A DNA stretch of 64,000 nucleotides. Source: an uncultured Acidobacteriota bacterium. GTDB lineage: Bacteria > Acidobacteriota > Thermoanaerobaculia > Gp7-AA8. Position numbers and translations under genes: made by a program. Within the stretch, counting starts at the first letter, position 1, and each line of letters opens with the position of its first letter. The stretch is taken from contig CAVWUH010000002.1 in the NCBI GenBank assembly GCA_963758195.1, forward strand, positions 4,301,560-4,365,559. Direction: 5' to 3'. Of the stretch, positions 1 through 64,000 are shown piece after piece. Under the pieces are notes generated by a model. It did not search any database. It had not been told where the DNA came from and worked only from the letters and a program-made list of their open reading frames with translations.

Positions 1-929
1 CATTCAGGACGGTACGCTGAAGGTCGGCGATCCGTTCTTCTCGGGCACATACCTGGGGCCGCGTTCGCGCGATGACCGACGAGCGCGGCAAGCGCATTCA
101 AGGAGGCGGGTCCGGCGACGCCGGTGCAGGTCACCGGATTCGAAGACGTGCCGAACGCCGGCGATGCGTCTGGCGGTCGTCGACGACGACACGCAGGCGC
201 GCATGATCGGTCAGCTTCGCCAGGAGAAGGCGCGCGAGGCCGCTGCAGTCGAAGGGCGGGCGCATGTCGCTCGATCAGCTCTTCCAGCGCATGCAGCAGG
301 GCGACGGTCAAGGAGCTCAACGTCATCCTCAAGGCCGACGTGCAGGGCTCGGTCGAAGTGCTCGAACGAAACGGTTCGCAAGCTGTCGACTCCCGAGGTC
401 AAGGTCAACGTGATCCACTCCTCGGTCGGCGCGATCTCGACGAACGACGTCCTGCTGGCCACGGCATCCGACGCCATCGTCGTCGGCTTCAACGTCCGCC
501 CGGAGCGCAACGCCGCCGAGCTCGCCGAGAAGGAAGGCGTCGACATCCGGCTGTACACGGTCATCTACAACCTCGTCGACGAGATGCGCGCTGGCGATGA
601 CGGGTCTGCTCGACCCGAAGTTCCAGGAAGTCTTCCAGGGCCGTGCCGAAGTGCGCGACACGTTCAAGGTCCCCAAGATCGGCACAATCGCCGGCTGCAT
701 GGTCACCGACGGCGTGATTCCGCGCACGGCCAGCGTCCGCCTGCTGCGCGACAACCGCGTGATCCTCGAGGGCAAGATCGCCTCGCTGCGCCACTTCAAG
801 AACGACGTGGCCGAAGTGCGCCAGGGCTTCGAGTGCGGCATCGGCATCGAGAGGTTCCAGGACATCAAAGTCGGCGACATCATCGAGGCCTTCAAGACCG
901 AGACGATCAAGGCGGCCCTCACGCAATGA
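1..929 (+). CDS. infB: Translation initiation factor IF-2, C-terminal ~300 codons (5' end outside window); frame broken about 7 times before nt ~600
   Basis: ORF 597..929 reads [39 protein letters not shown]...[14 protein letters not shown], a typical IF-2 C-terminus. Upstream IF-2-like peptides are spread over all three forward frames: [17 protein letters not shown] / [16 protein letters not shown] / [15 protein letters not shown] / [25 protein letters not shown] / [14 protein letters not shown] / [20 protein letters not shown] / [44 protein letters not shown]. Confidence 0.85.
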
Positions 930-933
930 GTTT

Positions 934-1012
934 GCAGTTGGCAGTAGGCAGTAGGCAGGAGCAAACACCCGATGTTCTCGCTCCTGCCAATTGCTTACTG
1001 CCAACTGCCTAC
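934..1012. repeat. Intergenic imperfect hairpin with tandem-heptamer arms (GGCAGTA units), apex CAGGAG...CTCCTG
   Basis: gcagttggcagtaggcagtaggcaggagc ... gctcctgccaattgcttactgccaactgc. It fills the gap between the infB stop (929) and the DUF503 start (1018). Confidence 0.8.
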
Positions 1013-1017
1013 TTCGT

Positions 1018-1323
1018 ATGATCGTCGCGGTCGCTCTCTTCGAGCTTCACATCGAGTACGCACAGAGCTTGAAGGACAAGCGGATGGTCGTGAAGTCGCT
1101 GCGCGATCGCCTGCGGCATCACTTTCACGTTTCCGCGAACGAAGTTGCGCTGCACGATGTCCATCAACGCGCGCGGCTGGCGGTATCGCTCGTCGCCGAC
1201 CGCAACGATTCGGCAGACTCGTTGCTGGATAAAATCCAGCAGTACGTGGAGTCGAACAGCAACGCCGTGCTCGCCGGCTGGACGAGCGAGAAGCTGGAGT
1301 TCGACGAAGACGCTTCTCTTTAG
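1018..1323 (+). CDS. DUF503 (YlxP-like) protein
   Basis: MIVAVALFELHIEYAQSLKDKRMVVKSLRDRLRHHFHVSANEV... is the typical DUF503 N-terminus. The position between infB and rbfA is the conserved one. The ATG at 1018 is in frame with track ORF 991..1323. Confidence 0.8.
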   Translation: MIVAVALFELHIEYAQSLKDKRMVVKSLRDRLRHHFHVSANEVALHDVHQRARLAVSLVADRNDSADSLLDKIQQYVESNSNAVLAGWTSEKLEFDEDASL

Positions 1324-1392
1324 CTCGCAGCTGGCAGCTCACAGCTAGCAGGAGGTCGTTCTCCTGACAGCTGTGAGCTGCGAGCTGAGAGC
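1324..1392. repeat. Intergenic hairpin, same class (GCAGCT/CACAGCT units, apex CAGGAG-gtcgtt-CTCCTG)
   Basis: ctcgcagctggcagctcacagctagcaggag gtcgtt ctcctgacagctgtgagctgcgagctgagagc. It occupies essentially the whole DUF503-rbfA spacer and ends 3 nt before the rbfA ATG. Confidence 0.8.
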
Positions 1393-1395
1393 TAT

Positions 1396-1806
1396 ATGAA
1401 AAAGACACGCAGAACGACTCGAGTTGGTGAAAACGTACGCGACGCGCTGGTTCAGGTGCTGCGCAGCGACGTCAAAGGCTTCGATCTCGGCTGGTCATCG
1501 ATCAGCGAGGTCGAGGTGAGCCCTGACCTTCATTACGCGCGCGTGTACATCACGGGCCTGAAGGAAGAAGAGACCAAGGCCACGGTCGAAGAGCTGCGGC
1601 GCCTCGCCGGCGCGGCCCGTCACGCCCTTGGCAAGCGCATTCACCTCCGCTACACCCCCGAGCTCGACTTCCGTTACGACGAGACCGCCATGCGCGCCCT
1701 GCGCGTGGAGACGATTCTTCGCGAAGTCCTTCCTCCGCAGGAAGAGAAGATCGAGAGCGACGAGCAGGACGACGGCGCGGGCGAGGAGCCGTTACCGGCC
1801 AAATAG
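1396..1806 (+). CDS. rbfA: Ribosome-binding factor A
   Basis: RVGENVRDALVQVLRSDVK...ISEVEVSPDLHYARVYI...LRYTPELDFRYDE is an RbfA signature, in conserved operon context. Confidence 0.9.
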   Translation: MKKTRRTTRVGENVRDALVQVLRSDVKGFDLGWSSISEVEVSPDLHYARVYITGLKEEETKATVEELRRLAGAARHALGKRIHLRYTPELDFRYDETAMRALRVETILREVLPPQEEKIESDEQDDGAGEEPLPAK

Positions 1807-1830
1807 CCGGCAGAACCTTGGAGCGAGAGG

Positions 1831-1912
1831 AATCCGGAACGACGCCTCGGATCACCCGCGCGTGCGTTCGGCCTTGTGGCCGTCAACGCTGCCGGCCGTG
1901 CTGGCCGCTCGA
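1831..1912 (+). repeat. Copy A of a ~80-nt dispersed structured repeat (second copy at 42277..42356)
   Basis: ccggaacgacgcctcggatcacccgcgcgtgcgttcggccttgtggccgtcaacgctgccggccgtgctggccgc aligns at roughly 85% identity with 42277..42356 in the same orientation. It contains two small hairpins. Confidence 0.7.
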
Positions 1913-2466
1913 AAGACGTGCTCGCGGTAGAAGCTCAGTTCAGCAATCGAGCACTCGATGTCGGCCAGCGCCCGGTGCACCTCGGGCTTGCGCGGCGGTT
2001 TGATCGTTCCGCCGTACCACTGCGAGACCAGGAGCTTGATCGAGCTGACGTCGATGATGCGATAGTTCAGGAAGTCGTGAACGCGCGGCATGTACCGGGC
2101 GAGGAATCGCTTGTCGTGGCCGACGGAGTTCCCGCACAGCGGCGCCATGCGCGCGAAGCAGTACTTCTTCAAAAACGACAGCGTCTGCCGTTCCGCCTCG
2201 GCCATCGCCACGCCCTCTTTCTGCGCGCGCTCGATCAGTCCGTTCTTGGTGTGCGTATCGCGATTCCAGGCGTCCAGCCGCTTGATGCGCGACGCGCTCT
2301 GCCGGATGGCAAGAACCGGACCCTGGGCGATGATTTCGAGGTCGTAGTTCGTGATGATCGTCGCGATTTCGAACAACCTGTCCCGCGCCGGATCGAGGCC
2401 GGTCATTTCGCAATCGATCCAGACGAGATGCTTGTCGCTCCGCAACTGCTTCTTCGCTCGAGACAT
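1852..2466 (-). CDS. orn: Oligoribonuclease; last ~19 codons and the stop codon lie inside repeat copy A
   Basis: LVWIDCEMTGLDPARDRLFEIATIITN...GNSVGHDKRFLARYMP...HRALADIECSIAELSFYREHVF has the DEDDh exonuclease motifs of Orn. The start is taken at MSRAKKQL (codon 24 of track ORF 1852..2535). Confidence 0.9.
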   Translation of the reverse strand: MSRAKKQLRSDKHLVWIDCEMTGLDPARDRLFEIATIITNYDLEIIAQGPVLAIRQSASRIKRLDAWNRDTHTKNGLIERAQKEGVAMAEAERQTLSFLKKYCFARMAPLCGNSVGHDKRFLARYMPRVHDFLNYRIIDVSSIKLLVSQWYGGTIKPPRKPEVHRALADIECSIAELSFYREHVFRAASTAGSVDGHKAERTRG

Positions 2467-2657
2467 GGAGTCGCATTGTATCGGATCGATCCCTCGCCGA
2501 TACGCCAGGCCGAGCCTTCTTTCGAACGCATTCAAAACTCACGCGTCTCGGGCCACATATCGAAGACATCGACTGTTCGCAGAGCGCAAAATACGGATGT
2601 AATGCGTAATTGACGTCACCGCGGGAGGGGCGTAGCCTTTTGTGCGGAGGTATGCCG

Positions 2658-2903
2658 ATGCGACGATTTGCACTGGTGCTCGCCGTTGTCGCCTTGCTTG
2701 CTGCGCAACCCGCTCATGCCGGCTGCCACCCCGAATCTCAGGACGGTGTCGTCTGCGACACGCATTGCATCACCAATGGTCAACTGGCCGGGTACTGCAA
2801 TGTCAACGTTCCTACTGAGCCGGAGCGCGGCTGTGTTCAACTGTTCGAAGGCTGCGCGAGCATGGACAATGTCCCATGTTGCATGAGCGAAGGTCTGTTC
2901 TAG
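2658..2903 (+). CDS. Small secreted cysteine-rich peptide (signal peptide plus a ~60-aa mature part with 8 Cys)
   Basis: MRRFALVLAVVALLAAQPAHA|GCHPESQDGVVCDTHCITNGQLAGYCNVNVPTEPERGCVQLFEGCASMDNVPCCMSEGLF. GGAGG lies 7 nt upstream of the ATG at 2658. TTGACG(2610)-N17-TAGCCT is a possible promoter. No family recognised. Confidence 0.5.
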   Translation: MRRFALVLAVVALLAAQPAHAGCHPESQDGVVCDTHCITNGQLAGYCNVNVPTEPERGCVQLFEGCASMDNVPCCMSEGLF

Positions 2904-5128
2904 GCATTGCCGCGTTCGGGCTGCTCTGCGCCTGGATGGCTCGCGGCGCGGAGATCGTTTTGCCCGATCCTGCCAAGGGTGAGATCAACGGACGCAGAGC
3001 GGTCTTATTCTGGCCTTCCCTGATGCCGACCACGAAGTCAGGCGAGGGAGCTCTTCTGCCGCCGGACGGATGTGAGGTTCATCTCGTGCCTCACGCCGAC
3101 CTCGATCGCGAATTGCGCTATCCGTGCGGCCGCTGGTTTCAACCGGCCGCGGGCGGATACAACGTTTGGCTGGAGCAGGCCGATCGCATCAGCGTGAGCC
3201 CGAAAGTGATGTGGTTTACGGACGTTGCCTTCAAGGGGCGTGGGATGACGGCGGTGGACATCCTACTCGACGCTGGTCGAGTAGCGTTTCCCGCCGGAAG
3301 CACGATTGCCTCAACCGAGGCCGTCCGCCTGGTTAGCATCGACAGCCATCTTCGCCTCGGAGGGAGGGGACGCATTTTCGATCGTCGCCTGAGCGCCGCA
3401 GATCTCCACGCGCCGGTTCGGATGCCTGCTGGGAAGGTGATCGTCGGGCGTTTTGATCGCGCGACGGGTCAGGCGCTTGCGCTTTCACGACCGTTTAGCG
3501 TTTCGGCCGGAGCAGTGGCCACGGCGTGGCCGAAGCCTCCGGCCACCGGCTCCGATCTCCTTGTCGTCGTCGAAAAGCCTTCTTCGGCACGAAGCGGCGC
3601 GATCGAAGCGAAGCCGGTACAGCTCGAGATCGACGACGGCGCCAATCATCGCGCCCCCGATGTGCTCATTGACGGATTCGAGCGCTTGATCGCGATCTGG
3701 TACTCCATCGACGCACGCGCCGCGACGCTTTCGCTTCGAGCCACGTCGTTCTTTCTCGCGCCGCAAGAGCTCAAGTTACGGGCCGGCACGGTATCGACGT
3801 TGCGCCTGTCCGGCCAGGCGCTTCCCGGCGCGCACGTGTCCATTCTCACCCCCGAGGGTTCCTTGCCGAAAGAATCAACGCTCACGGTGATGCGGGAGTC
3901 GGATCGCGTGGTCGAGCGCCAGATGTCCGTCGCGGTTGGTGTCGTCGACTTGCCGAACCTTCCCGCCGAACGCCTTCGCCTTCGACTCGACGTTGGGCGG
4001 TGGCATTTCGATCGGATTGTCGATCTGAGTTCCGGGGCTGACGCGAACGCCGCATTCGAGCTCAATCCCTTGAGCATTCACGGCCGCGTCTTCTGGGGAG
4101 ACGACCCCATTCCCGCTGAAATCGCGTTCCGCAACGGCGATGATTGGGTGAAAAGCGACGCAGACACCGAGGGCTATTACGAAACCCTGCTTTGGTACGG
4201 GGGGCAATACACAGTCACCGTACAAACGAAGGGCACGAAGGCGCCGCCATTTCTCGAAGCCTTCAAGACCATCGAGACCAGCGGAACCGTCGATTTTAGG
4301 CTGCCGCGCACCGACGTGCGTATGCATGCCATCGATGAAGGTACCGGATTACCGATCGAGGGCGCGATCGCGATGATCTCCAACGTCTGGATCAACGAGA
4401 ATGGTCGCGAAGAAACGATTGCGCAACGTGCGACGAGCGGTCCCGATGGTGAGATCGTTTTTCCTCCCTTGCGTCCCGGTGACGTTCACGTAGAGTTGCG
4501 CGCGAAGGGATACGAGAACTCCGAGCCTCTCGATTTTCGAAGCGAGAAGAAGGAATCGCGTCGCTTCGACGTCGCGCTTCGATCCATCCACGCTTCGGCG
4601 CGGTTGCGTGTCGTTCTCGCTGATGGTCGACCGGCGGCAGGTGCCGATGTATGGGCGTTCGCCATTGAACCTGGACTGCGTCTCGTCTGGCAGGGGTCGA
4701 CCAACGAACAGGGCGGCGTGGAGCTTCCGGAGCGTACCAGGCGAGGCCGGCTGCTCATTCGGCATCGAGAAGCAGCAAGTACGATCCGCGAGAGTCCGCC
4801 GGCAGACGCGGAATGGACGCTTGATTCTCCCGCTGCTCCGTTGGTGATCGAGGCGAAGAAGGTTTCGGAAGGGAAAGCAGGCAGCATGCGCATGGCGTTG
4901 TGGCTCGACGGCGTAAAGCTCACTGGCGTTCCTCTCGCCTTTGCCACATGGGGAGCTGTTGCCGCGGATGCGAGAGGTTTCTGGATCGCGCGAAACCTTC
5001 CGTCGCGACCGGTGCGCGTGCTCGCCTGCGCAAGAGGCGAACTGCTCGACCAGGCCGCGTTCGATGCTCTGGCTACGAATGTCTCGTACCCGTGGCCGGG
5101 TGCGGTCCTGCTTCAGGCGGCCGAGTAG
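2876..5128 (+). CDS. Large secreted hypothetical protein (750 aa)
   Basis: Long intact ORF with a signal-like N-terminus, MLHERRSVLGIAAFGLLCAWMARGA|E. Its start overlaps the peptide gene by 28 nt. No catalytic motif or family recognised. Confidence 0.6.
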   Translation: MLHERRSVLGIAAFGLLCAWMARGAEIVLPDPAKGEINGRRAVLFWPSLMPTTKSGEGALLPPDGCEVHLVPHADLDRELRYPCGRWFQPAAGGYNVWLEQADRISVSPKVMWFTDVAFKGRGMTAVDILLDAGRVAFPAGSTIASTEAVRLVSIDSHLRLGGRGRIFDRRLSAADLHAPVRMPAGKVIVGRFDRATGQALALSRPFSVSAGAVATAWPKPPATGSDLLVVVEKPSSARSGAIEAKPVQLEIDDGANHRAPDVLIDGFERLIAIWYSIDARAATLSLRATSFFLAPQELKLRAGTVSTLRLSGQALPGAHVSILTPEGSLPKESTLTVMRESDRVVERQMSVAVGVVDLPNLPAERLRLRLDVGRWHFDRIVDLSSGADANAAFELNPLSIHGRVFWGDDPIPAEIAFRNGDDWVKSDADTEGYYETLLWYGGQYTVTVQTKGTKAPPFLEAFKTIETSGTVDFRLPRTDVRMHAIDEGTGLPIEGAIAMISNVWINENGREETIAQRATSGPDGEIVFPPLRPGDVHVELRAKGYENSEPLDFRSEKKESRRFDVALRSIHASARLRVVLADGRPAAGADVWAFAIEPGLRLVWQGSTNEQGGVELPERTRRGRLLIRHREAASTIRESPPADAEWTLDSPAAPLVIEAKKVSEGKAGSMRMALWLDGVKLTGVPLAFATWGAVAADARGFWIARNLPSRPVRVLACARGELLDQAAFDALATNVSYPWPGAVLLQAAE

Positions 5129-5213
5129 TTTCGAACGCATTCAAAAGTTTACTTGACCTAGCCCGATTCTCGATCTACCTTGGGGTTGAACACGTTCAAA
5201 AGGAGATCGAGCC

Positions 5214-6191
5214 ATGAAGATCATCATCCCCGGCGGTTCAGGACACCTCGGAACTTTGCTCACGCGCGCCTTTCGGCAGAAGGGGCACGACGTCATCGTG
5301 CTCACGCGCGATCGTCATCAGGCTGGCGTGCTCTGGGACGGGCGAACGCTTGGTCCGTGGGCGACGCTGTTCGATGGGGCCGACGCGGTGATCAATCTGG
5401 CGGGGCGGAGCGTCGATTGCCGTTACAGCGCACGGAATCGCGAGGAGATTCTTCGGTCGCGGGTGGAGTCGACGCGGATGGTCGGCGAAGCGATTGCGGC
5501 GTGTACGCATCCGCCCGAGGTCTGGCTGCAGATGAGCACGGCCACGATCTATGCGCATCGGTTCGACGGAAACAACGACGAGTACACCGGGATCATCGGC
5601 GGAGACGAGCCAGGTGTCCCGAAGTCGTGGCGATTCAGCATCGACGTGGCGAAGGCGTGGGAGGCGGCGATGGACGACGTTCCGACGCCGGCAACGCGCA
5701 AGGTGAAGCTGCGCACGGCGATGGTGATGAGCGCCGCGCCTGGAGGTCCGTTCCAGGTGCTGCGCCGCCAGACGCGCCTCGGGTTCGGGCGATTCGGCGA
5801 CGGAAAGCAGTTCATGTCCTGGATTCACGAGCGCGATTTCGTGCGCGTGATCGAGTGGCTGATTGCGCACGATCGCGTCGACGGCATCGTGAACATCGCC
5901 GCGCCCCATCCGTTGCCGAATGACGAGTTCATGGAGGCGATCCGGCACGCGGAGAAGATCGCGGTTCATGTCCCGTTGCCGAAGTGGATGATCGAGGTCG
6001 GTATGTGGCTCTTGCGCACCGAGTCAGAACTCGCGCTGAAGAGCCGGCGCGTCGTTCCGCGCCGCCTGCGCGAGCTCGGGTTTCCGTTCGAATTTCCGCG
6101 ATGGCCGGCAGCGGCGCGCGATCTCTGTGCCGGAGCGGGCGTCGCGGACATTGCACCGCGGCGCGAGAGCCGGCTCGCGGGTCAGTATTGA
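5214..6191 (+). CDS. YfcH-like NAD-dependent epimerase family protein (Rossmann domain plus DUF1731-type C-terminus)
   Basis: MKIIIPGGSGHLGTLL (GxxGxxG), ...VINLAGRSVDCRYSARNREEILRSRVESTR...GDGKQFMSWIHERDF. SD AAAGGAG upstream. Possible promoter TTGACC(5153)-N17-TACCTT. Confidence 0.8.
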   Translation: MKIIIPGGSGHLGTLLTRAFRQKGHDVIVLTRDRHQAGVLWDGRTLGPWATLFDGADAVINLAGRSVDCRYSARNREEILRSRVESTRMVGEAIAACTHPPEVWLQMSTATIYAHRFDGNNDEYTGIIGGDEPGVPKSWRFSIDVAKAWEAAMDDVPTPATRKVKLRTAMVMSAAPGGPFQVLRRQTRLGFGRFGDGKQFMSWIHERDFVRVIEWLIAHDRVDGIVNIAAPHPLPNDEFMEAIRHAEKIAVHVPLPKWMIEVGMWLLRTESELALKSRRVVPRRLRELGFPFEFPRWPAAARDLCAGAGVADIAPRRESRLAGQY

Positions 6192-6274
6192 ATGGACGGT
6201 ATGCCGTGTATTCTTTCGACGACTGGCGTATTTGTGAATTCGGCAGTTGTGAGCTCGGCAGCGAGGAGAAGGAA

Positions 6275-6955
6275 TTGACCGTCACCGGCCGGCGAGAGAC
6301 CGCGAAAGCGGAAGAGACGCGCGCGCGCATTCTCGACGCGGCCCTGGCTCTGTTCCAGCGCAAGGGTTTCGCGGAGGCGACGATGCGCGACGTCGCCTCG
6401 GAAGCGGGCGTCGCGACCGGCGCGGCTTATTACTACTACCGCTCGAAGGAAGAGCTGGTGATGGCTTTCTACCTCCGCTCCGAGGAGGAAGCGCGCGAAG
6501 AATTCGCGAAGGTCATCGCCTCGACGAAGGATCTGAAGAAACGCATCCGCGGGATCATCGACGCGAAGTTTGCGCAGTTCGCCGGACACCGCAGCCTTCT
6601 CACGGCGCTGCTCAAGGCGGGAGTCGATCCGCGCGATTCACTCTCGCCGTTCGGTCCGGAAACGAGCGAAGTGCGCGAGGACCACATCTCCTGGTATGCG
6701 CGCGCGCTCGAAGGCGCGGACATCACCATCCCCAAAGACCTCGCCCCGCATTTGCCGCGTTTGCTCTGGCTCTACCACATGGGTCTGATCTATTTCTGGA
6801 TCACCGACGAGTCGCCGCGCCAACGCCGCACGCAACGCCTCGTTGACGCCACGCTCGATCTCATGATCCAACTGCTCCGCGTGTCCTCGCTGCCTCTCAT
6901 GGGACCGCTCCGCAAGCGAGTGTTGAAGGTGCTACGGGCCGTGGAAGAAGAATAG
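6275..6955 (+). CDS. TetR/AcrR family transcriptional regulator
   Basis: ETRARILDAALALFQRKGFAEATMRDVASEAGVATGAAYYYYRSKEEL is a TetR HTH. A TTG start at 6275 preceded by GAGGAGAAGGA is proposed, in frame with track ORF 5984..6955. Confidence 0.8.
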   Translation: MTVTGRRETAKAEETRARILDAALALFQRKGFAEATMRDVASEAGVATGAAYYYYRSKEELVMAFYLRSEEEAREEFAKVIASTKDLKKRIRGIIDAKFAQFAGHRSLLTALLKAGVDPRDSLSPFGPETSEVREDHISWYARALEGADITIPKDLAPHLPRLLWLYHMGLIYFWITDESPRQRRTQRLVDATLDLMIQLLRVSSLPLMGPLRKRVLKVLRAVEEE

Positions 6956-7033
6956 ATCGCAGATCGCAGATCGCGGATCGCAGGGCAGCGCCGCGAAGAG
7001 ATCCTGCGATCTGCAAACTGCGATCTGCGAACT
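6955..7033. repeat. Intergenic hairpin with GATCGCA heptamer arms
   Basis: gatcgcagatcgcagatcgcggatcgcagg ... cctgcgatctgcaaactgcgatctgcgaac, between the TetR stop and the truB start. Confidence 0.8.
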
Positions 7034-7046
7034 CGGCTCGTCGGAT

Positions 7047-7988
7047 ATGCTTCGCCCAATGATCGCTCCAACGAAAAGCATCGACGGCGTGTTGCTCGTC
7101 GACAAGAAATCCGGCATCACCTCTCATGACGTGGTCGAGGTGTTCCGCCGTCGCGGCAAAGTGAAGAAGGCCGGTCACACCGGCACCCTCGATCCCATGG
7201 CCACCGGGCTGCTCGTGCTTTGCGTCGGAAAGGCGACGCGTCTGCAGGCCTACCTCATGGGAATGGAGAAGACGTACGAGGGAACGATCCAGTTCGGCTG
7301 GGCCACCGACTCCTACGATGCCACCGGGGTTCCGGCGGGCGAGCCGATCGAGCGAAAGGTCTCGCACATTCACTTCGCGCCCTATCTCGCGCAATTCACC
7401 GGCGCCATCGAGCAGATGCCGCCGTCGTTCTCGGCGAAGAAAATCGACGGCGTGCGGGCGTACGAGCTCGCGCGCAAGGGCGAAGAGGTCAAGCTGACGC
7501 CGAAGCGGGTGACGGTTTACGAGTTCACGATCCTCGAAGTGCAAGGCTCGACCGCGAAGTTTCGCGTCCGCTCTTCCGCCGGCACGTACATGCGCTCGCT
7601 CGCTCACGACCTCGGCCAGGCCATCGGTATCCCCGCGCATCTCAAGGAGCTGCGTCGAACGGCCATCGGCAACTTCAAAGTGGAAGAGGCGATTGCCTTC
7701 GATGTCATGGCCGAGGGAACGCCGGAGACGATCCTCAAGCCGCCGTATTATCAAAGCCTCTCGGACATCGATCTTCCGCTCGAGAAGTTACGTATCGACT
7801 GGGCGCAGCAGGGAAAGATGATGAACGGTCAGGGAGTGATCATGGTGCCCAGCGTCCGCGTGCAGAAAGGCGATCTGCTCGCGCTCGGCAATCCGCACGA
7901 TCAGCTCGTGATCATCGGCGAAGTCGTCAATGTGCTGCGCGATGGCGGGCCGGTGGAAGTGAAGCCGAAGGTCGTGCTGGCGGGGTAG
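7047..7988 (+). CDS. truB: tRNA pseudouridine(55) synthase
   Basis: DGVLLVDKKSGITSHDVVEVFRR...KAGHTGTLDPMATGLLVLCVGKATRL is the TruB catalytic Asp motif. Confidence 0.9.
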   Translation: MLRPMIAPTKSIDGVLLVDKKSGITSHDVVEVFRRRGKVKKAGHTGTLDPMATGLLVLCVGKATRLQAYLMGMEKTYEGTIQFGWATDSYDATGVPAGEPIERKVSHIHFAPYLAQFTGAIEQMPPSFSAKKIDGVRAYELARKGEEVKLTPKRVTVYEFTILEVQGSTAKFRVRSSAGTYMRSLAHDLGQAIGIPAHLKELRRTAIGNFKVEEAIAFDVMAEGTPETILKPPYYQSLSDIDLPLEKLRIDWAQQGKMMNGQGVIMVPSVRVQKGDLLALGNPHDQLVIIGEVVNVLRDGGPVEVKPKVVLAG

Positions 7989-7998
7989 GGCTCGACAC

Positions 7999-9780
7999 TC
8001 ACTTCGGGTCCAAGCCGGGTCGCCTCGGAATTACCCGGCCTTTCCCCTGCAGAGGCAAGTCTCCGGGAATCGGGAAGACCGCTCCGTTTTTCGCGATGAA
8101 GCAACGCTGCCCCGGGAGCGACTGCGCGGTTTGCGAATAGAAGGGCGTCTGATCGTGACCGCCGAGCCACGTGATGAACGTGCCGCGATCCTCCGTCAGG
8201 AGCCGGTAGTCGTACGCGATGCCGGAGTAGACGTAGCTGACGCGACATCCAAGGGCATCGACGCGCGAGAGCACGACGAGAGGATCGGCCTTGAACACCG
8301 TCGGCGCGGTCGGGTTGGCCATTACGTGAAACACCGAGCGCAGTACGAGCGCGCTGCTCGTAAAGGTCACGAGGCATGAGCCGAGTGCCAGCGCCGCGAA
8401 GGCGCGCTGCGCATTCCGGCCCGAGTCCCACCAGCGCAAACCCTCCAACGCGGCGAGGGCCAGCAACGGTCCAATCGCGGCGAGGAGATATCGCGATCGA
8501 AAGATGCCGTCGACGAACAACACCGCTGCCAGCGCGGAGACCACGACGCTGGCGAAGAGCGTGCGAACACCCCACGCGTTGGAGGGTGTGAGCTCGAGGT
8601 ACGCGACGACGTCGTTGCGGTGTCGCCACAGTGTCGAAGCAAGGAGCAACACGAGAGCGATCGCGAAGACGACTCCGGCCGGCTGCGCGTCAATGCCGAG
8701 GAGTCGAACGAGAACGGATGGCCCGTGGGCATTCAGTTCCTCGAGAGAGGTTCGCGGAGTCGGTTGCAGCGCCAGACCCGCGGAGTAGGCGAGCGGATAC
8801 AAGTCGAGCAGGTTGGCGATCCAGGCCGGAGCGGATCCGATTGCGAATCCCGCGGCGGTCTCGCCGAGTTTTCGAATCTCGCGCCACTCGTCCGGCGCGA
8901 GATGAACGGGTCGGACTTTCGACAGCAGAACGATCGTCCATGCGATGGCGAGAAGCGTGACTCCATCCGCCATCGGACCGAGCACGAACGGGAGCTTCGG
9001 AAAGCCAAGCAGATCGCCGGCCGTGTAGATGGCGATCAGCGCGAGACCGGCCCACTGCAGGATGAACACCAGAGCCTCGATGAGCCCGGGCAGTTTTCTT
9101 TGATTCCGCGTGAGAAGGAACGTCCGAATTCGCGCGAACAGAACGGAGCGCAGCGTTGCGACGATGAGCACGGCCGCGAGCGCGAACGCCATCGTTCGAT
9201 TCATCCACCAGCTGACTCCCACGACCGCGCCGAACAGGAGACGCCCTCGCATTGATGCGAGCCATCCGCGTCCCTCTTCGGCGGACCAATGTTGGGTGGC
9301 GATGGCGAGAATCGCTGCCCCAAGGAAGAAGGCCATCTCGTGCCCGAGAGGAAAGACCGACATGCTGAAGAGCTCGGGTGGCCCGACAGCCAACGCAAAC
9401 GCGAGGAGAAATGCAGCACGCCGATCGATTCGCGCTACGGACCACGCGAGAAGCGCGATGCCGCCGGCAACCTCGGTCATCGAGGCGAGTCGTACGGCAA
9501 GAGGCCAGGGCCAAGCCACCGCCAGTCTCGTGAGCGGAACAGCCCAGGCCGCGGTGATCATCGAGGTCAACGGTCCCAGATGTCCGACGCCCCAGCAGAA
9601 GACGTCGAATCCTCGACCGTCGAACATCTTCTTGCCCATCAGTGCGATGATCGATGTATCGACGTTCGTGCCGTCGATCTGGCCATTGCCTCGCAGGAGC
9701 GGCCAGCGAAGGGCTGTGAAGACGATGGCGATGGCAACCGAGGCGAGCAGCGCAAATCGGTTGGCCCTCGGCTCAGGCAT
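7999..9780 (-). CDS. Large polytopic membrane protein, possibly GT-C-type glycosyltransferase (weak)
   Basis: 593-aa intact ORF with many hydrophobic helices throughout. No motif firmly recognised. Confidence 0.4.
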   Translation of the reverse strand: MPEPRANRFALLASVAIAIVFTALRWPLLRGNGQIDGTNVDTSIIALMGKKMFDGRGFDVFCWGVGHLGPLTSMITAAWAVPLTRLAVAWPWPLAVRLASMTEVAGGIALLAWSVARIDRRAAFLLAFALAVGPPELFSMSVFPLGHEMAFFLGAAILAIATQHWSAEEGRGWLASMRGRLLFGAVVGVSWWMNRTMAFALAAVLIVATLRSVLFARIRTFLLTRNQRKLPGLIEALVFILQWAGLALIAIYTAGDLLGFPKLPFVLGPMADGVTLLAIAWTIVLLSKVRPVHLAPDEWREIRKLGETAAGFAIGSAPAWIANLLDLYPLAYSAGLALQPTPRTSLEELNAHGPSVLVRLLGIDAQPAGVVFAIALVLLLASTLWRHRNDVVAYLELTPSNAWGVRTLFASVVVSALAAVLFVDGIFRSRYLLAAIGPLLALAALEGLRWWDSGRNAQRAFAALALGSCLVTFTSSALVLRSVFHVMANPTAPTVFKADPLVVLSRVDALGCRVSYVYSGIAYDYRLLTEDRGTFITWLGGHDQTPFYSQTAQSLPGQRCFIAKNGAVFPIPGDLPLQGKGRVIPRRPGLDPK

Positions 9781-9894
9781 CGGCGCGAATCATACCGTCG
9801 GGATTGTTTTTCGGACTTCCCGCTGTTACCCTGACGCGCTCTGGAATGCCAGACGTGTATCGATTTACTGGTAACTGACTAAGGAGACAGGATT

Positions 9895-10164
9895 TTGTCG
9901 ACCACCAAGGAGCAGAAGTCGGAACTCATCAACTCGTATCGCGTCCATGACAGCGATACCGGGTCGCCAGAAGTGCAGATCGCACTCCTCTCGAACCGAA
10001 TCACTTATCTGACCGAGCACTTCAAGACGCACGCGAAAGACCATCACTCGCGCCGCGGACTGCTGAAGCTCGTCGGTCGCCGCCGTCGTCTTCTTGATTA
10101 TCTCAAGCAGACGGACGTGGAGCGGTACCGCTCGATCATCGATAAGCTCGGCATTCGTAAATAA
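9895..10164 (+). CDS. rpsO: 30S ribosomal protein S15 (TTG start)
   Basis: [78 protein letters not shown] upstream. Confidence 0.95.
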
Positions 10165-10175
10165 GCGACCTGATC

Positions 10176-10212
10176 CCGGGGCGGGCCTCGCGCCCGCCCC
10201 ACGTGTTTTCAG
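10176..10212 (+). terminator. rpsO-distal GC hairpin plus short T tract (terminator/attenuator ahead of pnp)
   Basis: ccggggcgggc ctcgc gcccgcccc acgtgttttc. Confidence 0.5.
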
Positions 10213-10324
10213 GCTCAGAGCCTGCAAGCTTCACCCCCACGGCTGGATCCCATCGTTCGGCCCCAAGCGGACAATTCAACAGCCCGAGGTGATGAGTGGC
10301 CTCGCGGACAATCGAAGGGAATCC

Positions 10325-12688
<2,364 letters not shown>

Positions 12689-12710
12689 CGCGAACAAACA
12701 GCGAATCTCA

Positions 12711-12740
12711 AAGGCGGGCCGAAAGGCCCGCCTTTTTTTG
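12711..12740 (+). terminator. Intrinsic terminator
   Basis: aaaggcgggcc gaaa ggcccgcc ttttttt, 23 nt after the stop of the RGG-frame ORF (12688). Confidence 0.75.
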
Positions 12741-12752
12741 GCTACAGAGTTC

Positions 12753-12853
12753 GGGTTCACGCGGAGACGCGGAGACGCGGAGACGCGGAGACGCGGAGAC
12801 GCGGAGAGGAGGCAATTCTCTCCTCTCTGCTTTCTCCGCCTCTCCGCGTGAAA
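12753..12853. repeat. GTTCACGCGGAGAC palindromic repeat, copy a; left arm carries ~5 tandem GCGGAGAC octamers
   Basis: gggttcacgcggagac(gcggagac)x4 gcggagaggag gcaattc tctcctctctgctttctccgcctctccgcgtgaaac. Confidence 0.85.
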
Positions 12854-12874
12854 CGTTAGTTTTCGTTCGAGCTC

Positions 12875-12913
12875 TTGACACGATCAGAGCTATCGCATAA
12901 CCTATTAGTTATG
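12875..12913 (+). promoter_or_regulatory. Putative promoter (TTGACA-N17-TAACCT) with an overlapping inverted repeat GCATAAC-N6-GTTATGC; leaderless-type start
   Basis: ttgacacgatcagagctatcgcataacctattagttATGc. The -10 ends 7 nt before the ATG at 12911, and the palindrome spans the -10 and the start. This is the typical layout of an autoregulated ArsR operator. Confidence 0.45.
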
Positions 12914-13300
12914 CAACTGCAAGGTTATGGACGACCGAGTCCTGATCAACTGAACGCCACCTTTGCGGCGCTTGCCGATCCCACGCGGCGGGCGATTCTG
13001 GCGCGGCTCGCGTCGGGCGACGCTTCGGTGCTGGAGCTGGCCGAGCCGTTTGCGATGAGCCAGCCGGCGATTTCCAAGCACCTCAAAGTGCTCGAGCGCG
13101 CCGGTCTCGTTTCACGCGGCCGCGATGCGCAGCGACGCCCTTGTCGCCTCGAGGCCCAGCCGCTCGCGGAAGCGACCCAATGGCTGGAGACCTATCGCCG
13201 ATTCTGGGAAGCGTCGTTCGAGCGCCTCGATGCGTTGCTGGGCGAAATGAAGACGAGCGCGAAAAAGCGCGGACGCGCGAAGCGCGCCGCGAAGCGTTGA
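12911..13300 (+). CDS. ArsR/SmtB family transcriptional regulator
   Basis: FAALADPTRRAILARLASGDASVLELAEPFAMSQPAISKHLKVLERAGLV. Confidence 0.85.
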   Translation: MQLQGYGRPSPDQLNATFAALADPTRRAILARLASGDASVLELAEPFAMSQPAISKHLKVLERAGLVSRGRDAQRRPCRLEAQPLAEATQWLETYRRFWEASFERLDALLGEMKTSAKKRGRAKRAAKR

Positions 13301-13318
13301 AAGTTAAGGAGAGCACTG

Positions 13319-13798
13319 ATGAAGCAGACGTTGACGGTGACGACACCCTCGGATCGGGAGATTGCGATGACGCGTGTCTTCGACGCGCCTCGCAATCTGG
13401 TTTATGACGCCTACACGAAGCCGGAGTTGCTCAAGCGCTGGTTTGGCGTCCACAGCGGCTGGTCGCTCGTGGTCTGCGAGATCGATCTGCAGGTCGGCGG
13501 CAAGTATCGCTACGTGTGGCGCGGTCCTGACGGGATGGAGATGGGGTTGGGCGGCGTCTTCCGCGAGATCGTTCCCGGGGAGCGCGTCGTGGCCACCGAG
13601 GTCTTTGACCAGTCCTGGTACGAAGGGGAGGCCGTGGGAACGGTGACGTTCGTCGAAGAAGGTGGGAAGACGACGCTCACGATGTTGATGCGCTACGCAT
13701 CGAAAGAAATCCGCGATGCCGTGCTGCAGTCGCCGATGGAACAGGGTGTGGGCGCCGGCTTCGATGTTCTCGAAAAGTTGCTGGCGACGTTGGCCTGA
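13319..13798 (+). CDS. SRPBCC / AHSA1-like (Aha1 domain) protein
   Basis: REIAMTRVFDAPRNLVYDAYTKPELLKRWFG...GGKYRYVW. This is the usual partner gene downstream of ArsR. Confidence 0.8.
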   Translation: MKQTLTVTTPSDREIAMTRVFDAPRNLVYDAYTKPELLKRWFGVHSGWSLVVCEIDLQVGGKYRYVWRGPDGMEMGLGGVFREIVPGERVVATEVFDQSWYEGEAVGTVTFVEEGGKTTLTMLMRYASKEIRDAVLQSPMEQGVGAGFDVLEKLLATLA

Positions 13799-13816
13799 AC
13801 GACCGCGAGGACTTTC

Positions 13817-14575
13817 ATGCCTGCATCGGTGAAGAAGAAATCGAAGACGGTCGAGCCGGGCGCGACTCCGTCGATCGACGAGCAAGTGCAGTTCGCACTC
13901 GCTTCGCTCGAGAAGATGAGCACGCAGAAGTACTACGACAACATGAAGCGCTTCGGGATCACGACGGATAAGGCATTCGGCACCTCCGTCGCGGACATTC
14001 AGAAACTCGCCAAACGTCTGGGGCGCAGCCACGAGCTCGCGGCGGCGCTCTGGGAAACCGGCTGGTACGAAGCGCGGATGCTGACGGCGTTCGTCGATGA
14101 GCCGGAGCGCGTGACGCCGGCGCAGATGGATCGCTGGTGCCGCGACTTCGACAACTGGGGCATCTGCGACACGCTTTGTTTCAAGCTCTTCGATCACACG
14201 CCGCACGCGTGGGCCAAAGTCGCGCAGTGGAACGACAAGCGCGGCGAGTTCGTGAAACGCGCTGCTTACGCGCTGATCGCCAGTCTCGCCGCGCACGACA
14301 AGAGCGCGCCCGACGAACGCTTCCTCGAGAGCCTGGTTTTCATCGAGCGCGCCGCCGGCGACAATCGCAACTTCGTGAAGAAGGGGGTGAGCTGGGCGCT
14401 GCGCGCGCTCGGCCGGCGTAACGCAGCGCTTCACACTGCGGCGGTTGAAGTGGCGCGACGGCTCTCCGGAGCCGCGGCGCCGTCGGCGCGCTGGATCGGG
14501 AAGGACGCGTACCGCGAGCTCACGAATCCCAAAGTCATCCGCCAAATCGCAAATCGGAAAGGAAAGAAATCATGA
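13817..14575 (+). CDS. DNA alkylation repair protein (AlkD-like HEAT-repeat family)
   Basis: LWETGWYEARMLTAFVDEPERVTPAQMDRWCRDFDNWGICDTLCFKLF...KRGEFVKRAAYALIASLA...NFVKKGVSWALR. Confidence 0.75.
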   Translation: MPASVKKKSKTVEPGATPSIDEQVQFALASLEKMSTQKYYDNMKRFGITTDKAFGTSVADIQKLAKRLGRSHELAAALWETGWYEARMLTAFVDEPERVTPAQMDRWCRDFDNWGICDTLCFKLFDHTPHAWAKVAQWNDKRGEFVKRAAYALIASLAAHDKSAPDERFLESLVFIERAAGDNRNFVKKGVSWALRALGRRNAALHTAAVEVARRLSGAAAPSARWIGKDAYRELTNPKVIRQIANRKGKKS

Positions 14576-15009
14576 CCGCGAATGAACCACCCCGCAATCT
14601 TTGGCGCAGCACCGCCGCAATTTTCCTCGGCTTCATCGCCGTGGCCGCGCTCTCGCTCGGAACCGATCAGGTGCTCCACGTGCTGCACGTCTATCCGCCC
14701 TGGAAACAGCCGATGTGGGATCCAGGACTGAATCTCCTCGCGCTTGCGTATCGCTGCGTCTACACCGTCCTGGGCGGCTATCTCACCGCGAGGCTCGCGC
14801 CGCGCAATCCGATGCGCCACGTCTGGATCCTGACAACGATCGGCTTCGTCGTCGGCACGGCCGGCGCGATCGTCGCCGTCAGCGTGGCCGACCTCGGTCC
14901 GATCTGGTATCCGGTCGCGCTCGTGATCACCTCGGTGCCCTGTTGCTGGCTGGGCGGAGTGCTTTACCACCCGAAGAACGATCGCACGCTCCCGCAGCCT
15001 GCGCGCTGA
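14572..15009 (+). CDS. Small integral membrane protein (hypothetical)
   Basis: ATGA start/stop overlap with the upstream gene. About 4 hydrophobic helices. Confidence 0.5.
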   Translation: MTANEPPRNLWRSTAAIFLGFIAVAALSLGTDQVLHVLHVYPPWKQPMWDPGLNLLALAYRCVYTVLGGYLTARLAPRNPMRHVWILTTIGFVVGTAGAIVAVSVADLGPIWYPVALVITSVPCCWLGGVLYHPKNDRTLPQPAR

Positions 15010-15112
15010 ACGAAGGACATGACGATACGGTCGCCGAGTCGACAAGTCGTCGAGTGGTTTCATTCGCGAAGACTCGGCGACTCGAAGACTCGCCCCATAC
15101 AATGCGCGCTTC

Positions 15113-16414
15113 ATGAAGCGCATCGTCCTGACTTCGCTGGCGATCCTCGCGGTGCTTTACGCGATCGCGCAGACGTGGAAGAAGAACGAGCGCGCCGCGG
15201 GGCTCGACTTCTACAGCTACTTTGTCGCCGGGCAGCTTGCCGGACGCGCGGACGTCGACAACATCTACTCGCCGGAAGTGCAGGAGCGCGTTGGCGAGGA
15301 GTACTTCGAGCGCGCGCAACGCAGTGGATCAGAGCTGCGCAAGTACGACGCGCAGCGGCGGCGCAGACTCGACAACGTATCGAGTCCGTTTCTCTACACG
15401 ACGCTGCGGTGGGTGAGCCGCGACTACGATCGCGCACTGAAGCAGGACCACCTGCTTATCCTCGCCGCGTTCATCGCCGCCGTTCTGCTGATCGCGCGGA
15501 GAGTGCGACTCTCGTGGGCTTCGGCGTTCTTTTTGCTCGCCGGATTGCTTCTCTACTATCGCGGCTTCGAGGCTGACCTGCGCGTCGGCAACGTCAATTC
15601 GCTGCAGTTGTTCCTGCTCGCGATCGCCCTCTGGTCGCCTCCCGCGTTCGCCGGAGCAATTCTCGCCCTGCTCCTCTGCTTCAAACCGAACCTGATCTTC
15701 GTCGCGCTCCTCCTCGCGCTCGCGCACGATCGACGTCGCCTCCGTCTCGAGCTCCTCGGCGGGATCGGCGGCGCTCTCGTTGCCATCGTCGCCGGCGCGA
15801 TGAGCTACGGATCGCTGAACGTCTGGGTCCAGTGGATCACCGCCGCAAATCAGTTCTGGCATCGCATCCCGACCCGCATGGAGCGCAACGTGACGCCGGC
15901 CCTCGCGCTGTTTCAGGAGCACGGCGCATGGCCGAGTTATGCGATTGCCGCGTTGTTGTTCGTGAGTGCGGCGTGGGCGATTCTGGTCCCCTCTCTCCGC
16001 GTAGCGGGGAGAGGGGGGAGCGTAGCGACGGGTGAGGGGACGTGGCAGGATCGAGGAACGCCCCCTCACCCTGACCCTCTCCCCACCGCGATGAACCTGC
16101 GGCGGGGAGAGGGGACTGACGACTCCGACGTCCTCATCGCCGGCGTCGGAATTCTCATCTACCTGATGTCGGCAACGGTCGTCTGGCTGCACTACATGGT
16201 GTTGGTCGTGCCGATCGCCATCGCACTAATGCGTTGGCGCGCGACCGCGATCATCGCGCTGCTCGCGTTGGCGATGATCGCCGAGGTGCCGTACGAGAAG
16301 TTGATTGGCCAGCCGGCGGCGCCGATCGAGGCGATGTTGATCATGCCGGCGCTCGTCGCACTGTTCGCCGGCGCGGTGTGGAAGCTCTCACACCGCGACC
16401 CAGCCGCCGTCTGA
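15113..16414 (+). CDS. DUF2029/GT87-like polytopic membrane protein, carrying an in-frame repeat-element insertion
   Basis: GLDFYSYFVAGQLAGRADVDNIYS resembles the DUF2029 N-terminal motif. There are many TM helices, and TACAAT lies 9 nt upstream of the ATG. Confidence 0.55.
   Translation: MKRIVLTSLAILAVLYAIAQTWKKNERAAGLDFYSYFVAGQLAGRADVDNIYSPEVQERVGEEYFERAQRSGSELRKYDAQRRRRLDNVSSPFLYTTLRWVSRDYDRALKQDHLLILAAFIAAVLLIARRVRLSWASAFFLLAGLLLYYRGFEADLRVGNVNSLQLFLLAIALWSPPAFAGAILALLLCFKPNLIFVALLLALAHDRRRLRLELLGGIGGALVAIVAGAMSYGSLNVWVQWITAANQFWHRIPTRMERNVTPALALFQEHGAWPSYAIAALLFVSAAWAILVPSLRVAGRGGSVATGEGTWQDRGTPPHPDPLPTAMNLRRGEGTDDSDVLIAGVGILIYLMSATVVWLHYMVLVVPIAIALMRWRATAIIALLALAMIAEVPYEKLIGQPAAPIEAMLIMPALVALFAGAVWKLSHRDPAAV
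15988..16114. repeat. Triple-hairpin REP/MITE-like element inside the CDS (in frame)
   Basis: cccctctctccgc gtag cggggagagggg; ggtgaggggacg...cgccccctcacc; ccctctccccaccgc...gcggcggggagagggg. It is translated as PSLRVAGRGGSVATGEGTWQDRGTPPHPDPLPTAMNLRRGEGTDDSD between two TM segments. Confidence 0.7.
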
Positions 16415-17434
16415 CGCCGACTTGCGCGCGGCGTCCAGCACGCGCTGCTGCTGGAGACCGTCGTCGAACGTCGCCGCGGGTGCGAGCGCTGCGCGATCGC
16501 CCTCGTCGAGTGCCGCGCGTAGCGCGCGCCCGAGGTGGAGCGTGCCCGCGCCGAACGCCCCGCCGGGAGAATTGCCGGGACGCTTCTCGAGCGGACCTCC
16601 CGCGATTGCCTGGAACGGCGAGCCGCCCATCGACAGCAGCACCTCTTCGCCGAGGAAACGCATCGCGCCCTGCTCGCCGTGAATCGTCATCACCGCGGGC
16701 TCGTCGGGCGCCGAGGCAACGGCGCTGAAAGACATCGCGGCGACGGTGTGATCGCGCATGCGAAGTTGAATCGAGCCCAAGTCGTCGGACGTGACGGCGC
16801 GAGTCGAATCGCCGAACGGCCGCTGATCGATGATCGTCTTCAGCAGCGCCTGCACCGATTGCGGCTCCATACCGAAGTAGCGCAGCGCATCGACGAAATG
16901 CGAGCCGACCGCGCCCCAGATCCCGCCGCCGCGGTTCGCATCGCTCCACCAGTTCCACTCTCGCGAGCGATCGCCGCGCGCTGGACTCGAATAGCGAACC
17001 TCGGCATAGCGAACGTCGCCGATCTCGTTCATCCGAGTCCGCGCTTCGCGCCAGGAGGGGAGGAAGCGCAGCTCGTGATCGATGAGCGCGATTCGATCGG
17101 GATGCTTCTTCGCCGTCGCGACGAGTTGTTCCGCTTCTTCCCGATTGAGGGCAGTTGGTTTCTCGCAGAGGACATGTTTGCCGGCCTCGAGCGCCGCCGT
17201 CGCGATCTCGAGATGCTCGGAGGGAGGCGTCACGACGGAAACGAGATCGATGTTCTGATCGGCGATGATCGAGCGCCAGTTGTCGTGCGCGCGCACGCCG
17301 AGCTCGTCTGCGATGCTCTTCGATCGATTGGGGTTGGAGCCGGCGATCGCCGTCACCTCCAGCCCTGCCTCCCGGAACGTGGGCACCTGCACGCGGGCTC
17401 CCCAACCGGTCCCGACAATTCCGATTCGCGCCAT
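16388..17434 (-). CDS. Gfo/Idh/MocA family oxidoreductase
   Basis: MARIGIVGTGWGARVQVPTF...IDLVSVVTPPSEHLEIATAALEAGKHVLCEKP. Its 3' end overlaps the convergent gene by 27 nt. Confidence 0.85.
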   Translation of the reverse strand: MARIGIVGTGWGARVQVPTFREAGLEVTAIAGSNPNRSKSIADELGVRAHDNWRSIIADQNIDLVSVVTPPSEHLEIATAALEAGKHVLCEKPTALNREEAEQLVATAKKHPDRIALIDHELRFLPSWREARTRMNEIGDVRYAEVRYSSPARGDRSREWNWWSDANRGGGIWGAVGSHFVDALRYFGMEPQSVQALLKTIIDQRPFGDSTRAVTSDDLGSIQLRMRDHTVAAMSFSAVASAPDEPAVMTIHGEQGAMRFLGEEVLLSMGGSPFQAIAGGPLEKRPGNSPGGAFGAGTLHLGRALRAALDEGDRAALAPAATFDDGLQQQRVLDAARKSASDGGWVAV

Positions 17435-17451
17435 ATATGCCTTCCTTTCAC

Positions 17452-17490
17452 TTTCTGGCAGCTGCCTTGAGTTTCTGGCAGCTGCCTTGA
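17452..17490. repeat. Two tandem 20-bp units, each containing the palindrome GGCAGCTGCC, in a divergent promoter region
   Basis: tttctggcagctgccttga g tttctggcagctgccttga. Confidence 0.8.
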
Positions 17491-17502
17491 AATGGTCGAG
17501 GT

Positions 17503-17985
17503 ATGCGCCAGCGCCCCGATCTTATCGTTCCGGTGAAAGACCGGCGACAGCACAAGCGGTACCTGACGCTCAAGAACGCCGCGATTGCCGGTGCTGTGAT
17601 CTTCGTGCTGTTCCTCATCGTCTCCGTCCTTTCGGAAACGCGTCGCCCCGCTCCGAACGAGTACGGACGCCTCGCGAAACAGGAAACTCCGGTGAAGGTC
17701 GAGCAGAAACCGATGGACGTCGTGAGCGAAGACTCGCCGGCGATCGACGATCAGTCCTCCGCCGATCCGACGCTGGTCGAGCCGATGGCGCGCGAGCAGC
17801 AGTGGCTGGGCGACAACAGGACGACCAATGCGGCGGTGATTCAGCCCACGCCCGTGACCCCAGCGGCGACAGTGCACGGAGACAAAGTCGCCATCGTGGG
17901 TGGCCCCGGGGGAGTGACCCTCGTGCAGCAGAAGAAACGGCGTCCCGTTCTCGCCGGCGGGTTCGGACGAACCGACACGCAATAG
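17503..17985 (+). CDS. Hypothetical single-pass membrane protein
   Basis: 160-aa ORF with TM helix AIAGAVIFVLFLIVSVL. No family recognised. Confidence 0.4.
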   Translation: MRQRPDLIVPVKDRRQHKRYLTLKNAAIAGAVIFVLFLIVSVLSETRRPAPNEYGRLAKQETPVKVEQKPMDVVSEDSPAIDDQSSADPTLVEPMAREQQWLGDNRTTNAAVIQPTPVTPAATVHGDKVAIVGGPGGVTLVQQKKRRPVLAGGFGRTDTQ

Positions 17986-18037
17986 TCGTCTCTCCCTCCG
18001 CCGCGTCGCGTGAGATCGTCCCCTACAATGCACCGCA

Positions 18038-19483
18038 ATGAGCGAGATCATCTTCGGCACTGACGGCTGGCGTGCCGTGATTGCCGAGCAGTTCACTTTC
18101 GACAACGTTCGCCGTGTCGCCGATGCGATCGCCGTCGCCGCGCGCACGCTGAAACCGCCCGCGGACATCGACGCAAACGCGCTCCTCGTCGGCTACGACC
18201 GCCGCTTTCTCTCGCGCGAGTTTGCCGCGGTCGTGGCGGAGTGTTTGAGCAACGGCGGCTATCGCGTCATCGTGTCCGACCGCCCCACGCCGTCGCAAAC
18301 GATCTCCTTCACGGCGCGCCATCGAAAGGTCCTCGGCGGTGTGATGGTCACCGCCAGCCACAATCCGGCGCGCTACAACGGCCTCAAGTTCAAGGCCTGG
18401 TACGGCGGCTCCGCGCTCCCCGAGACCTATGCCGCGATCGCCGCGAACGTCGGAAAGCGCGACGTACGCGATGGAGGATCGCAATCCGAGGAAAACATCC
18501 TCGACGACTACATCGACGCGCTGCGGGCGCAACTCGATCTCGATCTGCTGAAGTGCGCGAAACTGGCGATTCTCCACGATCCCATCCACGGCGCCGGCGC
18601 GTCGATTCCTTCGAAGGTCCTCGGCATCGATTACGTCGGCGCGCAACGGATCCTCGATCGCAAGCAGCAGCCATTGAGCTCGACCGTCATCGACGGCATT
18701 CGCGGCGACGTCAATCCCGGTTTCGGTGGCGTGAATCCCGAGCCGATCCCGGAGAATCTTCGAGCCGCGCAGGACGTGATGCTCGCCGGCGAATACGATC
18801 TCGCCATCTGCAACGACGGCGACGCCGACCGCCTCGGCATCCTCGACGAGCGCGGCAACTTCGTCTCCCCGCACAAGATCATCTCGCTCCTTGCGCTCTA
18901 CCTCGTGCGCGAAGAGAAACGCAGCGGCGACATCGTGAAGACGTTCTCCACGACGCGGCTCATCGAGAAAGTCGCGGCGTCGCTCGGCGCGCGGCTGATC
19001 GAGACCCCGATCGGCTTCAAGTACGTCGCCGACGTCATGCTCAGCCGCGACGTTCTCATCGGCGGCGAGGAGAGTGGCGGCATCGGCTTCGGCCACTTCA
19101 TGCCCGAGCGCGACGGCCTTCTCTCCGGACTGCTGGTCGCCGAAGCGGTCGCGCATTACGCGCGTCCTCTCTCCGACATCATCGAACGCATGGAGAAAGA
19201 ATTCGGCGCGCTGCACTACGACCGCCGCGACGTGCATCGCCCCATGGAGCAGTGTGCACGCCTCATCGAGCGCGTGCGCGCCGGCGCGCTCGATGCCGCA
19301 TTCGGCAGGACCTTCGCGAATCGCGAGGAAACAGACGGCGTGAAGATGAACTTCACCGACGGCTCCTGGATCCTCTTCCGCAAATCCGGGACGGAGCCGA
19401 TCATCCGCATCTACTGCGAGAGCCCGGATGCGGCGAGTGTGCAGTCGATGCTGGATCGCGCGATCGAAGAACTGGATCGCTAG
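18038..19483 (+). CDS. Phosphomannomutase/phosphoglucomutase family protein
   Basis: IFGTDGWRA...GGVMVTASHNPARYNGLKF (active-site Ser loop)...AICNDGDADRLGILDE (Mg loop)...GGEESGG. Confidence 0.9.
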   Translation: MSEIIFGTDGWRAVIAEQFTFDNVRRVADAIAVAARTLKPPADIDANALLVGYDRRFLSREFAAVVAECLSNGGYRVIVSDRPTPSQTISFTARHRKVLGGVMVTASHNPARYNGLKFKAWYGGSALPETYAAIAANVGKRDVRDGGSQSEENILDDYIDALRAQLDLDLLKCAKLAILHDPIHGAGASIPSKVLGIDYVGAQRILDRKQQPLSSTVIDGIRGDVNPGFGGVNPEPIPENLRAAQDVMLAGEYDLAICNDGDADRLGILDERGNFVSPHKIISLLALYLVREEKRSGDIVKTFSTTRLIEKVAASLGARLIETPIGFKYVADVMLSRDVLIGGEESGGIGFGHFMPERDGLLSGLLVAEAVAHYARPLSDIIERMEKEFGALHYDRRDVHRPMEQCARLIERVRAGALDAAFGRTFANREETDGVKMNFTDGSWILFRKSGTEPIIRIYCESPDAASVQSMLDRAIEELDR

Positions 19484-19536
19484 ATTCGTGTTGTCGGTTG
19501 TCAGTTGTCGGTTGTCCGCGATGAACGGATTGCGCG

Positions 19537-20400
19537 TTACATCACGTCGTCCACCGCACTCGCCAACTCCTCGAGATAAGCGTCGCCCTTCGGATGATGC
19601 GTGAGTCCGACGATGATGTAGCGTCGGCCGCGCCCTTCGATGATCGCCGTGTCGTGCAGCCAGTCTTCGTACGTGCCCAGCTTCCGACGGATCGTGAGGC
19701 CGCGACCGGCGAGTCCCTTAACGAACTTCACCTCATCGTGAGGGATGTCCGGTGAGAGAAAGATCGCGCGCATCTTCTGAGCCGCCGCGGGCGATACGAG
19801 CTGGTCGCGTTCCATGAGCCAATAGAAACGAAGAACCTGCCGCACGGTGACGGCGTGCGAGTGATCCGCCACCGGGTCGCCGATCCGCTCGCTGTTAGGA
19901 CCATAGTGCTTGCCGACCCAGATTCCGCCGCCATGTGCCGCGTCGTAAAAGCCCTGCGTATTGAGGACCTGCTGGATCTCCCGCAGTCCCATCGCTCGCG
20001 AATACTTCGCGGCCATTTCGTTGCTCGACACCTTGATCATCAGCCCCAGCTCGTGTTCCGTCGCTGCGTCCATCTGCGTCGCGGCGTCGGGATGGAGCTG
20101 AAAGTACGCGAGCAGGATCCCGATCTTAGCAACGCTCGCGGCGTACTCGATGTGATCGGGATGGATCATGGCCAGGCGCCGCGGATGATCGAGATCGAGC
20201 ACGCCGACGTCGGTCTGCTCGGCCGAAATCCCGTACTTCGCGCGCAACCGTGCATCGATTGCTTCGATCCGCTTTTGCAAGCGACGGTCGACCGGCGTGT
20301 CGTAGTCGAGTACGAAGGTCTCTGGCGTGGCGCTCGGCGTGCGGGAAGCGCACGCACATGCGAGCAAGAGGAGCAAAATGCAGACGACGCGCAGATTCAT
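19537..20400 (-). CDS. Class-A beta-lactamase-like serine hydrolase, probable lipoprotein
   Basis: MNLRVVCILLLLLACAC (lipobox-like); SVAK (SxxK), SSN (SxN), KLGT (KTG-like). Confidence 0.65.
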   Translation of the reverse strand: MNLRVVCILLLLLACACASRTPSATPETFVLDYDTPVDRRLQKRIEAIDARLRAKYGISAEQTDVGVLDLDHPRRLAMIHPDHIEYAASVAKIGILLAYFQLHPDAATQMDAATEHELGLMIKVSSNEMAAKYSRAMGLREIQQVLNTQGFYDAAHGGGIWVGKHYGPNSERIGDPVADHSHAVTVRQVLRFYWLMERDQLVSPAAAQKMRAIFLSPDIPHDEVKFVKGLAGRGLTIRRKLGTYEDWLHDTAIIEGRGRRYIIVGLTHHPKGDAYLEELASAVDDVM

Positions 20401-20547
20401 GCGCGCAAGGATAGCGGCGAACGCATTCACGCCGTTGGAGGATGGATCGCACCTTGCTACTGCTTGGTTATCAGCCGAATTGCGCTGGGAGGTCACCATG
20501 ACAATGTTCGAGATTTCAACCGTTCATCTGGCAACGAGCGTGCGGTC

Positions 20548-21153
20548 ATGACATCGACCTCCGTTCTCGATGCACTCCGCCAACAACTTGGTCCCGACGC
20601 CATTGAGCAGATCAGCCAGACTCTCGGCGCCGATCCTTCCTCCACGTCCAGTGCGATCTCGACCGCGCTTCCCGTGCTGCTCGGAGGCCTGTCGCAGAAC
20701 GCGGCCCAGCCACCGGGCGCCGCCGCGCTCGATCGCGCGCTCGGCGATCATGATGGCGGCATCCTCGACAACCTCGGCGGCCTTCTTGGTGGAGGCGCCG
20801 GCGGAGGAATCGGCGGAGCGATCCTCGGCCATATCTTCGGGTCGAAGCGTGGCCACGTGGAAGATCGCGTCGGAGCCGCATCCGGTCTGAACGCGCAGCA
20901 GGTCACTCAATTGCTGGCGATGCTTGCGCCGATCGTGATGGGTGTTCTCGGGCGGATGAAACGTCAGGGAGGCCTCGACGCGCAGCAACTTCCGGATGTT
21001 CTCCGGCAGAGCACGCAGCACGCGCAGAGCGCAGCTCCATCCGGCGGGCTGAACCTGAACGACATCCTCGATTCGAATCGCGATGGCGACATCACCGACG
21101 ACGTCGCGCGTCTCGGCAAGTCCGTGCTTGGCGGCCTTTTCGGCAAGGACTGA
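20548..21153 (+). CDS. DUF937 family protein
   Basis: MTSTSVLDALRQQLGPDAIEQISQTLGADPSSTSSAISTALPVLLGGLSQNA...QVTQLLAMLAPIVMGVLG. The ATG at 20548 is in frame with the end of track ORF 19855..21153. Confidence 0.65.
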   Translation: MTSTSVLDALRQQLGPDAIEQISQTLGADPSSTSSAISTALPVLLGGLSQNAAQPPGAAALDRALGDHDGGILDNLGGLLGGGAGGGIGGAILGHIFGSKRGHVEDRVGAASGLNAQQVTQLLAMLAPIVMGVLGRMKRQGGLDAQQLPDVLRQSTQHAQSAAPSGGLNLNDILDSNRDGDITDDVARLGKSVLGGLFGKD

Positions 21154-21258
21154 TCCTTCAGGCGTGCCATTGTCTTGCTCCGATGCGTTCGGCTTGACCT
21201 ATCGCGAAAGACGGAATACAACTTAGTCCGGTCGACTTAGTTTATCCAGAGGTCGCTG

Positions 21259-21498
21259 ATGGTCACGGTGAACATGCATGAAGCGAAGACGCAGCTCTCC
21301 CGGCTCGTCGATCGCGCCACTAAGGGCGAACCGTTTGTCATCGCCAAGGCCGGAAAGCCGTTGGTGAAGGTGTCCGCGATCGCCAGCCCGGCCACTGCTC
21401 AACGCCTTGGATTCCTGCTGGGCGAGATCGTCGTCCCGGACGACTTCGATCGCATGGCAGAAGGCGAGGTCGAAGCAATGTTCGGAACGGGAACGTGA
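21259..21498 (+). CDS. Type II antitoxin, Phd/YefM-like
   Basis: VNMHEAKTQLSRLVDRATKGEPFVIAKAGKPLVKV. GTGA overlap with the downstream PIN gene. Promoter-like TTGACC-N17-TACAAC upstream. Confidence 0.85.
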   Translation: MVTVNMHEAKTQLSRLVDRATKGEPFVIAKAGKPLVKVSAIASPATAQRLGFLLGEIVVPDDFDRMAEGEVEAMFGTGT

Positions 21499-21881
21499 AG
21501 TTCCTGCTGGATACCCAGATTCTGCTCTGGGCGGCGGGTCAACCCGATCGGCTCTCTGTTGGCGCGCGGCGGCTTCTCAATAGCTCGAAAACCGAGCTCC
21601 TGTTCAGTGCCGCGAGTCTCTGGGAGATTGCGATCAAGAAGTCTCTTGGACGAGATGACTTCCGCGTTGAGCCGCGGCTTCTCCGTCGCGGCCTCCTCGA
21701 CAACGGCTACATCGAGTTGCCAGTGACGAGCGAGCATGCTGTGAGCATCGATTCACTCCCCGAGATTCACAAAGACCCGTTCGATCGCATCCTGCTGGCA
21801 CAGGCGTTCACTGAGGGGATCACCCTCCTTACAGCAGACGCACAACTGGCAAGCTATCCGGGTCCCGTTCGCAAGGTCTAA
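21495..21881 (+). CDS. vapC: Type II toxin, PIN-domain VapC family
   Basis: MKFLLDTQILLWA...SLWEIAIK...HKDPFDRILLAQA...LLTAD, the acidic residues of a PIN fold. Confidence 0.9.
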   Translation: MKFLLDTQILLWAAGQPDRLSVGARRLLNSSKTELLFSAASLWEIAIKKSLGRDDFRVEPRLLRRGLLDNGYIELPVTSEHAVSIDSLPEIHKDPFDRILLAQAFTEGITLLTADAQLASYPGPVRKV

Positions 21882-21925
21882 GTCGCGCATCGCGATCGAC
21901 GCATCGCACCGCTATCATGCGCGCC

Positions 21926-22765
21926 ATGATTGCGCGCCTCTCCGCTCTTGTTTTCGTCATCGCTCTCGTCCTTCCATGTTGCGCCGCCGATTCCGTGAGC
22001 GTCGACGCATACAGTCGCTGCGCGGAAACGTTGATGACGGCGAAGAATCTCGAGGAAGCGATTGACGCGTGCAAGGAATCCGCATCGCAGGGCGTCCCGG
22101 GCGCGCAGTTCGCGTTGGGCGGCCTGCTGATGAAGACCGCTCATGGAGCGGCGTACGACGAGGCGTTGCAGTGGCTGGAAAAGGCAGTTGCGCAAGGCCA
22201 CACGGGCGCCGCTTATCTGCTCGCCGGTGCGCTGAAGACCAGAAACGAACCAGAACAACAGCAACGCGTGTCGGAGCTGTTCAACATGGCCGCGTGCCGC
22301 GACTATCCCGCCGCGCTCGAAGAGTTGAAACGCGCCGGACTCACGAAGGAAGAGCTCCACTGCACGGCGCGGGCGGACACCGACTTCACGGGCGCGTGGA
22401 CCGGCAGCCTGCAATGGACGAAGGTCTCGCCGGGTGCCGGGAGCGGTCCGGAGTTGAAAGTGGTCTTGGCCGATGGAAAGGCGAGCGTCTTCATGAAGCA
22501 CGACGGAGCCTGGAACGAGGTCAAGCCGGGCAAGTTCCAGGTGAAGCAGCTCGAGCAGACGCTGGTCATCTCCGCGATCGACTCCGGATCCGACTTCGAC
22601 GGCGTCTGGATCGAAGCATGGGACATTCACCTGCTACGCCTCGATGCGGACACGGCGCTCCTCGACTTCATGCGCTCCGTCAACAATCGCGACATGCCGG
22701 CGACGATGAGCTGGCGTACGTTCACGACCGCGGCCGAAGGGCGCGTGCGACGTGCGGCGAAGTAG
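21926..22765 (+). CDS. Secreted Sel1-like repeat protein with an uncharacterised C-terminal domain
   Basis: Signal peptide MIARLSALVFVIALVLPCCAA. Sel1-like segments GVPGAQFALGGLLM...EALQWLEKAVAQGHTGAAYLLAG. An alternative ATG lies at 21917. Confidence 0.55.
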   Translation: MIARLSALVFVIALVLPCCAADSVSVDAYSRCAETLMTAKNLEEAIDACKESASQGVPGAQFALGGLLMKTAHGAAYDEALQWLEKAVAQGHTGAAYLLAGALKTRNEPEQQQRVSELFNMAACRDYPAALEELKRAGLTKEELHCTARADTDFTGAWTGSLQWTKVSPGAGSGPELKVVLADGKASVFMKHDGAWNEVKPGKFQVKQLEQTLVISAIDSGSDFDGVWIEAWDIHLLRLDADTALLDFMRSVNNRDMPATMSWRTFTTAAEGRVRRAAK

Positions 22766-22783
22766 CCGCGGCGCGACCGCGCT

Positions 22784-23307
22784 TCAACGCAATATGGCTC
22801 GCAGGCGCAGCCGAATCTGTGCGGCCGTTGCATCATCCAGCTCCACGAGTCGCGATTCGATCTCTTCGGCGGTGACGATGCGATGCCGAAGCACAGCGGC
22901 AACGAACTCGCGATCTTTCTCTCGCCAGGCCGCGAGCTTGCTGATGGCGAGGTCGGAAGGATGCGGGCAGATCCCGGTGACTCCAGCAGTTGCATCCGAC
23001 CGAACAGGGATCGCACGGGCTCTCCAGCGTGTCGGAAGCGTTGCGGTCTCGGCACCGACTCCACGCGCGTAGTAGCCGAAAGTCTCGTGAAACGGAGACC
23101 GCTCCCCGATGGAACCATCGATCAGGTCACTCGCGGCCTCGTCGCCTGGCGCGTAGAGGTCGAGTTCTTCGGAGACGGTAATTTCCGCCGGTGCGTTCGG
23201 AACCGCGCCAAGAATTGCCTGGCTGCCTACGAGCACCCATTCGTCGCGACCGGTGATTGCACCGCACCGGCGGCACGGAGAATGTGCTCGAGTTGCTCCC
23301 GATTCAT
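22784..23307 (-). CDS. Nucleotidyltransferase-fold toxin-like protein (I recall this as DUF6036-like, unverified); one frameshift ~15 codons after the start
   Basis: ATG at 23307 gives MNREQLEHILRAAGAV, then a frame change continues as ITGRDEWVLVGSQAILGAVPNAPAEITVSEELDLYAP...DLAISKLAAWREKDREFV. ATGA overlap with the upstream gene. Confidence 0.5.
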
Positions 23308-23612
23308 TTGCCGCGAGCCTCGCGATAGATCTCCCATCGTTCTTCCTGCGTGAGGATGCCGCAGAACGGGTCAGTCTGCCGCAAGCGTTGTCCCTCATCC
23401 GTTTCGTCGAGCAGGATCTTCCGCACGTCCTCCCACGGTTTGTCGAGGAGCCCTCGCCATTCCCGCGCGGAGCCGATTCCTTGCGCGACCCAGCGCTCGC
23501 AGACACGCTTCGCGTGCGCAAGACCAAGCCGGTCCGGATCGGAATCGATCTTGGCCACGATGCGACGCACCATCTCGAGACTGCGGCGGTCGATTTCCTG
23601 ATGCGTACGCAT
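23304..23612 (-). CDS. Small partner protein (putative antitoxin) of the nucleotidyltransferase-like gene
   Basis: MRTHQEIDRRSLEMVRRIVAKIDSDPDRLGLAHAKRVCERWV..., 102 aa, 4-nt overlap with the downstream gene. TACAAT lies 7 nt upstream of the ATG. Confidence 0.45.
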   Translation of the reverse strand: MRTHQEIDRRSLEMVRRIVAKIDSDPDRLGLAHAKRVCERWVAQGIGSAREWRGLLDKPWEDVRKILLDETDEGQRLRQTDPFCGILTQEERWEIYREARGK

Positions 23613-23739
23613 GCGAAGGATTGTAGCGGCTGAGAGTCCTCGCGGCGCGCCGTGCCGGTGGTGCATGCTACGATTCAAATCGCTGAAGCGGCGACCCAGC
23701 TCCGGGCGACGACTTCCCATCCTGATCCGGAGAGAAGAC

Positions 23740-26118
23740 GTGTCGACACCTGAGACCCAGCCGCGCACGCAGTTCACGCGCGAGAGCATCATCGACGACT
23801 ATCGCGTCGCCGTGCGCAGCCGCCAGGCGAGCCTCATCGGCCGCAGGGAAGTGCTGACCGGCAAGGCGAAGTTCGGCATTTTCGGCGACGGCAAGGAAGT
23901 GGCGCAGCTCGCCTGGGCGCGCGCGTTCCGCCGCGGAGACTGGCGCTCCGGTTACTACCGCGATCAAACCTTCATGCTCGCCCTCGGCGCGGCGACGCTC
24001 GACGAGTTCTTCGCGCAGCTCTATGCCGATGCCGACGTCGAGCACGATCCCTGGTCCGGAGGCCGTTCGATGAACGCGCACTTCGCGTCGCGCTTTCTCG
24101 ATGCGAACGGGAACTACACGAGCCAGGTCGACGCCTACAACATCTCCGCCGACGTTTCGCCGACCGGCTCGCAGATGCCGCGGCTCGTCGGACTGGCCTG
24201 GGCCTCGCGCCTCTATCGCGAGCTCGGCCCTTCGGCTTCGCTCAGCGCTGGCACCGAGAAGTTCACGCGCAACGGAGACGAGATTGCCTGGGGCACGATC
24301 GGCAACGCCAGTTGTGCCGAGGGAATGTTCTGGGAGTCGATCAACGCGGCGGGAGTCATGGGCGTGCCGATGATCGTCTCGGTGTGGGACGACGGCTACG
24401 GCATCTCCGTCGCCAACGAGCATCAGGTCACGAAAGACAACATCTCCGAGGTTTTGAAGGGATTCCAGCGCGAACCGCGTTCGAAGCACGGCTTCGACAT
24501 CTACCGCGTGAAAGGCTGGGACTACGCCGCCTTGTGCGAGACCTACATCTCCGCGGCGACGATCACGCGCAAAGAGCACGTCCCGGCGATCGTCCACGTG
24601 ACGGAGATGACGCAGCCGCAGGGCCACTCGACGTCGGGAAGCCACGAGCGCTACAAATCGAAAGAGCGCCTGGAGTTCGAAGTCGAATTCGATTGCATCA
24701 AAAAAATGCGCGACTGGATGATCGCGCAGGGGATCGCCACCGCGGCAGAACTTGATGCGATGGAGCGCGAAGATGTGACCGTGGTGCGCGAGGCGCAGCG
24801 TCGCGCGTGGGACGCGTATCGCGCGCCAATCGACGCCGAAGTGCGCGAGGCCATCGCGATTCTCGATCGCCTCGGCGCGACGGAGTCGAAGAATGAGCTG
24901 CAGCGCAATCAGGCGCCGTTTCGCCGCGACGCCGTGCGCGCCGTCGCCGGTGCGCTCGTCGCGCGGCGCGATGACGAAGCGGCGCAGTGGTTGCGACGCA
25001 GGATGGGGGAGGGCGATCGTCGCTATGACGCGCATCTCTTCAGCGAAAGCGACGAGTCGGCGTTGAAGATCGCCGAGGTGCCTGCCGAGTACGCGGATGA
25101 CGCGCAGGTGCTCAACGGCTTCGAGATCATCAATCAGTGCCTCGATCAGGCGCTGACTCGCGATCCGCGCATCATCATCTTCGGCGAAGACGTCGGCAAG
25201 CTCGGCGACGTGAACCAAGGTTGCCTGGGACTGCAGGAGAAGCATGGTGCCTGGCGCGTGCTGGACACCGGCATCCGCGAATGCACGATCGCCGGTCAGG
25301 CCATCGGGTCCGCGCTGCGCGGTTTCCGTCCGATCGCTGAGATTCAATATCTCGACTACATCCTTTACGCGTTGCAGATTCTTTCTGATGACCTGGCGAC
25401 GACGCGCTGGCGCTCGGCAGGCGGACAGAAAGCGCCGGTGATCATCCGCACGCGCGGACATCGGCTCGAAGGCATCTGGCATTCGGGTTCGCCGATGGCC
25501 GGTATCCTGAACCTCGTGCGCGGAATGCACGTTTGCGTGCCGCGCAACATGACGCAGGCCGCGGGTTTCTACAACACGCTGCTGCGCTCCGACGATCCGG
25601 CGATCGTCATCGAAGTGTTGAACGGCTATCGCTCGAAGGAAAAACTGCCCACGAACATCGGCGACTTCACGCTGCCGCTCGGCGTGCCCGAGATCGTGCG
25701 CGCCGGCAAAGACGTCACGCTCGTCTCCTACGGCGCGACGTTGAAGATCGTGCTCGAAGCAACGGAACTGCTCGCACAGGTTGGGATCGACGTCGAAGTG
25801 ATCGACGTCCAGACGCTTCTCCCGTTCGACGTGCGCGGCGTGATCGTCGAGTCGCTGAAGAAAACGAACCGCATCGCCTTCATCGACGAAGACGTCCCCG
25901 GCGGCGCGACGGCGTTCATGATGCAGAACGTTCTCGATCGCGATCACGGCTACGACTGGCTCGACTCCGAGCCGCTCACGATCGCCGCGAAGGAGCATCG
26001 TCCCTCGTATGGCTCGGATGGCGACTACTGGTCGAAGCCGAATCGCGAGACGATCTTCGCCGGCGTGTATGGGTTGTTGCGCGAGGCGAATCCGCGAACG
26101 TACCCGGAACTGTTCTAG
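23740..26118 (+). CDS. Fused E1 alpha/beta subunit of a TPP-dependent 2-oxoacid dehydrogenase
   Basis: The N-terminal half is E1-alpha-like (GKAKFGIFGDGKEVAQLA...). The C-terminal half is E1-beta/transketolase-like (IIIFGEDVGKLGDVNQGC...RVLDTGIRECTIAGQAIG...). GTG start at 23740 with GGAGAG 7 nt upstream. Confidence 0.8.
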   Translation: MSTPETQPRTQFTRESIIDDYRVAVRSRQASLIGRREVLTGKAKFGIFGDGKEVAQLAWARAFRRGDWRSGYYRDQTFMLALGAATLDEFFAQLYADADVEHDPWSGGRSMNAHFASRFLDANGNYTSQVDAYNISADVSPTGSQMPRLVGLAWASRLYRELGPSASLSAGTEKFTRNGDEIAWGTIGNASCAEGMFWESINAAGVMGVPMIVSVWDDGYGISVANEHQVTKDNISEVLKGFQREPRSKHGFDIYRVKGWDYAALCETYISAATITRKEHVPAIVHVTEMTQPQGHSTSGSHERYKSKERLEFEVEFDCIKKMRDWMIAQGIATAAELDAMEREDVTVVREAQRRAWDAYRAPIDAEVREAIAILDRLGATESKNELQRNQAPFRRDAVRAVAGALVARRDDEAAQWLRRRMGEGDRRYDAHLFSESDESALKIAEVPAEYADDAQVLNGFEIINQCLDQALTRDPRIIIFGEDVGKLGDVNQGCLGLQEKHGAWRVLDTGIRECTIAGQAIGSALRGFRPIAEIQYLDYILYALQILSDDLATTRWRSAGGQKAPVIIRTRGHRLEGIWHSGSPMAGILNLVRGMHVCVPRNMTQAAGFYNTLLRSDDPAIVIEVLNGYRSKEKLPTNIGDFTLPLGVPEIVRAGKDVTLVSYGATLKIVLEATELLAQVGIDVEVIDVQTLLPFDVRGVIVESLKKTNRIAFIDEDVPGGATAFMMQNVLDRDHGYDWLDSEPLTIAAKEHRPSYGSDGDYWSKPNRETIFAGVYGLLREANPRTYPELF

Positions 26119-26356
26119 GCTTTGGGACTGCTGCAGCGAGCGCTTTTTCATCGCGCGCCTCGAGCGAGGCTCGATCTTGCTTTCGGCGGTGTGGCAGGAA
26201 CGGCATGCCTCGAGCGACCCGCATTGCGGCCACGCAAAGTAAAGCGGTGACTGTGTCACCCACTCCCACACGCGAAACCTGGATCTCAACGCACGCTGCG
26301 TCGACGCGTCGCCGGTTTGCCGTGTTGCATGATCACGATCCGGACGGCATTGTCGT

Positions 26357-27136
26357 TCAAGTCACGCGGTCAGAATGTGCGTAGACATTGAAGCGGCCAT
26401 CGCGGACGAAGCCGAGGAGCGTGAGACCGAGCTCGCGCGCGAGCTCGATGGCGAGGGACGAAGGTGCGCCCACCGCGGCGAGCATCGCCATTCGCGCGAC
26501 GATCGCTTTCTGCACGATCTCGAAACTCGTGCGGCCGCTGACGACGAGGATCGAGTCGTCGAGCGGCGTTTCTTCGCGGAAGAACGAGCCGATCGCCTTG
26601 TCGACGGCGTTGTGGCGGCCGACGTCTTCGCGGATGCGAAGCAGCGTGCCCTTCGCGTCGAAGATGCCCGCGGCGTGTAGACCGCCGGTGGCGTCGAATG
26701 TCTTCTGCTCGCGCCGCAGCACGTCGGGAAGTGCAACGATGACATCGGACGCGACGCGCATCGTCGATGTGATTGGAGCCGCCTGCGTGCGCAAGGCGTC
26801 GATCGTCACCTTGCCGCACACGCCGCACGACGACGTCGAATAGAAGTGCCGCTGCAATTTCTGTAGATCGACGTGCACGCCTTCGCGCAGATCGACGCGC
26901 ACGACATTCGGCGAGCCCCAGTGCCGGATCGCGGCGATGTCGTCACCGTTGCGGACGATCGATTCCGTGAAGAGAAAACCGGCCGCGAGATCGAAGTCGT
27001 CGCCGGGCGTGCGTAGCGTGACGGAGACGGGTCTGTCGCCGACGCGAATCTCGAGCGGCTCTTCGATGACGACAAAGTCGTCGTCGTCTCTTCGCTGAGC
27101 GCCCGCGAAACGCGTGAGGGAAACCGAGGTCTGCAC
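26357..27136 (-). CDS. fdhD: Formate dehydrogenase accessory sulfurtransferase FdhD
   Basis: HFYSTSSCGVCGKVTIDAL...GGLHAAGIFD...EDVGRHNAVDK. The GTG start (codon 27 of the track ORF) is preferred because the upstream 26 codons are encoded by repeat copy b. TACAAT lies 7 nt upstream of the GTG. Confidence 0.85.
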   Translation of the reverse strand: MQTSVSLTRFAGAQRRDDDDFVVIEEPLEIRVGDRPVSVTLRTPGDDFDLAAGFLFTESIVRNGDDIAAIRHWGSPNVVRVDLREGVHVDLQKLQRHFYSTSSCGVCGKVTIDALRTQAAPITSTMRVASDVIVALPDVLRREQKTFDATGGLHAAGIFDAKGTLLRIREDVGRHNAVDKAIGSFFREETPLDDSILVVSGRTSFEIVQKAIVARMAMLAAVGAPSSLAIELARELGLTLLGFVRDGRFNVYAHSDRVT

Positions 27137-27170
27137 GCGCGCGATTGTAGTCGGCGAGGCAAGAGAATCC

Positions 27171-27251
27171 GGGTTCACGCGGAGACGCGGAGGACGCGGA
27201 GAGGAGATCTCCAACTTTCTCTCCGCGCTCTCCGCGTCTCCGCGTGAAATC
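27171..27251. repeat. GTTCACGCGGAGAC palindromic repeat, copy b
   Basis: ggttcacgcggagacgcggaggacgcggagaggag ... ctctccgcgctctccgcgtctccgcgtgaaatcc. Confidence 0.85.
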
Positions 27252-27299
27252 CTGGTTGTGCTTTCCCTGGCTCTCCATTTGCTGCATTAGACTTCCCAT

Positions 27300-30285
27300 A
27301 TGCTCGCCGAGCTTCTGCTGAAGTGGCCGCTCTTCCGCCAGCTCCGTGGTGACGACGATGCCGCGACGAGCGATCGCACGCGCGCGTTGCGTCCGCGAAA
27401 CGAAGACGCGGAAGTGACGCGGTCGATCTGCCCGTACTGCGCCGTCGGCTGTGGTCAACTCGTTTACCATCGCGACGGAAGGGTCGTGAGCATCGAGGGC
27501 GATCCGGAGTCGCCGATCTCGCGCGGGCATCTTTGTCCGAAGGGCGCGGCCAGCTATGAGCTCGTCACGCATCCGGCGCGGGCGACGAAGATGAAGTACC
27601 GCGCGCCGCGCTCGCGGCAATGGGTCGATCTCGATCTCGATCGCGCGATGGACATGGTCGCCGAGCGCGTGTGGGCGACGCGCGAGCGGACGTTCGACGA
27701 GCAGCACATGCACACGACGGGCGTCGCGCACCTCGGCGGCGCTACGCTCGACGTCGAAGAGAACTACCTCATCAAGAAACTCTTCACCGCCGGATTGGGG
27801 ATGGTCTGCCTGAGCAATCAGGCGCGGATATGACACAGCTCCACGGTGCCCGGTCTGGGCACCTCCTTCGGGCGCGGCGGCGCCACGACCGCTCAGCAGG
27901 ATCTCGCCAACTCGGATGCGATTCTGATCATGGGCTCGTCGATGGCCGAGAACCATCCCGTCGGATTCCAGTGGGTCATCGAGGCGCGCGAGAAGAACGG
28001 CGCGAAGGTCATTCACGTCGATCCGCGCTTCACCCGCACATCGGCGATGGCTGATTACTGGCTGCCGCTCCGCGCCGGGAGCGATCTCGTATTTCTCGGC
28101 GCGATGATTCGCTACGTCCTCGAGGAGGAGCGCTTCTTCCGCGAGTACGTGGTGCGCTACACGAACGCCGCGGTGCTCGTGCGCGAAGACTTCCGTGACA
28201 CCGAGGAGCTCGGCGGCGTGTTCTCGGGACCGGAGACGTGGCTCGATCCCGACTCGCCGAAGGGCGCGAACCGACACCGGACATCGTGGCGAAGGGCAGG
28301 GAGCGCGGCGAACACGCATCACGATCCGGAACGCGACGAAAGCCTCCAGCATCCGCGCTGCGTCTTTCAGGTGATGCGTCGCCACTTCGCGCGCTACACG
28401 CCGGAGCTCGTCGAGCAAACCTGCGGCGTTCCGAAGGAGCGGTTCCTCGAAATTGCGCGACGTCTTCACGAGCGCTTCCGGACCGGAGAAGACCGCGGCG
28501 ATCTGCTACGCGGTCGGCTGGACGCAGCACTCCAGCGGCGTGCAGATCATTCGCGCCGCTTCGATCCTTCAACTCCTCCTCGGCAACATCGGACGTCCCG
28601 GCGGCGGAATCCTGGCGTTGCGCGGACACGCTTCGATTCAGGGATCGACCGACATACCGACGCTCTACGACATCCTTCCCGGCTACCTGCCGATGCCGAC
28701 GTCACTCGAGCTCACGCTCGATTCGTATCTGAAGAAGAACTCGGCGGACAAGGGCTGGTGGAACAACATCGACAAGTACATCGTGTCACTGCTGAAGGCG
28801 TACTACGGCGATGCGGCGACGCGCGAGAATGAATTCGGCTACGCGTGGCTGCCGCGCCTCATCGGCGATCATTCGTACTTCGGCTACTGGCTGGACATGG
28901 CCGACGGCAAGCTCGAAGGGCTGTTCGTGATGGGACAGAACCCGGCCGTCGGCTCGCCGAACGGAAAGCTCGAGCGCGCGGCACTGCGCAAGTTGAAATG
29001 GCTGGTCGTGCGCGATCTCGTGGAGACCGAGACCGCCGCGTTTTGGAGATCGAGGCTCCGGACGAGATCGATACCGAAGTGTTCTTCTTTCCCGCGGCGT
29101 CGCACGTGGAGAAGGACGGCACGTTCACGAACACGCAGCGACTCCTGCAATGGCGAGACAAAGCGGTCGAGCCTCCTGGCGATGCGCGCAGCGAGCTGCA
29201 GTTCATGGTCGCGCTGGGACGCAAGCTCAAGGCGATGGCGACGGACGCGCCGCGCGATGCCGCGCTTCGCGCGTTGACGTGGGATTACACGGAGGAAGAT
29301 GCGGAGGAAGTGCTGCGGGAGATTCATGGCGGCACGGCCACTGAGTCGCCAGCGCTGCGGAACTTCACGGATCTCAAGAGCGATGGCTCGACTTCATGCG
29401 GTTGCTGGATCTACTCCGGCGTCTTCGATGGCGTGAACAAAGCTAACGGTCGCGCGGCGAAGGGTCGCTACGGACATGGTTGGGGTTATGCGTGGCCGAT
29501 GGATCGGCGCATCCTCTACAACCGCGCTTCCGCGCGTCCCGATGGATCGCCGTGGAGCGAGCGCAAGGAGCTGGTCTGGTGGGATGACGAGAAGCGTGAA
29601 TGGACCGGGCACGATGTCGCCGACTTCACGCGCACGAAAGCGCCCGACTATCGTCCCGATGAAGCGAAACAAGGCGACGATGCGATTCGCGGCGATGCGC
29701 CGTTCATCATGCATCCCGATGGGTGGGCTGGCTCTGGGTTCCGTCGGGCTTGAAAGACGGACCGCTGCCAACGCACTACGAGCCGCTCGAGTCGAACATT
29801 CGCAACCCGCTGTACGCGCAACAGGAAAATCCGTATGCGCTGAAGCTCGAGCGCGACGACAATGTCTACGCGTCATCGCCCGATCCGCGGTTCCCCTACG
29901 TCCTGACGACCTATCGGCTCACCGAACATCACACCGCGGGCGGCATGTCGCGGACGCTCTCGCATCTCGCGGAGCTGCAGCCGGAGCTCTTCGCCGAGAT
30001 CTCGCCGGAGCTCGCCGCGGAAGCGGGCGTCGCCAACGGCGAGATGCGTCACGATCTCCACCGCCCGCGCCACGATTCGACGCGCGCGCACTCGTCACCT
30101 CGCGCATGCCGTCGCTCACGATCGACGGCAAGCGCGTGCATCAGGTCGGCCTGCCATTCCATTGGGGCGGCCGCGGCCTCGTCACCGGCGACGTCGTCAA
30201 CGATCTCCTCGCGATCTCCGAGGAACCGAACGTGAGGATCTTCGAATCGAAGGGGCTGACGTGCAATCTAAGGCGTATAGGCTGA
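27300..30285 (+). CDS. fdhA: Formate dehydrogenase catalytic (molybdopterin) subunit, selenocysteine-containing; about 4 apparent frameshifts in the 3' two-thirds
   Basis: SICPYCAVGCGQLVYH (4Fe-4S), ...MVCLSNQARI-TGA-HSSTVPGLGTSFGRGGATT, where the in-frame TGA 27831..27833 aligns with the Sec of FdnG/FdoG-type enzymes. Downstream peptides continue in frames 0>1>0>2>1 (...YAVGWTQHSSGVQIIRAASILQLLLGNIGRPGGGILALRGHASIQG...; ...FFPAASHVEKDGTFTNTQR...; ...VLTTYRLTEHHTAGGMSR...; ...GKRVHQVGLPFHWG). Confidence 0.9.
27831..27870 (+). promoter_or_regulatory. UGA(Sec) codon plus putative bacterial SECIS hairpin
   Basis: tga cacagctccac GGTGCCC ggtct GGGCACC. A perfect 7-bp stem starts 11 nt after the UGA. 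The GGUCU apical loop is reminiscent of the E. coli fdhF SECIS loop. Confidence 0.6.
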
Positions 30286-30287
30286 TC

Positions 30288-30340
30288 GGCGCACAGGCGC
30301 ACAGCGGAATTGGATCTGTGAGCCTGTGCGCCTGTGCGCC
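30288..30340. repeat. Intra-operon hairpin with GCGCACAG octamer arms (between fdhA and the 4Fe-4S subunit)
   Basis: ggcgcacaggcgcacag cggaattggatctgtgag cctgtgcgcctgtgcgcc. Confidence 0.8.
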
Positions 30341-30349
30341 CGTGAAACC

Positions 30350-31141
30350 ATGAGCAAAACCTCGACGACCACCGGCTTCTTCACCGACTCCACGCTCTGC
30401 ATCGGATGCAAGGCGTGCGAGGTCGCGTGCAAGGAATGGAACGACGTGCCGAGCGACGGTTTCGATTTCTCCGGCAAGTCGTACGACAACACGCTGGGGC
30501 TCGGGCACTCGACGTGGCGGCACGTGAAGTTCGTCGAAGGGGAGACGCAGATCGGATCGGGCGGCAACGCGCCGGATCTGATGACCTGGCAGTTCTCGTC
30601 CGACGTCTGCAAACACTGCGAGAACGCCGGCTGCCTCGAAGCGTGTCCGACCGGCTCGATCATCCGCACGGAATTCGGCGGCGTCTACGTGCAGCCCGAC
30701 ATCTGCAACGGCTGCGGCTATTGCGTCGTCACCTGCCCATTCGGCGTCATCGATCGTCGTCCGGACGACGGTCGAGCGTTCAAATGCACGTTCTGCTACG
30801 ACCGTCAGAAAGCGGGCGAGGTTCCCGCGTGCGCGAAGGCGTGTCCCACGCAATCGATTCTCTTCGGCGATCTGGAAGAGCTCGAACGCGCCGCCGACGC
30901 GCGCATCGCTACGCTGCATTCGGCGGGGATGACGGACGCGAATCTCTACAATCCGAAGGAGACTAGCGTCGGCGGGACGCACGCGTTCTTTCTGCTGCGC
31001 GGCGATCCGCGAAACTACAACCTGCCGCTCGATCCCGTGTTCCCGGTGACGCTGCTGAAGCCGGCGTGGACCGAGGCCGCCGCGGCGGCGGCGGTAATCT
31101 TCGGCGGCGCGCTGCTGGCCTTCGCATTCCATCGCAAATGA
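30350..31141 (+). CDS. Formate dehydrogenase iron-sulfur subunit (4x 4Fe-4S ferredoxin type, C-terminal TM anchor)
   Basis: CIGCKACEVACKEWN...CKHCENAGCLEACPTG...CNGCGYCVVTCPFG...CTFCYDRQKAGEVPACAKACP. C-terminal helix AAAAAAVIFGGALLAFAF. Confidence 0.9.
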   Translation: MSKTSTTTGFFTDSTLCIGCKACEVACKEWNDVPSDGFDFSGKSYDNTLGLGHSTWRHVKFVEGETQIGSGGNAPDLMTWQFSSDVCKHCENAGCLEACPTGSIIRTEFGGVYVQPDICNGCGYCVVTCPFGVIDRRPDDGRAFKCTFCYDRQKAGEVPACAKACPTQSILFGDLEELERAADARIATLHSAGMTDANLYNPKETSVGGTHAFFLLRGDPRNYNLPLDPVFPVTLLKPAWTEAAAAAAVIFGGALLAFAFHRK

Positions 31142-31965
31142 GCTCTTACTACGACCTCCCGCTGCACAAGCCTCCCGTCTGGACGTGGGAAGTGCCGACG
31201 TATTTTTTCGTCGGAGGCGCGGCTGGTGCGGCCGCGGTGCTCGGCGCAGTGGCGCAACTGGCAGGCGCGGATGAGGCTCTCGTGCGCGATGCACGCTGGA
31301 TCGCCGCCGCGGGCTCCGCGCTTTCCGCGCCGCTGCTCATCGCCGACCTCGGGCGTCCGGAGCGTTTTCTCAACATGCTGCGCGTGTTCAAACTGCAGTC
31401 GCCGATGTCCGTCGGCGCCTGGACCGTCGCCGCGTTCGGCACGGCGTCGAGCGCATCGGCGTTCGCGACTCTCGTGCGTCGCAATACCAATCTGCCGGTG
31501 AAGATCATCGAGAACGCTTCGGCGACGGTCGCGGCAGCGACGGGTCTCGTGATGGCAACGTACACCGGCGTGCTCCTCGGTGCGACCGCGATTCCGGTCT
31601 GGAAGAAACACGTGCGTCTGTTGCCCGTCCACTTCGGCGCCTCGGCACTCGGCTCCGCGGTCTCGCTGCTCGAGCTCCGCGGCCACCGCCACGCCGCGCT
31701 CCAATCCCTCGGTCTCGGCGCCGCGATCTTCGAGACCTTCGCGAACCATGCCATCGAAAGCGGCGACGACCGCGTCTCCGCGCCGCTGCGCACAACCATC
31801 ACGCGCCTCGGCGGCGCGCTCTCGGGACCGATCCCTCTCGCGCTCCGCCTCCTCGGCGCCCGCAAAGGCGCCGCCGTCTCGACACTCCTCGGCTCCCTCC
31901 TCACACGCTTCGCGTGGGTCGAAGCAGGAAAGATCAGCGCGAAGGACGTGACGGTCGCGCTGTAG
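31138..31965 (+). CDS. NrfD/PsrC-like integral membrane subunit
   Basis: ATGA overlap with the upstream gene. MSSYYDLPLHKPPVWTWEVPTYFFVGGAAGAA is a typical NrfD-family start, followed by ~8 hydrophobic helices. Confidence 0.7.
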   Translation: MSSYYDLPLHKPPVWTWEVPTYFFVGGAAGAAAVLGAVAQLAGADEALVRDARWIAAAGSALSAPLLIADLGRPERFLNMLRVFKLQSPMSVGAWTVAAFGTASSASAFATLVRRNTNLPVKIIENASATVAAATGLVMATYTGVLLGATAIPVWKKHVRLLPVHFGASALGSAVSLLELRGHRHAALQSLGLGAAIFETFANHAIESGDDRVSAPLRTTITRLGGALSGPIPLALRLLGARKGAAVSTLLGSLLTRFAWVEAGKISAKDVTVAL

Positions 31966-32160
31966 TCAGCTTGCAGCTCGCCGCTCGCAGCTCGCAGGAA
32001 AACCGAGTGGACCGCTGCCGTCTCGGCGGCTGGGGCGGCGTCGTCTCGACGCCCGCCCGTGAGCGGCGAGACGCCGCTCACCCAGCCGGCGAGACGCCAG
32101 CGGTCCACCCACGACAACCCAAGTGTAGACGTGCTCCTGCGAGCTGCCAGCTGAGAGCTC
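31966..32160. repeat. Composite nested palindrome filling the convergent intergenic region
   Basis: Outer arms tcagcttgcagctcgccgctcgcagctcgcagga / ctcctgcgagctgccagctgagagctc enclose an inner 27-bp inverted repeat (gtggaccgctgccgtctcggcggctgg / ccagccggcgagacgccagcggtccac). That repeat in turn encloses two further hairpins, gtgagcggc gagac gccgctcac and gggcggcgtcg..gacgcccgccc. Confidence 0.8.
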
Positions 32161-32634
32161 CTACACGCAGTACGTGCCGGACATGCGATCGGGTAGCGAG
32201 CGACGCGAAGGGAGAGCCGCGAGGGCGAAGCCGAGGCCGCAGGTGAGGAGCGAGAGGTAGACGGCGGACCAGCGGAGCGAGGCGTCGCGCAGCGAGATCG
32301 CGTGCGGTTCCGCGTCGCGCACCACGCGCACGTCGAAGATCGCGCCGCCGATGGTCTTGCCCCAGAGCATCCACGTGCCGACGAAGTAGTAATACGAGAG
32401 GACGACGAGGAACCCCGCCAGCGCGCCGGTCGTCATCCATGAAGAGGGCTGTGGCAGCAGCGGAGAGAGTGCGAGAGCGACCGCCGCGAAGAGGGAGAGG
32501 TCCGTCAGCAGCGCCATCAGTCTTCGGAAGCGAGACGCCTCCTCGGTTGCCGAAGCTGTCGTCGCGCCTGGGAGCGCAACGTCTCCGATTCCGAGCGGCA
32601 CCGTTTCGAGCTCGACTTCGTCAAAGCGCATCAC
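32161..32634 (-). CDS. RDD family membrane protein
   Basis: RRLMALLTDLSLFAAV...YYYFVGTWMLWGKTIGGAIFDVRVV...LRWSAVYLSLLTCGLGF is an RDD-domain pattern. GTG/ATG start. Confidence 0.65.
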   Translation of the reverse strand: MMRFDEVELETVPLGIGDVALPGATTASATEEASRFRRLMALLTDLSLFAAVALALSPLLPQPSSWMTTGALAGFLVVLSYYYFVGTWMLWGKTIGGAIFDVRVVRDAEPHAISLRDASLRWSAVYLSLLTCGLGFALAALPSRRSLPDRMSGTYCV

Positions 32635-32643
32635 ACCCTCCCG

Positions 32644-32714
32644 TTCAGCTCTCAGCTTTCAGCTCTCAGCTAGCAGGCGTCTCCTGAGAGCTGCGAGCTG
32701 AGAGCTGTCAGCTA
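32644..32714. repeat. Intergenic hairpin with CAGCTCT heptamer arms
   Basis: ttcagctctcagctttcagctctcagctagcagg cgtct cctgagagctgcgagctgagagctgtcagc. Confidence 0.8.
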
Positions 32715-34850
32715 ACTCGCTTGTCGTGTCGGCAGATATTTTACGTAAATCTTGTAGAGAAGGTCTTTCGGTTCGCCGTCGTAGCGCAAGGCCAGATCGC
32801 GGCTGCGTTTGGCGAGCTCGTCGTCGGGTGTGACTTTGAGCACTTCGTCGAACTCGTGAACCGCGTCCTGTACGCGCTCTTCCTGAAGCGCCTGCGCGCC
32901 CATGTTGAAGTGCGCATCGACGATGAGGCGGCTCACGTTGAGGTTCGACGGATCCTGATCGAGCAGTGACTGCAGATTGGAAATGGCCTCCGTGTACTTG
33001 CGCTCGGCGAAGAGCGCCTTGGCCGCGTCGAGCTTCGCTACCTGCTGCTGCGCGGCGTCGTACTGCGCCTTCATATCGGGCGGCAGCGGCTTTACGCGCA
33101 TCGCCTGTTCGAGAGCCGCTTTCGCGGTCGCGAAATCATGGGCGTCGAGCGCCGTGCGGGCGGCGGCGAGGCGTTGATCGTAGTACAGCGCGGCAGGGAC
33201 GCCGTCGATCATCTGCGCCGACGTCGACTTCTTGATTTGCAGCTCGGAGATCATCACCAGCGCGCGATCGTGTTCCGGGTCGGTGGCCTTGATGTCCTGC
33301 AACAGCGCGATGGCCTCGTCGTACTTTCCGCGGCTGGCCAGCGTCGATGCGCGGGCGAAGGCCTGCTGCGCCGCCGCGGGATCGGCCTCGGGCTTGTTCA
33401 TGAAACGATTCCACACGAACCAGCCGCCTCCTCCGAGAACCAGAAGCACCACGATCGTGAGGATGAGACCCATCGGCAGTTTGCGCTCGCTCTTCGCCTT
33501 GGGAGGTGTGGCCGCTGCTTTCTTTCCGGAGGACGCGCCAAGAGTTACGGAGCCGGGATCCGGAGGAACCAGTGTGGTTTCATAGGCACCGGACTCCGAC
33601 TCCTCGAAGAAATCGATTTCGAGCTTGTCGTCGCTGACCGAGGGCGGGTTGTACGGATTCGACCGCGCCGCGGCACCGCCTTCGACCACCGTCTCGCCGA
33701 GGCGGTCCAGATGTTCCTTCGCCGCGAAGTTGGACGGATCGAGACGGAGCACTTCCGACAGATCGCTATGCGCCTTGGCCGTATCGCCGCGCTCGAATGC
33801 CGCGATTCCGCGCGCGAGGAGCGACTCCACCTTCTCCTCCGCTTCGCGGCGCTTCGCCTTGGCCCGCTCGATGCGCTCCGATGCCTGATCGTTCGTCACA
33901 TCGATGAGAAAAATGCGCGACCAGAGATCGATCGCCTGCTGATGATCGCCCGCTGCCGCGGCGCGATCGCCATCGGCGAGGTACTGCTCGATCTTCTTCT
34001 GGTCTTCGGCGTTCGTCACGACCGACGCGGTTGCGAAATCGAAGTCGCCACTGACCGGCTCCTTGCTGACGGACGGGGTCTCGAAGGAGAAGCCACCGAA
34101 CGGCGAAGAATCCGCGGGCGTGGCGGCGGCGGGACTGTCGAACGAAAAACTCTGCGCCGGCGAATCGAACGAGAAATTCGCAAACGAAGGCTGCGCCGGT
34201 TTCTCCTCCTCGAACGCGAAGCCGAAGTCCATGGCCTGGGCTGTCGAGCGTCCGGCGCCCGAAGGAGGCGCGGGGCGATCGTCGACGACGAACGACGGCG
34301 CGCGGGGAGGAGGCGCCCCATCGCGGGACGACACGGCTCGGACCAGACGGGCGACGTCGGGATGCGTCGGATCGAGTGCCCGCGCTTTTTCGAGCTCGGT
34401 CTTCGCCGCGGTCGTATTTCCGGACGCGATCAACTGCTCGCACTTGCGAACGAACTGCTCGACGAACGGCGCCGCTTCCATCTTCTCGCGCGCTTCATCG
34501 CCGAGAATGCGCGCGTCGTCGTTGAGAAGATCGTCGGTCAGCACGTCCGTCGTGATCTGGATCGCGCGCTGGAAATCGCGTTCCGCCATCGCCTGGCGCG
34601 CCAGCTCCATCGCCCCGCGATCATCGCTCTGGAGCAGAGTATCGACGTCGATCGGCAGCGACGGATTGTGGATCTTGTCCAGCAGCTTCCGCGCCGGCTC
34701 GAAAGTAGGATCCATCTGCAGGATGAGCGTGCAACCGGCCGCGACCTCATCACGCCGTCCCTGATGGTACAGAGCCAGAGTCTGTTGAAACGTCGAAACG
34801 ACGCGATCTTTCACGGCCCCGGCAAGGGAAGGATTTCCTGGGTAAGTCAT
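32712..34850 (-). CDS. TPR-repeat protein with one TM helix and a central low-complexity region
   Basis: 712-aa intact ORF. TPR-like helical repeats at both ends, TM LPMGLILTIVVLLVLGGGGWFVW, and a Pro/Ala/Ser/Phe-rich middle. Confidence 0.7.
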   Translation of the reverse strand: MTYPGNPSLAGAVKDRVVSTFQQTLALYHQGRRDEVAAGCTLILQMDPTFEPARKLLDKIHNPSLPIDVDTLLQSDDRGAMELARQAMAERDFQRAIQITTDVLTDDLLNDDARILGDEAREKMEAAPFVEQFVRKCEQLIASGNTTAAKTELEKARALDPTHPDVARLVRAVSSRDGAPPPRAPSFVVDDRPAPPSGAGRSTAQAMDFGFAFEEEKPAQPSFANFSFDSPAQSFSFDSPAAATPADSSPFGGFSFETPSVSKEPVSGDFDFATASVVTNAEDQKKIEQYLADGDRAAAAGDHQQAIDLWSRIFLIDVTNDQASERIERAKAKRREAEEKVESLLARGIAAFERGDTAKAHSDLSEVLRLDPSNFAAKEHLDRLGETVVEGGAAARSNPYNPPSVSDDKLEIDFFEESESGAYETTLVPPDPGSVTLGASSGKKAAATPPKAKSERKLPMGLILTIVVLLVLGGGGWFVWNRFMNKPEADPAAAQQAFARASTLASRGKYDEAIALLQDIKATDPEHDRALVMISELQIKKSTSAQMIDGVPAALYYDQRLAAARTALDAHDFATAKAALEQAMRVKPLPPDMKAQYDAAQQQVAKLDAAKALFAERKYTEAISNLQSLLDQDPSNLNVSRLIVDAHFNMGAQALQEERVQDAVHEFDEVLKVTPDDELAKRSRDLALRYDGEPKDLLYKIYVKYLPTRQAS

Positions 34851-34916
34851 GTGCGATGGACTCCGATGGTCGCGCGATTATAGCTATACTCCGCGCGCAG
34901 AAAGGATCGCATCCAG

Positions 34917-35291
34917 ATGGATTACATCGCCACCGACGGAGCCCCGAAAGCGATCGGCCCGTACTCCCAAGCCGTGAAAGCGAACGGCCTCGTCTACACC
35001 TCCGGACAAATTTCCCTCGATCCCGCCACCGGGAACCTGGTCGAAGGTGATTTCGCCGCGCAGGCCCATCGCGTATTCCGAAACCTCGATGCAGTTCTGG
35101 GGGAAGCGGGAAGCAGCTTCAGCAACGTGCTCAAAGCGACGGTCTACGTCACCGACCTCGCCAACTTCCAAACGCTCAACTCGATCTACGCCGAGTACTT
35201 CGGCGAGCACAAACCGGCCCGTACGACGGTCGAAGTGAAGGGGCTACCGAAGGGCGCCGCACTCGAGATTGATCTGGTTGCGTTGGCTTGA
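34917..35291 (+). CDS. ridA: RidA family (YjgF/TdcF) reactive-intermediate deaminase
   Basis: APKAIGPYSQAVKANGLVYTSGQISLDPATGNLV...KATVYVTDLANFQTLNSIYAEYFG...PARTTVEVKGLPKGAALEIDLVA. Confidence 0.9.
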   Translation: MDYIATDGAPKAIGPYSQAVKANGLVYTSGQISLDPATGNLVEGDFAAQAHRVFRNLDAVLGEAGSSFSNVLKATVYVTDLANFQTLNSIYAEYFGEHKPARTTVEVKGLPKGAALEIDLVALA

Positions 35292-35292
35292 C

Positions 35293-35375
35293 GTAGCTCA
35301 CAGCTCTCAGCGCTCAGCTGGCAGGAGCGGAGCCGTTCTCCTGTGAGCTGCGAGCTGACAGCCGCGAGCTGACAC
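35293..35375. repeat. Intergenic hairpin (CAGCTCT/GAGCTG units, apex CAGGAG...CTCCTG) abutting the next start codon
   Basis: gtagctcacagctctcagcgctcagctggcaggag cggagccgtt ctcctgtgagctgcgagctgacagccgcgagctgacac ATG. Confidence 0.8.
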
Positions 35376-36672
35376 ATGGCACTTCGATTGCTCTCGGAAC
35401 CTCCTATGCGCTCCCGGATCCCCGCCCTTCTCGTTGTGGCACTCCTCTCGGTTCCGGTTGGCGCTGCGACTCGGATGACGTACGACATCCAGGGCTCGCC
35501 CACGGCGATCTCCTGGGCGCCCGCGGCGTTTCCTCTGCGATACGAGATCGATCAACGGGTTGCGCAGATGAATTCCGGCGCCGTGGCGATGATCGATCGC
35601 GCGTTTGCGGCCTGGGCGGCTGTGCCTGAGACCGACATCAGTTTCCAGTCGCGTGGCGTGGTGCAAGGGGCGAGCACCGACGCGGCGGATCGGATCGTCA
35701 TTTCCGTCGCCGACGACCTGTTCAAAGACCAGGGCGCGGCGGCGATCACCACCTACTCCTACGATACGACCACGGGCCGGATGCTCGACGCCGACATTCG
35801 CATCGATTCCTCGCTCTTCAGCGGCGAGCTCAACGCCCAGATGGCGTTGCAGCACGAGATCGGTCACGTCCTCGGGCTCGATCATTCCGCCGTTCTCTCT
35901 TCGATCATGTTTCCGTACGTCGGCCCGGGCAATGCCGCGCCGGAGTTCGACAGCGACGACCGCATCGCCATTTCTCAGATCTATCCGAAGGGCGATCCGT
36001 CGTTGATGGGCGCGACACTCGAGGGTCGCGTCATGGGTGATCAGGGCGGCATCTTCGCCGCGCAGGTCGTGGCCGTGAATGATCACGGACAGCCCGTCGG
36101 CACGGTGCTCACCAATTCCGCGGGCGAGTTCACACTCAACGGAATCCCGGCGGGGCGCTATCGTCTCTATACCGAGCCGCTCGACGGCCCGGTCGAGATC
36201 GCCTCGCTGCAGGGAAGCTGGCGTCAAGCGAAGCTGGTGTCGTTTCCGACCGCGTTCTTCGGACCTGCAATCCAGGTCGAGAACGGAAGGGTTCTACGGC
36301 AACCTCGTGGCGACGACTGCCGGCGCGGGCCAGCTCAATCCAAAATGGGTCGGTGCCATGCACAACGGCTCGCAGGAGATGAGTTTGTCGACCGCACCCG
36401 TCACCGTGAGCCCGGGGGAGACGGTGACGCTTGCCGTCGGCGGCGACGGCTTCACGAGCGGCATGACGCAGTTCGAAGTGCTCAATCCTGCCTTCCGGCG
36501 CGTCTCCGATTTCTCGTGGTCTTCGAACTATGTACGTGCGACGTTCAGCGTGCAGCCTGACGCGGAACCGGTATCTGCTGTCGTGCTCGTGCAAAGCGGC
36601 CGGGAGACCGCGGCGATCACCGGTGCGTTCCGCGTGCACCGTGAGGCGCGCGGGCGTGCGGTGCGCAAGTAA
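35376..36672 (+). CDS. Secreted M10 (matrixin-like) zinc metalloprotease with C-terminal beta-sandwich domains; one frame change near 36290
   Basis: HEIGHVLGLDHS (HExxHxxGxxH) and SIMFPY (Met-turn). GRVMGDQGGIFAAQVVAVNDHGQPVGTVLTNSAGEFTLNGIPAGRYRLY is CarboxypepD_reg-like. The protein continues in frame 1 as YGNLVATTAGAGQLNPKWVGAMHNGSQ... Confidence 0.75.
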
Positions 36673-36702
36673 CCGCGCTCCCTGTGGTACAACATTGCCA
36701 GC

Positions 36703-36945
36703 ATGGCTCGGCGCGTCATCGCAACGGCGTTGTTCCTGATTCTCGCTCTGGCGATGACGCCGGTTTGTCACGAGCTCTGCGATGATGAAGAACCGGGCGC
36801 CTGCGTACACTCACTGACGGCGATTCTCGGTGACGTTCGCATCGTCACGCCTCCGGTGGCGATGCCGCACCCGATGTCGCAACGTGACGAACCGCCTTCC
36901 TCGGCACTCCCTGCCGATATCTCCCACATCCCGCTCCTCGGCTGA
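36703..36945 (+). CDS. Small hypothetical membrane/secreted protein
   Basis: 80-aa ORF, MARRVIATALFLILALAMTPVCHELC. TGgTACAAC lies 9 nt upstream of the ATG. No family recognised. Confidence 0.3.
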   Translation: MARRVIATALFLILALAMTPVCHELCDDEEPGACVHSLTAILGDVRIVTPPVAMPHPMSQRDEPPSSALPADISHIPLLG

Positions 36946-36991
36946 AGAACGTTCGCTCCGTTCACCCAGTCCTCCCAGCCGAGGTGTTTTT

Positions 36992-37924
36992 ATGGAGAGC
37001 ATCACTGCCGTTCCGCAGGACGAATCCGGAAGTGCGAGAACCTTTGGACTAGCCAGCTCTGCGCAACCGGCAGTTCCGGCTCCGCGAAGTCCGGTGCTCA
37101 TTGCGCTGGCGGAAAACGTCCATCGACATCGCGCAGCGCGCGGCTGGTCTTTCGTGACGCTCGGTCGGAACGCGAGCACATCCGTGAGTCTTCTGAAGCA
37201 CATCGAGAAACGGCGTTCCGATCCGTCGGTTTCCGTGCTGTTTCGAATCGCGAACGCGTTTGGTGTTCGCGTCGCGCAACTCGTCGAGCCGTCGCCGAGA
37301 ATTGCCGCGGTTGCCGAGGAAGCCGAGGCGTTCCCGCGCTATTACGATCCGGAAGCGCTCGCCGCCGCCCTCGGCGCGCGCGTGCGCAGCCACCGCATCC
37401 GGCGCAACTGGGATCGCAAGCGCTTCGCGGAAGAAGCTGGAATCAGCACGGGCACGATTCACTACCTCGAGACGAACGCCAACGTTCCCACGACGACCGT
37501 CATCGAACGCGTGGCGTTGGCGTTCGGCCAATCGTTCTCCGACTTCGTTGAACCGGCGACGTCTCCGGTGTTGAGCATCGTGCGCGCCGAAGCCTCCTTG
37601 AGTGACGCATCGACGCTTACACGCACGCTCTTCACGCAGCCGGCACCGAATGACGCGCTGGAGATCGCCGAGTGCCGGCTCGAAAGTCGCCGCGGTTGCT
37701 TGTCGTTACAACCCCTGCCTCCCGGATCGACGATCGTCATCTACGTGATGAAGGGAAACATCCGCATCCGCTTCGAGAACGAAGAGCACGCGCTGCAACG
37801 CGGCGATCTCTTCGTCTTCGCCGCCGAATGTACCGCGACGATCTCGAACGATGCGACGTCGCCGGCGTCGTTCCTGCGCATCGATCGCGCGCATCACCCG
37901 CGTCTGCGGCGGGCGAGGGAGTAA
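36992..37924 (+). CDS. XRE-family regulator with two HTH segments and a C-terminal cupin-like domain
   Basis: LAENVHRHRAARGWSFVTLGRNASTSVSLLKHIEKRRSDPSVSVLFRIANAFG and LGARVRSHRIRRNWDRKRFAEEAGISTGTIHYLETNANVPTTTVIERVALAFG; then GSTIVIYVMKGNIRIRFENEEHALQRGDLFVF. Confidence 0.7.
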   Translation: MESITAVPQDESGSARTFGLASSAQPAVPAPRSPVLIALAENVHRHRAARGWSFVTLGRNASTSVSLLKHIEKRRSDPSVSVLFRIANAFGVRVAQLVEPSPRIAAVAEEAEAFPRYYDPEALAAALGARVRSHRIRRNWDRKRFAEEAGISTGTIHYLETNANVPTTTVIERVALAFGQSFSDFVEPATSPVLSIVRAEASLSDASTLTRTLFTQPAPNDALEIAECRLESRRGCLSLQPLPPGSTIVIYVMKGNIRIRFENEEHALQRGDLFVFAAECTATISNDATSPASFLRIDRAHHPRLRRARE

Positions 37925-37945
37925 TGGCATTTCGCGAAGAGCGTC

Positions 37946-38020
37946 GGGTTCACGCGGAGACGCGGGGTACGCGAAGAGAGACCGCCATCAGCATTCACTC
38001 CGTGTTCTCCGCGTGAACGC
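37946..38020. repeat. GTTCACGCGGAGAC palindromic repeat, copy c (degenerate)
   Basis: gggttcacgcggagacgcggggtacgcgaagagag ... ctccgtgttctccgcgtgaacgc. Confidence 0.75.
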
Positions 38021-38027
38021 TTCGTGA

Positions 38028-38477
38028 CTAAGCGCTGAATTGCTGCAGGTGGTGATCGATGTGCTTGTACATCAGCGTTCCCCACTGCTCGCCGGTCAGC
38101 TTGCCGAAGAACGCGTGCATCTGCTTTCCAGCATTCTCCGAACCGTTCTGAACGAAGCGGTCGATCAGGCCATTGAGCCGCGTTCGTTCTTTGTCGAACT
38201 CCCGTTCTCCAGTCACGACGAACGTCGGATCGGTCGGCGCATTTCGACCGAACGGCTTTTCGCCGAGGATTGAGGCGCGTACGAACGGGGCCAGCACTTT
38301 GCCGATGAATTTCTGTTTCATCGGCCGCTCGCCCGTTCCGGTTTCCAGCGCCTGCGCGCAGTGACAAAGCATCTGCGCGACATTCATCTTTCCCCATTGG
38401 CGCGCATTGTCGGGTTGGAGCGCCATCAGGCGTGCTCGAATCGAGTCACAATCAGCCGGAACGAAGAGCGATTTCAT
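38028..38477 (-). CDS. DUF1569 (DinB-superfamily) protein
   Basis: MKSLFVPADCDSIRARLMALQPDNARQWGKMNVAQMLCHCAQAL...FFGKLTGEQWGTLMYKHIDHHLQQF. Confidence 0.65.
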   Translation of the reverse strand: MKSLFVPADCDSIRARLMALQPDNARQWGKMNVAQMLCHCAQALETGTGERPMKQKFIGKVLAPFVRASILGEKPFGRNAPTDPTFVVTGEREFDKERTRLNGLIDRFVQNGSENAGKQMHAFFGKLTGEQWGTLMYKHIDHHLQQFSA

Positions 38478-38521
38478 TTCAACGACCTCACGTTCTCGAC
38501 GCATTCTACGAATTCGCGCGC

Positions 38522-38995
38522 TCACGCGCGCAGCGACGTCACGAGCTCGTCGTCATCCGGCAGCATCGCGATCGCGCGCACCGTCTTGCGCATGCCGATG
38601 AGGCCGTGGACTTCGATCGGTTCGCGCAGCGCGATCAACCAACGCGGCTCGTCGAGAATCGCCACGCGCAGCACGTCGCGGCGTTTCCACTCGCTCGTTT
38701 CGCGGACTTCGGTGATCGACGCGATGTTCGTCAGCGGCACGATCGCGTTCCAGCGCAGGCCGACGCGGAGGTGCAGCGCGGTGGCGTCGATCGTTGTCGG
38801 GCGCAGGCGCATCGCCTGGTAATCGCCGAGAAGCCAGACGATGGCCCAGAGATCGAGCGCGGTCCAGGCCCAGGCCGCGAGCGGCTTCCACATCCGCAGG
38901 AAGAAGTGCATGCCGATCGACTCGGCGACGATGAGCACGATGAGACCGGCGAGAACGAAACGAAGCGACGGAGCGCGAAGGAGGGAACTGCGCAC
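38522..38995 (-). CDS. Hypothetical membrane protein (two TM helices plus a soluble C-terminal domain); GTG start tentative
   Basis: VRSSLLRAPSLRFVLAGLIVLIVAESIGMHFFLRMWKPLAAWAWTALDLWAIVWLLG... TACAAT lies 6 nt upstream of the GTG at 38995. Confidence 0.4.
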   Translation of the reverse strand: MRSSLLRAPSLRFVLAGLIVLIVAESIGMHFFLRMWKPLAAWAWTALDLWAIVWLLGDYQAMRLRPTTIDATALHLRVGLRWNAIVPLTNIASITEVRETSEWKRRDVLRVAILDEPRWLIALREPIEVHGLIGMRKTVRAIAMLPDDDELVTSLRA

Positions 38996-39015
38996 GGAAG
39001 GATTGTAGTCCTCCC

Positions 39016-41712
39016 TCACAATGGCCACGCGGTCTCCTGCGTTTTCGGACGCACGAGCGATTGCTGGAGGAACGGGAACACAGCATCGGTCGGTAGTGGC
39101 TTGCTGAACAGATAGCCCTGCATGAGATCGCACGCGTAGTGGCGCAGAAACGTGTACTGCTCCTCGGTCTCCACACCCTCGGCTACGACCTTGAGTTGCA
39201 GCGTATGCGCAAGGTTGATGACGTAGGAGACGATCGCCGCGGCTGTCTCGTCCGACGTCACTTCGCGCAGGAACTCCTTGTCGATCTTCACCGTGTCGAT
39301 AGGGAAGTGCTTCAGATAGATCAGCGAGGATTGGCCGGTGCCGAAGTCGTCGACGGCGACGCCGACGCCCATCTGTCGCAGGGCGTGCAGTGCCTTGGTC
39401 GTCAGCTCGAAGTTTTGCATCGCCGCGCTCTCCGTGATCTCGAGCTGCAACATGTCGGGACTGATTGACGACTCTGCGACTGCGCTGCGGACGATGTCGA
39501 CCAGGTCGCGCTGCTGCAGTTGCACCGCCGAGATGTTGACGGCGACGCGCAGCCAGGTCAGGCCGGCGTCGTGCCAGAGGCGAAGTTGACGGCAGGCGGT
39601 GCGCAACGCCCATTCGCCGATCGGGATGATCATTCCCGTTTCCTCAGCGAGCTCGATGAACTCGGAGGGTTGGACGAGGCCGCGGTTCGGATCGCGCCAG
39701 CGCAGCAGCGCTTCCAGCGAAACGATCCGTCGCCGGGCGCGGTCGTAGACCGGCTGGTAATACAGCTCCAGTTGCTGCCGCTCGATGGCGTGGTGCAAAT
39801 GCTGCTCGAGCGCGAGACGCCGCACGTAACGCTCGTTCATGCTCGCGGTGAAGAGCTGCGCCTGATTGCGTCCCAACTCTTTCGCGCGATACATCGCCGC
39901 ATCCGCGCACTTGAGCAGCGTCTCGGCGTCGTCGCCGTCCGAAGGATGGCAACTGATGCCGACACTGGCGGTGATGAAGAGCTCGTGGCCGTCGACGCGG
40001 AACGGCTTCGCCAGCGAATCGAGGATCTTTCGCGCGACTCCGGCCACGGCCTCCGCGTTCGTAACTTCGGCGAGGAGGATGCTGAACTCATCGCCGCCGA
40101 TGCGCGAGATCGTGTCGGAGGCGCGGAGCGAGTTCTGGAGCCGCCGCGCGACGTCGGCGAGCAGCAGGTCGCCAAACGAATGTCCCAGGCCGTCGTTCAC
40201 GAGCTTGAAGTGATCGATGTCGAGATACATCACCGCCACGCCGACGCGATTGCGCTGTGCCTGCGCGAGGCTGTGGACGAGCGCGGTCGCGGAAGAGCAG
40301 GCGATTCGGCAGGCCGGTGAGCGAGTCGTAGTGCGCGCGGTACTCGAGCTGCTTCTCCGTCTCCTTGCGTTGCGAGACATCGCGATAGTTGAGAACGATC
40401 GCACCGACGCTCGGCTCGTGCAGCAGGTTCTGGCGAATCCCTCCAGCCAGATCCAGCGGCCGTCCTTGTGTCGAAAACGAAGCTCGCCGCGCGATTCCTG
40501 GTTCGGCGTCGCCAGCACGCCGCCGAAACTCTTGCGCGCGGCATCGGCCTCGCGCGTGTGGATGAAGTCGAAGATGGAGCGCCCGATCAGTTCGTGTTCT
40601 TCGTAGCCGATGAGGTGCTGTGACGACGAGCCGGTGAAGGAGAAGCGCAGATCGCCGTCGAGCAGAACGACGCCGCTCCAGCTCTTCTCGACGATCGTGC
40701 GGAAACGTTTCTCCCGCTGCCCCAGCTCGTGCTCCGCCCGCTTGCGCTCGGAGATGTCGCGAATGAATGCGGTGAAGGTGACGTCGGCGCCGCTTCCTGC
40801 CGGAGCGATGGTGATCTCGGCCGGGAACTCTTCACCCGATGCGCGACGTGCGACGGTCTCGATGCGCCGTCGCAGGAGGCGCGTCGCTCTGCCGCTGCGA
40901 TAGCGATCGAGCAACGCCTCGAACGTGCGCGCGCCGTTCTTGGGGAACAGCGACATGCGCAGCGGCGCGCCGAGAGCGTCGCGGGCGGGGACGCCGAACG
41001 TCGACTCGGCCTCGCGATTCCACTCGATGACGATGGAGGCGCGATCGATGGTGATCACGGCATCGAGCGTCGTGGCGATGAGCTGCCGCAGGCGAGCCTC
41101 CGATTTTCGCAACGCCTGTTCAGTACGCGCGCGTGTGATCGCTTCGCCGACGATGTTCGCCGTCGAACGGAGAAACGCCAGTTCGTATTCGGTGAAGACG
41201 CGCTCCTCGCCGGAGTAGGCGAGGAGCACTCCGAACGGCGCGTACTGCGTGCGGATCACCACGCCCGCGCCGCTGCGTACGCCGTGATAGTTGAGGAGAT
41301 GCGTCGCCTTGAATCTCGTTTCCTCTTCGAGGTGTCCGAACGTGAACGGCGCATCGGCGAGAAGAACGATCATCCCGAGCGCTTCGTCCTCGTCGCTGTC
41401 GCGCGTGCAACGGAGAAATGTCTGATTGGCGCCGAGAGCCGCACGGACGAGCATGCGTCCCGCCGGCGCGACCTCGAGTGCACGGCAGTGCGAGACCTGC
41501 AGCGTCAGCTCGACGAGTGCGCAAGCCTGGCCGAGGAGGATGAGCGGATCGACGCCGGTGAGAGCGGCTTGGCCGAGCTCGGCGATCGCGATTTCCTGGC
41601 GATTGCGCGCCTCGAGCTCGGCGCGAAGGCGATCAATCTCCAGCGCGCGCTCATCAGGGCGTGCGTCGCGTTCGCGGACGAGAAGAAACGGCGTCGTCGG
41701 TTGCTCGGACAC
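39016..41712 (-). CDS. Sensory GAF/PAS-GGDEF-EAL cyclic-di-GMP signalling protein, with a ~50-codon out-of-frame stretch (two compensating indels)
   Basis: RIGGDEFSILL (GGDEF), EALLRW...DDFGTGQSSL...KIDKEF (EAL), and PAS-like segments (ERKRAEHEL...). Codons ~427-477 read as nonsense (ARTCCTSRASV...). The adjacent frame reads QNLLHEPSVGAIVLNYRDVSQRKETEKQLEYRAHYDSLTGLPNRLLFRDRA. Confidence 0.9.
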   Translation of the reverse strand: MSEQPTTPFLLVRERDARPDERALEIDRLRAELEARNRQEIAIAELGQAALTGVDPLILLGQACALVELTLQVSHCRALEVAPAGRMLVRAALGANQTFLRCTRDSDEDEALGMIVLLADAPFTFGHLEEETRFKATHLLNYHGVRSGAGVVIRTQYAPFGVLLAYSGEERVFTEYELAFLRSTANIVGEAITRARTEQALRKSEARLRQLIATTLDAVITIDRASIVIEWNREAESTFGVPARDALGAPLRMSLFPKNGARTFEALLDRYRSGRATRLLRRRIETVARRASGEEFPAEITIAPAGSGADVTFTAFIRDISERKRAEHELGQREKRFRTIVEKSWSGVVLLDGDLRFSFTGSSSQHLIGYEEHELIGRSIFDFIHTREADAARKSFGGVLATPNQESRGELRFRHKDGRWIWLEGFARTCCTSRASVRSFSTIAMSRNARRRRSSSSTARTTTRSPACRIACSSATALVHSLAQAQRNRVGVAVMYLDIDHFKLVNDGLGHSFGDLLLADVARRLQNSLRASDTISRIGGDEFSILLAEVTNAEAVAGVARKILDSLAKPFRVDGHELFITASVGISCHPSDGDDAETLLKCADAAMYRAKELGRNQAQLFTASMNERYVRRLALEQHLHHAIERQQLELYYQPVYDRARRRIVSLEALLRWRDPNRGLVQPSEFIELAEETGMIIPIGEWALRTACRQLRLWHDAGLTWLRVAVNISAVQLQQRDLVDIVRSAVAESSISPDMLQLEITESAAMQNFELTTKALHALRQMGVGVAVDDFGTGQSSLIYLKHFPIDTVKIDKEFLREVTSDETAAAIVSYVINLAHTLQLKVVAEGVETEEQYTFLRHYACDLMQGYLFSKPLPTDAVFPFLQQSLVRPKTQETAWPL

Positions 41713-41815
41713 TCTGCGTATGTCGCAAAAACGTCACGGGGCGATCTTGACTCTGGAATCGATTCCAGAGTTTACGTTGCTTGCCAGTGAAAAGACGAGG
41801 CCTTTGCCTGCGCAC

Positions 41816-42260
41816 CTATGAACGGGATAACAGTCGGTCAATGAGCTCACCGCGAAATCGATCGAGTGGTTCCGCTTCAGTGTTCGACAGACCTGCCGCT
41901 GAAGAGAGGGACACCACATCGAAGTTCTGAAGCACCCACGCAAGAGTGAGAGGCGAAAACCCACCGTCCTTTTTGGGCGCGGACTCAATGGCGTCGTCGA
42001 GATCCACGCCGTACGCGACCAGCCGCAGCATCGACGAGGTCGCGGATCTCGGATCGGCTCAGCAGCGTACAGAGTTTGTTGACGAGCAGATCACGAAGCG
42101 ACTCCGTCGCGATCTGCGACTCGAAATCGAACGAATCCGGGGCTCTGCTGCACGACCGACACGGCAAGCCCGGCGCCGGTGAGTCGTTGCCGAATTGCGG
42201 CCGGGAGATCCGCAAGTTGCGATGCTTCTTCCCAGAACAGATCGAGTCCCTGGTCTTGCG
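41816..42260 (-). pseudogene. 5'-truncated, frameshifted remnant of an AbiEii/DUF1814-type nucleotidyltransferase toxin
   Basis: Pieces in three minus-strand frames: ...LTGAGLAVSVVQQSPGFVRFRV / FDFESQIATESLRDLLVNKLCTLLSRSEIRDLVD / MLRLVAYGVDLDDAIESAPKKDGGFSPLTLAWVLQNF... No N-terminal part and no AbiEi-type partner. Confidence 0.45.
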
Positions 42261-42276
42261 GTGATCGCGAGCGGTA

Positions 42277-42356
42277 CCCGGAACGACGCCTCGTGTCACC
42301 CGCGCGTGCGGCCAGCCTTGTGGCCTCGAACGCTGCGGGCCGTGCTGGCCCGGCCG
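42277..42356 (+). repeat. Copy B of the ~80-nt structured repeat
   Basis: cccggaacgacgcctcgtgtcacccgcgcgtgcggccagccttgtggcctcgaacgctgcgggccgtgctggcccgg. Confidence 0.7.
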
Positions 42357-42423
42357 TGATCCACGTCACGTTCGCATCTCGATCGGCGCGTACAATGCGC
42401 ACAACGACAGCAGTCATCACCAA

Positions 42424-42456
42424 GGGGGGCGTACCGCACGCCCCCCTTTTTGTTTT
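42424..42456 (+). terminator. Strong intrinsic-terminator-like hairpin 5 nt upstream of the SD of the next gene
   Basis: ggggggcgt accgc acgcccccc tttttgtttt. TACAAT lies at 42391..42396, 28 nt upstream. Confidence 0.65.
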
Positions 42457-42470
42457 GGCGAGGAGGCACC

Positions 42471-43052
42471 ATGAAGCTGAAGAGTCTGGCCCTGACAGCG
42501 ATGTTCGCTTTGATCGCGCTGCCGGCGTGTACGAGCCGCGAGCATGCGACGATCACCGGTGGCTACGGCAACGCCGTAATCAGCGGTGAAGTGGTCATGC
42601 AGGGAACGGCCGACAGCAGCCCGGCTGGCATGGTCGTCTCGGTGCGCGGCACGGGCATGACGACGGTTCTCGGCGCGGATGGCAAGTTCGTCTTCGCCGA
42701 GGTGCCGGATGGAGCGGAACTGGTCTTCCGTCGTGCGCCGGATGGCATTGGTGCTTCGCTGCGGATGGAAAACGGTGAAAGTCATGTCGTCGTCGCGCTC
42801 GCGCAGAGCTCCGCGTCTCGCTCGACCTCCTCGAAACGTCGCGGCGTCGGGCGCGGCGGCGACACGATCGATGAATTCGAAGGACCGATCCGCAGCGTCA
42901 CCGCGGACTCACTCGTCGTCTTCACATCGAAGGGAGTGGAACCGACGATCGGCCTCACGGCGGAGACGATCATCCGCAAAGGCGATCAGGTCGTCACGGC
43001 GGCCGACCTCGTGGTCGGCGCCGTTCTCGTGACGATTCAGCGGGCGAGGTAG
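42471..43052 (+). CDS. Lipoprotein with a CarboxypepD_reg-like domain and a DUF5666-like C-terminus
   Basis: AGGAGG SD. MKLKSLALTAMFALIALPAC (lipobox). ISGEVVMQGT...VSVRGTGMTTVLGADGKFVFAEVPDG. FEGPIRSVTADSLVVF...IIRKGDQVVTAADLVVG. Confidence 0.6.
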   Translation: MKLKSLALTAMFALIALPACTSREHATITGGYGNAVISGEVVMQGTADSSPAGMVVSVRGTGMTTVLGADGKFVFAEVPDGAELVFRRAPDGIGASLRMENGESHVVVALAQSSASRSTSSKRRGVGRGGDTIDEFEGPIRSVTADSLVVFTSKGVEPTIGLTAETIIRKGDQVVTAADLVVGAVLVTIQRAR

Positions 43053-43131
43053 TCCATCGGACAAACAGAAACGGGCAGGCAACCGCCCGTGGGAAGTGGC
43101 ACGGTTCCCCCGAAACGTGCAGGGCGTGGAC

Positions 43132-43164
43132 GAGACCGGCGAGCAATCGCCGGTCTCTTTTTTT
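43132..43164 (+). terminator. Intrinsic terminator
   Basis: gagaccggcg agcaa tcgccggtctc ttttttt. Confidence 0.75.
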
Positions 43165-43375
43165 GTGTTCGCCGGCCGCGGGAGGGCGATCCTCCCTTCC
43201 ACCTGCTCTTCTCTTACATTGTTATTTTCAAGCGGCGCGGCTAAACTCTCCTGGATCAGAGAGTAAGTTAGGAGATGTCCCGGCTGTTATCATCTCCGTT
43301 CGTCTTGCGGTTCCGCCATTTTCGAAATGCGTGAGGAGAATCCTCGCGCTGAGCTTTTTACCGGGTGAAAGAAGG

Positions 43376-46300
43376 ATGCCGTCCATGAACGCGTCACGCC
43401 GCTTCTCGCTGTTGATTGTTGCTGCCGCTCTTATCTGCCCCCTGTTCGCTTCCGCAGCAACCTCAGAGGTTCGGGTCCTCATCGACGTCGACAACAACGT
43501 GGCCACCGGATGCGTCGTCGGTGGAATGACGGGTGTCGATCAGGTACTCGTCACGCAGGTCGCGGATAGCCCGACCGGCGCAAGCGTCACCCAAACGCAT
43601 CGCCTGGTCTGCTCGAGTGGCGTTCTCAGTGGCCCGACCGACATCGTGACCTCCGGCTGGCCGGTTGGTTGGCAGCCGACCAGCGGAATGATGCTGGTCG
43701 AGACCCGCATCCCGTTCTCGGCGCTCGGCACGAGCACCATGCCCAGCGAAATGCGCATCGGCTTCGACGGAACGCGCGGCTCGGCCGCGTTCTCCGCGCT
43801 GACAAAAGCGAATGGCTCACCGATTCTTCTTCCCGTCACCGTGAATCGTCGCCGCGCGGTCGGATTTCCCGCCGAGCCGCGGATGATCATTCTGGATGGC
43901 CTCGACCCCGACTGGGGCATGATCAACCCGCTGACCGAAGGAACCGCCGGCGGCGGTGCTTCGGCGATCAAGCTGATCAAAGCCTTCGGATTCCCCAACC
44001 CTCTCGATTCCTTCGTCTACTTCCGTTTCGATCTCAACCTCTCCGGTTCGAGCATCCTCGCCGTCGATGACAGCTACACGCGCGACCAGGGACAAGGCTT
44101 CACCCTGGCGGCGCCGGGCGTGCTCGCCAACGACCAGCCGAACACGTTGCCATTGACCGCGGCGCAGGTCAGCCAGCCGAATGACGGCTCGGTGACTCTG
44201 AACCCGGACGGCAGCTTCGTCTTCACGCCTTACCACCCGAACTCGCTCACGAGCGACTCGTTCCAGTACAAAGCGGTCGCCGGCTCGGAGCAATCGAACG
44301 TAGCCACGGTGAGAATCAAAGTCGCCCGAGTCTGCCCGAACATCATCGTGACCCGCCCCGTGGTCACGACGGCGACCGTCGGCACTCCCTTCTCGCAGAC
44401 CTTCACGCAGACCGGTGCGGCCGGCGGCGCGACGTTCACGACCTCTTCAACGCTTCCGGCCGGTCTCACTCTCTCGACGACCGGTGTGCTCTCCGGAACG
44501 CCGACGCAGTTCGGCACTTTCCCGATCGTCGTGACCGTGACCGACGGCAACGACTGTACGGGCCATAGCGCGCCGTACAACCTGGTCGTCAGCTGCCAGA
44601 CCATCACCGTCACCAACCCCGCGACCAACACTGGCGTCGCCAACGCCGCGTTCTCGCAGACCTTCACGCAGGTGGGTGCGATCGGCTCGGCGACATTCAC
44701 GACATCGTCGGCGTTGCCGGCCGGTCTGACGCTGGCAACGAACGGCACGCTGTCCGGCACGCCGACGCAGACCGGCACGTTCCCGATTACCGTGACCGTG
44801 ACGGACAGCAACGGCTGCACGGGCACGAGCTCATACACGCTCACCATCACTTGCCAGGGCATCACCGTCACCAATCCGGCGAACGCCAGCGGCACCGCGA
44901 ACGCCGCGTTCAGCGAAGTGTTCACGCAAGCCGCCGCGATCGGAACGGCGACGTTCACGACCGCGAGCACGCTGCCGGCGGGTCTCACGCTGGCGACGAA
45001 CGGCACGCTGTCCGGCACGCCGACGCAGACCGGATCGTTCCCGATCGTCGTCACGGTCACCGACTCGAACGGCTGCACGGGCACGAGCGCGACCTACACG
45101 CTGATCATTGCCTGCCAGACCATCAACGTCACCAACCCCGGCGCCACGACGGGAACGGTGAGCGCTCCGTTCAGCCAGACCTTCACCCAGACCGGCGCGA
45201 TCGGAACGGCGACGTTCACGACCGCGAGCACGCTGCCGGCGGGTCTCACGCTGGCGACGAACGGCACGCTGTCGGGCACGCCGACGCAGACGGGCTCGTT
45301 CCCGATCGTGGTCACTGTCACCGACTCGAACGGCTGCACGGGCACGGGCGCGACATACACGCTCGTCATCGGCTGCCAGACGATTACCGTCACGATTCCA
45401 GGCACGACGACCGGCACCGTCTCCACGCCGTTCAATCAACAGTTCACGCAGACGGGAGCGGTGGGCGGAGCGACCTTTACCACCGCCAGCACGTTGCCCG
45501 GCGGTTTGACGCTGGCAACCAACGGCACGCTGTCCGGCACGCCGACGCAGACCGGATCGTTCCCGATCGTCGTCACGGTCACCGACGGCAACGGCTGCAC
45601 CGGCACGAGCGCGACGTACACGCTCGTCATCGGCTGCCAGGTCATCACCGTCACGAACCCGGCGATCGCCACGGGACCGGCCGGCACGCCGTTCAGCCAG
45701 ACGTTCACGCAGACGGGCGCGTTCGGCTCGGCAACGTTCACCACGGCCAGCACGCTGCCGACCGGTCTCTCCCTCTCCACGGCCGGCGTTCTCTCCGGCA
45801 CGCCGAGCCAGGGCGGCACATTCCCGATCGTCGTCACGGTCACCGACGCGAACGGTTGCACGGGCACGAGCGCGACCTACAACCTCGTCATCACCTGCCC
45901 GGTCATCACCGTGACCAATCCGGTCAACGCGAATGGCACGGCGTCGAGCCCGTTCAGTGAGACGTTCACACAGACCGGTGCCGTCGGCGGAGCGACCTTC
46001 TCGATTGCCAGCGGCACGTTGCCGACGGGCCTCAGCCTGTCGGCCGCGGGTGTGCTCTCCGGCACGCCGACCCAGACCGGTTCGTTCCCGATCACCGTGA
46101 AGGTGACCGATGGCAACGGCTGCACCGGCACGGGACCGACGTACACCATCGTCATCGCTTGCCAGGTCATCACCGTCAACAATCCGGCCAACGCGAACGG
46201 TACGGCCTCGAGTCCGTTCAGCGAGACCTTCACGCACACCGGCGGCATCGGAACGACCACCTTCACCCTCGCGTCGGGAACGCTGCCGGCCGGCTTGACG

Positions 46301-49300
46301 CTGGCCACCAACGGCACGCTCTCGGGTACGCCGACGCAAACCGGTTCGTTCCCGATCACGGTCACGGCGACGGATTCGAACGGTTGCACCGGCACCGGCG
46401 CGACCTACACGATCATCATCGGTTGCCAGACGATCAACGTCTCAAACCCCGGCGTCACGACGGGTACCGTGAATGCCCCCTTCAGCCAGACCTTCACGCA
46501 GACAGGCGCCATCGGAACGGCGACGTTCACGACCGCCAGCACGCTGCCCGCGGGTCTGACGCTGGCGACGAATGGCACGCTTTCCGGCACGCCGACGCAG
46601 ACCGGCTCGTTCCCGATCGTCGTCACGGTCACGGATAGCAACGGCTGCACCGGCACGGGCTCGACGTACACACTCATCATCGGTTGTCAGACCATCACCG
46701 TCACCAAACCGGTGAACACGAGCGGCACGGTCTCGGCCGGGTTCAGCGAAACGTTCACGCAGACCGGAGCCTTCGGCACCGCGACCTTCACGATCGCCAG
46801 CGGTGTGTTGCCGACCGGACTGACCCTTGGAACCAACGGAACGCTCGCCGGCGTACCGACGCAAGCCGGTTCGTTCCCGATCACCGTGCTGGTGACGGAC
46901 AGCAACGGCTGCACCGGCACGAGCGCGACTTACAACCTCGTCATCGGCTGTCAGGTGATCACCGTCGGCAATCCGGCCACCACGAGCTCTCCGGCCGGAA
47001 CGCCTCTCTCCATCAACTTCACGCAGAGCGGCGCGATCGGCAGCGCGACCTTCACGACGGCCAGCACGCTGCCGACGGGTCTCTCCCTGGCGGCCAACGG
47101 CACGCTCAGCGGCACGCCGACGCAGGGCGGTTCGTTCCCGATCGTCGTCACCGTCACCGACAGCAACGGCTGCACGGGCACGAACCCGAGCTACACGTTG
47201 ACAATTACCTGCCCGGTCATCACGGTCACGAACCCCGTCGTCAACAGCGGCACGTCCGGCGTCGCGTTCAGCCAGACGTTCACGCAGACGGGCGGGCAGG
47301 GGACGATCACCTGGTCCGTCAGCGGCACACTGCCGACCGGCATCACGCTCAACCCGTCGTCGGGCGTCCTCTCCGGCACGACGACGCAGGCCGGCACCTT
47401 CCCGATCACGATCACGGCAACGGACCAGAATGGCTGCACCGGCACCGGCGCCACGTACAACCTGACGATCAACTGCCAGACCATCACCGTCACGAATCCG
47501 GGCGTCAACACCGGGACCGTCGACGCTGCCTTCAGCCAGACCTTCACCGTCACCGGCATCCTCGGCACGGTGACATGGAGCGAGACCGGCGCGCTGCCGG
47601 CCGGCATCACGCTCAACCCCTCGACGGGCGTCCTCTCCGGCACGCCGACGGTCACCGGCGCGTTCCCGATCACCGTCAAGGCGACCGACACGAACGGCTG
47701 CTTCGGCACGTCGAGCTACACGCTGACCATCAACTGCCAGACCATCACGGTCACCAGCCCGGTGACGAACACCGGCACGGTCAACGCGCCGTTCAGCCAG
47801 ACCTTCACGCAGACCGCGGCGCACGGCACGGCGACGTTTACGACTGCATCCACGCTGCCCTCGGGCATCACGCTGGCGACGAACGGAACGCTCTCGGGCA
47901 CGCCGACGCAAACCGGCTCGTTCCCGATCGTCGTCACCGTCACCGACAGCAACGGCTGCACGGGCACGGGCTCGACTTACACGCTGACGATCGGCTGTCA
48001 GACCATCACCGTCACGAAACCGGTCGTCACCACGGGCACGACCGGTGTCGCGTTCAGCCAGACGTTCACGCAGAGCGGCGCATTCGGCACGGCGACGTTC
48101 ACGACGGCGAGCACGTTGCCCACGGGCTTCACGCTGAGCGCGGCCGGTGTTCTGTCCGGCACCACGAATCAGCACGCGACCTTCCCGATCACCGTCACCG
48201 TCACGGACAGCAACGGCTGTACGGGCACGAGCACGACGTACAACCTCACGATCAATTGCCAGACGATCAGCGTGACGAACCCGGTCAACGCCAGCGGCAC
48301 CGTGAACGCCGCATTCAGCGAGCAGTTCACGCAGACCGGCGCGATCGGCGGCGCGACGTTCACTACCGCCAGCACGTTGCCGAATGGCATCACGCTCTCG
48401 GCCTCCGGTCTACTCGCCGGCACTCCCACGCAGTCCGGTTCGTTCCCGATCGTCGTCACCATCACTGACGGCAACGGCTGCACGGGCACGGGCTCGACGT
48501 ACACGCTGATCATCGGCTGCAACGTCGTCACGGTGACGAACCCGGTCAACAACCTCGGCACCGCCGGCAGCGCGTTCAGCGAGACCTTCACGCAGACGGG
48601 CGGCACGGGCACGATCACCTGGTCGGTGACCGGCACACTGCCCAGCGGCATCACGCTCAACACGTCGAGCGGAGTGCTCTCCGGCGTGACCTCGCAGGTC
48701 GGCACGTTCCCGATCACCGTCACCGCGACGGATCAAAACGGCTGCGCCGGCACGGGCACGACCTACAACCTGACGATCGGTTGCCAGACGATTTCGATCA
48801 CGAACCCCGGAACGACCAGCGTGCAGGCGGGTTCGCCGCTCACCGCCACCTTCACGGCGACCGGCATCCTCGGCACCGCGACCTGGACCGAGACCGGCAC
48901 GCTGCCGACCGGCATCACGCTCAATTCGTCGTCAGGCCTTCTCTCGGGCACGACGACGCAGCTCGGCTCGTTCCCGATCACGGTGAAGGTCACCGACACC
49001 AACGGTTGCTTCACGACCTCTTCGTACACGCTCACAGTCACCTGTCCGGTCATCACGGTCAGCCGCACCGGCGGGGGCTCGTTCCCGACCGGTACGTTCA
49101 ATACGGCGTACACCGGCCAGAGCGTTACCGCCACGGGCGGCGGCGGGAGCTACACCTTCGCGGTGACCTCCGGCGCGTTGCCGACCGGGTTGTCGCTCGC
49201 TCCGGGCGGCGCGATCAGCGGCACTCCGACGCTGACCGGCGTCTTCAACTTCACCGTCACCGCAACCGATACGGTAAGCCTCTGCACCGGCTCGCAGGCG

Positions 49301-52300
49301 TTCTCTATCTCCATCGCCCCGAAGGCGACCGACGATCTGACTCTGTATGACTCGACCAGCCACATCGTCGACAACACGCAGTTCGTGATCACTGGCGGCA
49401 CGACCACCAGCCCAACGACGCCGTTCGTCGGCTCGATCGCCAACATCCTCACGAACGACCTTCCGAGCGGCGGCGTCACGGCAACGGCCGGCACCTTCGC
49501 GACGACCGCGGGCGGCAGCGTTACCCTCGCCGCGGACGGCACCTTCATCTACACGCCGAAGGCCAATCCCGGCGCGGCGGTCACCACCAGCGACTCGTTC
49601 ACCTACACCGTCGTGAGCAATGCCGTCACCTCGGCTCCGGCCACGGTCAACCTCACGCTCGCCAATCGCGTCTGGTATGTGAAAAACAACGGCGCCGGCA
49701 CCAACGGCCAGTCGCAGTCTCCGTTCACCACGCTCGCCGCCGCGCAGGCAGCCTCGCTCGCCGGCGACATCATCTATGTCTACAACGGAGACGGCACCAC
49801 CACCGGCCATATCGCCGGCATTACGCTGAAGAACACGCAGCAGCTCATCGGTGAAGGCGTCGCGCTCGTCGTCAACACCGTCACACTCAAGGTCGCCGGC
49901 ACCAAGCCGCAGATCACCAACCTCACGGCCGCGAGCGATGCGGTCACATTGGCCGATGGCAATACGGTCAAGGGCTTGACCATCACCGGCGCCACGCGCG
50001 ACGGTATCTCTTCCGTCGTCGCGCACGCCGGCTTCACGGGTGACTCGCTGACGGTTCAGAACAACACCAACGTCGGCGTCAACCTGATCAGCATGACTGG
50101 CACGGTGACGATCACCAACTCCACGATCACGAGCGTCGGCAATCAGGCTTTGACGATCAACAACGGTACGGCGGCGGTTACCGTCGACAACACCAATACC
50201 ATCGACGGCGGAACAGGCACGGCCGTGAGCGTCATCAACCGGCCGGTCGCTGCGGGCGCCATCGCCATCGGTGCCAACCTCACCAACGGACGCATTCAGC
50301 TTCTCTCGAACCTCTCCGGGACGATCTCGTTCACCGGCACTCAGACGCTCTCCACCACAACCAACACCGCGGTCACGATGACCACGAACGCCGGTGCGAC
50401 GATCAATTTCAGCGGCACGCTCGGTATCACGACCTCGACAGGAACAGGGTTCATCGCCAGCGGTGGCGGAACGCTGAACGTCTCCGGCACCGCGAACATC
50501 ACATCCGGAGCGGCCGCGGCCGGCCTGAGCCTCAACGGCATCACCGTCGGCGGCACTGGCGTCGCCTTCACGAGCGTCAGCACCACCGGCGCCACGACCG
50601 GCATCAGCCTGACGAACATGACCGGCACGGTATCGGTCAACGGCGGCACGATCACCAACGGCACGACCGGCGTTTCGCTGCAGGGTGCCACGACGAGTCT
50701 CTCGCTGGCCGGTGTGACCATCACCGGTCCGGTCACCGGTATCACCAACACGACGAACTTCGGCACGTTGACGATCGGTGCGACCGTGAACGTCAGCGCC
50801 GCCACGGCACTCAACCTGACGACAGGAGCAATCAGCGGTACGTTCGCGGGCGTCACATCCACGGGCGGAACGAATGGCGTGAACCTCAACGCCGTCACAG
50901 GTTCGTGGGGCACGGCGGGCGGCTCCCTCAACGGCGCCAGCGGCTCGACATTCAACGTCACCGGCGGCAGCGGCGGCACGATCACCTGGGGCGCTGCAAT
51001 CGCTCAGGCCAATGCTGCGAATGTCGTGACCATTGCATCGAGCAACTCCAATACGATCAACTTCAACGCCAGCGTCACTTCGAGCGGCACGAGCACCGGC
51101 ATCTCGATCTCCGGCAGCTCGGGCACCTACAACTTCAACGGTTCGGGGAACAGCATCACCGGCAGCGGCGGCGGCGTCTCCATCGCCAACGAGTCGGGAT
51201 CGGTGACGTTCAGCTCCGGGACGAACATCAACACCACCAACACCGCCACGGCGTCGTTTAACGTCACGAACTCGACGGCGAGCATCACTTACAGCGGCAC
51301 GGTTACGCAGAACGCCAACGGCGGCAAGCTCCTGAACATCGCCACCTACGGCACCGGCACACTGACGATGAACGGTACGTCGCTCAGCGGTTCGGTCGCC
51401 GTCGGGGCCGCCGGAGTCATCTCCACGCTGAGCAACATTACCGGGACGGTGGTGATCAACAACCTCAGTCTCACCTCGAGCGACAACACCTTCAACAGCA
51501 CGCTCGTGGCGATCACCGGGGTCAACACCGGCGGCTCGATGACCTTCAATCACCTCACGCTCTCGGCCACCGGCAGCAATCACACCGGCAAGGGTCTGAC
51601 CGCCGTCGGCGGCGGAACGCTCACCATCACTGCGACGGGCGGCGCGAGCAGTATCGACGTCGGCAGTTCCGCGCTCGATCTCAACGGCCAGATCCTCGGA
51701 GCCTCGGCGATCGGTACTCTCAACTCCTTGGGTGTGGCCACCGTGAATGGTGTTCTCTTGACGAACGTCACCGGCGGCACGCTGACCATCGGCGGTGGAA
51801 CGATCACCGGCAACACCGCCGCGGCGTTCGCGGTCGTGGGCGGCTCGGTGAGCGTCACTGATTCAGGCAACATCAACCAGGCCACGGCCTCTCAGCCGCT
51901 CCTCAGCGTCACCGGCGGCCACTCGGGCACGCTGACGTTCAACACCGGCACGCTCAGCGCGACCAACGGAACCGGCCTCCTGTTCGACAACGCCGACGGC
52001 ACGTACAACTTCAACGGCACCACGACGCTGAACGGCGGCGACGCCGGCGTCGACATCCTCGCCGGCGCCGACGCGAGCAACGGGTCACAGGGCACGTTCA
52101 GCTTCAACGCGAATACCGCCGTGACCAACCCGACCGGCCGCCTCTTCGACATCGAGGGCAGCACGCCCACCTTCACCTACAGCGGCTCGTTCACCCGCTC
52201 GACCGCCGGCGCGGGCATCTTCGCCAACGGCAACAAGGGCGGCACCATCACCTTCGACGGCAACCCCGCCACCGAGACCAAGAGCCTCAGCACCACCACC

Positions 52301-53908
52301 GGCAATGCCATCGACCTGACCACCAACACCGGCGCCACGTTCAACTTCACCGGCGGCACGCTGGTGCTGGCCACGACGAGCGGCAAAGGCTTCAACGCCA
52401 CCGGTGGAGGCACGGTCTCGATCACCGGCACCAACAACACCATCGCCACGACCACCGGCACCGCGCTGACCGTCACCAGCACGAACATCAGCAGCGGCGG
52501 CATCACGCTCAAGAGCCTCAACAGCAACGGCGCCGCGAACGGCATCAACCTGAGCACCACCGGGGCCAACGGCTTCCTGACCATCACCGGCACGGGCACC
52601 AACAACTCCGGCGGCACCATCACCGGCTCGACCGCGGACGGCATCCTGCTCAACAGCACGCGCCAAATCTCGCTGACGGACATGTCGGTGTCTTCGAGCA
52701 CGCAGAGTCACATCGACGCCACGGCCGTGAACGGGCTGACGCTCACCGGCGTCGACTTCGACACGTCCGTCGACCACGGCATCCTCGGCAGCAACATCAC
52801 GACCTTCGTCGTCAGCAACTGCACCTTCAACAAGGGCGGCTTCAACCAGTCCGGCAAGCACGGCATCTTCATGACCAATCTGAAGGGCAGTTCTTCCGTG
52901 ACCGGCAGCACGTTCACGCAGTCCGGCACGATTCAGTTCTACGTCACCAACACCACCGCCACCGTCGCGCAACCGGGTGTTTCGTCGGACGTCCTGACCC
53001 TCTCCGGCAACACCTGGAACAATCACACCGGCGCCTTCGGCGGCGATCATTTCAGCCTGCTCGCCGATGCCGGTTCGAACATGAAGCTGATCGTCAACGG
53101 CACCAACGGGGAGAACAAGGTCGGCGGCCTGTTGCCCCTGGGAAGCAACGAGGGCGGCAACGCGCTGAACGTCCAGGCCACCGCCGCCGGCAAGGTCGAC
53201 TCGTCGATCACCGCCCTCGATGCCACGAACGTCACCGCCGGCGTCAACATCTCGTCCACCACCGGCGGCATCAACGTGTTCGACGTCTTCAGCAACAAGA
53301 CCGCAAACGGTACCGGCTTCGCCGCGACCGGTTCGTCAGCTCTGAACCTCGCCTGCATCAACGGCACCTGCACCGGGAAGTTCCGCGACAACTCGATCAA
53401 CCACACCGCCGGCGTCGGCGTGAACGCCATCAGCGTCGTGCAGGAAGGAACCGGCACGGCGACGGTGGAGGTGAGCAGCAACGTCGCCAGCGGCAACTTC
53501 CAACGCGGTATCTCCGGTCAGGCCCGCCTCGGTACAGGCACCCTCAACCTCACCGTCCTCAGTAACTCTCTGACCCAGACCAATGCTGGTGGGCTGCAGG
53601 TCGTGAACGTCGAGGCGGGCGGCAGCTTCCTGACGCCGACCGACCACGCCAACCACATCTGCCTCAACATGGGACTCAACAACGCCACACCGGCCGGCAG
53701 CAACGACGCGTATCGTTTGAGGAACAGGGGCGCGGCCTCGGGTTGCACGGCCTGCCAGTTCCAGTTGCAGAACTTCGCCGGCAACGGTGCCCTCAGCGGC
53801 GACGTCGCAACCTGGATCACCACCACGAAGGCGAACACCGGCACGCCGATCACCGTCTCGATTGACAATGCCTTCTCTACTTCCGGTGGATGTCCCACCC
53901 CTCCGTAA
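43376..53908 (+). CDS. Giant secreted repeat protein (~3510 aa): signal peptide, N-terminal domain, cadherin/VCBS-like unit, 19 He_PIG-type Ig-like repeats, ~1500-aa parallel beta-helix-like region, conserved C-terminal module
   Basis: Single uninterrupted 10.5-kb frame. MPSMNASRRFSLLIVAAALICPLFASA is the signal. Repeats have the form CQTITVTNP...F.QTFTQTGA.G.ATFT..S.LPAGLTL...G.LSGTP...G.FPI.VTVTD.NGCTG...Y.L.I. DUF1565-like entry RVWYVKNNGAGTNGQSQSPFTTLAAAQAASLAGDIIYV, then Gly/Thr/Asn/Ser-rich beta-helix coils. No PEP-CTERM, LPXTG or T9SS-like terminus recognised. Confidence 0.85.
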   Translation: MPSMNASRRFSLLIVAAALICPLFASAATSEVRVLIDVDNNVATGCVVGGMTGVDQVLVTQVADSPTGASVTQTHRLVCSSGVLSGPTDIVTSGWPVGWQPTSGMMLVETRIPFSALGTSTMPSEMRIGFDGTRGSAAFSALTKANGSPILLPVTVNRRRAVGFPAEPRMIILDGLDPDWGMINPLTEGTAGGGASAIKLIKAFGFPNPLDSFVYFRFDLNLSGSSILAVDDSYTRDQGQGFTLAAPGVLANDQPNTLPLTAAQVSQPNDGSVTLNPDGSFVFTPYHPNSLTSDSFQYKAVAGSEQSNVATVRIKVARVCPNIIVTRPVVTTATVGTPFSQTFTQTGAAGGATFTTSSTLPAGLTLSTTGVLSGTPTQFGTFPIVVTVTDGNDCTGHSAPYNLVVSCQTITVTNPATNTGVANAAFSQTFTQVGAIGSATFTTSSALPAGLTLATNGTLSGTPTQTGTFPITVTVTDSNGCTGTSSYTLTITCQGITVTNPANASGTANAAFSEVFTQAAAIGTATFTTASTLPAGLTLATNGTLSGTPTQTGSFPIVVTVTDSNGCTGTSATYTLIIACQTINVTNPGATTGTVSAPFSQTFTQTGAIGTATFTTASTLPAGLTLATNGTLSGTPTQTGSFPIVVTVTDSNGCTGTGATYTLVIGCQTITVTIPGTTTGTVSTPFNQQFTQTGAVGGATFTTASTLPGGLTLATNGTLSGTPTQTGSFPIVVTVTDGNGCTGTSATYTLVIGCQVITVTNPAIATGPAGTPFSQTFTQTGAFGSATFTTASTLPTGLSLSTAGVLSGTPSQGGTFPIVVTVTDANGCTGTSATYNLVITCPVITVTNPVNANGTASSPFSETFTQTGAVGGATFSIASGTLPTGLSLSAAGVLSGTPTQTGSFPITVKVTDGNGCTGTGPTYTIVIACQVITVNNPANANGTASSPFSETFTHTGGIGTTTFTLASGTLPAGLTLATNGTLSGTPTQTGSFPITVTATDSNGCTGTGATYTIIIGCQTINVSNPGVTTGTVNAPFSQTFTQTGAIGTATFTTASTLPAGLTLATNGTLSGTPTQTGSFPIVVTVTDSNGCTGTGSTYTLIIGCQTITVTKPVNTSGTVSAGFSETFTQTGAFGTATFTIASGVLPTGLTLGTNGTLAGVPTQAGSFPITVLVTDSNGCTGTSATYNLVIGCQVITVGNPATTSSPAGTPLSINFTQSGAIGSATFTTASTLPTGLSLAANGTLSGTPTQGGSFPIVVTVTDSNGCTGTNPSYTLTITCPVITVTNPVVNSGTSGVAFSQTFTQTGGQGTITWSVSGTLPTGITLNPSSGVLSGTTTQAGTFPITITATDQNGCTGTGATYNLTINCQTITVTNPGVNTGTVDAAFSQTFTVTGILGTVTWSETGALPAGITLNPSTGVLSGTPTVTGAFPITVKATDTNGCFGTSSYTLTINCQTITVTSPVTNTGTVNAPFSQTFTQTAAHGTATFTTASTLPSGITLATNGTLSGTPTQTGSFPIVVTVTDSNGCTGTGSTYTLTIGCQTITVTKPVVTTGTTGVAFSQTFTQSGAFGTATFTTASTLPTGFTLSAAGVLSGTTNQHATFPITVTVTDSNGCTGTSTTYNLTINCQTISVTNPVNASGTVNAAFSEQFTQTGAIGGATFTTASTLPNGITLSASGLLAGTPTQSGSFPIVVTITDGNGCTGTGSTYTLIIGCNVVTVTNPVNNLGTAGSAFSETFTQTGGTGTITWSVTGTLPSGITLNTSSGVLSGVTSQVGTFPITVTATDQNGCAGTGTTYNLTIGCQTISITNPGTTSVQAGSPLTATFTATGILGTATWTETGTLPTGITLNSSSGLLSGTTTQLGSFPITVKVTDTNGCFTTSSYTLTVTCPVITVSRTGGGSFPTGTFNTAYTGQSVTATGGGGSYTFAVTSGALPTGLSLAPGGAISGTPTLTGVFNFTVTATDTVSLCTGSQAFSISIAPKATDDLTLYDSTSHIVDNTQFVITGGTTTSPTTPFVGSIANILTNDLPSGGVTATAGTFATTAGGSVTLAADGTFIYTPKANPGAAVTTSDSFTYTVVSNAVTSAPATVNLTLANRVWYVKNNGAGTNGQSQSPFTTLAAAQAASLAGDIIYVYNGDGTTTGHIAGITLKNTQQLIGEGVALVVNTVTLKVAGTKPQITNLTAASDAVTLADGNTVKGLTITGATRDGISSVVAHAGFTGDSLTVQNNTNVGVNLISMTGTVTITNSTITSVGNQALTINNGTAAVTVDNTNTIDGGTGTAVSVINRPVAAGAIAIGANLTNGRIQLLSNLSGTISFTGTQTLSTTTNTAVTMTTNAGATINFSGTLGITTSTGTGFIASGGGTLNVSGTANITSGAAAAGLSLNGITVGGTGVAFTSVSTTGATTGISLTNMTGTVSVNGGTITNGTTGVSLQGATTSLSLAGVTITGPVTGITNTTNFGTLTIGATVNVSAATALNLTTGAISGTFAGVTSTGGTNGVNLNAVTGSWGTAGGSLNGASGSTFNVTGGSGGTITWGAAIAQANAANVVTIASSNSNTINFNASVTSSGTSTGISISGSSGTYNFNGSGNSITGSGGGVSIANESGSVTFSSGTNINTTNTATASFNVTNSTASITYSGTVTQNANGGKLLNIATYGTGTLTMNGTSLSGSVAVGAAGVISTLSNITGTVVINNLSLTSSDNTFNSTLVAITGVNTGGSMTFNHLTLSATGSNHTGKGLTAVGGGTLTITATGGASSIDVGSSALDLNGQILGASAIGTLNSLGVATVNGVLLTNVTGGTLTIGGGTITGNTAAAFAVVGGSVSVTDSGNINQATASQPLLSVTGGHSGTLTFNTGTLSATNGTGLLFDNADGTYNFNGTTTLNGGDAGVDILAGADASNGSQGTFSFNANTAVTNPTGRLFDIEGSTPTFTYSGSFTRSTAGAGIFANGNKGGTITFDGNPATETKSLSTTTGNAIDLTTNTGATFNFTGGTLVLATTSGKGFNATGGGTVSITGTNNTIATTTGTALTVTSTNISSGGITLKSLNSNGAANGINLSTTGANGFLTITGTGTNNSGGTITGSTADGILLNSTRQISLTDMSVSSSTQSHIDATAVNGLTLTGVDFDTSVDHGILGSNITTFVVSNCTFNKGGFNQSGKHGIFMTNLKGSSSVTGSTFTQSGTIQFYVTNTTATVAQPGVSSDVLTLSGNTWNNHTGAFGGDHFSLLADAGSNMKLIVNGTNGENKVGGLLPLGSNEGGNALNVQATAAGKVDSSITALDATNVTAGVNISSTTGGINVFDVFSNKTANGTGFAATGSSALNLACINGTCTGKFRDNSINHTAGVGVNAISVVQEGTGTATVEVSSNVASGNFQRGISGQARLGTGTLNLTVLSNSLTQTNAGGLQVVNVEAGGSFLTPTDHANHICLNMGLNNATPAGSNDAYRLRNRGAASGCTACQFQLQNFAGNGALSGDVATWITTTKANTGTPITVSIDNAFSTSGGCPTPP
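44333..49321 (+). repeat. 19 tandem ~263-nt (about 88-codon) coding repeats (Ig-like units) within the giant gene
   Basis: I counted nineteen units, each starting C(Q/P/N)x(I/V)(T/N/S/I)(V/I) and containing NGC(T/A/F)(G/T) or an equivalent. Many adjacent units share long identical nucleotide runs. Confidence 0.85.
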
Positions 53909-53932
53909 TTTCCTACAGATGCCATTCACGAA

Positions 53933-53959
53933 AGGACGGCCCTCGGGCCGTCCTTTTTT
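53933..53959 (+). terminator. Intrinsic terminator
   Basis: aggacggccc tcg ggccgtcct tttttt, 25 nt after the stop codon. Confidence 0.75.
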
Positions 53960-54145
53960 ACGTGTAGCGGCTTGATATCTGTTGCGCTCCGCCGTAAGTG
54001 ACGCTAAATTGTCTGCATCTCAGAGAGAGTGAGTCTTACGTCCTGAACAGCGGTCCGCCTTGTGGGACGGACAGCTGGTTTTATTCGCAGTCATCGTCGG
54101 TCCAAGCAAAAATTGCGATTCGTCAGTTCCGCGGAGGGCTTCTGT

Positions 54146-57100
54146 ATGCGATCCCTGTCGGTCAGGCTGCTGCTTTCGATTTTGACCTTGTGCGTCACGC
54201 CTGCGGTTCTGGCGCATGACATCACCCTGAGCGGGACGCAATCGTTCGCGTCGCTCGATGGCTCGTCGAGCGATCACGACGGCGTCGTCAACGGCGTCTT
54301 CACCGTGAGCGACGGCAATCTCGTCGTGAGCGGCACCGTCAACTGCAACGACGACGGCGCCTCGAGCAACAGCGCATGCGCGATGTCGTTCGCCGTGAGC
54401 GGCAACATGACGCTCAATACCGGCGCCGCGCTCTACGCGGAGAACCGCACCGGCAACGGCGTCGGCGGAAACATCACGCTGACGGTCGGCGGCAACCTCG
54501 CGCTGAACGGGACCGCCATCGTATCGTCGTCCGCGAAGAGCTCGAGCAGCTCGACCGGCGGCGCGATCACGGCCAACGTCAGCGGCGCCGTGACGATGGC
54601 CTCGGGCGCGACGATCGATTCCGGCGCCGCCAACGCGCGCGGCGGAGCGATCACCATCAGCGGCGGGAACGTCATCAGCCTCGACGGCAACATCCTTTCC
54701 GGACCGAGCCGCACTATCCTGGCCACCCGCTTGACCGGCGACATCCTCAGCGGCGGCACCGGCAATCAGATCGGCGGCCAGATCACGATCGGCTCGAGCA
54801 CCTTCGTCGAGCCCGCGATCCTCATCGGCCCCAATGCCACCATCGCCTCGCAGGGCGAGAAGGACGGCGCGGGACCGGTCACGATCAACGGCTGCGGCAT
54901 CGAAGTGCGCGGCCTCGTCGGCGCGGTCTCCCGCAAAGACTCGCCGGCGATCGTCGTCATTCGTTCCGGCAAGAACCTGCTCGTCGACGGCCGCGACCTC
55001 GGCGGTGCCGGCACGCGCATGGGTCGCGTGCGCGCCGACGCGATGGCGGACGGCGCCACCGATGACCGCGTCGATCTCTTCGCCCGCGGCTCCGCGACCG
55101 TCCTCGGCCCATCCTCTGCGGGCGGGACGCTCTTCTCCGTCAGCTCGCTCCCCGGTCCGAAGAACAAGAAAGACGCCGGCGGAACGCTCCGCGTCGTCGC
55201 TCTGGAAGGCGGCGCGAGCGCCAGCGGCCGCGCATTCGTCGCCGGCGCCGACGGAAAGGGGACACGCGGCGGCACGATTTCGATCGCCGCGGCGGCCGAC
55301 GTCAACCTCGACAATGCCACGCTGGCGGCCCTCGGCGACTACACCAAACCGAAGAAGGATAGCGCCGGCGGGCACATCATCGCGCGCTCATACAACGGCA
55401 GCGTTTACTGGCGCAACGGCGTCGGCGACGTGCGTCCGGTCGGCTCGTCCTCCGGCGTCGATCCTGCCGACCAGGGCACGATCGTCCTCACCGCGTGCGG
55501 CACCGTCGACATCGCCGGCTCGAGCTACCCGACCACCGGCGTGGCCACGAGCATGTTCCCCGAGACACACACCGGCGTCTGCGCGCCTTCCGCTCCGACG
55601 CTTCCGGTCGGCGCGCCGCCGCTCGTCACGTGCAACACTCCGCCGGTCGCGAATGACGCGGCCGCGACGACGAACGAAGACACTACGGTCACCATCACGC
55701 TGAGTGGCACCGACGCCGACGGCGACTCGCTCACCTTCACGATCGTCTCCGGCCCGTCGCACGGATCTCTCGGCCCCATCGTACCGACCGGTTCGACGAG
55801 TGCCACCGTCAACTACACGCCGGCGTTCAACTACAACGGTCCCGACTCGTTCGTCTATCGCGCGAACGACGGCAACGGCGGCACTGACGACGCGACGGTC
55901 ACGATCGCCGTCGCTCCGGTCAACGACCCGCCGACGTTCCTGATCGGTCCGACCGACATCGTGCTCGAGGACTCGGGCCCGCGCACCTATGCGAACTGGG
56001 TCACCTCGATCTCGCCGGGACCGAGCGACGAGTCGGCGCAGACCGTGACGTTTACCGTCACCAACAACAACAACGCACTCTTCAGCGTACAGCCCTCCGT
56101 CGCTTCGAACGGAACGCTCACGTACACGCCCGCCGCGAACGCCTACGGCAGCGCGACGATCACCGTCGTCGCCCACGACAACGGTGGCACGGCGAACGGC
56201 GGCAACGACACCTCCGCGCCGCAGACCAGCAGCATCAACGTCACGCCGGTCAATGACGAGCCGTCATTCACGAGCGGCGGCAACGTGACCGTCAACGAAG
56301 ATTCCGGCGCCTACTCCGCGGCCTGGGCCACGGGCATTTCCGCCGGGCCGAACGAAGGTTCGCAGACCGTGGCCTTTGTCACGAGCAACGACAACAACGC
56401 GCTCTTCGCCGTTCAGCCGAGCGTCTCGCCGAGCGGCGTACTGACGTTCACGCCGGCAGCCGACGCCTTCGGCACCGCGACCGTCACGGTCTATCTGCAC
56501 CGACAACGGCGGCGTCGCCAACGGTGGTGACGACACTTCGCCGTCGCAGACGTTCATCCTCGCGGTCAACTCCGTGAACGATGCCCCGTCCTTCACCAGC
56601 GGCGGCAACGTCACGGTCAATGAAGACAGCGGCGCCTACTCCGCCGCCTGGGCCACCGGCATCAGCGCCGGTCCGGCGAACGAGTCCTCGCAGACCGTTT
56701 CCTTCGTGGTCTCGAACAGCAACAACGCGCTCTTCAGCGTGCAGCCGTCGGTCTCTTCCACCGGCGTGCTGAGCTTCACACCGAACGGCAACACCGCCGG
56801 CAGCGCGACGGTGACCGTCTATGCGCAGGACAACGGCGGCATCGCCAACGGCGGCGTCGACGTCTCCGCCTCGCAGACCTTCACGATCACCGTCAGCGAA
56901 GTCAACGACGCTCCGTGCTTTACGCCGGGCGCCAATCAGTCGTCGCTCGAAGATGCCGGACCGCAGACGGTTCCGAACTGGGCTACCAGCATCAGCGCCG
57001 GCCCGGCCAACGAGTCGTCGCAGACGCTGACGTTCGTCGTCTCGAATGACAACAACACGCTCTTCTCCGCGCAGCCGTCGATCTCGCCGACGGGCACGCT

Positions 57101-60100
57101 GACCTACACCGCTGCTCCGAACGCCAATGGCTCGGCGACGGTCACGGTCTACCTGCAGGACGACGGTGGGACGGCGAACGGTGGCAGTGACACGTCCACT
57201 ACGTATACGTTCACGATCACGATTGTCGCCGTCAACGACGCGCCGTCCTTCACGGGCGGTGGCGACGTCACGGTGCTCGAAGACTCGGGTTCGTACTCCG
57301 CGAACTGGGCCACGGGCATCAGCGCCGGTCCGGCCGACGAGTCGGGCCAGACGCTGACGTTCAACGTCGTCTCGAACAGCAATCCATCGCTCTTCGCCAG
57401 CGGTCCGTCGATCTCGGCGGGCGGAGTGTTGAGCTTCGCACCGGTCGCGAATGCGTTCGGCAGCGCTACGATCACGATCAATCTTCAGGACAATGGCGGC
57501 ACCGCCGGCGGCGGCGCCGACACGTCCGCGAGCTATGTCTTCACCATCAACGTCACGCCGGTCAACGACGCTCCGTCGTTCACGCCGGGCGGCGACGTGA
57601 CCGTCAACGAAGACGGCGGTCCGTACTCCGCGTCATGGGCCACGGGCATCTCCGCCGGGCCGGCGAACGAGTCTGGCCAGTCGGTGACGTTCCTCGTCGT
57701 CGAACAACAACAACGCACTCTTCAGCGTGCAGCCTTCGATCTCGCCGGCGGGCATCCTGACCTTCACCTCCGCGCCGAACGCATTCGGCTCCGCGATCGT
57801 CACCGTCTCGCTGCAAGACAACGGTGGCGTGGCCAATGGCGGCGTCAATACTTCGGCGTCGGTCCAGTTCACGATCACGGTCAACGCCGTGAACGATGCG
57901 CCGACCGCGGTCACGGATACGTGGGCCACGCTCGGCAACACCGAGCTGCGCGTCGATCTCGCCGGCGGTCTCACGCCGAAGATCGCCGACACCACGCCTT
58001 CGGGCAACGGCGTGCGCGACAACGACAGCGATCCCGAAGGCGATCCGAGCGTCGTGACCGGCATCGTCGGCTGCTCCGATTCGACCGCACCATTCGACTG
58101 CACCCTCGGCGACGGTTCGAAGCTGTCGATGCAAGCCAACGGCTCCTTCACCTACACCCCGGGTCCGGGCAACACCAGCGGATCGTTCCAGTACACGGTC
58201 ACCGACATTCCGGCGTTTGGTGCACCCGCGAGCGCCACCGGCACCGTGAACATCACCATTGTCGACATGATCTGGTACGTGAACGGCTCGGCCGCCGCGG
58301 GCGGCAACGGCACGTCGATCGCGCCGTTCAATTCATTCGCATCGCTCAACGGTCCGGGAGGATCGGGCGACGTCGATGCAGCAGGAAGCACGATCTTCGT
58401 CCATGACTCGAACGTCATTGGCGGAATCGGTCTCGAAACGAATCAGAAGCTGTGGGGCGAGGGCGTCGGCCTGAGCACCACGGCCAATCTCAACGGCAAC
58501 GGCTCGCCCCAGGTTCTCGTCGCGCCGGGTGTCCGTGCTCGCATCTTCGGCGGTGCAGGTGACGCGGTCTCCGTCGTCGGTGTGACCGGTGTCGATGTCG
58601 CCGGTCTCGATCTGAACAGCACGGGATCGAACGGCGTCGATGTCACCAGCAATCCCTTCGGACCGGCAACGGGAGTTTCGATTCACGAAAACGTGGTGAC
58701 CGGCGCGGCGCTCGAAGGAATCGACGTCAATGCCGGCAGCACCTCGGGCACGACGGTTCTGGTCAACAACACCTCGATCACCTCAGCCGGCAATGGTTTC
58801 GACGTCAGTTCCATCGGTCCGGCAGTCATTTCCTACACGAACGGCACGATTCTCTCCGGTGGCGGAAGCGGCATTCGGATGTCGGGAAGTGGTAACCTGA
58901 CGGTGTCTGGTCTAAGTAACGTGACAGTTGACGGCAGTACCGCCTCGGACGGCGTCAATATTGCGAGCGCGACATTCGACGCGGTCGCGGGCGGAGCGTT
59001 CAATACGGTCAACGGTGGCGCGATCAACGTCGGTACGAGTGGCAACCCCGTGGGCGGCGCCGCATTCGTGCTCTCCTCCGTCAGCGGAGATCTTGCAATC
59101 ACGTCGCTCAACGCATTCGCCGGCAGCGGCCAGGGTGTGTCCGTCGACGGTTCCGGTCTCTTCACCGGGTCCGCCGGTATGCGTATCGCGGTCGGGGGCG
59201 GCTCGATCAGCGCTCCGTCGGCGCGCGGTCTCAACGTTTCGAACGCGACGATCGCAAGCACCGGCATCACTTTCACACGCATCGTCTCGGCTGGCGCGCT
59301 CAACGGAATCGTGTTGAACAACACCGGCACGTCGGGCGGCCTCACCGTCAGCGGTACGGGCGCCGCGAGCTCGGGCGGGTCGGTGACGAACGCCACGGGC
59401 GACGCGATCCTGCTCTCTTCGACGAAGAGCGTGACGCTGACGGACTTCGACGTGACCAACAGTGCGCAGAGCCATATCGACGCCACGAACGTCGACGGTC
59501 TCACGTTGACGCGCGTCCACACGGATCTCTCCACGGATCACGGCATCCTCGGCTCGACGGTCCGCAACCTCGTCATCACCGGCGGCCTGTACGATCGCGG
59601 CGGCGCCGGCTCGGCGGGGTCGGGCGTGCACGGCGTGTTCATCACCAATCTCCTCGGCAACTCCAGTGTCAGCGGCGCAACGTTCCGCCGCTCGAACACC
59701 ATTCAGTTCCGCGTCCTCAACACGACGGCCACCGCGGCGGCGCCGGGTGCGCCGGACGTGCTGACCATCAGCGGCTCGACGTTCGACACGCACACCAGTC
59801 CCTTCGCGGGCGATCACCTCTCCGTGGGCTCGACCGGCGGCGGAAACCTCCGCCTGGCCACGAACGGCGGCGCCGGCATCAACACCTTCACCGGCGGTGG
59901 CAACGGCATCCAGGGCACGTCGGATTCGGGCGCCACTCTCGATCTCTCGCTCACCGGCGTTCTCGCGGCCGCGAACACGACCGGCATCAACATGGCCGCC
60001 ACCACGGCCGGCAACCTGACGTTCGCCCTGTTCGACAACGCCACCGCTAACGGCACGGGCATCAACAACAGCGCCACGATCGGGATCAACGTCGTCAGCC

Positions 60101-60615
60101 TCACCGGCGGCGTGATGAGCGGGACGATCTCGAACAACAGCGTCGCCAACGCGGGGTCCACGGGCATCCAGACCATCCTCGAAGGAAACGGCTCCATCGT
60201 CGTCGCCGTGACGAACAACTCCGTGACCGGGGTGTTCAACACGTTCGGCATCCGCGGCCAGTCGCGTCTCGGCACCGGCCTGCTCTCGGCGAACATCACC
60301 GGCAACACCGTCACCGGCACGAACCCATCGGCGATCACCGGCATCAGCATCGAGTCGGGCGCCAGCGGCTCCGGCCACGCCAATACCGTCTGCCTCAATC
60401 TCGCGGGGAACACCAGTGCGCTTTCCGCGGGTGAAGGCTATCGCCTGCGCCAGCGCGCCGGCACCACGTTCAACCTGCAGAACTTCGCGGGAAGCGGTAC
60501 CTCAGCGACCGACGTCTCGAACTGGATCACGGTTACCAAGGGGAACATCGGCACGACTAACGTAATCATTGCCTCGTCGTTCAGTGCGGCGGCTGGTGCA
60601 TGCCAGGCGCCGTAG
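54146..60615 (+). CDS. Second giant secreted protein (~2150 aa; two apparent frameshifts near 56495 and 57695): beta-helix N-terminal region, cadherin-like/tandem-95-type VNDAPxF repeats, beta-helix region, C-terminal module paralogous to the first giant protein
   Basis: GGAGGG SD. MRSLSVRLLLSILTLCVTPAVLA|HD is the signal. About 7 units of the form VND(A/P/E)P(S/T/C)F..G.......EDSG........WAT.ISAGP.NES.Q...F.V...NN.LF...P.....G.L.FTP.....G.A...V...DNGG.ANGG.D.S. The frames join as VTVYLH|DNGGVANGG and VTFLVV|NNNNALFSVQPS. Confidence 0.8.
55918..57890 (+). repeat. About 7 tandem ~306-nt coding repeats (VNDAPxF cadherin-like units)
   Basis: The motif set above recurs with a period of about 102 codons. 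Confidence 0.75.
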
Positions 60616-60713
60616 CGACGCGAGAGAAGTCGACGGACCTGTAGTTTGAAAAACGCGACATCTCGTCCGGACCGGAGTGGGTCCGGACAGGATGCGCAAG
60701 GAGGCGAAGAGAA

Positions 60714-61232
60714 ATGGCTGAACCTTTCCTTTCAGAGATCCGCATCATGAGTTTCGTATTCGCGCCCAAAGGCTGGGCGTTGGCCAACGGCCAGCTATTG
60801 CCGATCAACCAGAACCAGGCGCTGTTCTCCCTGCTCGGCACCACCTTCGGCGGCGACGGGCGCGTGAACTTCGCGTTGCCCGATATCCGCGGGCGCGCGC
60901 CGATTCACGTCGGCTCGGGACACACGCTCGGCGAGCGCGGCGGCGAGCAGGCCCACACGCTCTCCATCGCCGAGATCCCGACGCACACCCATGTGCTCAG
61001 TGGCAACTCGGCAAACGCGTCGGCCGTCGATCCGACCAGCAACGTCGTCGCGAAAGGCGCCGCCACGAACGGCAACCCGATCAACGCGTATGGCGCCGCA
61101 TCGCAGTTGTCGGCCATGTCCGCCGCGTCCGTGACCAACACCGGTGGCAGCCAGGCTCACCTCAACATGCAGCCCTTTCTGATCCTTTCGTTCTGTATCG
61201 CACTGCAGGGGATCTTCCCCAGCGCGACCTAG
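60714..61232 (+). CDS. Phage tail collar domain (MdpB/COG4675-like) protein, paralog 1
   Basis: MAEPFLSEIRIMSFVFAPKGWALANGQLLPINQNQALFSLLGTTFGGDGRVNFALPDIRGRAPIHVG...GGSQAHLNMQPFLILSFCIALQGIFPS. AAGGAGG SD. Confidence 0.9.
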   Translation: MAEPFLSEIRIMSFVFAPKGWALANGQLLPINQNQALFSLLGTTFGGDGRVNFALPDIRGRAPIHVGSGHTLGERGGEQAHTLSIAEIPTHTHVLSGNSANASAVDPTSNVVAKGAATNGNPINAYGAASQLSAMSAASVTNTGGSQAHLNMQPFLILSFCIALQGIFPSAT

Positions 61233-61244
61233 GAGATTGACGCA

Positions 61245-61748
61245 ATGGCACAACCTTACGTTGGTGAGATCCGGATGTTCGCGGGGAACTTCGCGCCCGC
61301 GGGCTGGATGTTTTGCGAAGGACAGCTTCTGCCGATCTCTGAGAACGAGACGCTCTTTCAGTTGATCGGCACCACCTACGGCGGCGACGGCCAATCCACC
61401 TTCGCCCTCCCTGACCTCCGCGGACGCATTCCCCTTCATCAGGGGAACGGGTTCATTCTCGCCGAGACCGGCGGCGCCGAGGAGATCACGCTCACGGTCA
61501 ACCAGATCCCCGCTCACTCGCATCCTCTGCTGGCAAGCCTCGCACCGGCCATCGATCCGAACCCGGCCAACAACGTCTCCGCGACCACGACCCAGATGGA
61601 AATCTACTTCGCGGACGTCCCCGATACGACGATGGCGCCGCAGAGCATCGGTAGTGTCGGCGGAAGCCAGCCCCATACGAACTTCCAGCCCTATCTCTGC
61701 GTGGATTTCATCATCTCGCTGTTCGGTATCTTCCCCTCTCCGACATAG
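61245..61748 (+). CDS. Phage tail collar domain protein, paralog 2
   Basis: MAQPYVGEIRMFAGNFAPAGWMFCEGQLLPISENETLFQLIGTTYGGDGQSTFALPDLRGRIPLHQG...GGSQPHTNFQPYLCVDFIISLFGIFPS. Confidence 0.9.
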   Translation: MAQPYVGEIRMFAGNFAPAGWMFCEGQLLPISENETLFQLIGTTYGGDGQSTFALPDLRGRIPLHQGNGFILAETGGAEEITLTVNQIPAHSHPLLASLAPAIDPNPANNVSATTTQMEIYFADVPDTTMAPQSIGSVGGSQPHTNFQPYLCVDFIISLFGIFPSPT

Positions 61749-61801
61749 GAGACGGTCGGTCCCCAGCGCTTTTGAAATCAGACGAGTAACAGGAGAAGAC
61801 T

Positions 61802-62323
61802 ATGGCCGATCCGTTCGTTGCAGAAATTCGAATCTTCCCATTCAACTTTGCTCCCAAGGGATGGGCTTGGTGCGACGGTCAGTTGCTGCCCCTCTCGCAA
61901 AACACCGCCCTCTTTTCGCTGCTCGGCACCACCTACGGCGGCGACGGCAAATCCAACTTCGCTCTTCCCGACCTGCAGGGCCGCGCGCCGATGCATCCGG
62001 GCCAGGGCCCAGGGCTTTCGCTGCATGATCTCGGCGAAACGGGTGGTTCCGAGACGGTGACGCTGCTCGAGAGCGAGATCCCGTCGCACTCGCATGGCCT
62101 GAAAGCCTACAAGAGCGATCCCTCGGACCGCTTCACGCCGACCGGCGCCCTGTTCGGCCGCTCGAACAACGGCAACTTCTATGGCACCGCCGCCAACCTC
62201 GTGATGCTGAACGGAAATGCGCTCGCTCCCGCGGGCGGCGACCAACCCCACAACAACCTGCAGCCTTACCTCACGTTTTACTTCTGCATTGCCTTACAAG
62301 GGGTCTTCCCGCCTCGGACTTGA
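61802..62323 (+). CDS. Phage tail collar domain protein, paralog 3
   Basis: MADPFVAEIRIFPFNFAPKGWAWCDGQLLPLSQNTALFSLLGTTYGGDGKSNFALPDLQGRAPMHPG...GGDQPHNNLQPYLTFYFCIALQGVFP. Confidence 0.9.
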   Translation: MADPFVAEIRIFPFNFAPKGWAWCDGQLLPLSQNTALFSLLGTTYGGDGKSNFALPDLQGRAPMHPGQGPGLSLHDLGETGGSETVTLLESEIPSHSHGLKAYKSDPSDRFTPTGALFGRSNNGNFYGTAANLVMLNGNALAPAGGDQPHNNLQPYLTFYFCIALQGVFPPRT

Positions 62324-62374
62324 GGATTTGGGATTAGCATGCAGGCCGAGTGAGAGAGAGATCAAGGAGAGCGT

Positions 62375-63103
62375 ATGAACACCAACGAGCACAAGATCGG
62401 GCGTCGCGAGTTTCTGCTCGTGTCATCGACCTGTGCGCTGGCGGCTGCGGCTGTGGGGCCAAAGCTGTTCGGCGGAGAGGCGGTTTCATCTCCGAAGCGG
62501 CTCGCGGTCGGGTTCGCGTCGCTCGATGACAGTGCCCCTTTGATGGCCGCGTCCGGCATTCCTGCCGGCGACGGCGCATTCATCGGACACGGCGCGCGCA
62601 TTACGGTTTCGGGCGCGAGCGGAGCGTCCGCCGAGCCGCGCGAGCGGCGGGGCGTGGAGTTGCTCACGCACTATTCGTATTTCGAAGGTGCGGAGCGTCG
62701 CGATGCGCCTTTCCGCGCCTGGGGCTGCAGCCGCAAGACGGGCTGCCAGGGCAACGCCGTCAGTTTCAACGTGCCCGTGGACGTGGAGCAGCGCATTCGT
62801 TTCACCGTCGGCGTGGAAGCCGGTGCGGTGAAGTCGGGCGGACCGACGACGCGTCGCATCACCGTCGACGCGGCCACGGAATCGGAATCGCTTCCGGTGG
62901 TTCTGTCGTTGCTCAGCGACCCTGATTCGCTCAAGCTCGTTCGCGGTTTCTATGTCATCGTGCCGTTGTTCGAGAACGACGGCCAGCCGCGCTGGTCGGA
63001 CTGGCATCTCGCTCGCGTCGAAGGACGCATGTCCCTCGTCAACGGGAACGGTGACGTCGCGCCGTTCGAACATTTCGTGCTGCGCGTCGATTACGCATCG
63101 TGA
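62375..63103 (+). CDS. Hypothetical protein with a twin-arginine (Tat) signal
   Basis: MNTNEHKIGRREFLLVSSTCALAAAAVGP (RREFL Tat motif plus h-region). AAGGAGAG SD. No family recognised. Confidence 0.6.
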   Translation: MNTNEHKIGRREFLLVSSTCALAAAAVGPKLFGGEAVSSPKRLAVGFASLDDSAPLMAASGIPAGDGAFIGHGARITVSGASGASAEPRERRGVELLTHYSYFEGAERRDAPFRAWGCSRKTGCQGNAVSFNVPVDVEQRIRFTVGVEAGAVKSGGPTTRRITVDAATESESLPVVLSLLSDPDSLKLVRGFYVIVPLFENDGQPRWSDWHLARVEGRMSLVNGNGDVAPFEHFVLRVDYAS

Positions 63104-63603
63104 ATTCGGTTCCCTCGGGTGATCGCGCCGCTGCCGGCGCGGTCACCCTTCGTCCCGCCACCGACGCCGATTACGCCTTCATGCGCGAGCTCTACGGCGA
63201 CACGCGCGCCGAGGAGATGCTGCACTTCCCCTTCGACGACGAGAGGAAGAAGGCTTTTCTCGATCAGCAGTTCGCCGCTCAGTTCGAGCACTACGGCGTT
63301 CACTACCCGACGTGCGAGCGCAACATCATCGAAAAAGACGGTCGTCCGATCGGCCGTCTCTGGATCGACGAATGGCGCGATCAGATCCGTCTCGTCGACA
63401 TCGCCCTGATGTCCGAGTGGCGAGCGTCGGGTATCGGCACGGACCTGCTGCGCGGGGTGCTCGCACGCGGCGCCGCGTCTGGCAAGCCCGTGACCATCCA
63501 CGTCGAAGGATTCAACCCCGCGCTCCACCTCTACCAGAGACTCGGATTCGAGCACGTCGACACGAATGGCGTGTACTACCTGATGCGCTGGTCGCCGGTC
63601 TAG
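63100..63603 (+). CDS. GNAT family N-acetyltransferase
   Basis: GTGA overlap with the upstream stop. IRLVDIALMSEWRASGIGTDLLRGVL...LHLYQRLGFEHV is the acetyl-CoA binding motif A region. Confidence 0.8.
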   Translation: MNSVPSGDRAAAGAVTLRPATDADYAFMRELYGDTRAEEMLHFPFDDERKKAFLDQQFAAQFEHYGVHYPTCERNIIEKDGRPIGRLWIDEWRDQIRLVDIALMSEWRASGIGTDLLRGVLARGAASGKPVTIHVEGFNPALHLYQRLGFEHVDTNGVYYLMRWSPV

Positions 63604-63628
63604 CGAAGGGCATCAGCGCGCGATCGCG

Positions 63629-63928
63629 CTACGTGAAGACCGCTTCGTAGAGATAGACGTCCGGCTCTTTTCCCACCGGGACCAGGAAGATCTCCATCGG
63701 CTCCGCGAACGTTTCGTGTTGGACGCGATAAGTTTTCTGCTCGAGATAGATCGAGGGCGGCCCGACGAAGAAGAGGGAAAACGGAGTTCGCTTCACGCGC
63801 GCGGCCTCGCTTTCCATCACCCGTGCCGCTTTCTCGAGACGCATCTCTACCTTGTGGCCCGGGGTGTGGACCCAGAAACTGCTGCCGACGAGCGGTTCGA
63901 ACGTTTCAATGGTGACCTGATCGAGCAT
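63629..63928 (-). CDS. Small conserved-looking hypothetical protein (99 aa), convergent
   Basis: MLDQVTIETFEPLVGSSFWVHTPGHKVEMRLEKAARV...FSLFFVGPPSIYLEQKTYRVQHETFAEPMEIFLVPVG. Family not firmly recognised. Confidence 0.45.
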   Translation of the reverse strand: MLDQVTIETFEPLVGSSFWVHTPGHKVEMRLEKAARVMESEAARVKRTPFSLFFVGPPSIYLEQKTYRVQHETFAEPMEIFLVPVGKEPDVYLYEAVFT

Positions 63929-64000
63929 CGGATCTTTTTAGCACAATTGGCGCCTATCCGTGGTCGCCTGGAAAGATCGACGAGCGCGCAGGCCGCGTCG

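Follow-up and report, generated by a model that had tools for sequence, protein, structure and literature searches.

The question raised by this locus is what occupies its intergenic gaps. In the 64-kb stretch of DNA analysed here (the window), which comes from a Thermoanaerobaculia (Acidobacteriota) MAG of a soil lineage, nine long hairpins with arms of tandem 7-8-nt words were found, together with one unpaired array of such words. Hairpin density is nine within 36 kb, and element length in the window is 53-106 nt. The original prediction had listed eight sites, all of which were recovered, with RNAfold stems and Tandem Repeats Finder periods in agreement; the hairpins at 12755-12860 and 27171-27251 were absent from that list. 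It had treated the sites as a single family, which proved too simple, as at least five unrelated word families are present in the window.

No strand is assigned to the hairpins. Hairpin 1 (931-1013; word GCAGTAG, apex GGCAGGAGC/GCTCCTGCC) fills the gap from the infB stop codon (927-929) to the DUF503 ATG (1018). Hairpin 2 (1321-1394), of the AGCT family (CAGCTNN), lies between DUF503 and rbfA; its stem takes in the DUF503 TAG stop and ends 1 nt 5' of the rbfA ATG (1396). Hairpin 3 (6954-7033; word GATCGCA) separates the stop of a TetR-family gene (6953-6955) from the truB ATG (7047). Hairpin 4 (12755-12860), upstream of an ArsR-family gene (12875), reads GGGTTCAC(GCGGAGAC)x6, apex GGAGAGGAG, 2-3 complementary units and GTGAAA. 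Hairpin 5 (27171-27251), GGGTTCAC(GCGGAGNC)n...GTGAAA, has the same word, head and tail and lies in the divergent region between fdhD (minus strand) and fdhA (plus strand, ATG 27300). Hairpin 6 (30288-30344), built from the 8-nt word GGCGCACA, is located between the fdhA stop (30283-30285) and the fdhB ATG (30350). Hairpin 7 (31966-32160), between the convergent nrfD (stop 31963-31965) and RDD (stop 32161-32163) genes, has AGCT-family outer arms (31966-32003 and 32128-32160) and a loop that holds a nested, unrelated 100-nt palindrome (32007-32108). The remaining two are also of the AGCT family: hairpin 8 (32643-32714), between a TPR gene stop (32712-32714) and the RDD gene start (32634), both on the minus strand, and the bulged hairpin 9 (35293-35375; apex GGCAGGAG/CTCCTGTG), between the ridA stop (35289-35291) and the ATG of an M10 peptidase gene (35376). 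The array GTTGTC(G/A) x3.9 (19490-19516, plus strand) lies between convergent phosphoglucomutase and beta-lactamase-like genes and, as had been claimed for this run, lacks a complementary partner.

Single long hairpins of -42 to -62 kcal/mol were predicted by RNAfold for hairpins 1, 2, 3, 6, 8, and 9, and a composite fold of -144 kcal/mol for hairpin 7. Tandem Repeats Finder, used as an independent check, assigned a period of 7 or 8 to both arms of every hairpin. With a gapless palindrome detector, 7 hairpins scored at least 16 in the window compared with none in 10 dinucleotide shuffles, and 12 scored at least 12 compared with a shuffle mean of 1.7. An independent short-read contig (L001) reproduces hairpins 1 and 2 without a single base difference; these two are therefore no assembly artefacts. 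The hairpins are real and exceed chance expectation. A CAGGAG...CTCCTG apex, previously said to be common to four of them, is exact on both sides in three (934, 1321, and 35293) and present on one side only in two more (31966 and 32643). The four AGCT hairpins of the window have the string CTCCTG-NGAGCTG-CGAGCTG-AGAGCT in common. Slippage is suggested by hairpin 4, where (ACGCGGAG)x6.1 at 100% identity stands opposite only 2-3 complementary units and single-arm expansion is directly visible (12759-12807), and by unit numbers that differ among orthologous hairpins.

Pfam bears out the neighboring genes (infB, DUF503, rbfA, truB, fdhA, 4Fe-4S, NrfD, RidA, and M10) and with them the operon contexts infB/DUF503/rbfA and fdhA/4Fe-4S that had been proposed. 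Stems in the window begin 0-2 nt after a stop codon and end about 2-9 nt ahead of the next start codon; over 27 junctions, the median spacing is 2 nt on the stop-codon side of the stem and 6 nt on the start-codon side. Convergent genes flank 8 of the 27 hairpins, and divergent gaps are depleted (1/27 hairpins versus 19% of all gaps, based on crude gene calls). Very stable, GC-rich stems just 3' of stop codons, part of them at convergent positions, could act as factor-independent terminators or attenuators that lack a U tract, as proposed for some high-GC bacteria. This is very improbable here. Neighbors on the two sides must be co-transcribed, both in the window (infB-DUF503-rbfA and fdhA-fdhB) and in another Acidobacteriota MAG, L088 (rpsM-rpsK-rpsD-rpoA), and the hairpins are missing from the same junctions in close relatives. 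Intrinsic terminators close a transcription unit with a GC-rich stem and a following U tract; neither a T run nor such a position was found at these operon-internal sites. It is well supported, as the original prediction had argued, that the hairpins are not simple terminators, because no T run of at least 4 occurs within 15 nt after any window hairpin on either strand, because the neighbors are translationally coupled or essential and co-transcribed, and because one copy (27171-27251) lies in a divergent promoter region.

Comparison of orthologous gaps revealed presence/absence polymorphism. Of 28 relatives, 10 leave at most 9 nt between infB and DUF503, another 10 have repeat-armed hairpins drawn from six words, and plain hairpins occur in 6, so a hairpin of some kind, unrelated in sequence, occurs in 16/28. 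The orthologues of hairpin 1 in two relatives (L129 and L147) have an identical word with different unit numbers. At the DUF503|rbfA junction an ATGA overlap or a gap of at most 3 nt is found in 12/18 relatives, and a 72-nt perfect hairpin stands in place of the 0-3-nt gap with no intermediates. In L131 the GTTGTC(G/A) word of the unpaired array builds a full hairpin at this junction. Most Acidobacteriota orthologues of fdhA|fdhB have an ATGA overlap or a few nucleotides, and independent repeat-armed hairpins occur there in Verrucomicrobiota. Hairpins have been gained and lost between genes, even inside essential operons. When filled and empty gaps were compared, the element ends were the word itself or a palindromic TA, with a variable extension of the palindrome. 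MITEs are derived from a parent IS and have fixed terminal inverted repeats with a target-site duplication. Neither a target-site duplication nor fixed termini could be defined in this comparison, because with such ends a duplication is inseparable from palindrome extension, and no parent IS was seen.

Hairpins are strongly enriched in one lineage, with 7.0-7.8 per 100 kb in Thermoanaerobaculia and the window versus 0-0.8 in other lineages. In L088 all five gaps of infA|rpmJ|rpsM|rpsK|rpsD|rpoA contain AGCT-word hairpins with homologous loops, three in one orientation and two in the opposite one. Hairpins also flank rplC and atpG in other MAGs, and the arms of hairpin 3 are attached to unrelated flanks in soil-metagenome contigs. 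Some hairpins are dispersed copies in both orientations. Alternatively, no hairpin would be a copy of another: at each site a short palindrome or terminator could have grown locally through replication slippage of 7-8-nt units and quasipalindrome correction by template switching. Such a model accommodates the very high word diversity (∼16 clusters among 39 hairpins) and the one-arm expansion in hairpin 4, and the plain GC hairpins at infB|DUF503 in some relatives are possible starting material. According to work cited in PMC4679880 and PMC4692102, heptamers outnumber every other kind of long simple-sequence repeat in bacteria and are attributed to polymerase slippage, which also favors it. As the only origin, local growth is nevertheless improbable: intermediates are absent at DUF503|rbfA, the five adjacent L088 gaps have one word and homologous non-repeat loops in both orientations, and an exact 19-mer that includes a non-repeat head is common to several phyla (see below).

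The hairpins are probably small non-coding palindromic elements, REP/MITE-like in behavior, which comprise several unrelated word families with slippage-altered arms and are tolerated within operons because the stem keeps stop and start codons side by side. The REP-like family with slippage-grown arms of the original prediction is supported in this respect by presence/absence, loops in both orientations, and one-arm expansion, and the palindrome in the loop of hairpin 7 was counted as a nested insertion in favor of a mobile element. Copies would be inserted, or templated, into tiny intergenic gaps, and slippage would then lengthen or shorten their arms by one 7-8-nt unit at a time. Transcription would read through the stem, because no U tract follows it. 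A near-perfect stop-to-start stem would hold the two codons adjacent, and a ribosome terminating on the upstream gene would melt the stem base and expose the downstream start, preserving translational coupling. Such coupling, predicted from the stop-stem-start geometry, is for that reason the most plausible explanation for the tolerated insertions. We infer read-through and coupling at the RNA level, as well as the mode of spread and any effect on mRNA processing or stability. Among the ORFs scanned in the 64-kb window, no transposase or other mobilizing enzyme was detected. The word diversity is equally compatible with many families and with a local de novo origin of some copies.

Repeated independent gains at infB|DUF503 and fdhA|fdhB across lineages and phyla, with compensatory or concerted changes, could point to selection for a hairpin rather than to neutrality. 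The stems would then be kept as cleavage sites for a double-strand-specific RNase, as barriers to 3'-exonucleases or as setters of cistron expression ratios, and their sequence would be free to turn over. Pairing in hairpin 1 is maintained through changes in both arms (GCAGTTG/CAACTGC versus GCAGTAG/CTACTGC), the words of paired GxxExxY arms co-vary (see below), the hairpins are located in highly expressed operons, and the depletion from divergent gaps is in line with a role in RNA. However, 10 of the 28 close relatives leave no room for any structure at infB|DUF503, and the 12/18 overlaps or near-overlaps at DUF503|rbfA mean that no local function is required there. A divergent promoter region also contains a copy, one site is an unpaired array, and intrastrand template switching could maintain pairing without selection. 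We consider selected operon punctuation of this kind rather unlikely.

Both octamer hairpins of the window share head, word and tail, TTCAC(GCGGAGNC)n...GTGAA, with arms that flank genes of the GxxExxY family (PD-(D/E)XK). Cassette arms were defined here as a TTCAC head, tandem octamers GCRRAGNC and a mirror arm ending in GTGAA, and in the window only 12755-12860 and 27171-27251 have this form. GxxExxY genes are flanked by such arms in 64 of 73 metagenome loci, which were selected by protein, and the words of the two arms match in 43/55 cases versus 13.3 expected. The exact 19-mer TTCACGCGGAGACGCGGAG, which includes the non-repeat head TTCAC, is spread over >115 loci from many phyla and also occurs in 47 viral contigs. 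The octamer hairpins are members of a far broader class of element associated with GxxExxY genes. Stem-bounded cassettes lie, for example, inside fabD-fabG of Alphaproteobacteria. A phmmer search of the window found no GxxExxY ORF, the window loops span 11-33 nt, and the arms there enclose no GxxExxY/PDDEXK_3 ORF. It is conceivable, if doubtful, that the hairpins are the cargo-less form of an undescribed mobile cassette, in which a word-built stem bounds a small selfish gene (for the octamer type, a GxxExxY PD-(D/E)XK nuclease) and cassettes and empty stems colonize operon stop/start junctions in many phyla. The stem would then be functional, looping the cargo out of the host mRNA, keeping the flanking genes coupled, and possibly serving as nuclease target.

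Apparently, essential genes under translational coupling can be separated by very stable 25-35-bp stems, and in one ribosomal-protein operon no gap is free of them. If this holds, the lineages concerned routinely read through stems and initiate beside them, which would make them a natural test bed, within little-studied soil phyla, for translational coupling, ribosome helicase activity and mRNA processing. The hairpins also offer a concrete case of simple-sequence slippage and palindromy building structured DNA and RNA. The widespread, uncharacterized GxxExxY family gains a conserved genomic context, the stem-bounded cassette, that is suggestive of its function. In practical terms, the repeats break short-read assemblies and create spurious ORFs, and they are useful as strain-typing markers in Acidobacteriota.

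Among known systems, Rfam covariance models gave 0 matches at gathering score, with only chance matches to miRNA precursors below threshold. Integron attC sites, whose R''/R' core sites (RYYYAAC/GTTRRRY) delimit promoterless cassettes beside an integrase gene, do not fit, as no core motif was found at the stem bases and the flanking genes are housekeeping genes (infB, rbfA, and r-proteins). In 23S rRNA intervening sequences, a long stem bounds a small ORF within a longer transcript and excision by RNase III is documented. The octamer arms that bound GxxExxY genes inside fabD-fabG resemble this arrangement, but host transcript and cargo differ, and the elements described here are not known to be excised in this way. 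REP/REPIN elements, mobilized by RAYTs, are short extragenic palindromes that lie mostly 3' of genes in both orientations, vary among strains, and are thought to make RNA hairpins influencing mRNA stability (PMC3116915, PMC3733652). The window hairpins are likewise extragenic and have many dispersed copies in both orientations. REPs are 20-40 bp long with a GTAG or CGTC tag, form one to few sequence families per genome, and do not have tandem-repeat arms (PMC3116915, PMC3733652), whereas the elements here are 53-106 nt long, GTAG occurs only within the GCAGTAG word, and the other window families are untagged. No RAYT (IS200/IS605-type Y1 transposase) domain was found among the scanned ORFs of the window. 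Cyanobacterial STRR heptamers and the TAACTGA repeats of Beggiatoaceae are abundant, lineage-specific intergenic tandem heptamers that often end beside start codons, but they are mostly direct arrays on one strand, unlike the palindromic pairs described here (PMC4679880). The original prediction knew of no earlier account of such an architecture; GGGAATC heptamer arrays in convergent pairs have been reported in Xanthomonas, and nothing further was found in the literature. These pairs, 70-75 per genome, form an inverted repeat able to adopt a stem-loop, lie near the end of the upstream ORF, mostly between co-directional genes, and vary in length among related strains (Rehm et al. 2015, PMC4692102). 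The window hairpins likewise consist of two convergent tandem arrays of the same word in one intergenic region. Xanthomonas has one G-rich word per genome, studied for G-quadruplex formation (PMC4692102), whereas many unrelated words without G tracts occur per genome here; GCAGTAG, CAGCTNN, GATCGCA, GGCGCACA and ACGCGGAG all lack GGG. Also in contrast to the Xanthomonas pairs, the stems described here fill the whole stop-to-start gap, their loops are conserved within families, and one type is linked to a protein-coding cassette.

The repeat-armed hairpins are a real feature of the window, with an unexpected tie to a protein-coding cassette. RNAfold and Tandem Repeats Finder returned a long, nearly perfect hairpin at each position where the original prediction had placed one. 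In a blind run on the window, Tandem Repeats Finder assigned a period of 7 or 8 to both arms of each hairpin, and two further hairpins that had been overlooked were detected at 12755-12860 and 27171-27251, with the word ACGCGGAG, a common head CGGGTTCAC and a common tail GTGAAA. RNAfold put the simple hairpins at -42 to -62 kcal/mol and the structure at 31966-32160, an AGCT-word hairpin with an unrelated 100-nt palindrome nested within its loop, at -144 kcal/mol. No family was found for this nested palindrome, which has only sporadic 14-mers in common with other loci. The GTTGTC(G/A) array at 19490-19516 is without pairing, as had been described. The G+C content of the window is 63-67%. With a gapless palindrome detector, seven hairpins scoring at least 16 were found in the window compared with none in ten dinucleotide shuffles. 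The hairpins in the infB/DUF503 and DUF503/rbfA gaps were present with identical sequence in an independent short-read contig. No Rfam family matched the hairpins at gathering or permissive thresholds, apart from chance matches to miRNA precursors, and a tRNA/tmRNA search found none. The apex is 30-40 nt away from the start codon and differs among the families, which rules out its AGGAG as a Shine-Dalgarno sequence.

Gene identities were assigned by Pfam. The hairpins lie at the infB/DUF503/rbfA, TetR/truB and ridA/M10 peptidase junctions and around an fdh cluster, in which fdhD is divergent from fdhA/fdhB (4Fe-4S)/nrfD, and these converge with RDD/TPR. The hairpin at 27171-27251 is located between divergent genes and that at 31966-32160 between convergent genes. 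In the window, the stem starts 0-2 nt past the stop codon and finishes 2-9 nt ahead of the next start; in the DUF503/rbfA gap the TAG stop codon is itself within the stem. Across 27 junctions, the median distance was 2 nt from stop to stem and 6 nt from stem to start.

Several explanations for hairpins in such positions were weighed. The earlier argument against simple terminators was borne out: a run of at least four T is absent after all window hairpins on both strands, and the hairpins sit in operons that need read-through, so that they fall outside the definition of a terminator. Comparison of orthologous intergenic regions revealed differences in hairpin presence at all three gaps compared. 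Among 28 relatives, the infB/DUF503 gap measured 1-9 nt in 10, contained a plain GC hairpin in 6 and a repeat-armed hairpin in 10, the last with six different words. The word of the window at this gap, GCAGTAG, also occurs in L129 and L147 with differing unit numbers. DUF503 and rbfA overlap by ATGA or are at most 3 nt apart in 12 of 18 relatives; the gap in the window is 72 nt long and is hairpin throughout, and two relatives (L131 and L138) have hairpins with still other words. In most Acidobacteriota fdhA and fdhB overlap or almost touch. The window holds a GGCGCACA hairpin there, and several Verrucomicrobiota have independent repeat-armed hairpins, one of them (L365) with a 46-bp perfect stem. 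Because they are present or absent, with differing words, at orthologous gaps, the hairpins are not conserved regulators of infB, DUF503, rbfA, fdhA and fdhB. The same fdhA/fdhB gap contains another long palindrome of about 150-200 nt, GGGGAGCGCACGCGTTTCGCGTG...CACGCGAGACGCGTGCGCTCCCC, without tandem arms, in three Verrucomicrobiota (L352, L354 and L376), which appears to be another dispersed family.

Independent local origin was likewise considered. In one Acidobacteriota MAG (L088, 3590-5660), AGCT-word hairpins occupy every gap of infA-rpmJ-rpsM-rpsK-rpsD-rpoA, where strong termination would be lethal. The non-repeat loops of these hairpins are related by homology (CAGGAGAC...GGGYGKYGGG...CCTG), with three facing one way and two the opposite way, so independent local origin is no explanation there. 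In other MAGs, rplC and atpG are likewise flanked by hairpins. A pattern scan placed the AGCT family chiefly in Acidobacteriota. Within the window, the four hairpins of the AGCT type have more in common than the word, namely ...CTCCTG-NGAGCTG-CGAGCTG-AGAGCT. In soil-metagenome contigs, arms of the DUF503/rbfA hairpin and of the hairpin before truB are joined to unrelated flanks, and the hairpin at 31966-32160 carries a nested insertion. Slippage was seen directly with Tandem Repeats Finder at 12759-12849, where six perfect ACGCGGAG units stand opposite two or three complementary units. By these data, at least some of the hairpins are copies of dispersed elements.

The closest infB relatives are Thermoanaerobaculia (Acidobacteriota) MAGs with 82-89% amino-acid identity. 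Hairpin densities in all sequence sets were counted with one and the same detector. Repeat-armed hairpins amounted to 7.8 per 100 kb in the window and 7.0 per 100 kb in 417 kb around infB from 31 Thermoanaerobaculia relatives (62% of all long hairpins there), 0.4-0.8 per 100 kb in other Acidobacteriota, Verrucomicrobiota and other phyla, and 0 in Actinomycetota. The arm words are highly diverse (CAGAGTCT, GGTGTCG, CGATGAA, TCAGGGC, GATAGGACN, GGTTGCTG, GAAGGAT, TCGGGAG and others). Clustering of words at ≤1 mismatch was too loose for 7-mers, with about 14 chance links expected in 741 pairs, and was not used as evidence of homology.

The tie to a protein-coding cassette comes from the octamer type. 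Arms written TTCAC(GCGGAGAC)n bound genes of the GxxExxY family. Exact copies of the 19-mer TTCACGCGGAGACGCGGAG, in which the non-repeat head is combined with the word, are present at more than 115 genome loci (Thermoanaerobaculia, Sphingomonadales, Verrucomicrobiota, Gemmatimonadota, Planctomycetota and others) and in 47 viral contigs. The 19-mer is mostly paired with its mirror image across a loop of 10 to more than 400 nt; where these loops are longest, they code for a GxxExxY protein (TIGR04256/PF13366; PD-(D/E)XK nuclease fold). In a sample of 73 GxxExxY loci picked by protein alone, octamer arms flank 64, and the two arms had the same dominant word variant at 43 of 55 loci versus 13.3 expected. 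At least 29 GxxExxY loci lie between fabD and fabG of Alphaproteobacteria, with the 5' arm beginning at the fabD stop and the protein tail ...SASPRLRV* encoded by the 3' arm. At fabD/fabG loci (L243, L248, L284, L304, L439-L467) the arm word varies by lineage (GCGGAG, GCGAAG, GCAAAG, GCAGAG) with complementarity between the sides kept. The window hairpins at 12755-12860 and 27171-27251 are versions of these arms without an ORF. Loops of 150-250 nt in TTCAC-armed elements (L422, L200, L228, L231) often hold other known-looking short repeats (e.g. ...GTCATCCCGGCGAAAGCCGGGA...), and such loops therefore seem to be landing sites for further insertions. For the heptamer families, no cargo was found: ORFs between same-word hairpins 400-1100 nt apart, judged by eye from translations, are ordinary genes (atpG, rplC, serine acetyltransferase). 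In heptamer-family loops of 150-450 nt, only further nested repeats were seen, and none of these loops had a credible ORF.

The hairpins disperse, are gained and lost, slip in one arm, lack U tracts and reside in operons needing read-through; at the RNA level, cleavage, 3' protection or changed expression ratios are possible. Translation of an upstream gene can open an inhibitory structure that covers the start of the next gene. With medians of 2 nt past the stop and 6 nt ahead of the start, stop and start codons would come together at the stem base. This geometry and the known translational opening suggest that ribosomes finishing the upstream gene would open the lower part of the stem and make the next start accessible, and opening of the stem base by the ribosome could account for the survival of insertions between formerly coupled genes. 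In one soil metatranscriptome, 4% of the words were present and the region had no coverage.

Other features of the window were also recorded. infB (1-875) differs by seven single-base insertions and about 30 substitutions from an otherwise identical short-read contig with an intact ORF, and fdhA (27300-30285) changes frame at least five times. These breaks point either to an indel-rich assembly, probably a long-read MAG, or to two pseudogenes, the latter being unlikely for infB. A SECIS_3-like element at 27828-27889 (36 bits, E=1e-4, below the gathering score) begins at the in-frame TGA of fdhA (27831-27833); together they would fit a selenocysteine-containing formate dehydrogenase. In two soil metagenomes, contig depth over the stretch 1822-1905, at the 3' end of an RNase T-like gene, was 10-40 times that of its neighbourhood, and many contigs differ from one another on either side of this stretch, which is either multi-copy or widely conserved. 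PNPase was ruled out for the 750-aa protein at 2876-5128, a CarboxypepD_reg protein that retrieved no relatives. Between a GFO/IDH/MocA oxidoreductase gene and a divergently oriented unknown ORF, a perfect 20-nt direct repeat at 17452-17490 (two copies of TTTCTGGCAGCTGCCTTGAG, each with the palindrome GGCAGCTGCC inside) resembles two putative operator sites. The region 43163-60615 and 60714-62323 contains a 3581-aa ORF in which a 261-nt repeat occurs 16 times, and then two more large repeat proteins (330-nt repeat, five copies). Beyond them are a pair of genes to which Pfam assigned phage tail collar domains and a third ORF similar in size.

Among known systems, integron attC sites were ruled out by gene content and the absence of core sites. 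The window elements are like REP/REPIN sequences in behaviour but differ from them in the defining tag and size features (PMC3116915, PMC3733652). The original prediction that the architecture is undescribed holds in part. The literature searched yielded no description of multi-word repeat-armed palindromes in Acidobacteriota or of the arms of GxxExxY genes, but the GGGAATC heptamers that form convergent pairs in Xanthomonas come near and are the nearest description (PMC4692102).

Follow-up and report, generated by a model that had tools for sequence, protein, structure and literature searches.

Among the closest described relatives of the locus reported here are the tips of the short and long tail fibers of phage T4 (the gp12 C-terminal domain and gp37; PF07484), which share a homologous collar domain and HxH metal-site motif with it and likewise are conserved in the scaffold but variable distally. 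The T4-type phage proteins are homotrimers in which the collar ends a long shaft of the same chain. In contrast, the locus specifies three separate tip-only proteins of ~170 aa that start exactly at the collar, are arranged in cellular genomes as a fixed A-B-C triplet with a GNAT and a DUF6916 gene, and are at most 39% identical to the phage proteins. In T2-type phages, gp38, a small separate protein in which hypervariable segments alternate with conserved motifs, caps the long fiber and sets its binding specificity. It is used here as a working analogy for the triplet, with no homology claimed; gp38 is a single protein that acts in the virion.

Three consecutive Collar proteins of virophage DSLV2 are reported to assemble 1:1:1 into an LPS-binding heterotrimer (PMC12724248). 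The likeness to the present locus is one of gene layout, namely three consecutive co-oriented Collar-domain genes. However, the virophage genes adjoin capsid genes, the fiber is anchored on the capsid, and GNAT, DUF6916, a Tat protein and a giant adhesin all are absent. A Collar-domain protein of cellular genomes is RhiB, from the Rhizobium rhiABC locus (COG4675, 'microcystin-dependent protein'). The Rhi proteins have been linked to nodulation and MrpB of Microcystis is reported to be highly similar to RhiB. Within rhiABC, RhiA and RhiC have no recognizable Collar domain. MrpC of Microcystis, an extracellular glycoprotein, has been implicated in contact between cells; its level, like that of MrpA, is altered in microcystin-lacking mutants. 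COG4675 proteins also have been detected in soil metaproteomes, and a GNAT or DUF6916 partner is not described for RhiB or MrpB. Finally, giant repetitive adhesins with He_PIG, Big_9 or cadherin-like domains resemble the giant proteins described below: they are of similar size and have a signal peptide, Ig-like repeats in tandem and a region of beta-helix type. The latter differ in the absence of T1SS, T5SS, PEP-CTERM or, in the DNA analyzed here, T9SS signals, and in a rare conserved C-terminal tail with the ending C-P-x-P, which occurs directly upstream of Collar triplets.

Giant Repetitive Proteins Upstream of the Collar Triplet

The window is the 64,000-nucleotide stretch of DNA from an uncultured Acidobacteriota bacterium that was analyzed here. 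Two giant genes open the block of interest:

43376..53908, + strand: giant protein 1, single ORF of 3510 aa
~53931-53960, + strand: intrinsic terminator 3' of giant protein 1, 11-bp GC-rich stem and U-run
54146..60615, + strand: giant protein 2, ~2155 aa if two 1-bp insertions are removed
60655..60697, + strand: strong hairpin without U-run, between giant protein 2 and Collar A

The first-pass annotation of this DNA had described a Sec-signal protein of ~3510 aa with its own terminator, and both features were borne out. Giant protein 1 is encoded by one ORF with a signal-peptide-like N-terminus (MNASRRFSLLIVAAALICPLFASA); a better-spaced ATG at position 43385 would give a product of 3507 aa. 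From N- to C-terminus the protein comprises the signal peptide, an N-terminal domain, Big_9, ~19 He_PIG Ig-like repeats (19 stretches in Pfam, E 8e-149, with Big_9 also matched), a Thr/Gly/Asn-rich beta-helix-like region, and a conserved C-terminal module ending ...GGCPTPP. The Pfam Beta_helix match was weak and, at 22.4 bits, did not reach the curated cut-off. The terminator, AAAGGACGGCC-cucg-GGCCGUCCUUU with U's behind it, has a dG of -25 kcal/mol and a z of -5.3.

Giant protein 2 had been read as a second product of ~2150 aa. A product of about that length is not encoded by one ORF in the sequence as deposited: the gene is divided into three ORFs, each in a different frame (54062/54146-56530, 56574-58406 and 57727-60615), by a single extra C at ~56498 and another at ~57698. 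Both extra bases are missing from a Logan contig (L001) with 99.9% identity over 7.8 kb, and deleting them yields an unbroken ORF of ~2155 aa. Orthologs are intact in loci L002, L004 and L005 (2140-2369 aa). As frameshifts also affect pnp and fdhA elsewhere in the window, sequencing or assembly error is a more likely source of the breaks than pseudogenization, although this is not proven. The protein has a signal peptide (MRSLSVRLLLSILTLCVTPAVLA), Big_9, Cadherin_4 and Cadherin_5 repeats (Pfam), and a C-terminal module of the giant 1 type ending ...AGACQAP. This module, correctly noted previously as common to both giants, aligns between residues ~1703-2156 of giant 2 and 3038-3509 of giant 1 with 44% identity over 478 aa (E 6e-86). 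An Aminobacter giant also shares the module of giant 1 (37% identity, E 9e-36). The hairpin downstream of giant 2 (dG -32 kcal/mol, z -6.6) is located just upstream of an AAGGAGG Shine-Dalgarno site.

Three Collar Proteins with Conserved Scaffolds and Hypervariable Segments

The three tandem tail-collar genes that had been recognized at the outset all match Pfam Collar:

60714..61232, + strand: Collar paralog A, 172 aa, Pfam Collar E 4e-25
61245..61748, + strand: Collar paralog B, 167 aa, Pfam Collar E 8e-30
61802..62323, + strand: Collar paralog C, 173 aa, Pfam Collar E 1e-27

The genes are separated by 12 and 53 nt, and each is preceded by an AGGAG-type Shine-Dalgarno site. Their ORFs begin exactly at a conserved M-A/S-E/Q/D-P-F/Y sequence (MAEPFL in A, MAQPYVGE in B and MADPFVAE in C), and none of the three proteins has a signal peptide; indeed, signal peptides were found in 0 of ~250 Collar sequences. 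Collar B matches a long tail fiber (8kec) and the T4 gp12 short tail fiber among PDB sequences and has orthologs with 55-84% identity in many phyla, and Collar C additionally matches Gp10_C (Pfam, E 4e-5). Each Collar protein contains a hypervariable stretch of ~45 residues with conserved flanks (residues ~96-140 in Collar A, which has the HxH motif). Invariant positions of the Collar proteins are the HxH motif and, further along the chain, the His and Asn of ...H.N... Among 80 loci, mean identity to the window copy was 67% for the Collar A orthogroup and 72% for that of Collar C.

A Tat-Signal Protein, a GNAT, and a DUF6916 Protein Follow the Triplet

The block is completed by three smaller genes:

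62375..63103, + strand: Tat-signal protein X, 242 aa, twin-arginine motif GRREFLL
63100..63603, + strand: GNAT N-acetyltransferase, 167 aa, Acetyltransf_1 39 bits
63629..63928, - strand: DUF6916 protein, 99 aa, PF21880 92.7 bits, convergent with the block

The Tat assignment of protein X is upheld by its motif, in which RR and F are invariant among 53 homologs, and the stop codon overlaps the GNAT start (GTGA) as described previously. Protein X has 240 homologs, all unnamed, and no Pfam family. Its mature part is modeled as an all-beta sandwich (AF2 pLDDT 75), for which a fold search returned weak C2-like matches only and no functional clue. The GNAT also matches Acetyltransf_7 and Acetyltransf_3 (Pfam), and its orthologs adjoin Collar triplets in Aminobacter (44% identity), Deinococcus and Paenibacillus. 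The convergent 99-aa gene was located correctly in the first-pass annotation, but its identity as DUF6916 was missed; far from being unrelated, it is a core partner of the triplet (69/80 loci, see below). The DUF6916 protein of the window has no signal peptide, and its AF2 model is a small beta-sandwich (pLDDT 87) with no significant match or functional clue in a fold search.

The Cassette Recurs in Many Phyla

Species-representative genomes were scanned with a Collar protein as query and the best 80 loci, from among at least 600 hits, were retained. As these are the closest relatives of one Collar paralog, the proportions given here hold for this subfamily and not for all Collar genes. The 80 loci span about ten phyla and a GC range of 31-73%. 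Three or more tandem Collar genes were present in 78 of them, and the A-B-C order was kept in 65 single and four double cassettes with each type represented once per cassette. An orthologous GNAT was found in 71 loci, a DUF6916 gene no more than 4.5 kb from the triplet in 69, and both in 68. Thus, the GNAT, formerly considered accessory, belongs to the core of the cassette as an orthologous component. ORFs of 700 aa or longer lie within 3.5 kb in 70 of the 80 loci, 43 loci contain one of 2000 aa or longer, and about ten have no large ORF nearby. A twin-arginine-signal protein was detected in 50 of the 80, including protein X of the window, and belongs to at least six unrelated families; a Tat-signal gene was not seen in about 30. 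Such proteins, DUF6916 paralogs included, are enriched 3.4-fold within the cassette (p 2e-7). Protein X is confined to the Thermoanaerobaculia-type cassette and different Tat-signal families take its place in other phyla: the cassette has a recurrent position for a Tat-exported protein, which this lineage fills with X. All-against-all clustering of neighboring ORFs at the 80 loci united the giants of 60 loci in one cluster and revealed no further recurrent family and no dedicated transporter.

The giant, Collar triplet, Tat protein and GNAT have been retained together in Thermoanaerobaculia relatives down to 65% Tat-protein identity. Some of these relatives have a separate triplet for every giant gene, and the giant-plus-triplet is duplicated as a unit in loci L004, L005-7 and L016. 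This synteny, by which the first-pass annotation had proposed to put its module to the test, favors a functional module. Elsewhere, the triplet, GNAT and a large surface protein occur together in Alphaproteobacteria, Deinococcota, Bacillota, Bacteroidota, Chloroflexota, Actinomycetota, Verrucomicrobiota and others, and many copies reside on megaplasmids. Giants upstream of triplets have a common C-terminal motif across phyla (...LPGY.G..D.AAV..FI..NN...GG..C P.P-COOH), a profile of which matched no more than 72 representative clusters, in nearly all cases at the very end of the protein. At least two types of giant exist, those upstream of the triplet being conserved C-terminally and those downstream N-terminally, so that there is no single docking domain. 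The partner in Flavobacterium terminates in a T9SS sorting domain, which indicates that the giants truly are surface proteins. In the 80 loci, identity to the window is 67-72% for the Collar scaffolds, compared to 43% for GNAT and 34% for DUF6916. Together with the GC range, this sequence pattern points to strong constraint on the Collar proteins rather than recent transfer. The block therefore is the local copy of a widespread, uncharacterized cassette of many phyla that comprises one or two giant Ig-repeat/beta-helix surface proteins, Collar A-B-C, GNAT and DUF6916, mostly with a Tat-exported protein.

Possible Function of the Cassette

From the gene content, homology, conservation pattern and synteny, we infer a model in which A, B and C would be folded inside the cytoplasm as a heterotrimeric knob of 1:1:1 stoichiometry, resembling the receptor-binding tip of T4 gp12/gp37. 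Three HxH motifs would grip a metal ion and the three hypervariable segments would form the distal face. GNAT and DUF6916 may be maturation or assembly factors, the former possibly acetylating the invariant Ala/Ser N-termini. In this favored reading, for which the chances are roughly even, the knob and the giant surface proteins would constitute a surface adhesion or recognition device assisted by GNAT and DUF6916. The adhesion or interaction module envisaged at first gains from the recurrent synteny, whereas its physical coupling of fiber and tip sits uneasily with Collar proteins that have no signal peptide alongside Sec-exported giants.

That same observation is the basis of the principal alternative, in which the Collar trimer, GNAT and DUF6916 would work intracellularly, for example as a ligand-sensing, modifying or regulatory device that governs how the neighboring giant is produced or modified, or would perform an unrelated task, with only the giant and Tat protein exported. 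Signal peptides are absent from Collar, GNAT and the main DUF6916 copy in every phylum, the cassette contains no dedicated transporter, and the extreme scaffold conservation would suit a conserved intracellular partner. Yet a phage receptor-binding fold whose distal segment is hypervariable is typical of extracellular recognition, as is the positive selection published for Solibacter paralogs (PMC3174227). Moreover, the enrichment of twin-arginine signals implies that part of the system operates outside the cytoplasm. Overall, a cytoplasmic role is considered somewhat unlikely, as is the confinement of export to the giant and Tat protein.

A function in antagonism or defense, with a knob that is bacteriocin-like or anti-phage (for example, a decoy that poisons phage-fiber assembly) and GNAT/DUF6916 as immunity or modifier proteins, is improbable. 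The fold derived from phage receptor-binding proteins, the hypervariable segment and the megaplasmid location of many copies would accord with it, and in some known systems GNATs provide immunity or are the toxin. However, no toxin, lysis or nuclease domain was found in the cassette, no PADLOC model matched its small proteins, the GNAT is orthologous and moderately conserved instead of polymorphic, and the consistent neighbor is a giant adhesin-like protein. The immunity role suggested earlier for the GNAT or Tat protein accordingly is unsupported. Chance adjacency of unrelated accessory genes might explain the multiple giant types and the ten or so loci with no giant, but is highly improbable and is contradicted by the recurrence of the same five to six families, overlapping or tightly spaced, in genomes of about ten phyla with a GC content of 31-73%. 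A prophage or tailocin remnant with surviving tail-fiber genes, as the 'tail fiber protein' labels of genome annotators and matches of the small proteins to PHROGs tail families might imply, is effectively refuted: Pfam searches of ~50 ORFs across the window detected no phage structural, secretion-system or defense families, capsid, terminase, sheath, tube, baseplate, integrase and lysis genes are missing in the window and in the 4-10 kb past its end, and phage Collar homologs, one or two per phage within larger tail proteins, are at most 39% identical compared to 55-84% among bacterial cassettes across phyla. Those 4-10 kb, taken from near-identical or 91%-related contigs, contain IRK K+ channel, PIN toxin pair, PSCyt2/PSD1, DUF1501 and FHA genes. 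The locus thus is neither a prophage nor recognized secretion-system cargo, as first proposed.

For the surface recognition device, an extracellular complex would need a separate export route for the knob, as the Collar proteins have no signal peptide and the giants use Sec (T9SS in Flavobacterium). Folded partners are exported by hitch-hiking on a Tat-signal subunit in the hydrogenase small/large subunits and DmsAB. By analogy, and speculatively, the knob may be exported likewise: it would be a signal-less folded oligomer, presumably metal-containing, encoded beside a small twin-arginine-signal protein, although about 30 of the 80 loci show no Tat-signal gene. The receptor-binding or lectin-like role first attributed to the Collar proteins fits with their homology to T4 gp12, the hypervariable head segment, and the LPS-binding virophage heterotrimer (PMC12724248). 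The knob would be the ligand-recognizing element that acts with the giant secreted protein, and its target may be a surface polysaccharide or another cell.

Organization of the locus

The window has a GC content of 62–67% and carries, outside the block, ordinary chromosomal genes, which encode an RNase T-type exonuclease, TruB, Pnp, phosphoglucomutase, formate dehydrogenase with FdhD, a TPR protein, a matrixin, an HTH-cupin regulator and a GGDEF-EAL protein. Named homologs of the block proteins derive from Thermoanaerobaculia and other Acidobacteriota genomes. The block itself runs on the plus strand from 43376 to 63603 and is met by a convergent gene.

Features of the block and its upstream flank
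39016–41712, minus strand: GAF-PAS-GGDEF-EAL protein, a c-di-GMP turnover enzyme, just upstream of the block
42450–43052, plus strand: 200-aa ORF just upstream of the block, lipoprotein-like signal (…ALIALPAC), no family match
43376–53908, plus strand: giant 1, 3510 aa, signal peptide, 19 He_PIG repeats, strong terminator behind the gene
54146–60615, plus strand: giant 2
60655–60697, plus strand: hairpin (dG −32 kcal/mol, z −6.6, no U-run) between the giant-2 stop and the Collar A Shine-Dalgarno site
60714–61232, plus strand: Collar A, 172 aa
61245–61748, plus strand: Collar B, 167 aa
61802–62323, plus strand: Collar C, 173 aa
62375–63103, plus strand: protein X, 242 aa, conserved twin-arginine signal
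63100–63603, plus strand: GNAT, GTG start codon overlapping the stop of X
63629–63928, minus strand: DUF6916 gene (Pfam identification), 99 aa, converging on the block

The giant-1 terminator was overlooked by a consensus terminator scan and was established by reading and folding the sequence. The Collar genes are spaced by 12 and 53 nt, each preceded by an AGGAG-type Shine-Dalgarno site. The very stable hairpin ahead of Collar A could serve in processing, stability or attenuation, allowing the triplet to be expressed independently of the giant gene. The 200-aa ORF has an apparent terminator of its own at ~43128–43166. GGDEF-EAL enzymes of c-di-GMP turnover are frequent regulators of adhesins. 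No matches came from Rfam and tRNA scans of the window, and permissive Rfam scanning of the giant-1 leader turned up no riboswitch.

The sequence beyond the window end was read from a near-identical contig and from a relative with a 91%-identical Tat protein. Genes for an inward-rectifier K+ channel, a PIN toxin pair, PSCyt2/PSD1, DUF1501 and FHA proteins follow, with no phage or secretion genes on either. In Thermoanaerobaculia relatives (L001–L007) an inward-rectifier-type K+ channel gene (IRK/Ion_trans_2) always adjoins DUF6916 on its downstream side, with PSCyt2/PSD1 and DUF1501 behind it; two lineages have an inserted toxin-antitoxin pair (PIN or AbiEii) nearby.

Frameshifts in the second giant gene

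The first-pass annotation described giant 2 as one gene of ~2150 aa, which does not hold for the window sequence as assembled, where three ORFs, each in a different frame, take its place. One extra C base at ~56498 and another at ~57698 cause the breaks, each within an otherwise regular repeat. It is precisely these two bases that are absent from an independent Logan contig with 99.9% identity over 7.8 kb; their removal yields an ORF of ~2155 aa, and the counterparts in relatives are intact (2140–2369 aa). The giant-2 frameshifts are probably assembly errors, because pnp and the formate dehydrogenase alpha subunit gene, fdhA, also are frame-broken in the window. The former (10329–12455, plus strand) is read in frame 0 to ~10560, frame 2 to ~11490 and then frame 0 again; two frameshifts in a normally intact housekeeping gene suggest indel errors in the assembly. 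The latter (27291–30282, plus strand) has several breaks, among which only the TGA at 27831–27833, in …NQARI-U-HSSTVPG…, is an expected selenocysteine codon, the others being frame changes.

Synteny and distribution of the cassette

Neighborhood analysis favors the block as a syntenic unit. The order giant, three Collar genes, Tat protein and GNAT is retained on Thermoanaerobaculia-like contigs whose Tat proteins are 91%, 74% and 65% identical to X, with DUF6916 convergent and slightly further on; the two more distant of these relatives have a separate triplet behind every giant. Among plasmids, tblastn returned 71 records, mostly with three hits per record. Annotated contexts among these records show related arrangements in other genera.

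Arrangement of the cassette in other genera
Aminobacter: giant (~4170 aa), three Collar genes, 494-aa protein, GNAT, convergent 91-aa DUF6916 homolog
Rhizobium bangladeshense: He_PIG protein, three Collar genes, GNAT, convergent 97-aa gene
Pontibrevibacter: divergent 2858-aa protein; three Collar genes, GNAT, 91-aa gene
Azospirillum: three Collar genes, GNAT, 99-aa gene
Deinococcus: 899-aa lipoprotein with part of the module, three Collar genes, Tat-signal binding protein, GNAT
Paenibacillus: divergent Ig-like protein; GNAT, three Collar genes
Spirosoma: three Collar genes, formyltransferase, 1487-aa protein

The same cassette is carried by an alphaproteobacterium, on megaplasmid pSR1 of Aminobacter sp. 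SR38 (L008, 11470–15393), with identities to the window of 78% for Collar B, 44% for GNAT and 39% for DUF6916; in the C-terminal module the giant is 37% identical. At this locus and at about six Mesorhizobium-type loci, SapC-family genes lie downstream of the cassette.

A scan of one genome per species with an 11-sequence Collar alignment gave at least 600 matches, the best 80 of which are orthologs of paralog B (55–84% identity). These 80 loci span Chloroflexota, Alpha-, Beta-, Gamma- and Deltaproteobacteria, Bacteroidota, Verrucomicrobiota, Actinomycetota, Acidobacteriota and Eremiobacterota. They were searched with local HMMs, and the resulting figures hold for this subfamily of closest relatives of paralog B, not for all Collar genes: at least three tandem Collar ORFs were present in 78, GNAT within 3.5 kb of the triplet in 71, DUF6916 within 4.5 kb in 69, and an ORF of at least 700 aa within 3.5 kb in 70 (at least 2000 aa in 43 of these, often cut by the locus edge). 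Clustering of all neighboring ORFs of the 80 loci found no further recurrent family, transporter or regulator near the triplet.

The Collar triplet

The three window genes score 88, 103 and 96 bits against Pfam Collar (PF07484; curated cut-off 24 bits). The paralogs fall into three orthogroups that occur in the fixed order A-B-C in 69 of the 80 loci, 65 as single and four as double cassettes. Their N-termini are paralog-specific and nearly invariant (MAEPFL in A, MAQPYVGE in B, MADPFVAE in C). The ORFs begin at the collar (M-A-E/Q/D-P-F/Y) with no coding space upstream, leaving no room for a signal peptide. An HxH motif is conserved in all three orthogroups, both histidines being invariant in 24 sequences from eight loci; from this motif, metal coordination on the three-fold axis is predicted, as in T4 gp12/gp37-type tips.

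Residues 1–95 and 141–170 are conserved at 80–95%, and about 96–140 at 20–50%. Across the 80 loci, whose GC content ranges from 31 to 73%, mean identity to the window is 67–72% for Collar A, B and C against 43% for GNAT and 34% for DUF6916, which points to unusually strong constraint on the Collar scaffold. Recent transfer does not explain this similarity, given the divergence of GNAT and DUF6916 in the same loci and the GC range. In two relatives with two triplets each (L004 and L005), the C copies are 97–99% identical within the genome, the A copies 81–83% and the B copies 84–89%, hinting at gene conversion or at constraint that differs between the paralogs.

GNAT, DUF6916 and Tat-signal proteins

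GNAT scores 39 bits against PF00583 (cut-off 20.7 bits) and 28.8 bits against TIGR01575, the RimI-type ribosomal-protein N-terminal acetyltransferase, which is below the equivalog cut-off of 86.4. As PDB matches to N-terminal acetyltransferases also are weak (E at least 7e-4), N-terminal acetylation of the Collar proteins is put forward as a hypothesis. The convergent 99-aa gene reported earlier is present in that orientation; its identity had been missed and is DUF6916 (92.7 bits against PF21880, cut-off 27 bits).

Both the twin-arginine motif of X and the overlap of its stop with the GNAT start, as first annotated, were seen. In the N-terminus of X, GRREFLLVSSTCALAAAAVG, the twin-arginine motif is followed by a hydrophobic region; R10, R11 and F13 are invariant in 53 sequences, and residues 1–40 are disordered in the AF2 model. 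The conserved signal marks X as a predicted Tat substrate. Giant 1 was considered for this route and rejected, given its poor SRRFSLL motif and its length of 3510 aa. Fold searches with X yielded only weak C2-domain-like matches (TM ~0.3) and no functional clue, and with DUF6916 no significant match either in the PDB (best E 0.6) or among viral models (best E 0.015). Neither protein had PDB sequence matches, and HMM-HMM comparison detected no relationship between the two.

At 50 of the 80 loci, at least one ORF with a twin-arginine signal begins no more than 3 kb from the triplet. Such ORFs are enriched 3.4-fold near the triplet (56 in 588 kb) relative to the outer flanks (21 in 759 kb; binomial p 2e-7), based on regex detection in which a few hits are false positives. 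The ORFs near the triplet belong to at least six families, including X and a periplasmic-binding-protein type; the largest, at ~22 loci, is a second DUF6916 copy with a Tat signal. Many cassettes carry two DUF6916 genes near the triplet, the first lacking a signal peptide and the second bearing a canonical twin-arginine signal (loci L035, L038, L042, L047, L049, L053, L062, L074, L075, L077, L080 and L091; in L047 the second copy is TAT_signal plus DUF6916 by Pfam). A small beta-sandwich without an obvious cofactor is unusual on the Tat pathway.

The giant proteins

The C-terminal module common to both giants, noted in the first pass, was recovered with 44% identity over 478 aa (E 6e-86). It matches the right-handed parallel beta-helix family PF13229 weakly (22.4 bits, cut-off 25.9; E 1e-4; 2 of 15 members), and profile search found no related PDB sequence. 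A word-indexed protein search with the module returned 16 fragmentary matches, so few because low-complexity candidates swamped the search; local HMMs and a complete HMMER scan with the tail took its place. A common tail motif marks the giants of Proteobacteria, Acidobacteriota, Actinomycetota, Chloroflexota and Deinococcus that end just upstream of the triplet. Among 1.84 billion proteins, the tail profile matches only 72 representative clusters, and the match nearly always lies at the very C-terminal end. A second layout places the giant downstream of the triplet, with conservation in its N-terminal ~300 residues, including Big_9; the Flavobacterium giant of this layout has a terminal T9SS sorting domain (Por_Secre_tail).

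Neither window giant has a Pfam or NCBIfam match to an RTX/T1SS signal, autotransporter barrel, Por_Secre_tail or PEP-CTERM, in agreement with the earlier statement that no T1SS, T5SS, T9SS or PEP-CTERM components were recognized. Their C-termini are …GGCPTPP (giant 1) and …AGACQAP (giant 2). Giants of the window (53886–53905 and 60595–60612) and of loci L016, L018, L020, L024–L026, L030, L044, L048, L068, L070, L078, L087 and L094 have a lone cysteine just before the C-terminus, at a distance of two to four residues (…C-P-T-P, …C-S-L-P, …C-Q-A-P), and no transmembrane helix. To our knowledge this ending corresponds to no known sorting signal. A second conserved cysteine lies ~80 residues upstream in a CLN motif, making a disulfide possible.

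Discussion

The component families of the cassette already are known, whereas the cassette as a unit is apparently new: no description of it or of its function was found in the searchable literature, nor any paper on DUF6916. The window Collar proteins share the HxH metal-site motif with T4 gp12/gp37-type tips. In the T4 proteins, however, the collar lies behind a fibrous shaft in the same chain, within a virion, whereas the window proteins begin at the collar and no virion genes are among the window ORFs. Like the tripartite Collar proteins of a virophage, the cassette proteins are encoded by three consecutive, co-oriented paralogs, here conserved as a set. The virophage trio is reported to form a 1:1:1 heterotrimer that binds LPS (PMC12724248); a like heterotrimer is proposed for the cassette triplet.

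The most economical reading is that Collar A, B and C form a heterotrimeric knob resembling a phage receptor-binding tip, which is matured by GNAT and DUF6916 and acts with the giant surface protein in adhesion or recognition. It matches the published virophage heterotrimer and the circumstantial literature on RhiB and MrpB/MrpC. In its fullest form, a metal-containing A:B:C heterotrimer would assemble in the cytoplasm, with GNAT and a cytoplasmic DUF6916 aiding maturation, and would cross the membrane by hitch-hiking on a Tat-signal partner (X in the window, Tat-DUF6916 or another family elsewhere). Outside the cell the trimer would cap the conserved terminal module of the giant adhesin, and its hypervariable tip would provide strain-specific recognition of polysaccharide or kin. 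That this entire chain describes an unrecognized surface-recognition machine shared across phyla is an improbable proposition. The weak point is topology, as the Collar knob has no export signal. Tat hitch-hiking, a speculative route, would solve the problem and fits both a putative metal-containing folded oligomer and the enrichment of Tat partners, but ~30 of the 80 loci lack such a partner.

A serious rival is a purely cytoplasmic role for the Collar proteins. A prophage remnant is poorly supported. PDB and PHROGs matches of the Collar proteins are to tail-fibre tips only; phage homologs share at most 39% identity and occur singly or in pairs per genome. The first-pass view that the block is not a prophage stood: Pfam and PHROGs searches of the window ORFs and of gene lists beyond the window end revealed none of the sheath, tube, baseplate, capsid, terminase, integrase or lysis genes of a prophage or tailocin. 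A defence system is similarly poorly supported, as PADLOC anti-phage models matched none of seven proteins (three Collar, X, GNAT, DUF6916 and the upstream 200-aa ORF). Chance adjacency is poorly supported given the recurrence of the gene families together at the 80 loci.

Soil and water bacteria are rich in Collar genes (COG4675, 'MdpB', 'tail fiber protein'), whose proteins have been found in soil metaproteomes; RhiB is linked to the long-standing rhiABC phenotypes. One odd locus has become a defined, testable system: a triplet in fixed order, nearly always with one GNAT family and DUF6916, usually beside a giant surface protein and often with a protein whose signal predicts Tat export. Among the carriers are cultured bacteria amenable to genetics: Mesorhizobium, Ensifer/Sinorhizobium, Azospirillum, Flavobacterium, Nocardioides and Deinococcus ficus. 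If the Collar knob is the specificity element of giant adhesins, the cassette would represent bacterial domestication of phage receptor-binding tips for cell-surface recognition, which also would explain the hypervariable head segment.
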